DNA of 64,000 bases from Antedon mediterranea (taxonomy: Eukaryota > Animalia > Echinodermata): contig NC_092678.1 of NCBI RefSeq assembly GCF_964355755.1, positions 12,088,352-12,152,351 of the forward strand. The letters are read 5' to 3'. Shown here piece by piece: positions 1 to 64,000 of this stretch (its first letter is position 1; each line of letters begins with the position of its first letter). Both the position numbers and the translations under genes were made by a program. Under the pieces are notes generated by a model. That model was not told where the DNA came from, did no database searches, and was given only the letters and a program-made list of their open reading frames with translations.

Positions 1-282
1 AAAAAAAACCCCAAAACACTTTATATTATAATAATTTACCGGTAAGTACAAACGTTAAAAATGCTGACCATTATCCTTGATTGAGCTAGCTTTACCAAAC
101 TATTATTTCTAGACATGTGATACATATTTTTATGTTTAAATTAACTATTACACTTTGTATTCTCTCTAGAAAGAAGAAGAAACGACAAAGAGGGTTCTGA
201 TAGAATTTGTGATGATTTTGTAGAGTTTCACAATTGTATCTGGTAGTTTACAGACAGTTGCTTTCTACTAACAATGCAACCT

Positions 283-394
283 TAAAGCTTGTTTCCCACA
301 CATCTAATTTGACCAACCAATATTAACAAGATGGATCACCCAAACTGTCACTTGTGATTAGTCAATACGTCATTGTGGATGGGTTATAAGCTTA
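283..394. mobile_element. Degenerate small palindromic MITE (same family as 16177-16328 and 46684-46862)
   Basis: taaagcttgtttccca...aagctta ends and a shared core ttgaccaa...cttgtgatt. Confidence 0.45.
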
Positions 395-1226
395 AGGGAA
401 GGGCAAGATAAACTATAAACCTACCGGATGATATGTATGATATATATGTGTGAACGAGCAAGCTAAAACATGATTGATGACTAAACAAAAATTGTGTATT
501 TACAAATAATTAAACTAAATATATATTTTCTATAACTCCATTTCAATGTACAGTAATTGCTTTCAAATGTGAAGGAAATATCACCACATCTCATGCATAG
601 ATTGATTCCATCTTTGGTATTACCATTCTCAAGGTGTTTCCACACAGAGTCAATTGCAGTAAAAATGATTAATGCAAACAAAGTAAGGTGAGTTCCTACT
701 GATGAAATGGTAAAATTTGCAATACTTGCACTTCATCCAAAAAAACTTTTTGTGTTATTTTGGACGCGAAGTAAACAATTATAAATGACATTGTACCCTT
801 GATGATGTAAGAAGTTCAATAGATTAAAATATTATGTGACCCACAATCCTCAAATCAAATGACAAGAATCTACTTTAGGTGTGTTACAATTTAGGTTACA
901 ATATAAACATTTAATGAGCATTTGTAGGTAACCATACAGCTCTATTCAAGCAAGTTAATTCCAAATAAGGCAAGTGATGAGGAGCAGGCACTGAGGTCAA
1001 CCACCAATGATAAAAGATGAACATATTGTATGCAATAGCTTTAAAACACACTTAAGTACAAATGGGATAACAATCTGATCTAAGTAATGTAATAATTTTC
1101 TGATTTTAAATATTAATGGATTAAACCTATTAATAATACAGCAGCAACAAATGTATGTAAAGATTATCCACATGATAAATACAGTGTATCATCTTATCAT
1201 GTGTAGCTTGAACTGGTTCATCTCCT

Positions 1227-1391
1227 TCATGATTTCATCAGGATGATAAGTTTGTAGGAGAGAAGAACAATTTGGTGCCACAAAACGGTACCAATACCAA
1301 ACGCAAAGCACCACAACCACTGGTCTAAGTCAAGTGCTTCACAACCAAAACCATAGTTACTGAATTGGATAATTAACAATTGACAAAAAAT
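1227..1391 (-). CDS. PMCA-like last coding exon (TM9-TM10, stop)
   Basis: IFCQLLIIQFSNYGFGCEALDLDQWLWCFAFGIGTVLWHQIVLLSYKLIILMKS*; TGA at 1227-1229. Confidence 0.85.
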   Translation of the reverse strand: MFCQLLIIQFSNYGFGCEALDLDQWLWCFAFGIGTVLWHQIVLLSYKLIILMKS

Positions 1392-4300
1392 CTGAAAAGA
1401 AAAGTCAACATTATTTGTAAAAATGCTAAAATTAACAAACAAATCAAGTGACAATTATTCTACTGCAGTTATTGTTGCAGCAACTACATTTGTTGGATTG
1501 ACATTTTTTTGGTATAAATTTATATATTTATGAGGCAGCCAATGCAATAAACAGTGTGTATGGTTACTTACTCCATCATGTCATGATTGGTCAAATTACT
1601 TGTGGTGCACTTTGGGCCATGGCTTATGTTGAGGCTTCATTTGAGGCTTAGGGAGTGGAGTTGAAAGGGAGTTACAACCCTGGAACTACTCTAGGTCAGG
1701 ATTGAACCCTGGAACTACTGTGGGTCAGGATTGAACCCTGGAACTACTGTGGGTCAGGATTGAACCTTGGAACTACTGTGGGTCAGGATTAAACCCTGGA
1801 ACTACTGTGGGTTCAGGATTGAACCCTGGAACTACTGTGGGTCACGATTGAACCCTGGAACTACTGTGGGTCACGATTGAACCCTGGATTTTGGGATAGG
1901 AGGCAAGCATGTTAACCACCAAGCTAAGCTCAGTTGACATACAAATAATGATAGGAAAAGAGATTCAGTGTTGATTGTGATATCATCAATTATTAAATTT
2001 ACATTTTTAAAACCATACAGCAAGATATCAGACTTAATGATGACCAACAAATATATAACATTTTGATGGCAGTAAGAAAGAATAGAGTTATATGCATCCT
2101 GAATTTGTTTTCCTACGCTCAAAGAGTTATTATAAAAAAAAATTCTCACCTCGCCTACGTATACCAGTGATCTCATCTGCAAAAGACCATCATATACCTG
2201 CTGCTGACTGTGAACTTTGCGTTCATTCAATTGATTAAAAATTTGCATTAAGATAAAGACATTGAAAACCATAGTCATATGTTGAGTAGGAAATGTAGAT
2301 GGACTTCGTTCTTGGCCATCATCAATGTCAAAGAAGTCGGCACCTAGAAATAGATTCTTATAATTAGAACATTAAAAACATAATACTGTTCTTCAATAAT
2401 TAAACACCTAGTGATCAGTAGAAGTTTTATGGTGTACATACACATATTTGTTGGTACCTAAACTACTCAGCTGGTCTACCTGTCAATGAAATACAAACAA
2501 TACTATTCAATTGTTGTAAATCTATTAATAAATTTATGCTTTTATATACTTTTGAAGAAAAAAAATCATAATTACATGCAATGATGTACTGTTTTAGAAC
2601 ATACAGTAGATAGAGACACATGTACAAAATCAAACCATAAATAATTGTAATAATCTGAATTGAATTAATTATTAAGAAATGTGTGTAACTACTTTTCTCA
2701 ATCACAGTGACAACAGTTTTTCAAATGTACATAGTCTTTGTTGTGCAACAGCACAGTTTATTTCATTGAAATTGTTAAGTGTTATAAGCATACAAATAAA
2801 ATATAATTTATGATAAACTAATAAACCGAAAAAAATAAAGAACCAAAGTTTGAGTACCGTGAAGGCTAATTCATGTAAAAAAAAGAAAAATTATAATGGG
2901 AGTCTTACCTTTATATATGAAGACAAGAATGACAGCTAATTGGTAAATAAAATGAGAAATAGTTGTAACAACAAACAAAGGTGAAACTATGTGATTATCT
3001 GAACCAGCAGCTTTGTATTTCAAGATGTGACGTGTTGGTTTATCAGCCAATAAGATGATAGATACATTAACTAATAAATATGACCACAATACTTGGATGG
3101 CTCTGATTGGGCTATTCTACAAAAACAAATTTTAAAAAAATATTTAAAATTTCTTATTTATTATACAGTAAAGCATAAAAGATATATTAACCACCTAAAA
3201 CATATAATTAAAAATATTGAGTTTGTAATATATAGTATACAACAATATTGGGTCAGGTGGCTACGAGTGGTTACACAAGGGGTTCCGCAATGATTTTTCT
3301 GGAGGTATAACAAGTTTTAAGGCAACCTGAAGTAGATAATACTTTAACAGTAAAGACATTCACATTAGAATTGCATACCAACAGAAGAATTCAAATGGTG
3401 AATGAAGCAATGGTGTATGAACATTATTAATTAAACAGTACAGTATAAATTAAACAGTACAAAATTAAACAGTACAGTATAAATTAAACAGTACAGTATA
3501 AATTAAACAGTACAGTATTAATTAAACAGTACAGTATAAATTAAACAGTACAGTATTAATTAAACAGTACAGTATTAATTAAACAGTACAGTATTAATTA
3601 AACAGTACAGTATTAATTAAACAGTACAGTATTAATTAAACAGTACACTCTACACACTGACTTTGTCGTGAGCGGTTGTGTTTACTCGGACCTCTCTCTA
3701 GGCCTCAAAAGTACTCTGGCAGTCTAGGCTATACCGGGGCAAACAGAATTTTTAACCACTTCGCATTGGTGGCTCAGGGGCACTCCCTAAGCCTAAGTAA
3801 AACAACGAAACCAATTGGTGGATTAATGGCCTTTTAATTGCGGTTTACTCTTCGCATCGTAGTACTTCAACTACACAACGAAGCCATTTGGTGGATTATC
3901 AACGCTTTGTTAGTCTACGGTATCAGCAAGGTAAGCGTATTGACTTCTCACACCTGAAACCAGGAAAAAATGTACACAACCAAAGATTAACATTTTCCGA
4001 CGAAGCCTTTTGGTGGATAACTTTTCTGTTATCTTATCGGATGAATCGTTTTTTGATGTTTCTATTTTCACTTTTAACATTAACTGTATCGGTATTTTAT
4101 ATACCATTGGGTTGCTGAATTCTTGGAATTCCATTTGATTGAATTGTGGATACGCTTACAATTGTATTTTGTAACGTGGACGGATACAGACGTGCTCAAC
4201 GCGAGCTATTTTTCGAGCGACGCGATATTTTTGCTGGACAGATACGGCATACAGGTAACCTTCCAATATGACTTTTAAGTTTTAGTATGGCTTCCTTTAT

Positions 4301-7300
4301 TATCCATGCATCAGTGCTTGTTCTTTTGATTAACAATGTGAAACATTTTCAACTTGTTGACCAATTTTTTAACGCAACCGCCGAAGAGAGATACGACATA
4401 TCAGCCATTTTTACCAGGTGCAAACATTCCAACGCTAACTTTGCGGTCGCTGCAACAAGTGTCATTTTTGTATCGCCTGCCTATATTTACAGTTCCGGAA
4501 ATTATCAAACAAGGAAAAATACGTCCCACATACACCGGACTTTTGATCTTAGATGGAAAGGCTTACTCTTTGCTATCTTGCTTAAATGTGGTGATATTTC
4601 TCCAAACCCGGGACCCGGAATCCATCTCAATATGGAGGAAGACTTCAAGGTTTTTAAAGAAAAGGGCCTTCACTTCATCCATCTTAACGTAAGGTCAATA
4701 CTGCCAAAGATGTCTGAACTCCGCCTTCTCGCAATAAAAACCAATGCAGCCGGTATCTCTATATGTGAAACTATGTTGGATAACACTGTTCCTGATGCGG
4801 AGCTCAACATTGAAGGATACAACGTTTTCCGTCGAGATCGAAATCGGTCTGGAGGAGGTGTTTGTTTTTTTGTCAAGGAAAGACTATCTATACGCGAACG
4901 CCGGGACCTGGATTCTGAAAGTATTGAATCAATTTGGATGGAAATTTTGCTTCCGAGGACACGTCCTATTGTTGTTGGATCAATTTATCGTCCACCAAGT
5001 CAATCATATAAGCTATTTATTGACTCGTTTGAAAATATATTGGCTGCTATTCGACCAGATGTCGAAGTTATTGTCCTTGGTGACTTCAATATTAATTTGA
5101 AAAATGAATCTGCATCAATATACAAAATGTTAGAAACAACTCTTGAAACTTTTAGCTTTACCCATCTGATAAAGAAACCAACTCGAATTACTAAGAATAC
5201 ATCAACAGTTTTAGATATTATCATATGTAACCATTCGCAAAAAATTTTGCAATCGGGTGTCATCCATGTAGGCATTAGTGACCACAGCCTAACGTTTTGT
5301 ACTCGTAAATCTTTAAAATATAAATTTAACCAACACAAAACTATCAAAATTCGTTCACTTAAGAACTACGATGTTAATATTTTTAATGAGCAATTAACAC
5401 AATCTGATTGGTCGCCTGTTCTCGATTCATCAGATGTGGACTTTGCCTGGTGCTCTTTTAAAAAAATATTTTTGTCTCTTATAAACAGAATGGCTCCTCT
5501 CAAACAGGTGCGCCTAAAACAAAAATCTGAAGAGTGGATGACACCGGAAATATTAAGTGCCATAAAAGAAAGAGACTCACTATTAAATAAGTTCAAGAAT
5601 AACCCAAATAGGCCAGACCTTTACGATGCATTTCGTAAGTTGCGTAATCGCATACAAAAGGACATAAAGAAAGCAAAATCTGAATGTTTTTTAAATAAGG
5701 TAGAAAGAAGTTAACAAAAATAATCCAAATAAACTCTGGAAATGCCTTAAAGATTTGGGATATAAAAATAAGCCACAAAAGGGTAGCACTATTTCGTTAG
5801 ATGTTAATGGGAATCTTTGCCATAATGAAAGCGAAGTTTCAAATTATTTCAATAAATACTTCGCAAATATTGCTTCCGATTTAATGAAGAAATTGCCTTC
5901 TCCCAGTAACCTTTTTAGTGTGGGTTCGAATGCCTTTAAAAATTACTATAATAGCAAAATCAAACATGTTTCTGGTTTTTCTCTCGAAGAAATTGACGAG
6001 AGCCTTATCGAAGAGGAATTGAGAAATCTCAACCCATCTAAAAGCGTAGGCCTTGATCAGATTCCTGCAAAATTTCTTAGAGACGGAGCTCCTAATATTA
6101 AAATACCAATAACACATATAATTAACCTCTCCATTAAATACGAACGTATTCCCTCGGATTTTAAACTCGCAAAAGTCACGCCCCTTCATAAAAAGAATTC
6201 CAGAACTGAGGCTAACAATTACAGATCTATAAGCATTCTCTCCTCAGTTTCGACAATTCTGGAGAAGGTGGTATATATACAAGTTTCCGATTACCTTGAA
6301 AGGAATCAACTTATCTACGATCATCAATCCGGTTTTCGTAGATCTTTTTCTACCGACACATGTCTTATTCATCTTAGAGATCACCTTAGAGTTCAAATGT
6401 CAAATGGTTTTTTTACGGGTATGGTTTTACTCGATGTCCAAAAGGCCTTTGACTCGGTCAATCATGATATTTTGTGTAAAAAACTTAAGTATCTAGGATG
6501 CTGGTCTATCGGTTGGTTTCAAGCGTACCTGTCTGGGCGAAATCAGATTGTCGATATTAAAGGTACCAAATCGGACTCTATTGAGATTGGATGTGGAGTC
6601 CCCCAGGGTAGCCTTTTGGGTCCTCTCTTGTTTCTTATTTACGTGAATGACCTACCATCTAGTATCGAAAGTGATTGTAAAGTTGTTTTGTACGCTGACG
6701 ATTGTGCTATTTTTTACTCCCATAAAGATCCAATCTCAATCCAATCTAAACTCCAAAACAATCTCGTATCATGCAATAATTGGCTGATCGACAATCAACT
6801 TTCGCTTCATATGGGTAAGACCGAATGCATCCTGTTTGGTTCTAAACGTAGATTAAGCAAAGTAAACGAATTCTATATTGATTGCTTTGGAACGACTATA
6901 AATGGATCAAAATCTATCAAATATCTTGGTATTGAGATTGACCAAAATGTATCAGGTGACGTCATTGCCCGCTCTGTTATAAACAAAGCAAACGGCAGAC
7001 TGAAATTTCTGTACCGACAATCATCATTTCTTAATTCACATTGTCGCAAAATTCTTAGTTTTGCTTTAATCCAACCGATGTTCGATTATTCGGTTTGCTC
7101 ATGGTCTTCTACGGTAAATAAAAATTTAAAATCAAAATTACAAACGACTCAAAACAAAATGGTTCGTTTTATAAAAAAGTTAGGTCCCCGATCTCATGTT
7201 GGTCAATCTCAGCTAAACGACGTTGGTATGTTAAAAGTCCAAGACCGTGTCGAATTTCTTAGAGTCTGTCATGTTTTTAAAATATATAATCATTGTTGTC

Positions 7301-10300
7301 CACCTTATTTATGCAATCGTTTTATTAGAATTTCAGACAGTCATAATTACAATACTAGGGGATGCAATTTTAATTTTAGAATCCCAACTATCAAGCCAAT
7401 GGCACATGTGACCTTTTTTTACAATGCTATTAAAGAATGGAATAATTTACCAATTAACATTAAGGAATCACAAACTGATTGTTGTTTTAAAAGTAAAGTT
7501 AAAAAGTATCTACAGGAACGTTCACTAGCTCTAGAAACTATTTAATTAGCGCTTCTTCTTTTTTCGATTGTCCTTTTTTGCTGTTTTTTGTAATTTTTAT
7601 ATGTTGCATTGTTTGTCTTTTTTGCTGTTCTTTCAAAGGACCTCATTGGAAACAAGTCCGTAGAGGACTTTTATGAGTTATCCTTGGCATCCTTGTTTTA
7701 TTTTGGTATTTTTATATTTGCCAATTTTAATTGTATGTCTGTGATATTTTATGTACTGATGCCGAAATAAATCAAATCAAATCAATCAAATATTAATTAA
7801 ACAGTACAGTATTAATTAAACAGAATAGTATTAATTAAACAGTACAGTATTAATTAACAGTACAGTATTAATCAAACAGTACAGTATTAATTAAACAGTG
7901 GGTGAGACCATTTCAAGTCGGTGAGACCATATCGACTAATTAGATGGTTTTTATCAATCTTTGATCATCACACTATTATCTCAGGAAATCGGAAATAAAC
8001 TATATAAATATAACCCTCACAGTGCGCTGACAATGGTTGCAAAAGTAAAAACACTAAATATCTCAACAAGTCTATAATCAAAAGAATACAAAAATCTACT
8101 TACTGAAAAAGTACAAGCTCCAATAAAGGCAACAAGTGATGTTATCATACCCCTGACTAACAGAGATTGCACGAACTTGACAACACCATCCCAGATATTG
8201 CGCCCCCACATGATGGCCTGTCGAATACTATAAATACTATCATCTTTTAATATGACGTCTGCAGCCGTTTTAGCTTCTACAGAACCAATATTTCCCTAAA
8301 CAAAAACAAACAATTTCAAAATGAGTAGAGAATTTACTATATAACTATCGTGACATACAAAATTGTTAAATCAGTAATTAAAATGCTTAAAATCACGTAA
8401 ATCCGATGAAAATGTCTAGAAAAATTAATTCTTATTTCATAAAAAAAGAAATGAGGTGGGCTTACAAGAGCAATGCCTAAATCAGCTTCTGCTAGGGTAT
8501 CCTCGTCCCCTATGTAGCGTCCAGTGACTGCAACTAGTTGCGGTTGAAGATTCTTTGGAGCTGCAGATATGCCTTTAGCAAGTACTTGTTTGTCGTCTGG
8601 ATGGGCCCCACCTAGTACACCTAGCGATGGCCATGTCTTGTGAAATTCATCATCTTTAATCTAAATAATAATTAATAATAACAATCACAATTTATTTTTT
8701 AAATCTATCATCTAATATCCTTTTCCAATCTGCCTAAAGTATTACAACTTTTAACAAGTTGTAACCAGGTTTGCTCTCCTGATTTATTAAACGTCTTCAT
8801 ACATACATACATACAGTAAAAAATATCTGGAGAAAAGCGTAGTTGCACGCTATTTGATTATGATTGGTCAATTATAATACTATAGCATTACACATGCACT
8901 CAGGGCAACAACTTGGGACATCTTAGAACAAAACACAGGCATCTCATCTTCGCACTATGTAAACCTGGTTTAATACAAGTTTTTACAAGTTGAATTTTGC
9001 AGGTGTGAAAAGGGTATAAGAAATGAAACCTTTTATAATCTATGCAATTGCTTACCAATTGAGATTCATCCCCATACATAATAGATGAAGCAGATGGTGA
9101 AGTCTGGAAATAAAACATGAGAAACTTTAAATAAATAGGGCACACATACTCTACATACTATACAAAACAAAATATTCTGAATACCTCACAAACAAACAAC
9201 GCAACTCAATGTTTTTTTGCTATGTTGATGAGGAGGAGGTACTAAAAGTTATTGAATCTCTCGATTCAAACAAAGCCTCCGGATTTGATGACATTTCAGC
9301 TAAAGTTGTAAAGGAAGTAAAATACAATATTTTAAAGCCGCTGACATATATTTTTAATTTATCACTTCAAACTGGACTAATACCAGGGAAGTTGAAAATT
9401 TCCAAAGTAGTTCCCATACATAAAAAAGGGGACCGCCATTTGGCCTCAAACTATCGTCCCATATCGCTGTTGCCCATTTTTTCGAAAGTTTTTGAAAAGA
9501 TTATCCATAATCAATTATACAATTATCTTACAAAATGTAAAGTGTTAAGCAACAATCAATATGGATTTAGAAACAAACACTCAACTTCTCATGCTATGAT
9601 CGACTTGGTCCATAAAATATTAAATGCATTTGAAAAAAAGGAATATGCACTTACTACCTTTATGGATTTGTCAAAAGCGTTTGACATTATCGATCACAGT
9701 ATTCTGTTGAGCAAATTGGCGCATTATGGTATAAGAGGCATCGTTTTAATGTGGTTTAGAAACTATTTAAGTGGCCGCAAACAATATGTTTATGCCAACG
9801 GTAGATCATCATGTTTAAAAGACACCAATATAGGGGTGCCACAGGGTTCTGTTTTAGGACCACTTTTGTTTTTAATTTACATCAATGATATAAGTCGAGC
9901 AAGTAGTAAAATAGATATAATTAGTTTTGCTGACGACACAACTTGTATAACAAGGGGAGATGACCCTACAATGTTAAACCATACTATGAATATTGAACTA
10001 GAAAAAATAAACGTATGGCTTAAAGCAAATAAGCTGTTACTGAATGTCAGCAAAACTAATTACGTTGTTTTTAGAACTAGCCAAAAGAACTTTGACAAAA
10101 ACCAGTTTAAAATAAAAATGAATAATGTGTTATTACATAGAAAAGAAAATGTGACATTTCTAGGTGTAATGTTAAACGAAAATCTTAACTGGAAACATCA
10201 CATACATACAGCTTATTAGGAAAAAAATGTCTAGGGCAATTGGTATACTTTTAAAAGTAAGAGAATTCTTTCCTCATAAAGTCCGTATTAGTCTTTATAA

Positions 10301-13300
10301 CACCTTAGTATTACCTCACCTTCAGTATGGTAACTTAATATGGGGAAATACATACAAGAGCACGTTAGAAGTAATACTAAAACTCCAAAAGAGAGCTGTA
10401 AAATGCATTACCTTCTCTAAATCCAGACAAGCCTCAGAGCCACTGTTTAAGAAACTAAAAATATTAAACGTTTATGATATTTACAAAGTAAACGTCATAG
10501 GATTTATGGCAAACGTAAAATTCAATGAATTACCACATCACATTTTAAATATTTTTAATTACTGTGACAGTATTAGGCCTACTCATAACCTCAGAACAGA
10601 AACTGAATTCGAAATTCCCTTCACAAGACTAACTTGCAGTCAACAGTTTATACACATATATGGACCAAAATTGTGGAAAGAATTCACTTGTAATGGTGGT
10701 AATAAACCGGTTATCTTAAAGAAACAAAATAAATGTATAAAAAAACAGGTTAAAAAATACTTTTTATCACTATATGCTGATTAACAACACCTTTGTTTAT
10801 TTAAGTTCTATATACTTGTTCTTATGTAAAAGGGTCCTACAAAAAAACGAAGCTATAGCTTTTTTATGCAGGATCCCTGTTCTCAGTTGTACTGTAATTA
10901 TGATGTACTGTAATTGATGACTAAATAAATGTGGAATAAAGTAAAGTAAATTTAAGAAGAGTTTTCTAAGAGCAGACACTATAGAAGACTATAGATCCGG
11001 AAATCTCTAGAAAACTCAGATTGGATCTAAAAAACTTGGATATATCTGAGTTTTCTAGACACCCATGATGCCAAACATCCAACAAAGTCACATTCACACT
11101 ACATTCAAGAGTAATTACCTTCAGTCTATCTCTCACACCTTTAACAAAGTCACACTCCCACACCTTTAACAAAGTCACATTCACACTACATTCAAAAATT
11201 AAAATTTACCATTTCAATTCCACGGATTTTATGATTAAATACTTCAGAATCCAGGCAGAGATCTTTGGGACTGCGGATGATTCCAGACTCTGCAGCTACA
11301 GCGCCTGCTGTCTGGAGGTCATCTCCTGTTACCATGGTAATCTTGATTCCACTACGCTGTAAATCCTTAACATACTTAGCAGCCTTAAAAAAAATTAAAA
11401 TATATTTAAAAAAGGTAAAGTATTATATTTTCCCCTTGATTTAAATGTCACATAATAAAATTTAAAAAAAAGGCTGACTTTATTTAATCTATATGTTTCA
11501 TGTTTTTGGGGACCCTACACCAATATACATTTACTATACTTACTTCTTTAAAGCAAGAATTATTTTATCAGGGATATTATTTTACTAATGAATGGGAATA
11601 TATTTCACTAAATGGGCAAGACAATTAATGCTTGCAAAAAAGGTTAGATGTGCTAGATATTAGATTTGAAAGATTTTTTGCAAGGAGATTAGGAGAAAAA
11701 CAATTTTTGTTACCAAGTCTGTCTGTCACCACAATGTTAAAATCACTAGCCTTCAAATAATATACAGTATTGTTTACATACTGTATGTCTTCCAATACCG
11801 GATCCTATGAAAACTGGAAACTTTACCAAACCCTGACTTTTCATGAGGTCCAAAAGATCCAATATTTTTTTAGCATTTAAAAAATGCTTAAGAATACTAG
11901 AGTTTCTGGCAAACTTGATTAAGCCAGACAGTATATGCACATTGTATTTTGTAATGAAGTTCTTTTATAACATAATAGGCAACTGTGCTATTTTATTTAG
12001 GATATAATGTTGTTTTTCCTACCTTTGGACGAACACGATCTGAAATCCCTAACAAAGCAACGCAAGTCAGCTTTGATAAGACATCATCCTCACGAGACAA
12101 ATCCACGCTGTCTTCTGTCTGATCGATGGCCATATCTCGATATGCTAAACATATCGTGCGAAGCTTCGATTTAGACATCTCTGTTATTTGCGATGCAAAG
12201 TGTGATTGAGTATCAGTGTCCAGAGGGCAGGCTACACCATCTGTGTCCAGGTAAAATGAGCACCTTTTAAGATAATAAAATATTAATTACATAGTTATAT
12301 CTGTATAGTAAAATCTAATTTTTAAACCAATTTAACAGTTATTCTAAATTTACATATTTTGATTTGATTTGGACAACATTTATTTAAGCAATAGATAATA
12401 ACAATTTAATAACTTTTACTGTAGTAATGTATGTTTGTTTCTATGTATACATCTGAGGCAGTCAATGAATAGTTACTTTTTTTTACTTGGAATGATTACT
12501 CAAACAAATCTCGATACTGTTAATAATCAGATAAACAAAATGTATTTCCTGCAGTAACTGCAGTAGATTAATTTTTACATGGTCCCTCCATATACATAAA
12601 AAGCTGCAAACCTTTTAAGTACTCGCTCCGCTGCTCCTTTGCAATAAACTCTGTTTCTGTTCAATTCTTCCTTACCAATCACACAACACATCATCTTCCT
12701 ACTTGTGTTAAAAGGATATACACGCATCACCTTCTCCTCTGGATTCGAATCCCGCAATGCTCTATAATGCCCACCAAGGATCTCCACAAGCTCCAGCAGA
12801 GCGCAGTCTATTCTGTCTCCAATATGTTGAAGTATACCATGATTCTCGACAGATATCTAGTTTGTGAATAAAGAAGAATATGATCAACGTTTAATGGTTC
12901 AACCAGCTTCTGTGATGCTAATATACTACTAACACTCGCGGAAAATACAGTAAAAATTCATTAATGAATTAACTTAAGTTAAAATGTTTTGAGAAACATT
13001 TATTTAAATCTGCACAAACATAAGCTATTTTTTATAGTGCGATAAATACAGTAAATAAGTCATAAATTGTAAAGCCCTTCTTTCAACAGCTTATAAAGTA
13101 AAACCTTAATTAAGGACTATCTCATTCAGGGAACACCCTAGAGGGACACTTAAATGTGAAATGAGGGGAATATACTTAAAATTATCCGTCCATATTAACC
13201 CTTTCACTGCGTATACCCGGTACTACCGGGTATAAACAGACGTCGTGAAATACGTATACCCGGTAATACCGGGTATGGGCAAAACAATGATTTAATCGTA

Positions 13301-16300
13301 TTTGCCTATAATATATAGCACCCTCTGTATTTTTTCGATGAACTTGGATATTTTTGCAAGTCATTAAAAATTTTTTCCAGCAAAAAAAATGGCCCTCTAT
13401 AGTTGTATTATTGTCTTGAAAAAATGCGCCCTCTATAGTTATATTATATATAGTATAGTATATAATAGTATTTCTATCTTGGAAAGATGTGTTGAGTAGC
13501 GTAATGGCGGCCATTTTGAAAGTAACACAAATTTACCAGCTCCAATAGGGCAACATGGTGTTTATCACAACACGCAAAAAAAAAAATTCTGAAAAAATAG
13601 TTAGTTTTTGTACTATAGGGAATTTTTCGAAAATGTCAATATTTTCACGATTTTGCCCCAAAACTTTGATTTGTGCATAATTTTTATAAAACAATAAAAA
13701 TAATTCAATTTGTTTAAATATTTTTATTTGTTATACGTATCTTCGTCAATATCCAGTTCGAAAAACGTATTCCATAAGAATTTCTTATAGAAAATATAGT
13801 TTTTATCATTGATTTGATAAAAAACACGAAATCCAAAATACCTGTAATGACGTCACATGACGTCATCAATATGCAAATTACTTTTTTTTTAATACCTAAC
13901 TGTAGACTAACCCTTTGCCCATCACACACCACAAAAATAATTACACAATTATCTCAATTAGTATTTTTTTGCAATTAATTAAAATATAATATGTTTTACG
14001 CACAGAGGTGGGAATAACGCTTCGCAGTGAAAGGGTTAAACGGACACATTAAAATAGGAATTCTACTGTAGTGTATTCAACTAAAAAAAACATCTTATGA
14101 AAAGACATACATTTTATTTTATAATTAAAAATAGATATATTTACTTCTATAATTTGAGCTGTGTAATCTGTATTCACTGCCATTCCTTCCAGAAGTAAAT
14201 TGGTCACTTCTGAAGAATGCGTCATTGATTTCAATCTTGTGTTAAGATTAGTTTGTTTATCCGGCCAGCGAACATGAAACAACTCATTAAATAAAAAGAT
14301 TCCCTCAACACGCATGTAGTTTTCAGTGACCACTCCCGTTTTGTTTGTTAAAAGTGTGGTAATATTACCCATAATTCCATAGGCTTCATTGTTACGGACA
14401 AATATTTGATCATGTCGAATCTCCTATATAATTAAAAATTATTTTTTTAAATAATAAAAAAAAATTTGTTAATATATTATATCACAGTACTGTGTAATAA
14501 TTATTGTAGCATGATGTATAATCAAATAAATTGCACCTAGATATGAACAATTACAACACAAATTAATATAAACAAGAAAACACAATTGTTTCAAAATGCT
14601 TGGTAAATTATATATGTATGCATGTGGCAGGTCGTTTTATTCAAAGAAAAAATAAACGTCCCTGGGAGTTTATTCAAGGGGGCGTTTATTCAAAACGGGT
14701 GTGCAGTACTATGGGATCATTTATTCCAAGGTGGTGTGTATTCAAAGCGGGGTGTTTATTTGAATAAATACGGTAAATATGATAACAAAAACAAATCTTA
14801 CATGAGCTGACTGTTTGCAGATGTGCTGGTAGATGGAAGGTAAAGATGATGGGTAGGTGATTGTAAACACAGTGATGGTGACAATGATCAGGTCTACTAT
14901 ATCCTTCAGGTATGTAATATCCCAGCTCTCATCATCAGCAATGAATGTTTGGTAGCAATAGTTAATAATCAGAACCAGACCAATAATTGTACACAGGGCA
15001 ATAGCTGGCAATTACAAATCAATAATTGTATTAAATTAAATTAGAAATGTTTTCCGACTTATCTGCATAAATTATTACAACTTTGATCTCCCTACTTAGT
15101 ACATTTTCTTACACGCATAGGCGAACTGTGAGAAATCTCGGGAGAAAGCATAGTTGTGAGCTATTTGATTGGTCAGTTTAACACCAGGGCAATACAAGCG
15201 TGCATTAACAACTCGGAACAAAATACAGGTCTCTCATCAGGAACTTAAGAATAATTGAAAAAACAGCATTTGCCAGTTGTTCTTGGGTGGCATTCAAATT
15301 TATGGACTTTAATCCTTAAAACCTGTGTGCTTGATGGCTAGGGATAGATTCAAATTTGTCTCATTTTTTTGAGAAGAATTTTAAAATTTGATTAAAAAAA
15401 ATGTTGGAATACAAAATAACTATAAATAAACCATGCTCATCACATTTGTTTGGTAAAATAAAAAATTCCAACAAAATGTTCTGACAAATATTCAGTATTA
15501 ATGATTGTGATTACCTGCTATTAACACATAGTTTGAGATGATTTCCAAATCTTGCGTCAGGACACTTTTTTTCTCCTTCTTGTTCCTAAGCCGTTGGCTA
15601 CCAAGTGGTGAGTACACAGGAGGTGATGATTGTGTTGCAACCTCACTAGTGTTACCAGGCATATTTACATAAATATCATTGGCTGATCTTGCAATGTCTA
15701 AGAAAGTTATGAAAAATAATATAAATTCTTTTTGTATTTAATCCCTCCATTTGAAGAGCATGGGTTATTGTCGGTTTATCCAGGTAAGTTAGGCACGACA
15801 TAGACTGAATGTTCTTATATGTTGGTAGTAGACATTGGGAAGAGAAAACAAAGAGAACAACTATCTTTTGATAATCTCAATTAATTTATTCTCTTCCTGA
15901 TTTAACATAATGTAGAAATCTGATATTTCCTCTTTTGGTTTATTTACTCAATGATGATAAAATTATGACGATGATAACACATTTAAAAATTAATAATGAT
16001 ATTTTAAAAACGACACTTAAATCTATCAAATGGCATGTGAATGTTTAGATTTTATGGTTTAAATTAAAACTGGTCCTAAAGTTTTAATATTCTTAATTAA
16101 TACATGCAATTATAATTCTTAACATAATTGATTCTCATAATCAGCTTCATGTCTTTGTATTTTATAATATGGCACCTAAAGCTTGGCTTCCAATACAAGG
16201 ATATAGGCCCACCATTAGTAATTTGACCAATCATGATACGATGGATCTTCCAAAATCTCGCTTATGATTGGACAACACACCTGCATTGCGTCTACGCCGT

Positions 16301-19300
16301 TGCATTGTATAGTGGGAACCAAGCTTTACATTATAAATGCCAATCGATTTTCTTCCAAATGAAATCTCTATATAATAAATAGTATTTTATGATATGCATG
16401 CATTATTAACATCACAGGTATTTGTGTGTATGTTCACTAACTGTATTCATAAACAGATGGTCTCTCATTTTGGTTAATAAATAATTAATTTTATAAACAA
16501 AGCCAACCACCTCAATCACCTTTAATTTAATAATTGAAAACACATGCAAAAAAATAAATTACAATATAATATTGTATGAAATCATTCAATATTTAAATGA
16601 GAATAGTGACTACCTACTGCACAACAATTAAAGTTAAATTCTTTTTATAATAACAAAAATATGAATATTGAAAAACAAATTGTAAAATTATTCATATCAT
16701 AATCAAGAACTATAGAATTAAAAAGAAATGATAATAGTCTTATAACAAAATGCTCAAACAAAATTTGTGCAAATATGAATTAAACAAAAATAAACATATT
16801 AATGACACCAACTACTGTATAGTGTGTATAACACTTTGTAAATTTAAGTAATCTATAAATAAAAGGCAAACACAAAAAGTGTCCACTATGCACTCCGCTG
16901 TGTGACATCCGATCCGTCTGAATTTGGCACCAAATATCTTGCTATGGAGATGGAACGAAAAGTTTGAAAACCAAATATTTAATGAATTATGTCTAAAAAT
17001 AATTTTCAAAATCAAATGTGGAATTTCCAGAGGCCGTCATTCAATACCGTTCAGAGAGATGAGTCGATAGCTTATAAGGCACAATTTTCAAGTCAAAGAA
17101 AAGTGGTAGATTAAATTTTAATTCACTTCCATTTGTATTAATAAACATTTATAGGATGATTTATGTAGTCTTTATAAATAAATGTTATATTATATTTCTA
17201 AATTTGAAGTGTATATTTATTTGTTTTCTTTCTCCATTTTAATCTTAATGTGTGTAAATGTTGTTATGACACATTCAGGAGCACTCAGCTCAGCAGATAC
17301 GTGATGGAAATGAAAATTGCACCTATTCATTCTAGTAGTGGAAAACATTGGATTTGTGTGACTAATTTGTATAGTGAAAAATAGGCTTTAGTCTGGATAA
17401 AGTAATTGATAATCTGGTGTCATTAATATATAAGTTAATAAACGTGCATGTATGATCTTACCCCCTGAGTCAGGTGCATCAGAAGAGCGTGCAAATTGAT
17501 AATTAGGAGTAAAAGCACCATTAATGACTCCTCCTTGCGGAGTCTTACCAAGCTTAGTGTGGACACCAACTTGCAGTACCACCATTCGTGCATGTCCATC
17601 AATTATTTTTGATCCTACAAAGATAAAGATGTTTATTGTATCCCTTTGACACTGCCAATTGATGTCAGACAGGGAAAGTATAGTAATACCATAAATCTTC
17701 AAATTATTCTTTGATTGTTTTTTAGGGTGGGTTACTATTAGAAAGGCGTTACTATTAGAGTAGTGGGTTACTATTACTAATCGTAAATTAGGCACTTGAA
17801 AATAGTAACCCACCCCAACTATTCGGGTCAGCAAATCATAGCAAAATAATAAAACAGTACGAATAAACAAATTTGTTTGAACTCTAACTTTATTTTAAAA
17901 ACTCAAAAACACTCAATCCTCCCCCACTCCCGAGATCAACATGCATTATCTCCTTATTTTCAAAATATGGCTGCATCATAAACGACCAGTCTTCATAATG
18001 TCATTTTGTCAATAGTTTTTGTGACTCTAATAATATCCCCATGGGTTACTATTATAGTAGTGGGTTATTATTATAGATTGACTTATAAGATGGTGGGTGG
18101 GTTACTATTAGAAGGTGGGTTACTATTAGAAGGTGGGTTACTATTAGAAGGTGGTTTACTATTAGAAGGTGGGTTACTATTAGAAGGTGGTTTACTATTA
18201 GAAGGTGGGTTACTATTAGAAGGTGGTTTACTATTAGAAGATGGGTTACTATTAGAAGGTGGGTTACTATTAGAAGGTGGGTTACTATTAGAAGGTGGGT
18301 TACTATTAGAAGGTGGGTTACTATTAGAAGGTGGGTTACTATTAGAAGGTGGGTTACTATTAGAAGGTGGGTTACTATTAGAAGGTGGGTTACTATTAGA
18401 AGGTGGTTTACTATTAGAAGGGGGTTACTATTGTGTGTATGTTACTATTAGAAGATTTAGGGTAACATGGGTTGCTTTCTTGAATACAGTGTTCAGAATT
18501 AGCATACTTGTTCTATTTGAATGGTAAGCATTCAGTATGTACTACTAAAGCCAACCTTCCACTAAGCCAATCTGAAACCATCAGGTTAATATGCGTGCAT
18601 GAATACAGATTTGGAAGATAGAAACATGGATATGCATGCTCTTCGATATGCACGAACACATTTTCCTAGTGGAAAATCGGCTTTAATGTACATACCTAAC
18701 ACTAAACAGTAAATAATGTACATACAATACAGTACACAATGTAGTACATAACAGTAAATAATGTACATACAGTACAGTACACAATGTAGTACATAACAGA
18801 AAATAATGTACATACAGTACAGTACACAATGTAGTACATAACAGTAAATAATGTACATACAGTACAGTACACAATGTAGTACATAACAGTAAATAATGTA
18901 CATACAATACAGTACACAATGTAGTACATAACAGTAAATAATGTACATACAGTACAGTACACAATGTAGTACATAACAGTAAATAATGTACATACAATAC
19001 AGTACACAATGTAGTACATAACAGAAAATAATGTACATACAGTACAGTACACAATGTAGTACAAAACAGTAAATAATGTACATACAATACAGTACACAAT
19101 GTAGTACATAACAGTAAATAATGTACATACAATACAGTACACAATGTAGTACATAACAGAAAATAATGTACATACAATACAGTACACAATGTAGTACATA
19201 ACAGTAAATAATGTACATACAATACAGTACACAATGTAGTACATAACAGTAAATAATGTACATACAATACAGTACACAATGTAGTACATAACAGAAAATA

Positions 19301-22300
19301 ATGTACATACAATACAGTACACAATGTAGTACATAACAGAAAATAATGTACATACAGTACAGTACACAATGTAGTACATAACAGTAAATAATGTACATAC
19401 AATACAGTACACAATGTAGTACATAACAGTAAATAATGTACATACAATACAGTACACAATGTAGTACAAAACAGAACATTCTCAAATCAAATGCACCCAA
19501 TATTGTAAGTCTTATGTGCAATGTATGCACATCGGTTTTGTGTCTCACTAAACATGTTTATTTATCTGAAGCTCAGAGAGGACAGTTTAACTCAAGTACA
19601 AAATCTTTAAATCATTAGAAGTGCTTCACTACATCAATTAACATACAATGTCAATGGTTTAAATAATAATGTAGAAATAGATGAAATTTAAAATGAACAT
19701 TGAATGACTGTTCGTAATAAGATTTCCCATGTGAATAAAAAATGTTAAACATAAAAATACAGAGAAATGAAATTGTACACCCTGAAATGTTTACTTTAAA
19801 TAAATACCAAAATGTTTAAAAATTACCCAATTTTCATGCTAAATGTCATGTTTACAGTATTATAGAAATATCCCACAACACACGTTGAGTCACATGCAGA
19901 CATTTTGGCCAATAAGCAATAAGTATACATACATTTACTGATATTGAGTTGAAGCTTATTGGCCGAAACAAATTCTTGTCAATGTCATTTTTAGTAAAGA
20001 AAAAAAGTATTGAGTTTAATGAACTGTATTAAAAAGAAGTAAAAATACAAATACTGCAATCATATGTTAATTTCTTTTCAAAATAAACGATGATATTAAT
20101 GATGCTAACCTTTGTAGCAATAATTAGTTAAAGATGTATTGTCCTCCAAAAACATGAAAAAATGAAAGATTAATAAAATCAGATTTTAGATTTTGTAGTT
20201 TCACCAAAGTAAATCAGGAAAAAATAATGTTTTCACTTATAAAATGACAAAATAAATTGTTAAATTTAACCAAAACCAATTAGCTGGCAGCCAATTTGAC
20301 AATTTTTTGCTTTAAATTAGTTTTTTTCACTTAAGTAAATATTTTGTTTTTGGGGTCCATTTTTTGGTTGAAGTGAATAACTATTATGTGACATTAAAGT
20401 GGCAAATAAAAAAAAAAAATCCAAACAAACATTTTTTCAGGGGGACAATATCACAAAATGTTAAAATAGTTGCGCTGGTAGTCTGGGGTTACTTTTAAGA
20501 TTAAACATAAATATTAATGATATACCTTTGAGTAAGATAGCATCTCCATCTGCTGATTTGTCAACCACGGAATCACGTCTTGTCACACGGTATTCATTCA
20601 CTTTTACGTTACTACTATAGATAATTAGTCCATCAGCTGGAACTGTACTCCCTGAAAACAACAGTTTGTATTTAGTCAGCCTGACTAAGTTCAATTTTCA
20701 ACAATTGTTAACTACAAGTTCCAGTCTCTAAACAATGCAGTCATTTTCTTTAAAGCTTAAACATTGAATAAGCATAAACAGTTTTTAATTCTTAATCACT
20801 CCCCACCCTCCTCAAATTCTGAGGGAAAAAATATATTTTAACAAACTCTTCAATATTATAGTAAAACGTCTACCGCTTGGCCAGTCCGTGTGTGGGGTAC
20901 GTTTTACTATTACCCCTTTCACACCAAAAGCAAAACTCCGGAGACACCCCGGATTTGACGTCCCGCTGTTTGGTGTGAAAGATAAAATCAAGCAACTCCG
21001 GAGTTTAAAACTGCGGGGTTGAACAGCTGAACATTCTCCGGAGAGCGAACTGCGGGGACACCCCGGTGTTTTGGTGTGAAAGGTACCAACATCAAACTCC
21101 GGAGTGTTTCGGGTCAAAAGGTCATCCTCACACGATCACTCATTGCTTTAGTTTTATTTCAAAATACTTTAAATATTTGTACAAAATATATAGCGGGTTT
21201 AAAAAATAATTAGTAGTATCAATAAAACATTATATTACTTCTGAGACTTTTGAAAGTAATTATTAAATTAAAAATATTGTTAATTAAAATTATTCTAATG
21301 ATCGTCGCTATGTAAACAAACAAAATAGAGGGCGACATTTACAATTTTATTTTATAAACCCCGGTGTTGCTAGGTTGGTGTGAAAGGGGTATCTCCGGAG
21401 TTTCTCGACGTTTTGAATGGTCATAAACCCCGGGGTGTCTCCGGAGACACTCCGGGGTTTTGGTGTGAAAGGGGTATTTGTTCGCGGTTTGCATATATTC
21501 TATGCTACAATTTATCCTTTGGATTTTTGAAGTTATATTTAGATCATGTACAAAAATTGTATTCATTAGTGACCACTTTAGGAAATTTACCGCAAGATTT
21601 CTGTATGCCTAAAATGCTCTAAAACGCCAGAAAGTTCGGGGCCATCAGCCCCTAGACCGCTGGTGCTGCCATGGGTTTAAATATGTTCTAATTCAAACTT
21701 CTTCAGCTACCAGAGGAGCATAATATTTTCCAATACCGAATACAACCCGATACTTGAGCATCATCATACCTACTGGGCTAAACTCACACACAAGGCATTG
21801 GTACATTTTTAAGCAAGGTGGGACTATACTTATCATACAGTAATATTGTTTACAATTTATTTGTGTAAATTTAATGCATTCATAGTAGTAGTACATACCA
21901 CATTTAACATAAATAATATCACCAACAACAATCTCGTCTCTTGGCTGATACGCTCCAGCGCTTCCACGTATAGTGTAAACCTGCGCCATTGAAAATAGTT
22001 TGCGCTTCCTTTGGGTTATGGCATACTGTTCTTCAAGAAAATAATTGCTGACAACTTGAAACATAAAGATGAAGATGGCGAGTAAGCATAAACAAATTGC
22101 TCCGACCCAGCCAGCCCTCTTGCGTTCTTCCAATTCTAAATACAAGGAAACTGTAAAGTAAAATGTATTTGATTATTAAAGGATTTCATAATCCTACATC
22201 AGGATAATAGTTTGGAATAGTTGTACATTCATTTTGAGGTACTATACTGTATTTTTTTAAAAGGTTTTCCACAAGCCCCTTAAGCACTTTGGTAGCTCGA

Positions 22301-25300
22301 TATGTGTATTATTACTGTAGCTCTGGTTTGTTAAAAATATATCCCTTTATCAACATTACTTTGAGGTGTAATATACAACATTCGAGATCCTCTGAAATAA
22401 TCATATTTTTTCGCACGGACTAGTAAATACAGATTCTGAGAGAAAAATAAAATGTAATACCATCAAGGATGCATTCAGAACCAAAAAAAAGAATATGCAG
22501 TACTGTACCTGTATATATTTGTTAAATAAATACATTTTTTTAAAATCATAAGTGAGAAATTTAATTTCAAATCCATATCCATATTCAATTTGCTGTATTT
22601 TTCATTTTAATGCTAATGCACTTTTACACTTTTAAGGCTATCTTAGGGTTTACAGTAGGTTAAGCTTCTGTGAACATGACCCTGATCCTAAGGATAATCA
22701 TTATCAGTAGGTGCAGAAGTACATTATTGCCAATCCACTTTGCATCTCATTCTCAGACACCATTCCAGTCCCCACATTTTAATTGAGGATCTTGCTGTGA
22801 ATATTCTTTTTTTAATATTTATATGATTATTCACTTATTGTAGATTTTTTAAAAAGGTATAAAGTTTTAAATTATAGTTTGTTAATTATACTTACATTTA
22901 ATGACATCACTTTCAGCAAAAGACAAACCAAAAGAGACAACCGCAAGGACCATAATCAACACGAGACGCAACTCCTTTAGCAGCTGTGACTTGATGATAT
23001 TCCATAAGCTGCCATGGACACCCGCTTCCTCTACCTCATACAGGGAGTTATTCCCATATAGTTCTTGACGTTTCAACACTTCTTCTTCTACAAGATGGCT
23101 AATTCCTATAAGAAGATTAAACAATTTTTTATTAATTTTAATTAAAAATTTTTCTTTAGGATTTATTATAATCCACAATGAAAATAATGCAAACAAAATG
23201 AACATGAAATTAAAAATTACTATTTAAAAAAAAAAGTCAGATTTACTTCATGTGCACTCGGAGCCTACATGATTCACTCACACAATGTGATTCTCGGAAT
23301 CATCCTGCATTTCCGCAGCCATACAAAATTATCGGTTAATTTTTTACCCAACGCAACTCGTCCTTCAGGTTGAAGGTTTATTTATCTGATAATTATCTGA
23401 TTTTTATCGATTAATTTTTGGCTGCAGAAAACAGCCTTAAAATAATAATACGATCAAAATAAAATTCTATCCTTATATATATTCAACTTTAATTATAAAT
23501 ATTAAAATAAACTGTATAAACTAGATGGTACGCTCGCGACCATCTAGGTCGTGCCCACAGATGGTTCTCGAATACATACTAATTTCAGCGTTAAAAAACT
23601 GGCGATTTCAAATGTACGTACCGCAGGACAATAATACATGTCGTTTACAGGAACGAATAAATAGACACTGTGATTTATGTACTAAAATTAGCACCCTGGG
23701 AATTACTTCCGAAAGAGAAACTTGTCACAAAATGAGACAATTGTTTAAGTCAAATTAAAACAAACTTAATTTGTGTTTTATATGTAACATTAGGGTTGAG
23801 GTATGGGGAAGAGGATGGCTGCAAAGAGGAACAATTTTTAAATATATTCTTTATCCATTTAGTAATGAAATATTAATTGTTTTCATGTTTTACAAATAAT
23901 ATACCACTAAACACAGTAAAACATTGCGATGTAATACTTTGTTGAAACTATCACCGTCCTAGTCGATTGAAAAGTACAGTACGTGTAACGGTACATCACT
24001 ACGACGTGTATATGTTTATATAATGTAAAACAATTTGTGAAAACCACCTCTATTCAGGGAAAATCACAAATTCGATTTAATCGTCAACAAATATTAAATT
24101 ATCTAACTCAACTTAATTAGTAGGCCTAATGGTTTTCAATTGTTTCTTAGAGCTAATTCATACTTAAGTTGGTTTGTGATGCACTGTAGGCCTATCCTCT
24201 ACTGGCTTTACAATGCTACTCATGCCAGTGAGGGAAGGGTAATGATGTGGGTGGTTTAACTGCAATAATAAAGATTTGTACATAAATATACGGCGACTGA
24301 AAACGCTAGCTCATTATCCGTTTAAGAAAATCTATATCCAACCTCTGCAGCACAGAATGGATCGAATTTCTGTTATGAGTATACAGTACTTGCCTTTACG
24401 ACGCCTGAGGGAATAGACACTTGTGGAACAAAGATTGGAATGTTCCATTCATCGCAAATCAATACATTTGTATAAACGTATATTAAATCTATCAAAATAG
24501 TATTTTTTAAAGAAAATCGGCCTGTCTTCAACATTATGATGCTGTACTCGAGCTGTTCAACCGGTTTTCAGCCATTAAAAACAATTATCGTAGGAGGAGA
24601 TAGGAAAATGCGAAGCATCCTCGTATTATTGTCTGTGGGTATTTTTCAAGATGGACATCCATCAGACAGTGTATACCACGATCGAAAAACACCCCTATTT
24701 GGGGCAAATCGTTGAACCTAAATTCGTTTTAATTGTCAATAACTAATTATCGAACTCAATTTAATTAGTAAACAGGGTTACATCAGGTGGTTAAAATCAG
24801 TATCGAAAGTACGAACCAACTTTATATACCATCGAGTAAACATTCTAGAAATAACGCACGATTTACCGAATTTTGCCTTTACGTAAATTTATATATAGAT
24901 ACAGTAATATAGGAATACAAAATAACATTGAGTTTAGCCTGTAAAGTTGACATTTGATAGAAAAAATAGGGGAGGGGGTCGAAGAGAGAGAGAACATGGA
25001 TAAAAATCTGGGACATAGGAAAATGAATACCAGATCAAATATGTTGTTGTGATACAGTACCTTTACTTAATAAGCCTTGAGCTATTATAGTTTCGGTTTA
25101 CAGTTTTATTTCTTTATTATTGTTTTAATACTATTTCCTATATGGGAAAAAACAAACAAATATGATATGAGATCTCCGTTGCTTGTTCGCACATGTAATG
25201 TAATGGTCGTGTGCCACTCCTCCTGGGTAGAAAATTTGAGATAAACCAGCTGTGTAAAAAACCTACTAACATTGCTGGATTTTTCAAATTAGAACACAAG

Positions 25301-28300
25301 ATGATTAAAACACAAAATAACGAGAACTTGAGTGACAAGTTGACCTTAAAAAGATGATTTTTGGATGTAGCCTCTGTACATAATAAAAAAATCAAAAAAA
25401 AAAATCAAATTAATCGGCTGGATTTAATACCATTATTCATCATTAGTTGTCAATATGTATGGTTGCACAAGGAAAATAGTGTATAAAACTGGCTATTCCA
25501 CTGTAGTTAACCAGCAACAGGGGTCTCGTCGTCACATGAGATAACCGGAATAACATTAAAATTTTGACTGGGGTCTCTCAAGCATGAAATATGACCTTTC
25601 TGGGTAAATTTCAGTAAACAGATGTTTCTTCTTGGCAACCAACTTAGTCGAAGAGACCAAATCACATGTCATCATCAGATTCCTCTTCTTTCTTGGCTTC
25701 TTCTTTCGTTTCTTTTGCAGGGGCATCACCGGCACTTACTCCACTAGCGGCTACAGCAGGTGCTGCTGACGCACTGCCTACATTGCGGATCAGGTCCCTG
25801 ACTAAAGCTCCTTCATGAGCCTTACAAATACAAGTGTATTTATCTTTTCAGTAGTGATGGCAACATCATCATCAAGAAGAATTAGGGCACTGTCAACACA
25901 AGTTAATTCAGAAGTCGAAGCCATTTTATATTAATTAGTTATCAAAGAACATTTCTTTGATAAATTTAGAATTCAATCTTGATTTTTATTTTTTATTCAA
26001 TTTATTCAATATATCGTAATCGCAGCACAAGGCTAAATTAAACAATATTAACACGATAATGTACTAATCAAAAAGACAAAAAATCTATAAGACTAAAAAT
26101 ATAAAAATATAAAGGTACAAAAAAATATACAAAATAGAAAATTTACCAAAAAAAGCACTCCTGCACGCGAGGAGAGATGACGACCAATAAGACAAGAATC
26201 ATTTGTCAGAACAAGAATTAATAGGAAACCACTCTTTGAAGGAATTGGAACGGACACATCGATGTGCAAATTCTTTACATAATTTAATTCTTCTCGTATC
26301 AAGCGTCTGAAGATTAGTACTTTTAAGGGCGTTAAGATATGTTTCGTACTTAGGTCCCAATATAAACCGAAGCGCTCTTTTTGAATTTGCTCAATCATGA
26401 GAGACTGTTTTATAGTTAATACAACTATGCCACGCAAGCATAATCTACGGCTACTATAAGAAATCATATTTCTAACAAGAGTATCCCATCTTAAATTTGC
26501 TTGAATAGGGATACCGAGAATTTTTATTTCATGCACAAAATCCAGCACTTTACCACCTATAACTAAGTTTGGAGGATCGGGAGGGTGTTTTTCAAAACAA
26601 ACTTGCAAGGCTTTACATTTTGATGGATTGAGTAGCCCAATTGTCTAGATCACAAACGTCAGAATCAACAGAGGTGGGATCGCTAGCACAACGGACCTCA
26701 ACAAGGCTAACATTGTTAACATACTTAAATTTAGATGATTGGGCGTTTACGGCAGCATCGTTAATTATAATGTTAAAAATAATTGGTCCAAGCTTAGTGC
26801 CCTGAGGGACGCCACAAGAGAGCCGCGCGTTACCCATTCAGAGAGTTCTGAATGGTAACGAACTCTTTGGCGTCCGTTGGAAAGAAAGTCAACTAACCAG
26901 GGTAATATTTCATTTCGAACACCAAGATCAAAAAGGTTTTGGATTGCAAGCGTATGATTGACGGAATCAAAAGCCTTGGTGAAGTCAGTCGCTACTAACG
27001 TACCGACTGTGTTTGGTTTGTCAGAGCCTTTATAAAGAGTATCCAACATCTCAACCAGACAGTGAGTTGTTGAAGATCCCTTAATTCCACCTAATTTATG
27101 ATGATCAATTCGGGGGAAGATATCGTTACAGACTCATTTACAAAAAAACTCCTCACAGACTTTTGCTAGAATCGACGTGAGGGATATAGGGCGAAGATTA
27201 GAAACAAAAGCAGCTTTCAATTTAGGGATAGGGGTAATAGTGGCGTCTTTCCACACTTAAGGAATGGAACCTTGGGCAAGGGATGCATTAAGAATACTAG
27301 TAACAGGGATACTAAATTCGCATGCAAATTCTTTAATCAATTTTCTAGGAAGTCCATCGGGTCCTGGGCTTTTCTGGCATTAATTTTGGATAAGACTGTG
27401 AACATTTCCCAAATTTGAATCTGGTGGGGATGTATGGTTGGAAGGTAGGCTGGAAGCTTATGGCGTTCAATTAGGCGGCAATTATGTGAGATTGAGGCAA
27501 AACTCTGATTGATTGCCTTAGAAATTTCAAAGTGGTCACTTTGGGGGACTCCAGGAACTGAAATGTTAGGATGGGATTGCAATTTATTGCTCATAATTTG
27601 GATTCTTTTATGCCAATTGGATGGATCATTCTTTTTTAAATTTGAAAAGTGGTCTTGATAAAAGGATTTTTTGCTGATTATTGATAGAGAAAATGATTTT
27701 GTTTCTAAGGAAGCGCAACAGGTACGTTTTGTTTTGGCAGAAGGCTACTTGTCGCTTTTTAATGAGAATCTTAATTTCTGGGGTCATCCAAGGTTTGTCA
27801 TTAGTATGCATTTTAGAAGTTTTTAGTGGAAAGTGTTAATAGCGCTATTGACTGTATGATAACATAAATCAGCCTTAGCTTGGGATGACTTAGCTTCTAG
27901 GACTTCAACCCAAGATTGGCCAGTTATCCACCTCCCAAATTTAAACATACGATGCTTAGGCATAGGTCTAACAATACTTTTCCTAATACTACCAATTAAT
28001 TTAAGGCCGCTCGGGGACCAAAAAACAGTATTATGGTCTCTATTACCAATTGGTGCACCATGCAACAACAGGTTTGAAGGCAATGGCAGTTAAATATTTA
28101 GTTTTATATTTAATTTTGATTTTACGTCACAACCTCAATAATGAACAAATGCAAATCCAAGGAAGGTTCCACAACCCATTCTCAAAATTTTAGATCATGG
28201 TAACATGATTATTATTAGTCATATCATGGCCTTTTATTTTGTATTTGATCTTGAATTGAATACAAGCTGTATTATTATTATTATTTTAATTTTTTAAATT

Positions 28301-31300
28301 CTAAATTTTAACTAGATTTGAACTATTACGAGACCCATCTTTTAATCAAATTTTTAACATGACCGACAGACCGACCGACATAGTGAACTACAGAATTTAT
28401 CAAGGGGTTATTATTTTTTAATTTTTCTATTTTTAATTTAGAAAGACGACACAAGTTTACCAAACAGTTAAAAAGATGATGGATTACTATTGTATAATGG
28501 ATCAGTCCAGCTGCCACCAATACAATAATATAAACAGTAAGGACTATTTTTATGTAAATTAGATTATTAGCAATTCACTGGAAATGATTCATAATTAAGG
28601 TCACATTTTGTGTCCTGTTCAGGAATACAATATTAAATAAAACATCTTAAAATTATCATGTCAAAATTTTTTGAATTTGTACTTTTTAATTCATGATTAC
28701 GTTCTTGTGTGTAGTACTGTAGCTGTACTATGACCTTCTACCAATTCATGATTATGTTCTTGAGTAGTACTGTACTATGACCTTCTACCAATTCATGATT
28801 ACGTTCTTGTGTAGTAGTAAGTAGTACTGTACTATGACCTTTTACCATAAAAGTGAAATTAAATAAACAAAACAAACTGTTTTTATGACTTTGTGGTTAG
28901 CTGATTTCCTTGCTTGGCCTATCCCTGATCATAATATTTTATTTGATAACATTTTTCTTTACAAATTAATAATGTGACTAATTTGTTTTAATGGTTTTAT
29001 ACAATAAATGACACCTCTAGTTTGGGCTACAGTAGCAAACAGCAATACCATCGTATGACACCTCTAGTTTGGGCTACAGTAGCAAACAGCAATACCATCG
29101 TATGACACCTCTAGTTTGGGCTACAGTAGCAAACAGCAATACCATCGTATGACACCTCTAGTTTGGGCTACAGTAGCAAACAGAAATACCATCGTATGAC
29201 ACCTCTAGTTTGGGCTACAGTAGCAAACAGCAATACCATCGTATGACACCTCTAGTTTGGGCTACAGTAGCAAACAGAAATACCATCGTATGACACCTCT
29301 AGTTTGGGCTGTAGCAAACAGCAATACCATCGTACGACACCTCTAGTTTGGGCTACAGTAGCAAACAGCAATACCATCGTACGACACCTCTAGTTTGGGC
29401 TACAGTAGCAAACAGCAATACCATCGTACGACACCTCTAGTTTGGGCTACAGTAGCAAACAGCAATACCATCGTATGACACCTCTAGTTTGGGCTACAGT
29501 AGCAAACAGCAATACCATCGTATGACACCTCTAGTTTGGGCTGTAGCAAACAGCAATACCATCGTATGACACCTCTAGTTTGGGTTACAGTAGCAAACAG
29601 CAATACCATCGTATGACACCTCTAGTTTGGGCTACAGTACCAAACAGCAATACCATCGTATGACACCTCTAGTTTGGGCTGTAGCAAACAGCAATACCAT
29701 CGTATGACACCTCTAGTTTGGGCTACAGTAGCAAACAGAAATACCATCGTACGACACCTCTAGTTTGGGCTGTAGCAAACAGCAATACCATCGTATGACA
29801 CCTCTAGTTTTAGTCCAGTCAATCTATGACAAAAAAGGGCGTAACCCAAAACAAATTGCAATAGTTTCCAAACCTTTTTTATTTGATTCTATAAGCATCT
29901 GGGAAGATCATTTCCAAAATCTACCAAAATCGGTTCAGTGGAACATACTTTTTAAGGGGTTTTAAGGTCATAGGGGTCAAATTACACATTTTTCTATTTT
30001 GAAAACTACTAGGCGTAGCATGTTAATTTTGGTGTCAAACTATTCAGAAGACCCATATTTATATGTACTCTAATGAAACCTTTTTACCAAAAATTACAGG
30101 AAAGCATGTTTTTGACCTTTGACCTATTTTATTGTATATTTTCGTATATTCGTATCTTAGTAACCAGTGGGCGTAGATGAGCGTTATTTGCGTCAAACTA
30201 CTCAGAAGGTCAATGTTTATATTAGTTCTAATGGAAAAGATTCGTGTAAAATGACCGGAAGTCATTATTTTGACCTTTGACACATATTCATTATTTTAGA
30301 TTTCTCAGTAACTACATTTTTTATATCTCAGTAACCACTAAGCACAACTTCGTCAATTTTGTGTCAAAAGATTCAGAAGACTCATATTTATATTCACTAT
30401 AGGCCTAATGAAATAGTTTTTAAAAAAATGGATAGAAACTATGTTTTTGACCTTTGACCTATTATACCAGTATATTTGTTTATATTTACTCTAATGAAAA
30501 CAAATGCAAATGTACAATATAACCGAAAATCATTATTTTGACCGTTAACATTTTCTAGTCGTGTCATGAATAAATCCCGGGTCTCGAGTATAACATTTTA
30601 AATTTGACCAAATAATAAGTGCGGCGATCTGACAGACGTTGGGCTGGAATATCAACTGATCTTGCCATAGAACAGTGTCTTATGCGTAGCATAAAAACAA
30701 GAGGAGGTCTAACAACAGGGCGAGGATTAACAGAAATTCAAAGACTTGTCTGGGTCCTTTCAACTCCAGTCTGTGCCAAGATCAATCATTCAATGCAAGA
30801 GTTCACTAACGTGTTGTATACTACCAGTGAACAACATAAAGAAACAACATATGCCAGAAAGATGAAGGACCTCAGTGATGTACAAGACATATCAAGGTAT
30901 CTGACACAGCGAAATCCATTCAATACAGACAGTACAAAATCACTGACAAACATTGCAACTGGAGTGACGGCACATATCAATGTAGACTGTGACAATGCCA
31001 AGCATGTAGCAGGCCCGTAGCCAGGGGGGTTTTTATAACCCCCCTTTACAGCGACCCCCCCCCCCCCTTAACCGACTGCGAACCCCTATCCCCGACATCC
31101 ACAATACCTCACCACACCCTCATCTCTGAAAATCCTCCAAATACGTGCCCCACAATACAAAAGGTTGTTTGTAAATTGAAAAATTTGTAAACTCGTTCGT
31201 GAATAACTCATACCTTATTGTTAAACAAATGAATTGGTTGCCGATTTTCACATGAAAAATAATACGAATTTTTGGTCCCAGGATGTAACATGATATTGAC

Positions 31301-34300
31301 GCGAGCTTGGGCACGAACGAATCGTACAAAGAACACCGCTAGACAACCGCGTACCTATTGTTTCGATCACTGGCAGTCAGCATGCATAAAGTATATAGCC
31401 TTCCGACGTACATCAAAAAATGGAACGCTGCGGTTACCTACAATATTTATGTGTGGCTATGAAGTATAGTGTATCATCATCATAGAGGATTATAGTGAAT
31501 TTAATATATTACACTATAATATCTATGGTATCATGTACTGTAGTTTACATTAGGCCTATGGCATTCGATTATTTTTTTCTAGACCACCAGCCGATACGTA
31601 GGCCTACTCAACTGTATCAATACCACCTATTTACATTGATATATTTAGTTTCCTCAACAAATTGCTGTAAATAAATATAGATAGAGCTATCAGGGGCGGT
31701 CGCAGGACTATTTTAAGAGGGTTGCCCAAAGACTCCAGGGCTGTAGACACTGAGTATTTGAGCAAGCAAATTGTTAAATGACACCCCTAGATGGCCGCAA
31801 ATAGTACTCTCGCACGTAAATTTATGATAATTTTTTTTTCGTTCAATGCAAACGTCACGGGGAAGTCTCCGATTAAGGTACTTTTGGTACGGTAATACAT
31901 TCTAATAACTGTACTCAATTAATGTAAATTAATTATCAATTAATAATTTTAAAAAGTTGTACAAAAAATATGAAGCAGTTGCTATAAATATATTGAGCAA
32001 AAGGTTAAATTGTATAATTTGGAATTTTAATTCATTTAAAAATGCTAAATAAAGTCAGATGTTAAAACCACATTTTCCAAAAATTCATTTTCATTTATCC
32101 ACTATAAACTTTACAAAAGTGTTGTTTTAAACCACACTCCAAATAAAACAAAGAAAATAATGATAGGAAATTTGCAGAAAGAAGCAAACTTTGCTCTGTT
32201 ACCGGTATAACACGGTTCAAATTTTGGAACGTCTATAAATTACTAAGGAAATTCGGCCTATTTACGACGAACGTACGGAAATGAAGATAAATAGGGTACT
32301 ACAGGCATCGGAAATACAACACTATACGCACAATTATGATTTGGCCTAAAAATTGGCCTTAGATTATGGAAAACCCCCGGCAAAACGCAATAATTATGGA
32401 CAAATCGATTATTAGCCTTGGCAATATGCCTAATATTTAAAAGGAATGAATATAGGCTATATTTCGTTTGTCGATGAATTTTTTAAATCATGTGTGAATG
32501 ATTGATCCATTAGAGGTAATCTGTGATGGTTCTAGTAACACTGCTATGCGTACGTAATTTGTGAATAACGTAGTAGTATGCTACATACACGAGCCTAGAT
32601 AGGGAGGATCTGTACTGTCGTTCATTGCGAGAGGAGGGGGAAGTCCGGTAATGTGTCATGAAAAATGTAACAAGCCAGAGATGAAATAAAATTACTAACA
32701 TTTAGCTGATTGTCGTTGTTTTAGTCGTCGTCAGAAGTTTATCGACCGACATCTATTTCTCATGTGTAAAGTAGAGCGTTTCTTTGATTGAATAATTTTT
32801 TTTGTATTATAACACAAGTTCATTTTGGATTTTCAGTAAATTACCAATGGTTTATTCAAATTCAAACTGTAACTAATCCCTCACTATTCAATCAAAATGT
32901 TATTATACTACTATATTGTTGAAAAATGGATTGCGTGACATGAAAATAGATTGATAGTAAAATGTAATAAAGACACGTTCTTGTCTGGTTATTAGGTATG
33001 CATGCTCTGATAAAGCAGAGGATTATTTTTGTAGCGTTCCATTTAAAATAGATTTTATTACAAAGAAATATTTTGGTTGTGAAGGTCGTTTTAACAATTA
33101 GGCTAATATCAAAACATTCAACAATGATAAAATGCCCTGCAACTCTGTAACTACTTTATGACTAAGCCTATCAAGTTCCGTGTCCGGATGGTATACGATG
33201 AAATGGAACTCAATTTCAATTTAGTGGCAGAAACAACATTTAGTATGAAATTAATTAAGGCTGTTGCCCGGGCCACAAGGGAAACACAGTGACAGTGGGA
33301 CAGTGACCCAAATACTTAGTGTCCGAACCCCCCCTTGACAGATCCTGGCTACGGCCCTGTGTAGGTCAACAAATTGTGCAATCAATGACAAACCAAAAGG
33401 TCGCCGACTACACATTTCGGAAAAAGAGCCAATCCATTACAATGAACTCTAAAAGCGCATTGAAGATAAAAGATGATGTGGTCAATGTAGATCCTTTACT
33501 TCTATTTCAACGACTTGTAACTGCCGGCACAAGATGCGATAATGTATCAGATATATTTAGATTGTTTGAATCACCAGATATGATGAGGTCTGCAAATAAA
33601 GCTAGTTTAGCTGATAGTTTGTGGTCAACAGCAATCGAGGTTGCTCCAGAACCTCCTGATCAAATTCAGTACGTCTTAGATGGAGGAGCACTACTTCATA
33701 AAATTCCATGGACAAGAGGGGCTTCAGGGGTGACATTATGAGAGTATACACTAAATATGTTTCTCACAAATATGGAAAACCCATTGTTGTTTTTGATGGG
33801 TACGATAACTCACTAAGTACAAAAGACTGTACACATACAAGGAGAAGTGGTGGTGGTGGTGTAGCTGTACACTTTGACAAATCTATGACCTTACAAACCA
33901 AAAAAGAAGAATTTCTGTCAAACGTTCAAAACAAACAAAGATTCATTAAGATTTTGGGAAATAGTCTTGAAAAAGAAGGTTGTACTGTTCACCACGCAGA
34001 AGCTGACGCTGACTATCTTGTGTCGAAGATGGCTCTGTCATGTGCAGAACAAATAGGCACGGTTGTCATCGCAGATGATACAGATATCCTGGTCCTCCTT
34101 ATCCACCATGGTGGTCACACCAAACATAATGTATGGTTCAAGCCAAACCAAAGGAAAGAAACTAAAAAGGTGCAACGATGTTGGAACATTGCGGCAACAA
34201 GACTTGACCTTGGCAGTGATGTTTGTAAATATATCCTATTTTGTCACGCGTTCCTTGGATGTGACACGACATCGCGATTTTTTGGTATTGGGAAAATCAA

Positions 34301-37300
34301 AGCAGTAACTAAAGTAAGAAGTGACTGTTTCTTTTCTGAACAAGCCAAAGTGTTTATGACTTGTATAGGCAAACAGACAGGAGGTAATTGCAGCGGGTAA
34401 TAACGCCATTTTGTCTTTGTATGGTAGCAGCGATAATGAAAACCTAGATGAATTGAGGTTTCGTAAATTTCATGAAAAAACTACATGCAGTACTAAAGCA
34501 GTTCATCCACGTTCTTTACCCCCAACGGCATCAGCGGCAAAGTATCATAGTCCAAGGGTGTACCAACAAGTTCAAGTTTGGCTTGGAAATGAAGAAAATG
34601 TACCTCCAGATAAATATGGATGGAAGATCAGCCAAGGCAGAATGATACCATATTTGACGGACAACCCCGCAGCACCACAATCGCTCCTACAAATCATAAG
34701 ATGCAAATGCAAAACAGGCTGCTATAATATGAAATGCAGCTGTAGGAACAATGGATTAGATTGCTCCATGGCATGTAGTGAGTGTCGAGGTGTATGCGCA
34801 AACATTTCAATAGATGATAATGAATATACCGATTCTGAAGATTCAACAATGGGTTTGTAAAATCAGACAATTGGTAAATATTCTCAACCAGGCCTATTTG
34901 GATATTTTTCTGTTTTGTGTGTTTTTAGAGTAAATATAAACAGAATAATGAATAGTTAAATGTTATCTTGGGTGCTGATCTATGAAGAAATATAACACCA
35001 ATATATTGCCCCAATTACTAAACGTTTTCTGGATAGACATCAAAGGTCAAAATAATTACTTTCACATTGACTATATACACAGACATTTTTTATTAGAGTG
35101 GATATCCTTCTGAGTTGTTTGACACAAAAAATGCTCATCTAAACCCATAGTTCACAAAGATACAAATATATAAATATAATAGTTGAAAGCTTCCGGTCAT
35201 TTTCTGTAAAAATAGTTTCATTAGAGTAAATAAATATGGTTCTTCTGAATTGTTTAACACAAAAGTTACGCTTATTGGTCACCGAGATACAAAAAATAAA
35301 TTTAGTGAGATATGAAATAAAGAATATATGTTAACGGTCAAAACGATGACTTTTTCATTAGAGTGAATATAAACATAGACCTTTTGAATATTTTGACACA
35401 AAAAATGCTCATCTACGCCCATTGGTTACAAAGATATGAATATACCAATATAATAGGTCAAAGGTCAAAAGAGTAGTTTCCGGTCATTTTTTTGTAAAAA
35501 GTTTTATTAGAGTGAATATAAATAAGGGTCTTCTGAATTGATTAACACAAAAATTACGAAGTTACGACTATTGGTCACCGAGATACAAAAAATTTAATTA
35601 GTGAAATAATATAAAATAATGAATATATGTCAAAGGTCAAAATGATGTCGTCTGGTCATAATACACAAAACGTTTTCATTAGAGTGAATATAAACATAGA
35701 CCTTCTGGGTATTTTGACACCAAAAACGCTTGTTTACGCCCAGTGGTTACCGAGATATGAATATGCCAAAATAATAGGTCAAAGGTCAAAAACATGGATT
35801 CTGGTCATTTTTGATAAAAAACTTTCATTAGAGTGAATATAAATATGGGTCTTCTGAATTGTTTGACACCAAAATTACCAAGTTCGGCCAAGCGGTTCCG
35901 AGATATACAAATATATAATTTGACCCTCATGACCTCTTGACCCCTTAAAAAAGTATGTTCCACTGAACCGATTTTGGTAGATTTTGGAAATGTTTCTTCC
36001 AGGAACATATAGAATCAAATAAAAAAGGTTCGGAAACTATTGCAATTTGTTTTGGGTCTATCGGTAGATTGACTGGACTATTTGGGCTACAGTAGCAAAC
36101 AGCAATACCATCGTATGACACCTCTAGTTTGGGCTACAGTAGCAAACAGAAATACCATCGTATGACACCTCTAGTTTGGGCTGTAGCAAACAGCAATACC
36201 ATCGTACGACACCTCTAGTTTGGGCTACAGTAGCAAACAGCAATACCATCGTATGACACCTCTAGTTTGGGCTGTAGCAAACAGCAATACCATCGTATGA
36301 CACCTCTAGTTTGGGCTACAGTAGCAAACAGCAATACCATCGTATGACACCTCTAGTTTGGGCTACAGTACCAAACAGCAATACCATCGTATGACACCTC
36401 TAGTTTGGGCTGTAGCAAACAGCAATACCATCGTATGACACCTCTAGTTTGGGCTACAGTAGCAAACAGAAATACCATCGTACGACACCTCTAGTTTGGG
36501 CTGTAGCAAACAGCAATACCATCGTATGACACCTCTAGTTTGGGCTACAGTAGCAAACAGCAATACCATCGTATGACACCTCTAGTTTGGGCTACAGTAG
36601 CAAACAGCAATACCATTGTATGACACCTCTAGTTTGGGCTACAGTAGCAAACAGAAATACCATCGTATGACACCTCTAGTTTGGGCTGTAGCAAACAGCA
36701 ATACCATCGTATGACACCTCTAGTTTGGGCTACAGTAGCAAACAGCAATACCATCGTATGACACCTCTAGTTTGGGCTACAGTAGCAAACAGCAATACCA
36801 TCGTATGACACCTCTAGTTTGGGCTGTAGCAAACAGCAATACCATCGTACGACACCTCTAGTTTGGGCTACAGTAGCAAACAGCAATACCATCGTATGAC
36901 ACCTCTAGTTTGGGCTACAGTAGCAAACAGCAATACCATCGTATGACACCTCTAGTTTGGGCTACAGTAGCAAACAGCAATACCATCGTATGACACCTCT
37001 AGTTTGGGCTACAGTAGCAAACAGCAATACCATCGTATGACACCTCTAGTTTGGGCTACAGTAGCAAACAGAAATACCATCGTATGACACCTCTAGTTTG
37101 GGCTACAGTAGCAAACAGAAATACCATCGTATGACACCTCTAGTTTGGGCTACAGTAGCAAACAGCAATACCATCGTATGACACCTCTAGTTTGGGCTAC
37201 AGTAGCAAACAGCAATACCATCGTATGACACCTCTAGTTTGGGCTACAGTAGCAAACAGCAATACCATCGTATCCCGCACCTCTAGTTTGGGCTACAGTA

Positions 37301-40300
37301 CCAAACAGCAATACCATCGTATCCCGCCTATTTTTTCCGCCAGTAAAACACATGCGACTACTAACAATAAGATACATTTTTTTTCGTATCCGGATATTCA
37401 CCCCCTGGACATTTACCCGCCGGAAAACTACCCCCGGACAACCACCACCTGGACCACTACCCCCTTAGGACAACTACCCCTTTAGGACAACTACCCCCCG
37501 GACAACTACACCCTTAGGACAACTACACCCTTAGGACAACTACCCCCTTAGGACAACTACCCCCCTGGACAACTACCCACCGGACAATTACCCCCGGACA
37601 ATTACCCCCCCCCCCCCACCGGGTAATTACCCCGCGGACAACTACCTCTGACACAATACTCCCCGTAGGACAACTACTTCCTGGACAATACTCCGAGGAC
37701 AAATAATCTTTTAGGACAACTACCTCCGTAGGACAACTAACCCCTGGACAATTACCCCCTAGGAACAATTACCCCCGGAGAATTACCCCCCCCCCCCCCC
37801 ACCCCGGGTAATTACCCCGCGGACAACTGCCTCTGACACAATACTCCCCGTAGGACAACTACCTCCTGGACCTGGACAATACTCCGAGGGCAAATAATCT
37901 TTTAGGACAACTACCACCGTAGGACAACTAACCCCTGGACAACTACCACCCAGAAAACTATCCCTTTAGAACAACTACCCCCGGACGGACAACTACCACC
38001 CAGACCATTCAACAACCTGACTCTGCAACAGCGTATAATAGGAATTAATAACTATATTTTAATTCGTTACTTTGACGAATTACTATTCATTATTGTAAAC
38101 AAAAGTAAAAGATTGAACATAAATATAGCCTGGTATAAACTGAAGATTGTCACACATGATCATAGGATAGTCGAACGTATTATATAGTACTCCCTGTATT
38201 TACTGTAAACTAAAAGACTGGGTTCGCTAATAATAATAATAATTTTTGCGTCAGGACAATGCTTCGATAACCACTGGTGGTCTTAAAAGAATTAATTTTT
38301 GTCTCAAATTTGTCATTTGTATTGTGTATTGTGTAGTTGAACGGGGGGTAGTTGACCGGGGGGTAGTTACCCGGGGTAGTTACCCGGGGGGTTGTTATCC
38401 TAAGGGGGTAGTTGTCCTAAGGGGGTAGTTGTCCGGGGAGTAGTTGTCCTAAGGGGGTAGTTGTCCGGGTGGTAAACATCCGGGGGTAACTGTCTAGGGG
38501 GTAGGTGTCCTAGAACCATTTTTTTTGCATTCAATGTGAACGCCAGAGGAATTCCCCGACAAAGACATTACTGGTGGTAAGGTAATAAATTCTAGCAATT
38601 ATAATAAATTAATTATTATTATCAATTAATAATTTAAAAAATATGAAGCTGCTGCTCTAAATATATTGAGCAAAACGTTAAATTGTTTTATTCTGAAATA
38701 ATGCTATAGTATTAAATTAAACACCGTAATTTCAAAGTTCGGAACGTCCATAATTACCACAGATATTCGACCCAATATTACGGGAAATGAAGATAAATAG
38801 GGTACTACGGAAATACTTAAATGATGATGGGGAATCTCCACCGGCAAAATGCAATAATTATGGACAAATCAACAACCCATATGACAGGGTTTTCCATGAA
38901 CACAGTGTGTAGTGGCCTTTCGTACCTTCTCATGACGCACACAAGCAATCCAAACAGTCAGAAATTTATTCTGAGCAAAAAAAGTATGCTGACCACCGGT
39001 AAATTTTGCGGGGTATTTTTGACTGCTGGTTAATTTTATGCTGCAAATTCTATCAATTTATAGACTCTTCCAACCCTGGACTTCTATAACGTTAAATGGT
39101 TATTATTATGATTAAATGTAATATATATTTTAATTTAGTAGCAGAAAAATCATTTACCGGGCAATTAGGGGAACTACAGTAACTTGAATCAAAGCTCAAA
39201 ATTATGTTATGATTGGTTTACTATCAGTCTTTAAATCAATATGTAAATAAAACATACACACAAGTTAAGTACATTAGGTTTTTATCACAGTTTACTTGAT
39301 TGTATAGTATTAGTAGTACTTGTAAAAGTAGATTTGAACTGATGATAATGAAACAGTTTAACATAGACAATGATATCACTATCAATCGGTTAGAAGTGTT
39401 TGTTTACTCTTGTTAGATATAGTACTGATGATAGTAAATAGATGTTTTATTTTACTATGCAATGCCTTGGAAATATTCAATTACACATTGACAATTGACT
39501 TCTGGACAACTACTGTACACACTAGGTAGGACAAGACAATTCCATAGACAGCTATCACATATGCACAACTCACTTGATACCTATAAACTCACTAGACATC
39601 TATACTCTGGACACCTATTACTAAACACCTTTACCCTGGATCCCTACTCAATAGACAAAAACACTCATTAAACACCAATACACTGGATCCCTACTCACTT
39701 GATACATAAACTCACTGGACTCACTAGACACATACACTTATCACCTTTACCCTGGACAAAGCTAGCAGCTACACACAATTATCGAATAGACAATCTACTG
39801 TACTCTCTAGGTTCTGGTTAGAGTTAGCATGGGTACAGTAGTCCTAGTTAGGGTAAGTTTGTAAAGCTTAGATACATTGAAATCTAAAATACTTTATTGA
39901 ATACACTTCTTTTGTGCCACTTAATTAGGGTCAAAGGTCAATAATTGCATTTCCGGTTATTATTTTGGAAAATATTTCAGTAGAGTAAACAGAAAGTAGT
40001 ATGTTGTGAACAATCTAAGATCAAAATGAAGTGTCTACGTCCACTGGTTATGGAGATACAACACTTCCGATTAATTAGGGTCAACGGTCAGATATGGCAT
40101 TTCCGGTCATTTTGGCGGAAAATGTTCCATTAGAACTAATATGAAGTTGTATATTATTACAATTTGAGACCAAAAACAAGTCTCTACAGTCTAAGCTAGA
40201 TACATTGAAATCTAAAATACTTTATTGAATACACTTCTTTTGTGCCATTGTACAATTGTGTCAGGTTACTGTTATTGTTAAAAACATAGTGCCTGGAAAT

Positions 40301-41067
40301 ATGATAACATTAACAGCACTGAATCACAAGGAAATAAATTGATTACATTTCTGCTTATAACTTTATTGTTATTCTACTCCTTAACAAGTCTATTAGGAAG
40401 TGCCATTGGTAACCAAGTTTGATACGACAAACATGGTTAGCTTTTATTAATTTATTATACAACAATTTGTTATTTCTTTTCATTTGGTATGTTTTCAACT
40501 AAATATACAAAAAAAAAATTAAAAGTTAATTGCACATATTAAATACATTAGAACAGATTCTAGATCTTTGAATGTTTGAGTTGAAAAGTTAGAGTTATAT
40601 TATAAAGGATTTTTGTCATCAATTTGTTTGTATAATTTTTTTTAGTAAATTTATAATTCATTGAAACAAAATGCATCAATATTTTATAATAGGATTTTCT
40701 TTTTTGATGATCCAACAAATAATTTGAATGAAACAAAAAACTTGTTTCATTCTCTAGCTTTTGCTGGTTGATCAACTCAGCTTAGTCTTGTGAGTTCATG
40801 TTTATTTGGATTATCACAAAAGAAAACCATATAAAATATTGAGTGTAACAGATCCAGATGAACCTTTTTTCACTAATAATGCATCAATTTACCATCATCC
40901 TCATGTGTCTGCAAGAGCCTCAAGAGTTCCTTCTGATTTCCAAACTTTTCCTTGATAAATGCGACAGCCTCGCCTTGGCCATTCCTCTCAACAATACTAG
41001 CAAGATCATCAAGGGTTAGGGTCAATCCGGGCCGAGTAGCTAAATCTATCTCGTCTGCCATTATCAT
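1227..41067 (-). CDS. ATP2B-like: Divergent plasma-membrane Ca2+-ATPase (P2B/PMCA)-like protein, spliced gene model, 16 coding exons plus 1 candidate, ~1064 aa; predicted catalytically inactive
   Basis: Exons 40893-41067, 22896-23105, 21899-22150, 20526-20651, 17462-17614, 15515-15697, 14802-15004, 14145-14423, 12612-12856, 12023-12263, 11210-11383, 8466-8660, 8104-8295, 2909-3116, 2150-2343 and 1227-1391 are all bounded by GT..AG with matching phases. They sum to 3195 nt with no internal stop. Colinear with PMCA motifs (VVGDI, PADG, KKEKKSVL, LRTICLAYRD, MVTGD, MWGRN, FFDIDDG, QWLW). Confidence 0.9.
1676..1888. repeat. 29-bp minisatellite, ~7 copies
   Basis: Unit gaaccctggaactactgtgggtcaggatt. 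Confidence 0.95.
2150..2343 (-). CDS. PMCA-like coding exon 15 (TM8)
   Basis: ADFFDIDDG...PTQHMTMVFNVFILMQIFNQLNERKVH; gtgag donor. Confidence 0.9.
2909..3116 (-). CDS. PMCA-like coding exon 14 (TM6-TM7)
   Basis: NSPIRAIQVLWSYLLVNVSIILLADKP...HFIYQLAVILVFIYKG vs PMCA DSPLKAVQMLWVNLIMDT; 208 nt. Confidence 0.9.
3425..3647. repeat. 19-bp minisatellite (left part, split by a LINE)
   Basis: Unit aattaaacagtacagtatt; resumes at 7791. Confidence 0.92.
3648..7790 (+). mobile_element. Near full-length non-LTR retrotransposon (CR1/L2 group), APE endonuclease + RT
   Basis: ORF 4287-5714 has APE motifs (LNVRS, YRPP, GDFN, SDH). ORF 5755-7545 has RT motifs (QSGFR, KAFD, GVPQGS, YADD). 3' tail aaataaatcaaatcaaatcaatcaaa; flanked both sides by the 19-bp array. 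Confidence 0.93.
4287..7545 (+). pseudogene. LINE ORF2 (EN-RT) broken by one frameshift near 5705
   Basis: Removing one A in gtagaaagaagttaac joins the two ORFs (VEEVNKNNPNKLWKCLKDLGY). Confidence 0.85.
7791..7898. repeat. 19-bp minisatellite (right part)
   Basis: Same unit as 3425-3647. Confidence 0.92.
8104..8295 (-). CDS. PMCA-like coding exon 13 (end of P domain, TM5)
   Basis: GNIGSVEAKTAADVILKDDSIYSIRQAIMWGRNIWDGVVKFVQSLLVRGMITSLVAFIGACTFS; 192 nt. Confidence 0.9.
8466..8660 (-). CDS. PMCA-like coding exon 12 (P domain hinge)
   Basis: Hand translation IKDDEFHKTWPSLGVLGGAHPDDKQVLAKGI...LVAVTGRYIGDEDTLAEADLGIAL vs PMCA [24 protein letters not shown]; 195 nt. Confidence 0.9.
9056..9103 (-). 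CDS. Candidate 48-nt in-frame exon of the PMCA-like gene (TSPSASSIMYGDESQL)
   Basis: Strong acceptor ttttatttccag and donor gtaagc; phase 0-0 like the flanking exons; no stop. No homology support. Confidence 0.6.
9160..10950 (+). mobile_element. 5'-truncated LINE (CR1/L2 group), RT domain, frameshift near 10215
   Basis: ORFs 9209-10219 (NYRPISLLP, QYGFR, DLSKAFD, GVPQGS, FADD) and 10227-10784; tail aataaagtaaagtaaa. Boundaries approximate. Confidence 0.9.
11210..11383 (-). CDS. PMCA-like coding exon 11 (P domain)
   Basis: Hand translation AAKYVKDLQRSGIKITMVTGDDLQTAGAVAAESGII...FNHKIRGIEM; 174 nt, phase 0-0. Confidence 0.9.
12023..12263 (-). CDS. PMCA-like coding exon 10 (N domain)
   Basis: KLRTICLAYRD...LTCVALLGISDRVRPK; 241 nt, phase 2-0. 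Confidence 0.9.
12612..12856 (-). CDS. PMCA-like coding exon 9 (N domain)
   Basis: HIGDRIDCALL...VYPFNTSRKMM...YCKGAAERVLK; 245 nt, phase 0-2. Confidence 0.9.
13199..14035. mobile_element. Non-autonomous piggyBac-type element
   Basis: Perfect TIR CCCTTTCACTGCG...CGCAGTGAAAGGG with TTAA on both sides (13195-13198, 14036-14039). Confidence 0.88.
14145..14423 (-). CDS. PMCA-like coding exon 8 (P domain, phosphorylation-site motif)
   Basis: EIRHDQIFVRNNEAYGIMGNITTLLTNKTGVVTENYMRV vs PMCA [24 protein letters not shown]; 279 nt, phase 0-0. Confidence 0.9.
14802..15004 (-). CDS. PMCA-like coding exon 7 (TM3-TM4)
   Basis: AIALCTIIGLVLIINY...IIVTITVFTITYPSSLPSI; cag acceptor, gtaaga donor. Confidence 0.88.
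15515..15697 (-). CDS. PMCA-like coding exon 6 (loop before TM3)
   Basis: Not in the ORF track; hand translation DIARSAND...NKKEKKSVLTQDLEIISNYVLIA matches PMCA KKEKSVLQGKL; 183 nt, phase 1-1. Confidence 0.85.
16177..16328. mobile_element. Small palindromic MITE
   Basis: taaagcttggcttcca...gtgggaaccaagcttta. Confidence 0.65.
17462..17614 (-). CDS. PMCA-like coding exon 5
   Basis: GSKIIDGHARMVVLQVGVHTKLG matches PMCA [23 protein letters not shown]. Two possible in-phase gtaaga donors (exon end 17462 or 17549). Confidence 0.82.
17687..18464. mobile_element. TA-flanked MITE (Tc1/pogo-like) with an internally expanded 18-bp repeat
   Basis: Ends taccataaatcttc / gaagatttagggta are inverted; the motif gtgggttactatta occurs in both orientations inside. 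Confidence 0.6.
18096..18432. repeat. 18-bp minisatellite, ~18 copies
   Basis: Unit ggtgggttactattagaa. Confidence 0.95.
18706..19470. repeat. 45-bp minisatellite, ~17 copies
   Basis: Unit acagtaaataatgtacatacaatacagtacacaatgtagtacata. Confidence 0.96.
20526..20651 (-). CDS. PMCA-like coding exon 4 (A domain, TGES loop degenerate)
   Basis: STVPADGLIIYSSNVKVNEYRVTRRDSVVDKSADGDAILLKG; 126 nt, phase 1-1. Confidence 0.9.
20912..21475. mobile_element. MITE, probably PIF/Harbinger group
   Basis: TIR ACCCCTTTCACACCAAAA...TTTTGGTGTGAAAGGGGT flanked by ATT/ATT (a TA duplication also fits); internal ggtgtgaaag and ctccggag repeats. Confidence 0.8.
21899..22150 (-). CDS. PMCA-like coding exon 3 (TM2, start of A domain)
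   Basis: AGWVGAICL...TIRG...DEIVVGDIIYVKCG; cag acceptor, gtatgt donor; 252 nt. Confidence 0.88.
22896..23105 (-). CDS. PMCA-like coding exon 2 (TM1)
   Basis: ISHLVEEEVLKRQELYGNN...LVLIMVLAVVSFGLSF; tag acceptor, gtaag donor; 210 nt, phase 1-1. Confidence 0.88.
25644..25924 (-). pseudogene. RPLP1: Processed pseudogene of 60S acidic ribosomal protein P1
   Basis: Hand translation MASTSELTCVDSALILLDDDVAITTEKINTLV [deletion/frameshift] ...LIRNVGSASAAPAVAA...KKEEESDDDM*FGLFD*. Intronless; Gly->TGA in the DMGFGLFD tail. Confidence 0.92.
25982..28085 (-). mobile_element. Decayed 5'-truncated LINE (CR1/L2 group)
   Basis: Fragmented ORFs with KPWMT, DFTKAFD, GVPQGTKLGP, YVNN (degenerate YxDD); many stops and frameshifts; attgaataaattgaataaa tail on the minus strand near 25985-26010. 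Confidence 0.88.
28688..28826. repeat. Degenerate ~48-57 bp tandem repeat, 3 copies
   Basis: aattcatgattacgttcttg...tgtactatgaccttctacc. Confidence 0.8.
29008..29810. repeat. 47/44-bp minisatellite, left arm
   Basis: Unit atgacacctctagtttgggctacagtagcaaacagcaataccatcgt; the 44-bp variant lacks aca. Confidence 0.96.
30619..34860 (+). pseudogene. Academ XPG-like/Cys8 coding region, 5'-deleted, interrupted and frameshifted
   Basis: ORFs 30619-31020, 33319-33741, 33708-34400, 34411-34860; excising 31010-33364 restores DCDNAKHVGQQIVQSM. Confidence 0.8.
31010..33359. mobile_element. Non-autonomous TIR element (hAT-like CAG...CTG ends) nested in the Academ
   Basis: CAGGCCCGTAGCCAGG...CCTGGCTACGGCCCTG with TGTAG duplicated (31005-31009, 33360-33364). 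Confidence 0.85.
36081..37325. repeat. 47/44-bp minisatellite, right arm
   Basis: Same unit as 29008-29810, resuming in register. Confidence 0.96.
37385..38517. mobile_element. Foldback/Mutator-like non-autonomous element
   Basis: ggacaactacccc arrays at left and their complement at right; 9-bp ATTTTTTTT duplicated at 37376-37384 and 38518-38526. Confidence 0.72.
40893..41067 (-). CDS. PMCA-like coding exon 1 (N-terminus)
   Basis: MIMADEIDLATRPGLTLTLDDLASIVERNGQGEAVAFIKEKFGNQKELLRLLQTHEDDG resembles the PMCA N-terminal segment. Donor G|gtaaat; an upstream acceptor at ~41100 implies a non-coding 5' exon. Confidence 0.8.
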
Positions 41068-41518
41068 TCACTTTTTATCTCATAGTGGATACTAAATGTC
41101 TGAAAAAGATCAAAATACATACATGGGCTTTATTTTTACTGTACTGTACTGTACAAGACATGCGGCACTTGTGCTACTGTTTTACTGAAAAATATTATGG
41201 ACTTGAATTACCAAGACGACAGGAAAAGGGCCACATAAGAGAGGGCGCAATATTTGTACTGGTTCATCAGGTTCCCGACGAAGGGGACCGTTTGCAACAG
41301 GGTTTGCGATAACAACACTGGAAACTAGTTTTTATTGATTCAAAAGCAGGACCCCTGTAGCGATGAGCTTAGCATCCAGTATATTTTGCCGCTACTAGTT
41401 TCACCCAGTCGTTTTTCACACTTGTGCTACCAAATCATCGAAAATATATTTGCTGTCAGTGTCACTATCATTATTATGTATGATGTAGCCTAGGCCTCTA
41501 GCTAGTAGGCTAGCCTAG

Positions 41519-43129
41519 CAGTGGTGGCGCCAGCGGGGGGGCTACGGGGGCTCTAGCCCCCTCGTCGGGGAGCCTAGCCCCCCCGTCGGGGAACACGGGT
41601 ACTTTTTGTCGGGGAATATAATATACAGTAAAAAACGTTCGCGTTCACTTCATATAGCTTCAGCGCCTAGAAAACCACGACGTTCCATTGACCGTGAGTA
41701 CGTCAGAGGGCTATTATGCACTTTTATGCATTCATTTATTGCCAGCGATCTAACTTACTACTAAACATTATAGCTAGGTTCGCACTTGTCTGGCGGTATC
41801 CCTTTGTACGAATCGTTCAACGTTGGGTCGACACGCGTGATATCAAGTTCCATCCAGGGACCAAAATGTGTAATGTAGTTATTTTCCAGGCGAAGTTTAC
41901 TGACGGTTACCGAAGGGAACACGGGTAATTTTTGTCGGGGAATATAATATACAGTAAAAAGCGTTCGCGTTCACTTCGTAGCTAGCTTCAGCGCCTAGAA
42001 AACCGCGACGTTTCATTGACCGTGAGAGTACGTCAGAGTGATATTATGCACTTTATATGCATTCATTATTGCCAGCGATCTAACTTACTATTAAACAATA
42101 GCTAGGTTCGCACTTGTCTGGCGGTATCCCTTTGTACGAATCGTTCAACGTTGGGTCGACACGCGTGATATCAAGTTCCATCCAGGGACCAAAATGTGTA
42201 CTGTAGTTATTTTCCAGGCGAAGTTTACTGACGGTTACGTCGTGTACTGCGTCGACGTACGCTACACGTAACACTACAGCAAAAACGAATTATGTTAATT
42301 GTTCGTATGTTCACCAATTTTTTAAATTTACAAGTAACATTCTGTACCGTGGGGCACCTAAAATAAATTTTCATCCATTACTAAACAAAAAAACATGCCA
42401 TTTTCGCTTAGCCAACATCTTATTATAGCTAAGTTATTACATTTTCAATGTCCTGTATGTCATGAATTTCTCACCACTCGGAAGTCCAGATGGTACGCAC
42501 GCATACACTTGGGAGGAATAAACTTATTTCCCCGATTGAAAAAGGTCTACGCTTGCGTTTTTTAAGCCTCTAGGCCTGATGTTTCCGAAGTATAAAATGC
42601 AATTTTTTGAAGACCTGCAGCTCTAGTTTTAAACAGTTTCTTAGTTCAGCCCCAACAATAAAGCTGGTCATATTTCGAAGTACAAGAAGTGCATTTTCCG
42701 GGACGTAACATCTCTATTTTTCAAACATTTCTTAGCTCAGTCACAACCTTGATAGGGACTTATATATTTTGTTTCATGTTTTGAAGTATAATAAGTCCAA
42801 TTTCCGGGACCTCCAACTCTATTTTTCTAAATTTTCTTTGAACTTTTATTTTTTAAATTGAAAAATATGGATTAAAACAGTCATCGCGCATCGTTTTTTT
42901 GCATGCAGTATCTTATTTATGCATTATAAAAAATGGAAAAAATGGCTACCCTAAATCTAATTCAAATGACCTCAAATGACGCTAGAACGCGTTGCTTCCG
43001 GGAGCTTCGCCCCTGGACCCCCACCGGGGGCTCTTGGCGGCCCCCTGGCCCCCAGCCTAGTGATGCTCGCACAGCCCCCTCGTCGGGGAATGTAGCCCCC
43101 GCGTCGGGAAGATCCTGGCGCCACCCCTG
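41519..43129. mobile_element. hAT-like non-autonomous element with an internal ~325-bp tandem duplication
   Basis: CAGTGGTGGCGCCAG...CTGGCGCCACCCCTG; 41589-41910 is repeated at 41916-42238; no clear TSD. Confidence 0.72.
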
Positions 43130-43136
43130 TACTACT

Positions 43137-43422
43137 GTAGCCTAGGCTAACCCCTATCTAGCCTGGCTAGCTAGGATAGTAGTATTTATACCAACCAAGT
43201 CCTACCAAGCCAGTGGCTGGTGGGGCTAGCCTAGTACTAGCCTACACTAGGCCTAGATAGGCGTACGTAAGTTAGGCCTAACTCTAGGCCCGTAAAAGGC
43301 CCTAGCCTACCTACTAGGCCTAGGCCTAGCTAGGCCTAGCTAGGCCTGGTCGCGGCCTAGCTAGGTAGGATAGGCTAGGGCCTAGGCCTAGGCCTAGGCC
43401 TAGGCCTAGGCTAGTAGTAGTA
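43137..43422. repeat. Low-complexity palindromic (TAGGCC)n/CTAG tract
   Basis: ctaggcctaggcctagg runs. Confidence 0.85.
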
Positions 43423-44365
43423 GTAATATTCAAGCTATAATACACCTATTTTTTAAACTAGGCTTACAAAGATTTAAAGTAGAATACGTAAGAGTACCCG
43501 GAATGCACGTCTTCTTGTCTGACGAAAATAAACAATTTTGTCACCAGCTCCAACTACTTTTTCTGGTTTGTGGGAAAAAACAACAGTCACCACCCATTTT
43601 AAAAAAAAACCATTGGTGGCGTAGTTCTGTTTAAATCAACTGTCAAAACTATTAGCTTCCTAAGAAAGTTTTTCAATTGGATATCATTTTTTATGATTTA
43701 ATCACCATTTTATACATTATTATTATTATTTTTTTCATAAAGAAAACTCGTCAGAATTTATAATGATAATGATAAAAAAATGTTTTATTTTATTTGACAA
43801 ACGTAGTTCAATGGCGCGGATTAGAGTGGGGAAGTTGAAGAAAAATATTTATTTTATCTACGAAAGTATAATACTAGCTTACTTTTACACACAATTTAAT
43901 CAATTGTGAATGTTATGATTATTCATTCAATCTTTTATTTCGGAATCTCTCTGGTCCATAAAAAGGAGAATTACGTATAAATAATTAATATAAAAAAAAC
44001 TGTGCTAAAACTACTACAGGATGGCATCTTTGAATTATATAAGACGTTGTCATAATCATTGAGACTAAAACATTTTCACTTGAATTGAGTCACATAAAGC
44101 CATATATATATTGATTTTCTTAAAAATTCATAAAAAGAAGGAATCTACATTCCGTAAAAATGAGGCTGGCAATGTCGAGGCCTTTGCAACAACATTCTCA
44201 ATTATTGTACACATGGAGAGATCGCAAGGTACCCTGCTTATAGTTGCACCATGTACACAAACGGTTCCAAATATTTGCCCCTCTATAGTCAATACTTCTT
44301 TGTCCTACATTTGTTATTTTTAGAGCAATATATACCAACAAAGGTTTTCATAACAAACCCACCAT

Positions 44366-44479
44366 TTTTAATCGCGTGAGTCGCGTGCAATGCGACTCTA
44401 CAGCTCACTATGTCGGTCGGTTGGTCGGTCGGTAAACACTAACTTGAGCACGCGACTGCAGGCATCTATGGCCTAGTTC
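44366..44479. mobile_element. Short DINE-1/HINE-like element
   Basis: gtcgcgtg...cacgcgac sub-terminal inverted repeats around (GTCG)n. Confidence 0.55.
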
Positions 44480-44788
44480 AAGAGTTCTTTTGTTATAGTA
44501 GAAGAGGAATGCAGTTGCAGTATTAAATCATTTACCAAAGATTAGTGTCATTAATCACTCTATAATGAGGCGTCATAAAAACCAACTTGCTTTTTTTTGT
44601 CTTGTGTGTGTTCATCTCACGTTTATTTAAATTCTCATTGGTGAATATATTATATACATTGTGACAATTAAAAATAAGTGTTTAAAGTAGTTAAAATACA
44701 GGTATATTTACATAATAAGATGCTTGAATTCAGTATTAACCATATTTGTTTTCATTTAAAATTTTAGATACGATGTTAATTAAAATGT

Positions 44789-45618
44789 AACAAGGCCAAC
44801 AGCCATTAAGTCGCGTGCTACAATGCATAGTGATACCGGACCGACAGACAAACAGACTGACAGACAGACAGACCGACAGACAGACGGACCGACCGACATA
44901 GTGAACTATACTGACCGAAATTACTGAACATGTTTAAAAATGTTGAAATGTTTAAAAACATTTATATTTTTTTAATTTACACGTGCGTAGCCTGTCACAT
45001 TTGACGTGCTCGTATAACGTAATTTCGAGTTGAAAATTAAGTCAAGAAAACAGAAATCGGGCAAAAAGTGTGCGCAATAACATTTAACGCGCAGTGCGCG
45101 CGCAAAAATCTGCGCACTCATGGCAATTTTGTAAACGCTTAAAATTGCCTGAAACGTACTCTTATTTCATCGAAAATAAATTTTGAAAATTTTAAGCGCG
45201 CGTACGCATGCGTTACATGCGCTACGCACGTAATTGTATTGCCATATGATGATTTATGCCCTGAAATTTATGAGTACCAAATTTTATTTAATTGTGATTC
45301 ATGGTTGTTAAGATATGATTACAAACGTGATTTCGTTAAATTGTGCGTAGACCGCGTAATTTTTTATTGCGCACCGTGAAAACATAACCACATCGATTCC
45401 TGGCCATAAGGAATATTCTGTGAAAAATTGACTTAGCTAGATTAAACTGATATCAAGATAAGGTCATAAAGCGACAAAACGCATAGTGATACCGGACCGA
45501 CAGACAGACAGACAGACCGACAGACAGACCGACAGACAGACCGACAGACAGACAGACAGACAGACAGACCGACCGACCGACTTAGTGAACTATAGAGTCG
45601 CTTCCACGCGACTAAAAA
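44789..45618. mobile_element. DINE-1/HINE-like (Helentron-associated) non-autonomous element
   Basis: aacaaggccaacagccattaagtcgcgtg start, (GACA/GACC)n microsatellites, gtcgcttccacgcgactaaaaa end. Related pieces at 28360-28395 and, inverted, at 45990-46055. Confidence 0.6.
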
Positions 45619-46683
45619 TGAAAAATGGCGGTAAAATACATGATTAAAATTTTCTTGTTAAACTATCTTATTTGTGATCTTATTTGTGTTCGAGTAGAGA
45701 GGCTATAAACAACCAACTTGCTATCATTATTAATAATCAAACGCAGATATTTTGAAAAAACATTGAATAACAAAGGCTGTGTTTATACAACACCCTAAAT
45801 TTGAACAAGTCTTTAATTTTTAGCGTGTTGCACGGGCCGAGGTCAACCCCCAAAAACCTTGCAGTTAAATCGTAATGCCGTGTTATACCGCAGTTCATAA
45901 TCCTAAGTTGTATGTATACTCATGCATTATGAATTAAGTTTATTAAGGATTTAATAAAGGATGATTTCGTTTAAAATTCAGTTATTGAATGTCGGTCGGT
46001 CGGTCTGTCGGTCTGTCTGTCGGTCCGGTATCACTATGCGTTTTAGCACGCGACTTATGGCTGTTGGCCTTGTTTAAATCTGCTTTTGAAATTTGAAAAA
46101 AAAATATTTTAAAATTAGGATAAAACTATGCTACATTTTGCCAAATTATCGTTAATGTTAAGCGATAAATTGGTTAAAATATGCAAAAAAAGCACAATTA
46201 TCTACTAGATTGTGCCAACATTTTCACAGCACATACTTTTATTTAACGAGAGGTCAAAACAATACCATGAGGACACTTACAACACGCCAACAGCAATCGG
46301 GAATCCACACAATTTTAGGATTAAGCCAAGTAGCCTCTTTTTTTTACAATTAAAATCTATACAAATACACTTCACGTAGGCGTGTTGAATATGCGTGTAA
46401 TAGCGTGTTGTATAAACGCGCCCCAAGATACACGGTGAGTTTTTAATTTCAACTTATTTTCTCCTTTCTAATACAAACTTACAACTTATTTTGTGCTCAG
46501 AGCGTGTTAAAAGTCGCCGAAAATTAAATTAAAAAAAAAAGATTTGTTAAAACCGGATATTTGATGTAAACGCAAGCACCTCGTTTTTTGTTTTTTTTTC
46601 AGCGTAAAAACAGTAAATTCGGTTATGTGAAACCACTTGATCGATTCTCCCCTGGAAAACTCCATCCCGTTGCTCTGTTCTCA

Positions 46684-46862
46684 AGCGTGGTTCCCACTAG
46701 CGACGCAACGCAAGGACGTAACGCAACGCAAGTGAATTGACCAATCACAAGCGATGGCTTATTCGCTTGTGATTGCTAACTGTCTATAACTTCGCTTGTC
46801 ATTGATTAAAACGCTTGCGTTGCGTTTACGTCCTTGCGTTACGTTCTAGTGGGAACCAAGCT
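46684..46862. mobile_element. Palindromic MITE
   Basis: agcgtggttcccactag...ctagtgggaaccaagct; the arms are almost fully complementary. Confidence 0.8.
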
Positions 46863-48198
46863 TTAAAGGCTATAGCCGCATGCAAACACATAATCATCCT
46901 TTTGAATAATTACCGATTTAGGCCTATTTGTAGTTGCACCTTATATTCATATTTTGAAAATATATTTTATTGAAAAAAAAGAATGACATCCTTATTCTTT
47001 TGTACACAAATAATGTTAGAGAGACCTATATTTAAAAATTCTGAAAATATATGATGGGGCAAAATTGTTCATCAAATGAATGTAATTTAACGACATTCAT
47101 TTAACAAAATCAAAATCCAGACCAATTATATTTGTGAAATCTCCCCAAAAAGTCGGATCTAATAAAATGAACGGTTTTAACATAATGTTATAGTTAAAAA
47201 CAAGCTAGTAATTAGGATAGAAGGAAGTTTTGGGTAATTTATAATAATTAACTGATTTCCACAATCAGAGTCTGTTATCATACGGTTCATAGCAACCTCT
47301 GATTACAATTTTGCAACATGCCATTTACTCACTTCTTTGTGTGAGATTCCTCTTTACGACTACCACAACCTCATTTACAACGGTGGAGGTCTATAAAAAA
47401 GATGATGAGGATGATGATTATGATAATGATAATTATAATAAGATTCATAAATAGGCCTAGTGTCATGATCTTTAAGATATTGTGTGTTTATATGCTACTT
47501 TCATTCTAATTTGATGATGAAGTTTTGCATTATCCATATTTAGCCCTGCGGTAAATATCATGTTGTTATTGCTTGCCATTCATTTAAGTAGGCCTACGAC
47601 TCGTTTGTGAAGGACCTGGTGGCTAGTCATTATCACCAACGAGGAGGAGTGAACTAAAATGTCCTTAATCTTGTTGAATGCCTTCTACGTTTATTGTTAA
47701 GTTAATGGTTGCAGATTTTATAAATGAGAATTCTTCATCAGTGGCGGAGTAAATACGACTCACGGAAAATCTGCCTGTTCACTGATAAATGCTTTCAAAG
47801 ATTTTTATTTTTATTCTATTTTTTACCACACAACAAACAAACGTAAAACTGCAAAAAAATCTTTCCAGCTAAATTATCCACCATTTGAATACAAACTTAA
47901 ATCCATCTGTCTTATATTTCTTTTTTGTAAGAACCAAAGGATCTACACAACTTCTACCGTTTGCAAATGGATTATGATATATTCTTTTTATTACAATTAC
48001 TTATAATAGGGCCTACAGTTAGAATCATATTAATTTTATTAAAATGTTTAATTGTAATTAATAAGTAAAATAATAATGTTGCTGACAATTTAAAAACCGT
48101 ATATAAATTTCGACCTTCTTGTGTTTTCTTGCTACTTTTCCCCACTTGTGTATGTCATTTACTCACTATTATTCGTGTTATTGTAAATCTCAGATATT

Positions 48199-48823
48199 AG
48201 GGAGTTTTCGCAATCTTACGAATACGATAACGAAAACGGATACGTCACGCACACGTATTCGTTTTTCGTAAACCAGTAAAAATCTGTTTCGCATGGCAAC
48301 GAAATATTGAGGGCGCCGTCCAAAATATGACTGCGGTAAATTTGAACGAAGCGCGGGTTCGTGTTGCTTGGTGCTTGGCCAAAGATTGTATAGCGCCGCT
48401 ACTACGCGGGCAAAGATTGTATAGTGCCGCTACGCGTAGCGGCGCTATATATAATCTTTGACGCGGGTAGCGGCGCTATACAATCTTTGGCTTGGCTGCC
48501 TAGGGTTAGCGTAACATCAAAGCTAGTGAAAAAAACTGCTATTTATCAAAATTGACCTGGCATTTTAGTAAATTACTTTAGTAAATTACTTTCAATAAAA
48601 GTATGATTATATTATAATAATAATTCCTGATTCAAATGCAAAATGTGCAAAATAGATCAAAAACTATACTCGTTTTGTAGTTACGAATATGACTGGTTAT
48701 GATATTCGTCAACACGAATACGCCTTACGAATATGAAATGGGGATCAGTTCAATTCAAAAGTTTCACAAATGTGTGACGTATCCGTTTTCGTTATCGTAT
48801 TCGTAAGGTTGCGAAAACTCCCT
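48199..48823. mobile_element. MITE with ~50-bp TIRs (Harbinger/ISL2EU group) and an internal palindrome
   Basis: AGGGAGTTTTCGCAATCTTACGAATACGATAACGAAAACGGATACGTCAC and its complement; ATT on both flanks; inverted repeat at 48378-48491. Confidence 0.85.
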
Positions 48824-50806
48824 ATTGACGAAAAATGCACGAAATAACAATAATCAAAGCTGTTTAAATTAAAATTACCTCCGCCTAGGAGGTTATATTT
48901 TATTTCTCAGACATTTGTTTGTGTTTTTAGGACAAACCACAGACGGACCGACGACTCCATTCAATTTTGGAGGCAATCCAGACCAGGATTCCAATTCTGG
49001 ACCACTCTTTTTTCACCCGATTCTCGGTACACTACGATTCTTCTCGGTACCCGATTGTACTGATACAAATATCACAATACAAACCGAGGTATATAAGTCA
49101 CATATTAGGTCCTTCGTCAAAACTACTTGATCACGATTAAAATGTCATCGGTCTACCATCATCGATAATCATTATTATATCTTTCGAATTATAATTATTC
49201 AATTTCTTTTTTTAAATTTATTGTATGTGATTGTGAGTGATTTGGATTTGATATAATCATTGATATCCATCACTGCATCATCAACGTTATTCAAATTGCC
49301 TACAAATGCCATTTTCTAGTTTCGGTACGCCATGATGACGTAGCATCCCACACCCCCACATTGCTGTTTGATTCCAATTGATTGTTGTTATACAATTTAG
49401 ATAAGTTTCTTTATCAATATTAAACATTTTACATTATTAATTAAATTACATTTCAGTTTAATTGTGAAAATTCGCAAGTAGTCTATCCTGGCCGCCATAC
49501 ATCCAGACCGCACGGAGGGGGTATTGCATGCACCAACAGGATCATAATTGTATAGCTGATACTACTTATTATTATATGCATTAACATAGATAGAGATAGA
49601 CTGCACATAAACGATACAAAAACAAAATTTAATTTTTCATCAAGTAAAAGTTACAAACAAAAATAATATTACTCCAGTCGTTGGCTCATATATAATATTA
49701 ATAAACAATAATAAAGTTCAAATGTATACACATACCATTCTAAATTAAAGTGAAATATAAAACTATTCATGTATTGATATACTTTCCATGTACAAATCGC
49801 TAAAACATTGCAGTATAATATTGTCAATGCCGACCTTACAATTTGTGAAAGTAAAACAAATTACAATGTTTCATTAAATCATCAGTTATAAATTACTTAT
49901 GGCAGCGTACATTTATACATTTCTGTTGATTATCTGTCTGTTGTACTTTGTGAAACACTATTGTATTTCAGACAACAGTTACAATTTACAATTTAATGAA
50001 GATCATGATTGAGTGTGTCACGGGTAAACTGGTTCTGAATAATCTAGTAGAATCGTTAGCAAAGAATAACGCCGCCAACATGCATCGGCATGATTGCCAC
50101 CAAGCTTAAAAGTCACAAGCAAATTACTTGTGGTAGACTTAGAACAATTTATCTATTGTATTGTGGCCTGGTAAGATTAATGGAGATTAAACGGAAATAC
50201 ACGATGGATGTATAGCAAATGTATTAAATGTAGGAAATTATAATATAACTCCAAAACAGTCTGACCATGCAAAGATAAATACAGTATAACAATTATTTAT
50301 TCATTTTTATTCCAGAGGAGGATCAAAGTATATTGATCCAAACGTTGAGAAACTCAACAGTATATACGTGTCGAAAACTTTAGATATCAATTATATAACA
50401 ATTATGTTCTAACAACACCTAATATGCTTAATATTAACTATATTTACAATTTATTACGCGGTATTTTACTTCAGATCTGTGTTTAATATGCAGTACCATA
50501 CTTAAGATACGTATATTATATACCACTACATATACAGACAACTACATTATAAGAGTTATAAAAGTTGGTTACAATTCAACCACAAAATAAAAAAAAACAA
50601 TTCTCAACACCCCACAACAGTGTTCGATATCGTCATGTTGATTTTCAACTGTAGGCCTACATAAATTACGAAGTGAAGTGAACATCGAGAGAATAAAGGT
50701 AGATGGCACTATTCAAGAAAATACTTCTGGTAAAAACGAATTAATCTAATTTGGAGTAAATTTGTCGTTTATCGGCCTATAATAACTGTAGGCTTGACCG
50801 TATTGA

Positions 50807-53800
50807 TCATTGAATAAACATAACAAAATTACGTTCACACTCGTCGTTCAAGCGATGCGTTAGGTCAGTTGATAGATTGCAATTAACCATTTCAAGCTGC
50901 CTCAGATTTGGGGACCTATTCACTAAAGAGCACAGTAATTTAATATCAATGTTGCTGAGATCATTATCATTGAAATCAATCATTGCTAATTCTAATTCAT
51001 GATTTCCGCTATTTAAACACTCTATAATCATTTGATTCATAACACCACCTGATTAATTGCAATCACTCATTTCAAAACCCCTCATCTTAGGAGACATGAT
51101 TAATAAAGAACCCAGTAAAGTACCATCAATGTTGCTGAGATTGTTTCTACTGAGAACGATTGATTCTAATGTTAATTGAACTCCTCTTCTTGAACATTCT
51201 CTTATCATGTGATTCATTATGTTACCTGATAGATTACAGTTACGCATGTCAAGCCTCCATAGATTAGGAGACAAAATCAATAAAGACCCCAGTAAAGTGC
51301 CATCAATGTTCCCAAGAGTATTTTCCCTGATATCGAACGTATTTAGTGCTAATAGAACTCCTCTATTTGAACACTCTCTGATCATTTGATTCATTACGTC
51401 ACCTGAGAGATTCTTAATTGTAACTTTTTTATTAGCATTAATCCCTAAAATGTGTGCAATAACTCTCCCCTTGCAATCCGATGCCATCATGCTACAAAAT
51501 AAATTCAAACTAACATTAGTACATTCCATCAAATGAAGTTGTTTAATTAGACGTATAAAATGCCCAGCACAGTGTACTCCTGGACTAATGTGATCAATAA
51601 ACATCCTAATGGAGGTAGATATGTCTTCCAGGTGTTCTTTTATTTTTAAGTCTTTGCTGGTCAAATTATCGATTAATTCATTTACCACAGCGTCTTCATG
51701 TTGTCCTTTAACAAACTTTAAATTACTCGGAAGAGATCGATATGTTGACAACTGATTTGTTATCCAGTGCTTTAAAAATGAATCAACTTTAGGACCAAGG
51801 AAACCAATTGCAAACTCTCTCGCTCCCTTTAAATACTCACTTTCTCTTATTACCTCCCACTCACTTTCATACAATGGTGTAAGTAATTTTCTTACATCTG
51901 AGCATTCATTTTCCATATTTTCACTTACACATAATTTGCACAAGTAAAATCCCACCAATGACTCTACTATCAACTTGTGAGGAGGCATAAAAATGTTTTC
52001 AAAGTTTGATTTTGAGATTGGTGCTTCTTCGTATACAAATCCAAGTTTTAAGGCCATTTCAACCATATCTTTGTTAGCATGTGTATTCAAATCATTTTTT
52101 GTTATTGAAAGTCGATTTATCTTTAAGCTATTATACATACACTTACCTAACAAAATCATAGCATTGACATATTTTACAGGAGTGCTTTGAAATTGAGAAA
52201 TCTTTTGAACCTTTTCTTGTCTGTTGAACTGATTCAAAATACTACGAAATATTTCTTTAAAAAGGTCAGCATTATCAGTAGGAAGACTTTGATTGTCTTC
52301 CCACAGAATACAGATTGAAAGTAGTAACATTGGGTTTTTGCACATTGAATATGCTTCTGGATGTTTTTGTTGCCAACCCAATAATTCCTGTCTTAGAGAT
52401 TTTCCTACTTGAGGATTTTTAAAATACTCAAAATGTTTGTCAATATAATTTCTTATGCTCTCTTCGTTAAATCCATTTACTCTTACATGCACATTACACT
52501 CCGAGATAAATTCATCAATGTTCTCTGGTCGTGACGTAAGTATCACAGTACATTGTTCTAACTTATCTCTTTTGAAAATACTAATTATGCTTTGGTTCTC
52601 AAATCTTAATTCATCTAATCCGTCGATCAACAAAACAATTTTATTCTCATGTCTCTTTATGAATCTTTTAATTAATTTTGGATCTTCTGGGAGATCTGTG
52701 TCTAAATTAAAGTCTTCCATATTCTGTTGCTTTACAATCAGATCTAGAATGTCGTCATCTTTTTCTAAATCCCTTACACTCAAAAGAAATACAATTTTAC
52801 CTTCAAATACATTAATTGATTGGCCAGTAGCCCAGTTGTATGATAAATGCCTCAATATAGTAGTCTTACCAATACCTCCCTCGCCATCAATAAGAGCTTT
52901 ACACCCAGGTGTTGATTTGATAACATCTACCACTTCTTTTATTGTTGTTGCTTTGCTTCCTTGATTGCTTTCAGTTTGTTTGAGTAGTTCCATATCAGTA
53001 AACATCTGTGAAATGTCAACTTTGTATCTAATACGCATTATTGCTGGTGTAAATCTACTGGCCTGGCTGCAAAATTTCTTTTGTTTTTGAAGCAAATATC
53101 TTTCTATCTTTCCTAAATGAAAGAAAGTTGTTGAAAATCGTTTATTTATTCATATTGAATAAAGCGTTATTTAAATGATATATTTGTAACTCTACAAATT
53201 TTGCAAATTGTATATGTAAAGAAGCTAATTCTCTATAAAGACGGATACTCGTATGAAAAAAAAGTGGTTAAGCTTCATAATTATTATTGCTGTTTTAGAC
53301 ATGAAATCTCCGCTTTTTATTTATTTTTGTGCTCACTTTTATTATTTGGTATATAATTTGAGTGGAATAAACAATTACTCTTTCTATCTCGTTGCTGTGG
53401 TCAGGATATAAATCTACACAAAAAAGCAATTATATCTATTTTCTGAAAGTTGTAATATAAATGTATGGTAATGTAACTAACCTGCTTCTGATTTAACATC
53501 TTCTCCAATTCTTTCTTCTTCCACTGAAAATAAATAACATGACATTCTAAGATTCACAGTAAATGCATTTTATTCAAAAATAAATTCACAGTTTTTGTTA
53601 CAGAAATGTCAGAATCGTCCCCATTGTAAACATTATCCAATATTTATGTCAAATTGCAATAAAGCCATTTTGGAAGATTTTAAAACGTTAGAAGAAGCCA
53701 ATAATTTCATTGTGAACAAACAATTTATTGAAAATACTAAAAGTACCAGAAATTTAAATATAAACGTTTGAATCTCTCTGAATGTTGAGATACAAGAACA

Positions 53801-56800
53801 ACATAGAGGGATATCATTGTGTGAAATGCAATTGTTATAGCCTGGCTATCAGTGGTCAATATAAAGATAAATATAACATGTATTTTGCTTCAAAAAAGCT
53901 TAATGAATCCTGATTTTGAACACTACTATAATTGTCTTTTTTTTCGATTACAGTATTATTTTGTTGATATAAGTTTGCGGTACACCACTTATATTAGTTC
54001 GGAAAAGAACTGTTGAGTTTCTCGACATTTCGATCAATATGCTTTGATCGTTCTCAGGAGTGAGAACATTCTCAACATTTGATTTCGCCATGCAAACCTT
54101 CAAACAATATGTACAGATATTATTATTATCATGTTGTGCATTGTGTTTTCTAGGAAAGTCCTTCCGCAATGGTAATACAAAATTTCAATCATGTCCAATA
54201 AACGTTTAGTAGGGATTCTAAGCACGAAAATACTTTTGATTCATTAAAACACCAATGCGAACATTCTGAAAAGAGGTCGTATAAGGACACACGTAGTTTG
54301 CTTTTGTTTTATTTGTAGGTCGGAGAAATGAAGTACGGGAACGGAAGTATCGAGGGTCATAGGGAGAAGTTGCCATAATTGCAAACGACTTGTCTATTGG
54401 AAATGCTGTAACAATCACTCCCATTCTTTAAAAATTGATGGACTAGTTTACAACACAGTCCAGTGTAATTGAAGTAAGTATGAACTAACTGTGAATGCAC
54501 AGTATATTGGGTTAAGAATTGAATGTACCGTAACTTGGCCAGCATCTGGGCATATAGGGTGTGCATCTAATCATTTTGTTTTATTCAAAGGGTATTTACC
54601 CAGCTATTTCAATCCATTTAAACTGTTTTTACCATTAAAATAAGTCTAACTATGTCCAGTTTAACTATGTCCAGTTTAACTATGTCCAGTTTAACTATGT
54701 CCAGTTTAACTATGTCCTGTTTCATTTTATAATTATTATTTGCTTTGTTTATTAACGGATTGAGTTTGATATCATATTTCTATCACGGTTTGCTTGGATT
54801 ATCCAGTTTGAAATCATTTATTACCAACACAATAGGCCTAATGCTCTTTTGTATTAATCTTTAAATAAATCACTCAAGGGGTATTGAATGAATACAGTTA
54901 CTTACCTTGGTCTAATTTAACACATTTTGGTAATCTGGCGTACATTATCGGTGTATCTGAACAATGCGCTACTGATTTCTCTGATCCCTCTGTTTGAAAT
55001 AACCAATAGAAAATATTATGATTTCATTCAAGCAATGCTATCCACGTTAATAATGTTTTCTCATTCGTGATTTTGATACTGACGATCGTTTTTTCATAGT
55101 AATATGTACCATATGAATACCGTAGGTCCAATAATTCATGCTTTTGTTGAAAACCCCATCAATAATATATTTTCTTTGATATGAATAGTAAATATAAGAG
55201 TTTAATAATACTGTAGGCCTACATACAAGCGTAAAGTAAAAGTAAAAAAAGTAAAATAACTCACCCGTGTCTAATTTGCGTTTTAATGTAAGTTGCACTG
55301 CCTCTGTAGCTGAACCATCTGAATCAAATACAAAGACATATTAATAACATTCCATAATCACGTTTTTTCAAAATGTCATTCATTTTAGCATAATTTAGTA
55401 GCTTCACTATGCATGTTAAGAAGAATAGTTTATGAGTTCACACTGTGACTGTGCATCGCACAGTTTAGCACAATCCTTTTACAATTCGAATACAAAAAGT
55501 ACTCAACCAATCTTTATGTTGACAACGAAAGTTCCCAATCGAATACGAAAATTGTAGATTTTTAACATTTATTTTTACCCTCTTTCCCTGAAAAATCGTT
55601 GAATCCGGTCAATTCAACGCCCGCAAACCAAAGTCGACTGGAAAACAGTATTTATAGTCATCTAATCTTGTCTGTGTTATATAGGTTTCAGCAGTTACCA
55701 GATTAGATAGGTTTGTAGTTTGTAATGTAATTCTTACTACTAGGCCTATGGATTATTTCTTACAATACTTTATAACTATTGCAATACAATGTAAAATGTA
55801 TTGGATTTTGAGGAAGAGGTTATTTTCAGAAAAAAAGCACCACAATAATTTTGCAAATTATACCTATTGATTTGCATGTATTTTAGAAACAAATTCACAA
55901 ATATTCCCTCAACGTTATAGATGAATTATTCATTCTCATACATTTCCATTGCCAACATTGTCGTTAAAATCAATTTCAATAAGGCTATAATGCTGTAAAA
56001 TTTTATATTTATGTTTTTTAAATTTTTAGAATGTCAATATGGTTGTGTAATAATGTATACAATTACAATTTTGGACATATAAAATTCACGGAGACCGAAT
56101 TTGAGTGACTGTTTGTTACTGTAACTATACTCAGTTTTACGCTTTTTGCACCAACATACCTTTATTGAGAAGTTTTACCGTTGAATCCAGTCCAATCTTC
56201 TTTAGATTATCAATAAATTCTTCCAGTTTTTCCTCACAAAGTATTTGTCTTTGTTCCAAATCCATAATCAAACTCCAAGCATCTTTGTAATTCTTTAACG
56301 CACTACCATTGTACAGTGCATCAATTTTTTCAATATCCGTCTGTCGCAGTACATTTCCAAAATTTACAATTTGTAGTCGATATAATGTAAACTTTGTAAT
56401 TTCAACTTTTTGAACTTCGAGGAAAGAATGTTGGAGAAGATTTATGATACCAAACTGCTCTGTTACTTTTATTGTTTGGTAAAGTAGCGCAAGATTGTCA
56501 GAACTTAAACGTCCACATTTCCTTAATTCATTCAGTAAGTCTATCGTTTTACGGGCTTTGTCTATATTTGTTACTGTAATTAAATCTTTATATAAAACTT
56601 TCAGCTGTCTGAAGAGGTTGTGTTTATCATACCAAGTTGAAACATTCACTATATCAAGATCAAAATCTAATGGTAAATAAAATAGAAACAAATATTTAAA
56701 CACGGACTAAATTTTCCACAAAAATTACCATTTGCCATGTTCTCAATGTTATGTCTTCAGATCATTTCTTAGCTATCAAACAAAAATAATATATATATAT

Positions 56801-57248
56801 ATATTTCCCACTATAATGTTGCACAGTTGTTTTCTGTAGAAAATGCCCGTAACATGAACTAGTGCTAGTACGATTTCAAAGAAGTAAAATATTCGTTTTG
56901 AATTATATGACTGCTTATTGTTTTTTATTACACGTTGTTTAACATTTACAATTTCAAGATTAGCTTATTTGTCTGACCCTAACACGAAAGCGCTTCTGCT
57001 TATGGTTCTAGGTATAGATATGTATCTTATACAATCAGAAAATTGTTAATTTACTTAATAATTACTAACATTATCACTACATAATGTAAACATAAATATT
57101 ATAAACATTGACATAAATCATGGAATACCAGAATTTTATTTCAGTCTCCCAAAATTACAATAATAAAAAAAAATTAAATAATAAAGATTTAAAGACATAA
57201 TTAATTTTTAACAAAAAATCCATTCAATCTTCTATTACCTGTTGCCAT
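50807..57248 (-). CDS. NLR immune receptor: tandem death-effector-like domains + NACHT + LRR; in-frame stop at 51053-51055
   Basis: Exons 57239-57248 (or 56729-56738), 56160-56666, 55265-55318, 54906-54989, 53482-53523 and 53112->51053(50807), all phase-1 GT-AG. Walker A GEGGIGKT, Walker B LLIDGLDE, ILTSR, NPMLL; RI-type LRRs. Confidence 0.85.
51053..53112 (-). CDS. NLR NACHT-LRR exon
   Basis: 680-aa ORF; acceptor tttag at 53113-53117. Confidence 0.93.
53482..53523 (-). CDS. NLR linker micro-exon (VEEERIGEDVKSEA)
   Basis: ttttcag acceptor, gttagt donor; 42 nt, phase 1-1. Confidence 0.65.
54647..54720. repeat. 15-bp tandem repeat, 5 copies
   Basis: taactatgtccagtt. Confidence 0.9.
54906..54989 (-). 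CDS. NLR linker exon
   Basis: cag acceptor, gtaagt donor; 84 nt, phase 1-1, open (EGSEKSVAHC...VKLDQ). Confidence 0.7.
55265..55318 (-). CDS. NLR linker exon
   Basis: ttcag acceptor, gtgagt donor; 54 nt, phase 1-1 (DGSATEAVQLTLKRKLDT). Confidence 0.7.
56160..56666 (-). CDS. NLR N-terminal exon, two death-fold (DED-like) repeats
   Basis: 507 nt, phase 1-1; two helical units (LKVLYKD..DLLNELRKCGRLSSDNLALL; YRLQIVNFGNVL..WSLIMDLEQRQILCEEKL). Confidence 0.78.
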
Positions 57249-57937
57249 GTTATCAATTTTCTGTCTTCAGATCATGGTATTGCTTCGCTTTAAGTCGTTC
57301 CTACACTTTCAATTCCTATATTTAAGATTGAATAAGGCCACTTTTATTCGTATCAGTCGATAGCGAACAAACATTCAACATTCAACAGGTAGCACACCAT
57401 GATACCTTGTTCACGGTGAGTATGCCGTTTCCTTCTATAAATTAAACAACGCGCATTAACTCTATAGAATTTACATTTACAAAGAAGTTTATTATTATAA
57501 AAATGGTACAGCAATTTCATTTGAAATAATCAACTAGAAAATGTCCCAAGTTATTTCGTTTATTGAGGTAAATATAAAAGAAATAATGATATTCAAACAG
57601 TACTGCTTGGCACGGTTTCAAAGTAAATATTTGTTTTGAATTATATGTACAGTATACAGTCTTTGTAAAAGTACTACTTGCACGCTGTTTGTTTAAATTT
57701 ACGGGTTTAAACTGAGCTTATCAATAACTATATTGACATAAGACATTGACATATAGATAAACTTTATTCGACAAAAAATGTAACATTTTTGAAAATTATA
57801 TTTCTTTTACCACACCATCCTCTTGTTTTTAAAATAAAGTGTAAATTAATAGGAAGTGATCAATTATGTTGAAATATTATTTGTAATCTAGTGCTTTACA
57901 AAATCAACAGCTTTAGTATCAAGGAGACAAATTGAAA
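57149..57937. repeat. ~790-bp segmental duplicate (copy 1) carrying the NLR ATG micro-exon
   Basis: Colinear and highly similar to 61110-61887. Confidence 0.92.
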
Positions 57938-58440
57938 ACTCTCTTGCAATTGAAAACTCCCTAAAGTAGAATTAAATACCCACTTTCTCTTATAATATGG
58001 TGCAAGTAATTGTCCTACATCTGAGGAGTCATTCTCCATATTTTACTTTCACATAATCAAATACAAGTAATGACTCTAATGACTCTATTATCAATTTGTG
58101 AGGTGGCATAAAAATATTTTAAAAGTTAGATTTTGAAATTGGTGCTTCTTCGTATACAAACCCAAGTTTTAAGGCCATGTCAACCATGTCTTTGTTTGAA
58201 TGTTTGTCATTAAAATCATTTTTGTTTATTGTACGTTTGTTTACTTTAAGCTATATTATACACTTTCCTAACAAAATCATAGCATTTACATACTTTACCA
58301 GGAGTCTTTCGAAATTGTTCTTGTTTGTTAAACTGAATATGCTTCTTGATGTTTTTAGCCCAACCCAGTAAGTCTCGATAACTAGTTCCCTTTAAATGAA
58401 TGTTCCCAATTCTGGTTTAACAAAATATGCAAAGTGTCAC
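57900..58440 (-). pseudogene. Decayed NACHT fragment of an NLR paralog
   Basis: 58081-58300 aligns by eye to 51960-52180 (MALKLGFVYEEAPISKSNF*NIFMPPHKL); contains stops and deletions. Confidence 0.88.
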
Positions 58441-58763
58441 TGTGTTCTACTACTATATTTGAACATCATCCGCCTCTGGGATCTACATTTAAAAATTCGG
58501 GGATTTGGTGGGAGAGGGGGTTGGGAGATAGGGTGTGGGAGTTGGGGTTCAGAAGATAGGAGGGATTTTGCTTAGGCTAGGGGTAGTTTGATTGGAAAAT
58601 GTTAAAGTATTTTAATTATCCCTAGGAATGGGGCTGGGAGCTTAGGGTGGGGATTTAGACCTATCACCATGACCGAAACTGTATTGGGAATGTTTTAAAC
58701 TACTTATGAAAACTGCCACTGAGGGATTATGGGTTTGGGGTGATGGTTAACATAATTTGTACT

Positions 58764-59130
58764 GGCACCGTTTTAAACACATCACCCAGTATCTGGGGTG
58801 TGTTTGGAGGGAATGGAGGAAGGTGGCACCGTTTTAAACACATCATCCAGTATCTGGGGTGTGTTTGGAGGGGATGAAGGAAGGTGGCACCGTTTTAAAC
58901 ACATCACCCAGTATCTGGGGTGTGTTTGGAGGGGATGAAGGAAGGTGGTACCGTTTTAAACACATCACCCAGTATCTGGGGTGTGTTTGGAGGGGATGAA
59001 GGAAGGTGGCACCGTTTTAAACACATCAATTAGTATCTGGGGTGTGTTTGGAGGGGATGAACGAAGGTGGCACCGTTTTAAACACATCACCCAGTATCTG
59101 GGGTGTGTTTGGTGGAGGGAATGGAGGAGC
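58764..59130. repeat. 61-bp minisatellite, 6 copies
   Basis: ggcaccgttttaaacacatcacccagtatctggggtgtgtttggaggggatgaaggaaggt. Confidence 0.95.
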
Positions 59131-59873
59131 GAAAATACTGGCGTTATGAAGTAGCCTATATGATTGGAATTGTAATAGGAAAAGTTACTACATTCGAACT
59201 GTCCAGGAAAAGAGTTAAGGTTTGTTGATTGTGGCTGGGATGGTGAGAGGAGAAAGAAAGCTGGGAGCCCGCAATATCAAAATTAGATATTTTAATTATC
59301 AGCCAATATGACACCTATTTATTTGCACAGTTTACAACGTACTTAAACCATAGGCGTACATAAATCATAGCTATGTATACCCCTCTCAATTAGAAGCTGA
59401 AGTTGAATTTGTCTTGGGAAGAAGAATATCTTTTTACAAAAGAGTGTTATTGAAGAGGGGTGGGGTTGGTGGGTATAGGGAGGTACTGTCGTCGGTTGTT
59501 ACGTACTGAGAAGGCTTTATACTAATTTAAAAACCCGCCCTGGGGCGGATATAATTGCTAGTAATGTATATAAGTACATTAACATTAACTCATAAAATAG
59601 CTTGTCGACGTTAGTCGACAAGCTATCGTTAACAATAATCGGCGATCTTCTACGTAAACATTGAAATGTTAACAATGTACAGGAAAAGGTACTCGCTGTC
59701 GTTATCATTTCAACTTGATCGTTTTCAAACGATCGTCGTTGAACTTTTAACTATCAACGACGACAGGAAAACAGGCTTTAAGCACCAAATTTGAATTGTT
59801 TTTTTTAACATTTGTGTTCGAAAATTTATTTTTTATTTTACGTTGTGGGCATTATCACATGTGGGGGAAGATC

Positions 59874-60045
59874 GTTTTCACATTTGTTGGCGCTTATTTA
59901 ACATTTGTGGGTGATGTGTTTTCACATTTGTGGTTGCTTTCACATTTGTGGGTGATGCGTTTTCACATTTGTGGTTGTTTTCACATTTGTAGGCGATGCG
60001 TGTTCACATTTCATTTAAATTTGTGGGCGTTTTCGCATTTGTGGG
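59874..60045. repeat. Degenerate ttcacatttgtgg repeats
   Basis: About 8 irregularly spaced copies. Confidence 0.7.
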
Positions 60046-61109
60046 ATCAACAAAGCCTCCGATGCCTCTGTTAATATGAATAGATTGTATTGAGTAATTT
60101 CAATATGCATTTTATCTTAGCAATGGTATACCTATTCATCGTTATACAACTTCATTTTGTGATTTGTTTTACAGTACAGGATGTGTTTATTTTAAATAAC
60201 GAACCAGTTGAGATTGGATTGGATTGGAGTAGTGAAAATAATTATTTATGTTTGAAGATAACCGGATGTCCATGTGAGTTATTCTATGGCCACATGGTCT
60301 CCGGTACCAGAGTCCCATGTGTAAGACAATTATAAATAAATTATTTTGATATAACTGGTATTAGACGGTTAAATAAAAGTCTTTTTAATTAGATAATGCT
60401 GTAGATCATTTTATTAGTACATTCTAGCATAACTATGTTAACAATGTGTTGTGCTTCCTTATATCAATACAAATCAATTATTTTTCTGTTGGCCAAAAAA
60501 AACCTGGGATGCTTGGCCAGTACAGGGGAAAGGTCAATATGGTCAAACTTAAGACTTTTTGTAACTTGGTAACTACTGGGTTTATTGGAATATTTTTGTG
60601 CCAAACTACTCAGAAGACCATATTTCTATTCACTCTAATGGGCAACTTTTGAAAAAGTGGACGAAAATTTCTTTTCTGACTACTGGTCACGAAATTGGCC
60701 ATATGAATATCTAAGCAACCACTTGTCTGAAAGTGATAATTGTGGTCTCAAATTACTCGCAAAGTATATGTTTATATTTGTTCTAATGTAATAAAAATCA
60801 TAAAACTGTTAATAAACCCCTAATTTTGACTTTTGAAAATGGCCATATCAATATCTCAGGCACCACTAGTCAGAAAGTTATAATTGTAGTCCCAAATTAC
60901 TCGAAAGTATATATTTAAATTTGCTCTAATACAATAGAAATTTACAAAATGTTTAAAAAACACCTTATTTTGACATTTAACCTATAGCTGGTATATTTTT
61001 TCTGTTATTCTGTACAATGATTTCTTAGAGTAAGCTTCTTTTTGCTATGGATATATTATGTCATCATGGTATTCCGAAATAAAAAGATGAATGAATGAAT
61101 GAATTTCTT

Positions 61110-61887
61110 CCAAAAATTACAATAAAAAAGATTTAAAGACGTACTAAATTTTCAACAAAAAACTCATTAAATCTGTTATTACCTGTTGCCATGTTCTCAA
61201 TTTTCTGTCTTCAGATCATGGTATTGCTTCGCTTTAAGTCGTTCCTACACTTTCAATTCATAGATTTAAGATTGAGTAAGGCCACTTTTATTCTTATCAG
61301 CCGATAGCGAACAAACATTCAACAGGTAGCACACCATGATTGTTTGTCACAATACCCTTTTCACGGTGGTATGCCGTTTCTTTCTATAAATTAACAACGC
61401 GCACTAACTTTATAGAATTTACATTTACAAAGAAGTTTATTACAGTATTATAAAATGGTACAGCATTTTCATTTGAAATAATCAACTAGAAAATGTCCAA
61501 AGTTCTTTCATTTATTGAGGTAAATATAAAAGCAATAATGATATTCAAACAGTACTGCTTGGCACGATGTCAAAGTAAATATTTGTTTAGAATTATATGT
61601 ACAGTATACAGTCTTTGTACAAGTATTAATTGCACGCTGTTTTTTTAAATTTACGGGTTTAAACTTAGCTTATCAACTATATTGACATAAGACATTGACA
61701 TATAGATAAACTTTATTCGTCAAAAATGTAACATTTTTGAAAATTATATTTCTTTTACCACACCCTCCTCCATGTTTTTAAAATAAAGTGTAAGTTAATA
61801 GGAAGTGATCAATTATGTTGACATATTATTTGTAATCTAGTGCTTTACAAAATCAACAGCTTTAGTATCAAGGAAACAAATTGAAAT
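61110..61887. repeat. ~780-bp segmental duplicate (copy 2) with ATG micro-exon at 61183-61192
   Basis: Duplicate of 57149-57937. Confidence 0.92.
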
Positions 61888-62465
61888 GATGGATGATGGT
61901 TTTCAGTGGAAGAGGTGGCGATTAGGAGTGAATTCTCAACCTCAGCCCTACACCGTGTTGGGATTGAGTAAAAATTTTTTTGAAAATATGGACTTTGGCT
62001 AGAAATTAAGTTAAAAATCCTATCAAAGTTCCAGCTTGGAGTCAATTGTTTAAAACCTTAAAAAGATATTTGAAACTAAATTATACACATAGGTCGAGCC
62101 AATTCCAATGGTAGGGGGCGGTTAAGTGAGTCTTCTGCACCATCACTTACTTTGATCATGGAGTAGGCCTAATGTAATAAAGCGGCGACTCAGGTCATTT
62201 TTGTGAAATTCACGAAAAGCAATTTTGGATTTGAAACGAACAAAATCTCGGTCGCTTTTTTTTTAAATCAAGAAAAATTCACCAATTAATAGGAAATTCA
62301 TAACAGCGGTAGAATATAATATGTGAATTTTTTGGCAAGGAGATAATCAAGATATAATCCTAAATTTTTTAGAATTTGGCTGAAATATATATATTCTCCT
62401 TAACACTTTGAACTGCCACCGCCAGCGTTTTTAGCCCAATTCGATGTTTTTATTAAAGCTGATTG

Positions 62466-63050
62466 CAGGGCCGTAGCCAGGATCTGTCAAGGGGGGGTTC
62501 GGACACTAAATATTTGGGTCAACCCCCCCCCCCCCCTTCCCCCAGCCTGATGCGAAGCGAATTTTGTTAAATGACACCCCTAGATGGCCGGAAAAGACAC
62601 TATCGTGCAGCATGCTATATAACCAATGAGCAAAAAGATCGTACTTTTTTCCTCCTCCTCCTCCTCCTCAAACACGTCGATAATTTAAATGACGATAACT
62701 ATTTGTTGCCGTATGTTAGATGCGCGTGCTCTGTGCGGAACCGCCGATTGTTTGATCATTTACTCCGTATTTTGTTTTGCGTTCAAGTTCAATGCGAACG
62801 TATATCTAGGAGCAGCCCCGAAAAAAGCACACTGGGTGAAGGCAAATGCTATTTGCTAGCTCTATCTATATTATTTATTTACAGCAATTTGTTGAGGAAT
62901 ATAAATATGTAAATAGGTGATATTGATACATTTTAGTACGTATCGGCTGGTGGTCTAGAAAAAAATAATCGGATGCCATAATGTGAACTACAGTACTTGA
63001 TACCATAGATATTATAGTGTAAAATATTAATATTCACTATAATCCTCTAT
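62466..63050. mobile_element. Second, inverted member of the 31010-33359 family (partial)
   Basis: 62466-62521 is the reverse complement of 33304-33359; 62938-63050 matches the complement of 31481-31600. Confidence 0.82.
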
Positions 63051-64000
63051 GACCCCATTTACACTTCAGCTTTTAGCGAGCCCGAGGCCGGCTCGGAGCC
63101 AAAAGTGCACAAGTGTAAACACTCTGGGAACAACCGAGCCGGCCTCGAGCCGGCTCAATTTTGAGCCTAGTCTAGAGTAGGCTTCGGGCCGGCAATTGCG
63201 GGCTTCGGGCCGGCACTTCGTATAGTGTAAACACTCGCGGTCATAAAATGAACGTTCTGGGTCAACTAGGCCTATAGCTTTAAGTTTACGAAACTTATTG
63301 CTGATGAATCGGAAATTCTTCATTGAAATTAAATTGGTGAAGATGTATACGCCTTTTTCACGAAACGAAGACATCTTCGATCTATGACAAACAATGCCGT
63401 GCAACGAAGCGTAACCAACAGAAATAACATAGTGTTTTCAGGGGATTTCAGGACACCATGCGGCGCCTATGCTTATAAACTATGGTGTTTTTTTTCGATG
63501 GACTTATTATTATTATTATAAAATTATAATTTTTTTTAATCACAAAGTTCTATAGGCTAATCTTTAAAGAACATTTTACAGTAAAAATTTTGTCCATACG
63601 ACTGTCCGTTGAGGAGTTACGAATTTTTAAGTAACTTGTCCTCCGAAAATAGGCTGAAAACGCTATGTTATTTCTGTTGGTTACGCTTCGTTGAACGGCA
63701 TTGTTTGTGTTGTCATCGATCGAAGATGTCTTCCGTTTCGTGAAAAAGGCGTAGGATCTACTACTATTCTTTAGAAAACGAGACGCAAACATTAGTAGTA
63801 AAAGCAATAATACAATTGTTTTGATCAATATTAAATACCGTTATTTGATTCTTTTTTGATAAAGTTGATAGGCCTAGGCCTAGTGTAGATCGACAACGCT
63901 TATAATATTAACTTTTTAAGACGTGAATGTAGCGAAATCGTATCATCGAGCACTCTTCCGCGAGAGCAAGTGTAAACGCAAAAGTAAGGGCCCGAGGCCG
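63051..64000. mobile_element. Foldback/MITE-like element running off the window end
   Basis: Starts gaccccatttacact; repeated gtgtaaac and gcccgaggccg motifs; long internal inverted repeat 63348-63440 / 63654-63751. Confidence 0.6.

Follow-up and report, generated by a model that had tools for sequence, protein, structure and literature searches.

A single phosphorylated aspartate defines the P-type ATPases; without it no phosphoenzyme forms and hence there is no Post-Albers cycle. Could a gene that has lost this residue, but still encodes a full-length pump fold, be maintained for some other purpose? This question is raised by a minus-strand gene of the feather star Antedon mediterranea, which lies in a 64,000-nt stretch of DNA that we analyzed as a whole ("the window"; NC_092678.1, positions 12,088,352 to 12,152,351). 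A first-pass annotation had proposed that this gene descends from a PMCA and that selection has kept the fold while discarding the chemistry.

Gene model and descent

The gene has 17 coding exons, from 41067 to 1227 of the window (Table 1), and we found no stops, frameshifts, or lost splice sites across them. The first-pass annotation had joined 16 of these exons in phase. Its open frame stands (all 15 introns are GT-AG, and splicing gives 1035 amino acids), but its exon count does not, because the 48-nt exon 12 was overlooked. Its length of ~1064 amino acids is, by arithmetic, these 1035 plus the 29 residues of the long form of exon 5. With exon 12 and both donors of exon 5 included, the gene is letter-identical to XP_071960702 (1051 amino acids) and XP_071960700 (1080 amino acids), which RefSeq labels as "PMCA-like." An acceptor at 41099 suggests that there is an untranslated exon upstream of coding exon 1. 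A putative transcript also agrees with the model: a 4188-nt contig from a relative's run (X9), which we judged to be spliced from its exon layout and not from the library record, matches the exons in order and continues unspliced beyond the stop, as far as 1100.

Table 1. Coding exons of the minus-strand gene, by position in the window
Feature	Position	Strand
Coding exon 1 (residues 1-58)	40893..41067	-
Exon 2, contains M1	22896..23105	-
Exon 3, M2 and beginning of A-domain core	21899..22150	-
Exon 4, A domain; TGES is T236-R-R-D, Glu-position codon 20577-20575	20526..20651	-
Exon 5, donors 17549 (short) and 17462 (long, +29 residues)	17462..17614	-
Exon 6, M2-M3 loop and beginning of M3	15515..15697	-
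Exon 7, M3-M4; PEGL is P389-S-S-L, calcium-ligand Glu to Ser (14849-14847)	14802..15004	-
Exon 8, phosphorylation site N432-K-T-G-V, codon AAC 14345-14343	14145..14423	-
Exon 9, N domain; F547 and K571-G-A retained	12612..12856	-
Exon 10, N-domain end; R615 and D655 retained	12023..12263	-
Exon 11, P domain; T679-G-D retained	11210..11383	-
Exon 12, 48 nt, P-domain insert; absent from earlier model	9056..9103	-
Exon 13, K758 retained; GDGTND is G781-R-Y-I-G-D	8466..8660	-
Exon 14, M5; R847 at about 8154-8152, aligned to H,K-ATPase M5 lysine	8104..8295	-
Exon 15, M6 and M7; calcium ligands in M6 changed (Asn to Y876, Asp to N880)	2909..3116	-
Exon 16, M8 and M8-9 linker	2150..2343	-
Exon 17, M9-M10 and stop; without calmodulin-binding tail	1227..1391	-

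It had also been claimed that every transposon reading frame and the RPLP1 copy within the introns are broken. Those that we inspected are: three LINE pieces and a transposon-like stretch are each split over frames, and the copy of the 60S acidic ribosomal protein has one frameshift and one stop. The claim reaches further than these sequences. Such passengers, whose ages are unknown, are a weak control for the intactness of the gene; the orthologue from Anneissia japonica (see below) is a strong one.

The A, N, and P domains and the ten-helix membrane domain, as annotated, are all present: a Pfam search finds five P2-ATPase domains, and the predicted structure (pLDDT 78, pTM 0.78) has PMCAs as its top matches among solved structures (TM 0.78/0.87; PDB 9gsd/9gsf, 6a69). 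The top sequence match is a P2B Ca2+-ATPase (E 2e-162), and the identity to canonical PMCA is 33%. In quick trees, the protein lies within the animal PMCA clade (SH-aLRT 99), and this held with each long branch tested alone, in agreement with the proposed descent. The ESM Atlas gave generic calcium-pump clusters only. We also considered whether the protein might be a flippase, as PSSL in M4 resembles PISL, and dropped this idea, since no P4-ATPases are among the listed sequence or fold matches.

Loss of the catalytic and calcium-binding residues

Four motifs had been reported as lost in four different exons, and all four are indeed altered. First, the phosphorylated Asp of DKTGT is replaced by Asn (NKTGV) in both A. 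mediterranea and A. japonica. Second, the actuator motif TGES is TRRD in Antedon and TGLD in Anneissia. Third, PEGL in M4 is PSSL in Antedon and PSFL in Anneissia. Fourth, in the Mg-binding loop, GDGTND has become GRYIGD: here the final Asp (D786) is retained, and the losses are those of the first Asp and of the Asn. The calcium site is altered as well: E433, N891, and D895 of human PMCA1 correspond to S390, Y876, and N880 in Antedon, and just the D895 position keeps its residue in Anneissia. M6 has a 2-residue deletion, and the protein ends about 10 amino acids past M10, without the PF12424 domain that is found in gar PMCA. The first-pass annotation did not mention the loss of both TM6 calcium ligands or of the calmodulin tail. 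In M5, R847 aligns without gaps to the lysine of the wild-type non-gastric H,K-ATPase (7x20); when aligned to the mutant H,K-ATPase (7x23), the register of M5 is off by one.

Across 168 PMCA-like proteins, the phosphorylated Asp is kept in 159, gapped in 4, and replaced in 5. The best reading of the sequence is that the window protein would be unable to phosphorylate or to pump calcium: without the Asp there should be no phosphoenzyme, and hence no Post-Albers cycle. It is very improbable that the protein is still an active pump, whether through changed chemistry or because the codon for Asn is edited in the RNA to one for Asp. The genomic codon (AAC) is one A-to-I change away from the latter, K433, T434, G435, K758, and D786 are all retained, and activity has been claimed for ERMA despite its missing TGES and GDGxND (PMC13322241, excerpt). 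However, according to the same excerpt, ERMA keeps its Asp, and changing it to Asn abolishes transport. Moreover, editing a single codon would still leave the protein without its actuator Glu, its Mg ligands, and all three of its calcium ligands.

Evidence for selection in feather stars, and Asp-less proteins in other animals

The orthologue in A. japonica has an open frame (74% identity over 1038 columns) and shares nearly all of the losses. Both proteins have NKTGV, GRYIGD, the M4 Ser, the M5 Arg, and the M6 Tyr. When we simulated neutral evolution to 76% identity, none of 300 runs was free of stops (mean of 18, minimum of 9). At 232 positions, 6 canonical animal PMCAs agree with one another but Antedon differs; Anneissia has the Antedon residue at 180 of them (78%), versus 367 of 544 (67%) for variable positions (Fisher p 0.005). 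The A core, P1, and M5-6 are the same at 87-91% of positions, and the N domain, at 67%, is one of the least conserved domains. An open orthologue with shared losses, simulations full of stops, and conserved replacement residues lead us to conclude that the gene is very probably retained by selection and is not decaying. These results, along with the spliced contig, support the earlier proposal of a pseudo-pump maintained by selection. A relaxed duplicate that is heading towards a pseudogene would account for the very long stem branch and for the 33% identity to canonical PMCA, but it is highly unlikely, given open frames in two species, conserved new residues, and neutral simulations in which no run stayed free of stops. 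Also, the branches after the species split are short (0.15-0.2), and both species have alternative splicing at a matching junction: Anneissia has a 31-amino-acid insert where exon 5 of Antedon has two donors.

Both feather stars contain another paralogue (B), which is 29% identical to the window gene (paralogue A) and also has NKTGV. The replaced residues of paralogue B show no excess conservation (71% versus 75%), and its gene model in Anneissia seems to contain errors in the P domain and in M5. An arginine has been gained near the ion site in each paralogue, in M5 of A and in M4 of B. Asp-less PMCA-like proteins are also found in Nematostella and its relatives, a rotifer, and a leech. Neither paralogue B nor these non-crinoid proteins figured in the first-pass annotation. 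Derived residues in common with paralogue A do not mark out Nematostella as special kin, as it has 27 of them, compared with 28 for the leech and 24 for a fly. It is possible, but doubtful, that one ancient, undescribed family of animal PMCA pseudo-pumps survives both in the crinoid paralogues and in the NKTGV proteins of the Nematostella type. Its members would have turned the full-length P-type fold into a regulator that binds ATP but is blind to calcium, or into an ATP-gated conduit. Such a family would be to P-type ATPases what SUR or CFTR is to the ABC proteins.

Retained surfaces and comparison with known systems

Both orthologues keep 14 of 14 nucleotide/phosphate-site positions, whereas of 8 catalytic or calcium positions Antedon keeps none and Anneissia keeps 1; both sets were chosen after viewing the alignment, using what we take to be the roles of these positions in SERCA. 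For a rise in the ATP affinity of SERCA D351N our search found no paper, and it was not used as evidence. The F, KGA, R, and TGD residues of the nucleotide site are kept in paralogue B as well, at 29% identity. It is likely, judging from these residues, that the window protein binds nucleotide. Alternatively, they may serve folding only, and the dead pump could be maintained for its structure alone, as a scaffold or as an anchor for trafficking, with nothing of regulatory use bound. This is unlikely given that all 14 of the chosen positions are kept in both orthologues and F, KGA, R, and TGD also in paralogue B, although the N domain is less conserved than other domains (67% versus 87-91%), paralogue A has lost the nucleotide-contact Arg of the R-x-x-P-x-D-K motif, and the site of TMEM94 is free of nucleotide in six structures (PMC12134183).

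The surface that would contact a subunit is partly retained. Identity to gar PMCA is 12/19 in M8 and 11/22 in M10, versus 3/24 in each of M2 and M3 (these are small counts), and is comparable to that between gar PMCA and sandfly or nematode pumps (12-14/19 and 10-14/22). The M8-9 linker has 5/18 identities, versus 12-15/18 among canonical pumps. In PMCA, neuroplastin contacts M10 and the linker between M8 and M9 (PMC6127144, excerpt). Judging by its sequence, the window protein is a candidate to bind a subunit of the basigin/neuroplastin type.

We also considered that the broken pump may have become a passive carrier or channel, perhaps ATP-gated, whose substrate would be an anion or a lipid and not calcium. 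The near-identity of M5 (25/28), M6 (20/21), and M8 (18/19) between the orthologues, new residues included, would fit this idea, as would the loss of acidic ligands, the gained arginines, the shortened M6, and the lipid held among M3, M4, M5, and M7 of TMEM94 (PMC12134183). However, it is simpler to suppose that the Tyr and Arg block the site, and the E1 state of the best structural match reflects the predicted model rather than the protein's own state. Overall, a conduit seems quite unlikely. Of the roles proposed earlier, the sequence favors a scaffold or a nucleotide sensor over a calcium conduit.

On balance, we lean towards a full-length PMCA-derived membrane protein, conserved in two feather stars, that lacks the phosphorylated Asp, the actuator Glu, and three calcium ligands and is likely a non-pumping pseudo-ATPase, probably still binding ATP and a basigin/neuroplastin-type subunit. 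An old PMCA duplicate may have lost catalysis and then duplicated again to give paralogues A and B, with new residues fixed afterwards. The retained pocket, in which Arg replaces the Mg-binding Asp, would hold ATP without turnover. In the membrane, the arginine of M5 would occupy the vacant ion site and keep the protein in one conformation, and the retained M8/M10 surface could recruit an Ig-type subunit or another partner, by which the protein would modulate or localize a working calcium pump.

The literature that we searched describes no PMCA-derived pseudo-pump, in line with the annotation. Of the few degenerate P-type ATPases that we found in print, TMEM94 keeps the Asp, and the others are modules within a fusion to another enzyme. 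What sets the present case apart is a free-standing, full-length PMCA derivative that lacks the Asp and is under selection, twice over in feather stars; comparable proteins without the Asp occur in a lineage of sea anemones, in a rotifer, and in a leech. These proteins are a natural test of what a pump fold does without pumping, and they give defined residues for assay. Also, automatic "PMCA-like" names hide non-pumps, which is relevant to counts of calcium pumps in calcifying animals.

Compared to P2B PMCAs (ATP2B1-4), the window protein has the same order of domains, and M8 and M10 are conserved at the canonical level; its identity is just 33%, however, PF12424 is absent, and the phosphorylated Asp, the TGES Glu, GDGxND, and the equivalents of E433/N891/D895 are replaced. 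A further comparison is with pumps that carry a built-in cation in M5 (H,K-ATPases, P1B-2, P3A, and P4A; the counter-ion idea is reviewed in PMC10654040, excerpt): the window protein has a basic residue at the M5 position of the H,K-ATPase lysine. These pumps are active and have the Asp, whereas the crinoid protein would have no phosphoenzyme to discharge.

The closest precedents are the ATPase modules of alveolate cyclases and TMEM94. In P4-ATPase-guanylate cyclases (P4GC-beta, Cryptosporidium), the module lost the Asp or the actuator Glu in some lineages, and a supporting role was proposed (PMC13466520, excerpt). That module is a flippase-type domain fused to a cyclase, whereas the crinoid protein is free-standing and P2B-type: it has PSSL or PSFL instead of PISL, stops after M10, and has no cyclase domain. 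TMEM94, whose ATPase status (as ERMA) is disputed (PMC12134183; PMC13322241, excerpt), is an animal protein of P-type architecture that lacks TGES and GDGxND, as does the crinoid protein. TMEM94 is absent from the listed fold matches of the crinoid protein, whose nearest relatives are PMCAs and which has NKTGV, not DKQGI. TMEM94 keeps its Asp and has an occluded nucleotide pocket (PMC12134183), whereas the PMCA-derived crinoid protein has lost the Asp and kept the residues of the pocket.

Gene model, transcripts, and predicted fold

By six-frame reading and splice-site listing, the gene lies on the minus strand between 41067 and 1227 in 16 exons, with GT-AG introns throughout and an open spliced frame of 1035 amino acids. 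The first-pass annotation had proposed such an in-phase gene, and this part stands, but its exon count does not: a 48-nt exon at 9103-9056 was overlooked. With this exon and a second exon 5 donor at 17462, the model exactly matches the 1051- and 1080-amino-acid RefSeq forms. Exon 8, used as a query, matched 2 proteins among 29 candidates: the identical Antedon mediterranea RefSeq protein and an Anneissia japonica protein (70% identical), both named "plasma membrane calcium-transporting ATPase-like." Anneissia has two protein forms, which differ at the junction equivalent to the alternative exon 5 donor. The RefSeq X3 isoform (923 amino acids) takes its last exon from the antisense strand of an intronic LINE (about 6830, minus strand) and hence lacks M6-M10.

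The proposed A, N, and P domains and membrane fold were recovered. Pfam places five P2-ATPase domains in the protein, AlphaFold2 predicts a complete fold (pLDDT 78, pTM 0.78, input alignment of 45 sequences), and the ten best solved-structure matches of this model in a fold search are P2B pumps. Pfam did not find the PMCA C-terminal domain in the protein; the same search detects it in gar PMCA.

Contigs from 4 of 11 listed sequencing runs were compared with positions 1100-21000. In run X9, which is from a relative and has no recorded library type, a single contig of 4188 nt matches exons 17, 10, 9, and 8 in separate pieces and in that order. The distance from exon 17 to exon 10 is 1010; including the 48-nt exon predicts 1011, and omitting it 963. 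No calmodulin tail is appended in this contig, as the sequence continues beyond the stop without a splice. The layout of this contig indicates splicing in a relative. In run X5 (RNA by guess), contig depth is 81.8 at both 1224 and 3048, which is compatible with a spliced contig; contigs from run X6 extend through introns.

Other features are listed in the table below. As originally described, the intronic LINE and ribosomal-protein copies are broken; they are undated, which limits their weight as a neutral control. The long exon of the immune-receptor gene is interrupted in frame by a stop codon near 51055, within the repeat region, followed by 81 more codons in frame, so this allele is predicted to be truncated or pseudogenized.

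Other features of the window
Feature	Position	Strand	Basis or remark
DED-NACHT-LRR immune-receptor gene	56706-50810	minus	DED E 9e-8, NACHT E 2e-21
Near-complete LINE (endonuclease, reverse transcriptase), interrupted by one frame change	4272-7542	plus	reading frames and Pfam
LINE piece	9131-10781	plus	reading frames and Pfam
LINE piece	26096-28089	minus	reading frames and Pfam
Broken transposon-like stretch, no Pfam match	30619-34857	plus	reading frames
60S acidic ribosomal protein, processed copy with frameshift and stop	25924-25640	minus	
Minisatellite arrays, intronic and downstream	1680-1880, 18055-18450, 18590-19490		source of long spurious reading frames

Lost catalytic motifs and selection

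We aligned the Antedon protein (P0001, whose numbering we use) and its Anneissia ortholog with canonical PMCA. All four motif losses first reported are present: DKTGT reads N432-KTGV, TGES reads T236-RRD (TGLD in Anneissia), PEGL reads P389-SSL (PSFL in Anneissia), and GDGTND reads G781-RYIGD in both species. Retained in both are F547, K571-G-A, R615, D655, T679-G-D, K758, K433-T-G, and D786, whose functional roles we assume from SERCA; the kept and lost sets were picked once the alignment had been inspected. According to PMC6127144, human PMCA1 coordinates calcium through E433, N891, and D895. The Antedon equivalents are S390, Y876, and N880, and Anneissia still has Asp at the third. D-to-N is the standard inactivating change at the P-type phosphorylation site, as stated in PMC13322241 and PMC7858053. 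Given established P-type chemistry, a protein missing the phospho-Asp very probably forms no phosphoenzyme and hence has no pumping cycle; a hidden active pump is highly improbable.

The orthologs are 74% identical over 1038 columns and share NKTGV and GRYIGD. When point mutations were simulated to 76% identity (300 runs), a mean of 18 stops arose, and no run had fewer than 9. At positions that are invariant in six canonical animal PMCAs yet altered in Antedon, 180 of 232 residues (78%) are identical in Anneissia, which exceeds the 67% (367/544) at variable positions (p 0.005). Identity is 25/28 in M5, 20/21 in M6, 18/19 in M8, and 20/22 in M10. The ortholog's stop-free frame, the conserved replacement residues, and these conserved segments suggest that the protein changed greatly once and that its new state was then maintained. 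These data uphold the claim that selection keeps the fold without the pump chemistry, and there is very little chance that this is a decaying duplicate.

Relatives without the aspartate and their origin

Among 50%-identity representatives (best 150 of 20033), Anneissia scores 1740 bits and the next match, a canonical PMCA, 534 bits. Across 168 aligned proteins, the DKTGT Asp is kept in 159, falls in a gap in 4, and is replaced in 5. Those five are both orthologs (paralog A), another Anneissia protein and one from Nematostella (each NKTGV), and one from leech (EKTGI). A profile built from the corresponding stretches of all five matched 154 proteins; 113 of the 120 matches listed were new, and 8 of these lack DKTG: the Antedon copy of a second paralog (B), a longer Nematostella model, five species-unassigned partial proteins, and a rotifer protein (NKTGL). 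No ortholog of A beyond the two feather stars appeared among the matches listed in either search. Paralog B is 77% identical between Antedon (P0237) and Anneissia (P0108) and 29% identical to A. Like A, paralog B has NKTGV, a Tyr in M6, and a short tail, and T-G-R replaces T-G-D in A and P0237. Both B copies have RPRNQ in M4; the P0108 model looks faulty, with apparent splicing errors in its P domain and M5. P0237 is encoded on a contig equal in length (26,055,566) to the one that carries paralog A.

The Nematostella type (P0238/P0081) retains PEGL and the M6 calcium ligands, so it would be catalytically dead but may still bind calcium. Its 1274-amino-acid model has two N-domain matches in Pfam, a duplicated nucleotide-binding domain, and two related partial proteins (P0248 and P0250) have KKHG at the phosphorylation site. 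Other degenerate PMCA-like proteins (P0317, P0102, P0077, P0209, P0127, P0133) are those of rotifer (NKTGL) and leech (EKTGI), whitefly and fungus gnat proteins that retain the Asp with TGES and GDGxND altered, and two with no species name given.

In quick IQ-TREE runs, the window protein falls within the animal PMCA clade (support 99), in line with its proposed derivation, as do B, the Nematostella type, and the other Asp-less proteins. A and B form one group (99), and Nematostella and the partial proteins another (99); both groups fall in a weak, tool-flagged cluster of long branches (86). Analyzed alone, A and B each remain inside the clade, with position not fixed. AU tests rejected A with vertebrate PMCA separate from B (p 0.0001) and, narrowly, A+B with vertebrate PMCA (p 0.033), both subject to long-branch pull and with no canonical echinoderm or cnidarian PMCA knowingly included. 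A and B likely have a single origin. A, B, and Nematostella have eight derived residues in common; in total, A shares no more derived residues with Nematostella than with leech or fly. Crinoid and cnidarian forms may have had one origin.

Possible function and known systems

The gene is intact, conserved, spliced in a relative, and without the catalytic and calcium residues. We favor, as somewhat more likely than not, a nucleotide-binding, non-pumping regulator. The retained pocket would bind ATP, the M5 arginine would occupy the ion site, and M8 and M10 would preserve a surface for a basigin-type subunit. In an alignment with wild-type non-gastric H,K-ATPase (7x20), this arginine (R847) falls opposite the M5 lysine with no gap; against a mutant chain the register is off by one. 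In their similarity to PMCA, M8 and M10 match the level seen between canonical pumps, but M2 and M3 fall short of it. Against a regulator, the M8-9 linker is weakly kept and one nucleotide-contact Arg is lost. A plain scaffold seems unlikely, and a passive anion or lipid carrier somewhat more so.

We found no description of these Asp-less PMCA proteins in searches of the open-access literature. A 2023 review of P-type enigmas showed no family of this kind in the passages searched (PMC10654040), and passages about coral PMCA1-3 do not mention motif loss (PMC8382919), though the supplements of that paper may list the Nematostella gene. The gene is real, selected, and apparently undescribed, a pseudo-enzyme with a degenerate P-type fold. 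It derives from PMCA, yet it lacks what defines an active P-type pump. Among compared systems, some lineages of alveolate P4-ATPase-guanylate cyclase modules have lost the Asp or Glu (PMC13466520). The nearest precedent in kind is TMEM94 (ERMA), for which one group reports no ATPase activity (PMC12134183) and another Asp-dependent Mg transport (PMC13322241); unlike the crinoid protein, TMEM94 retains its Asp.
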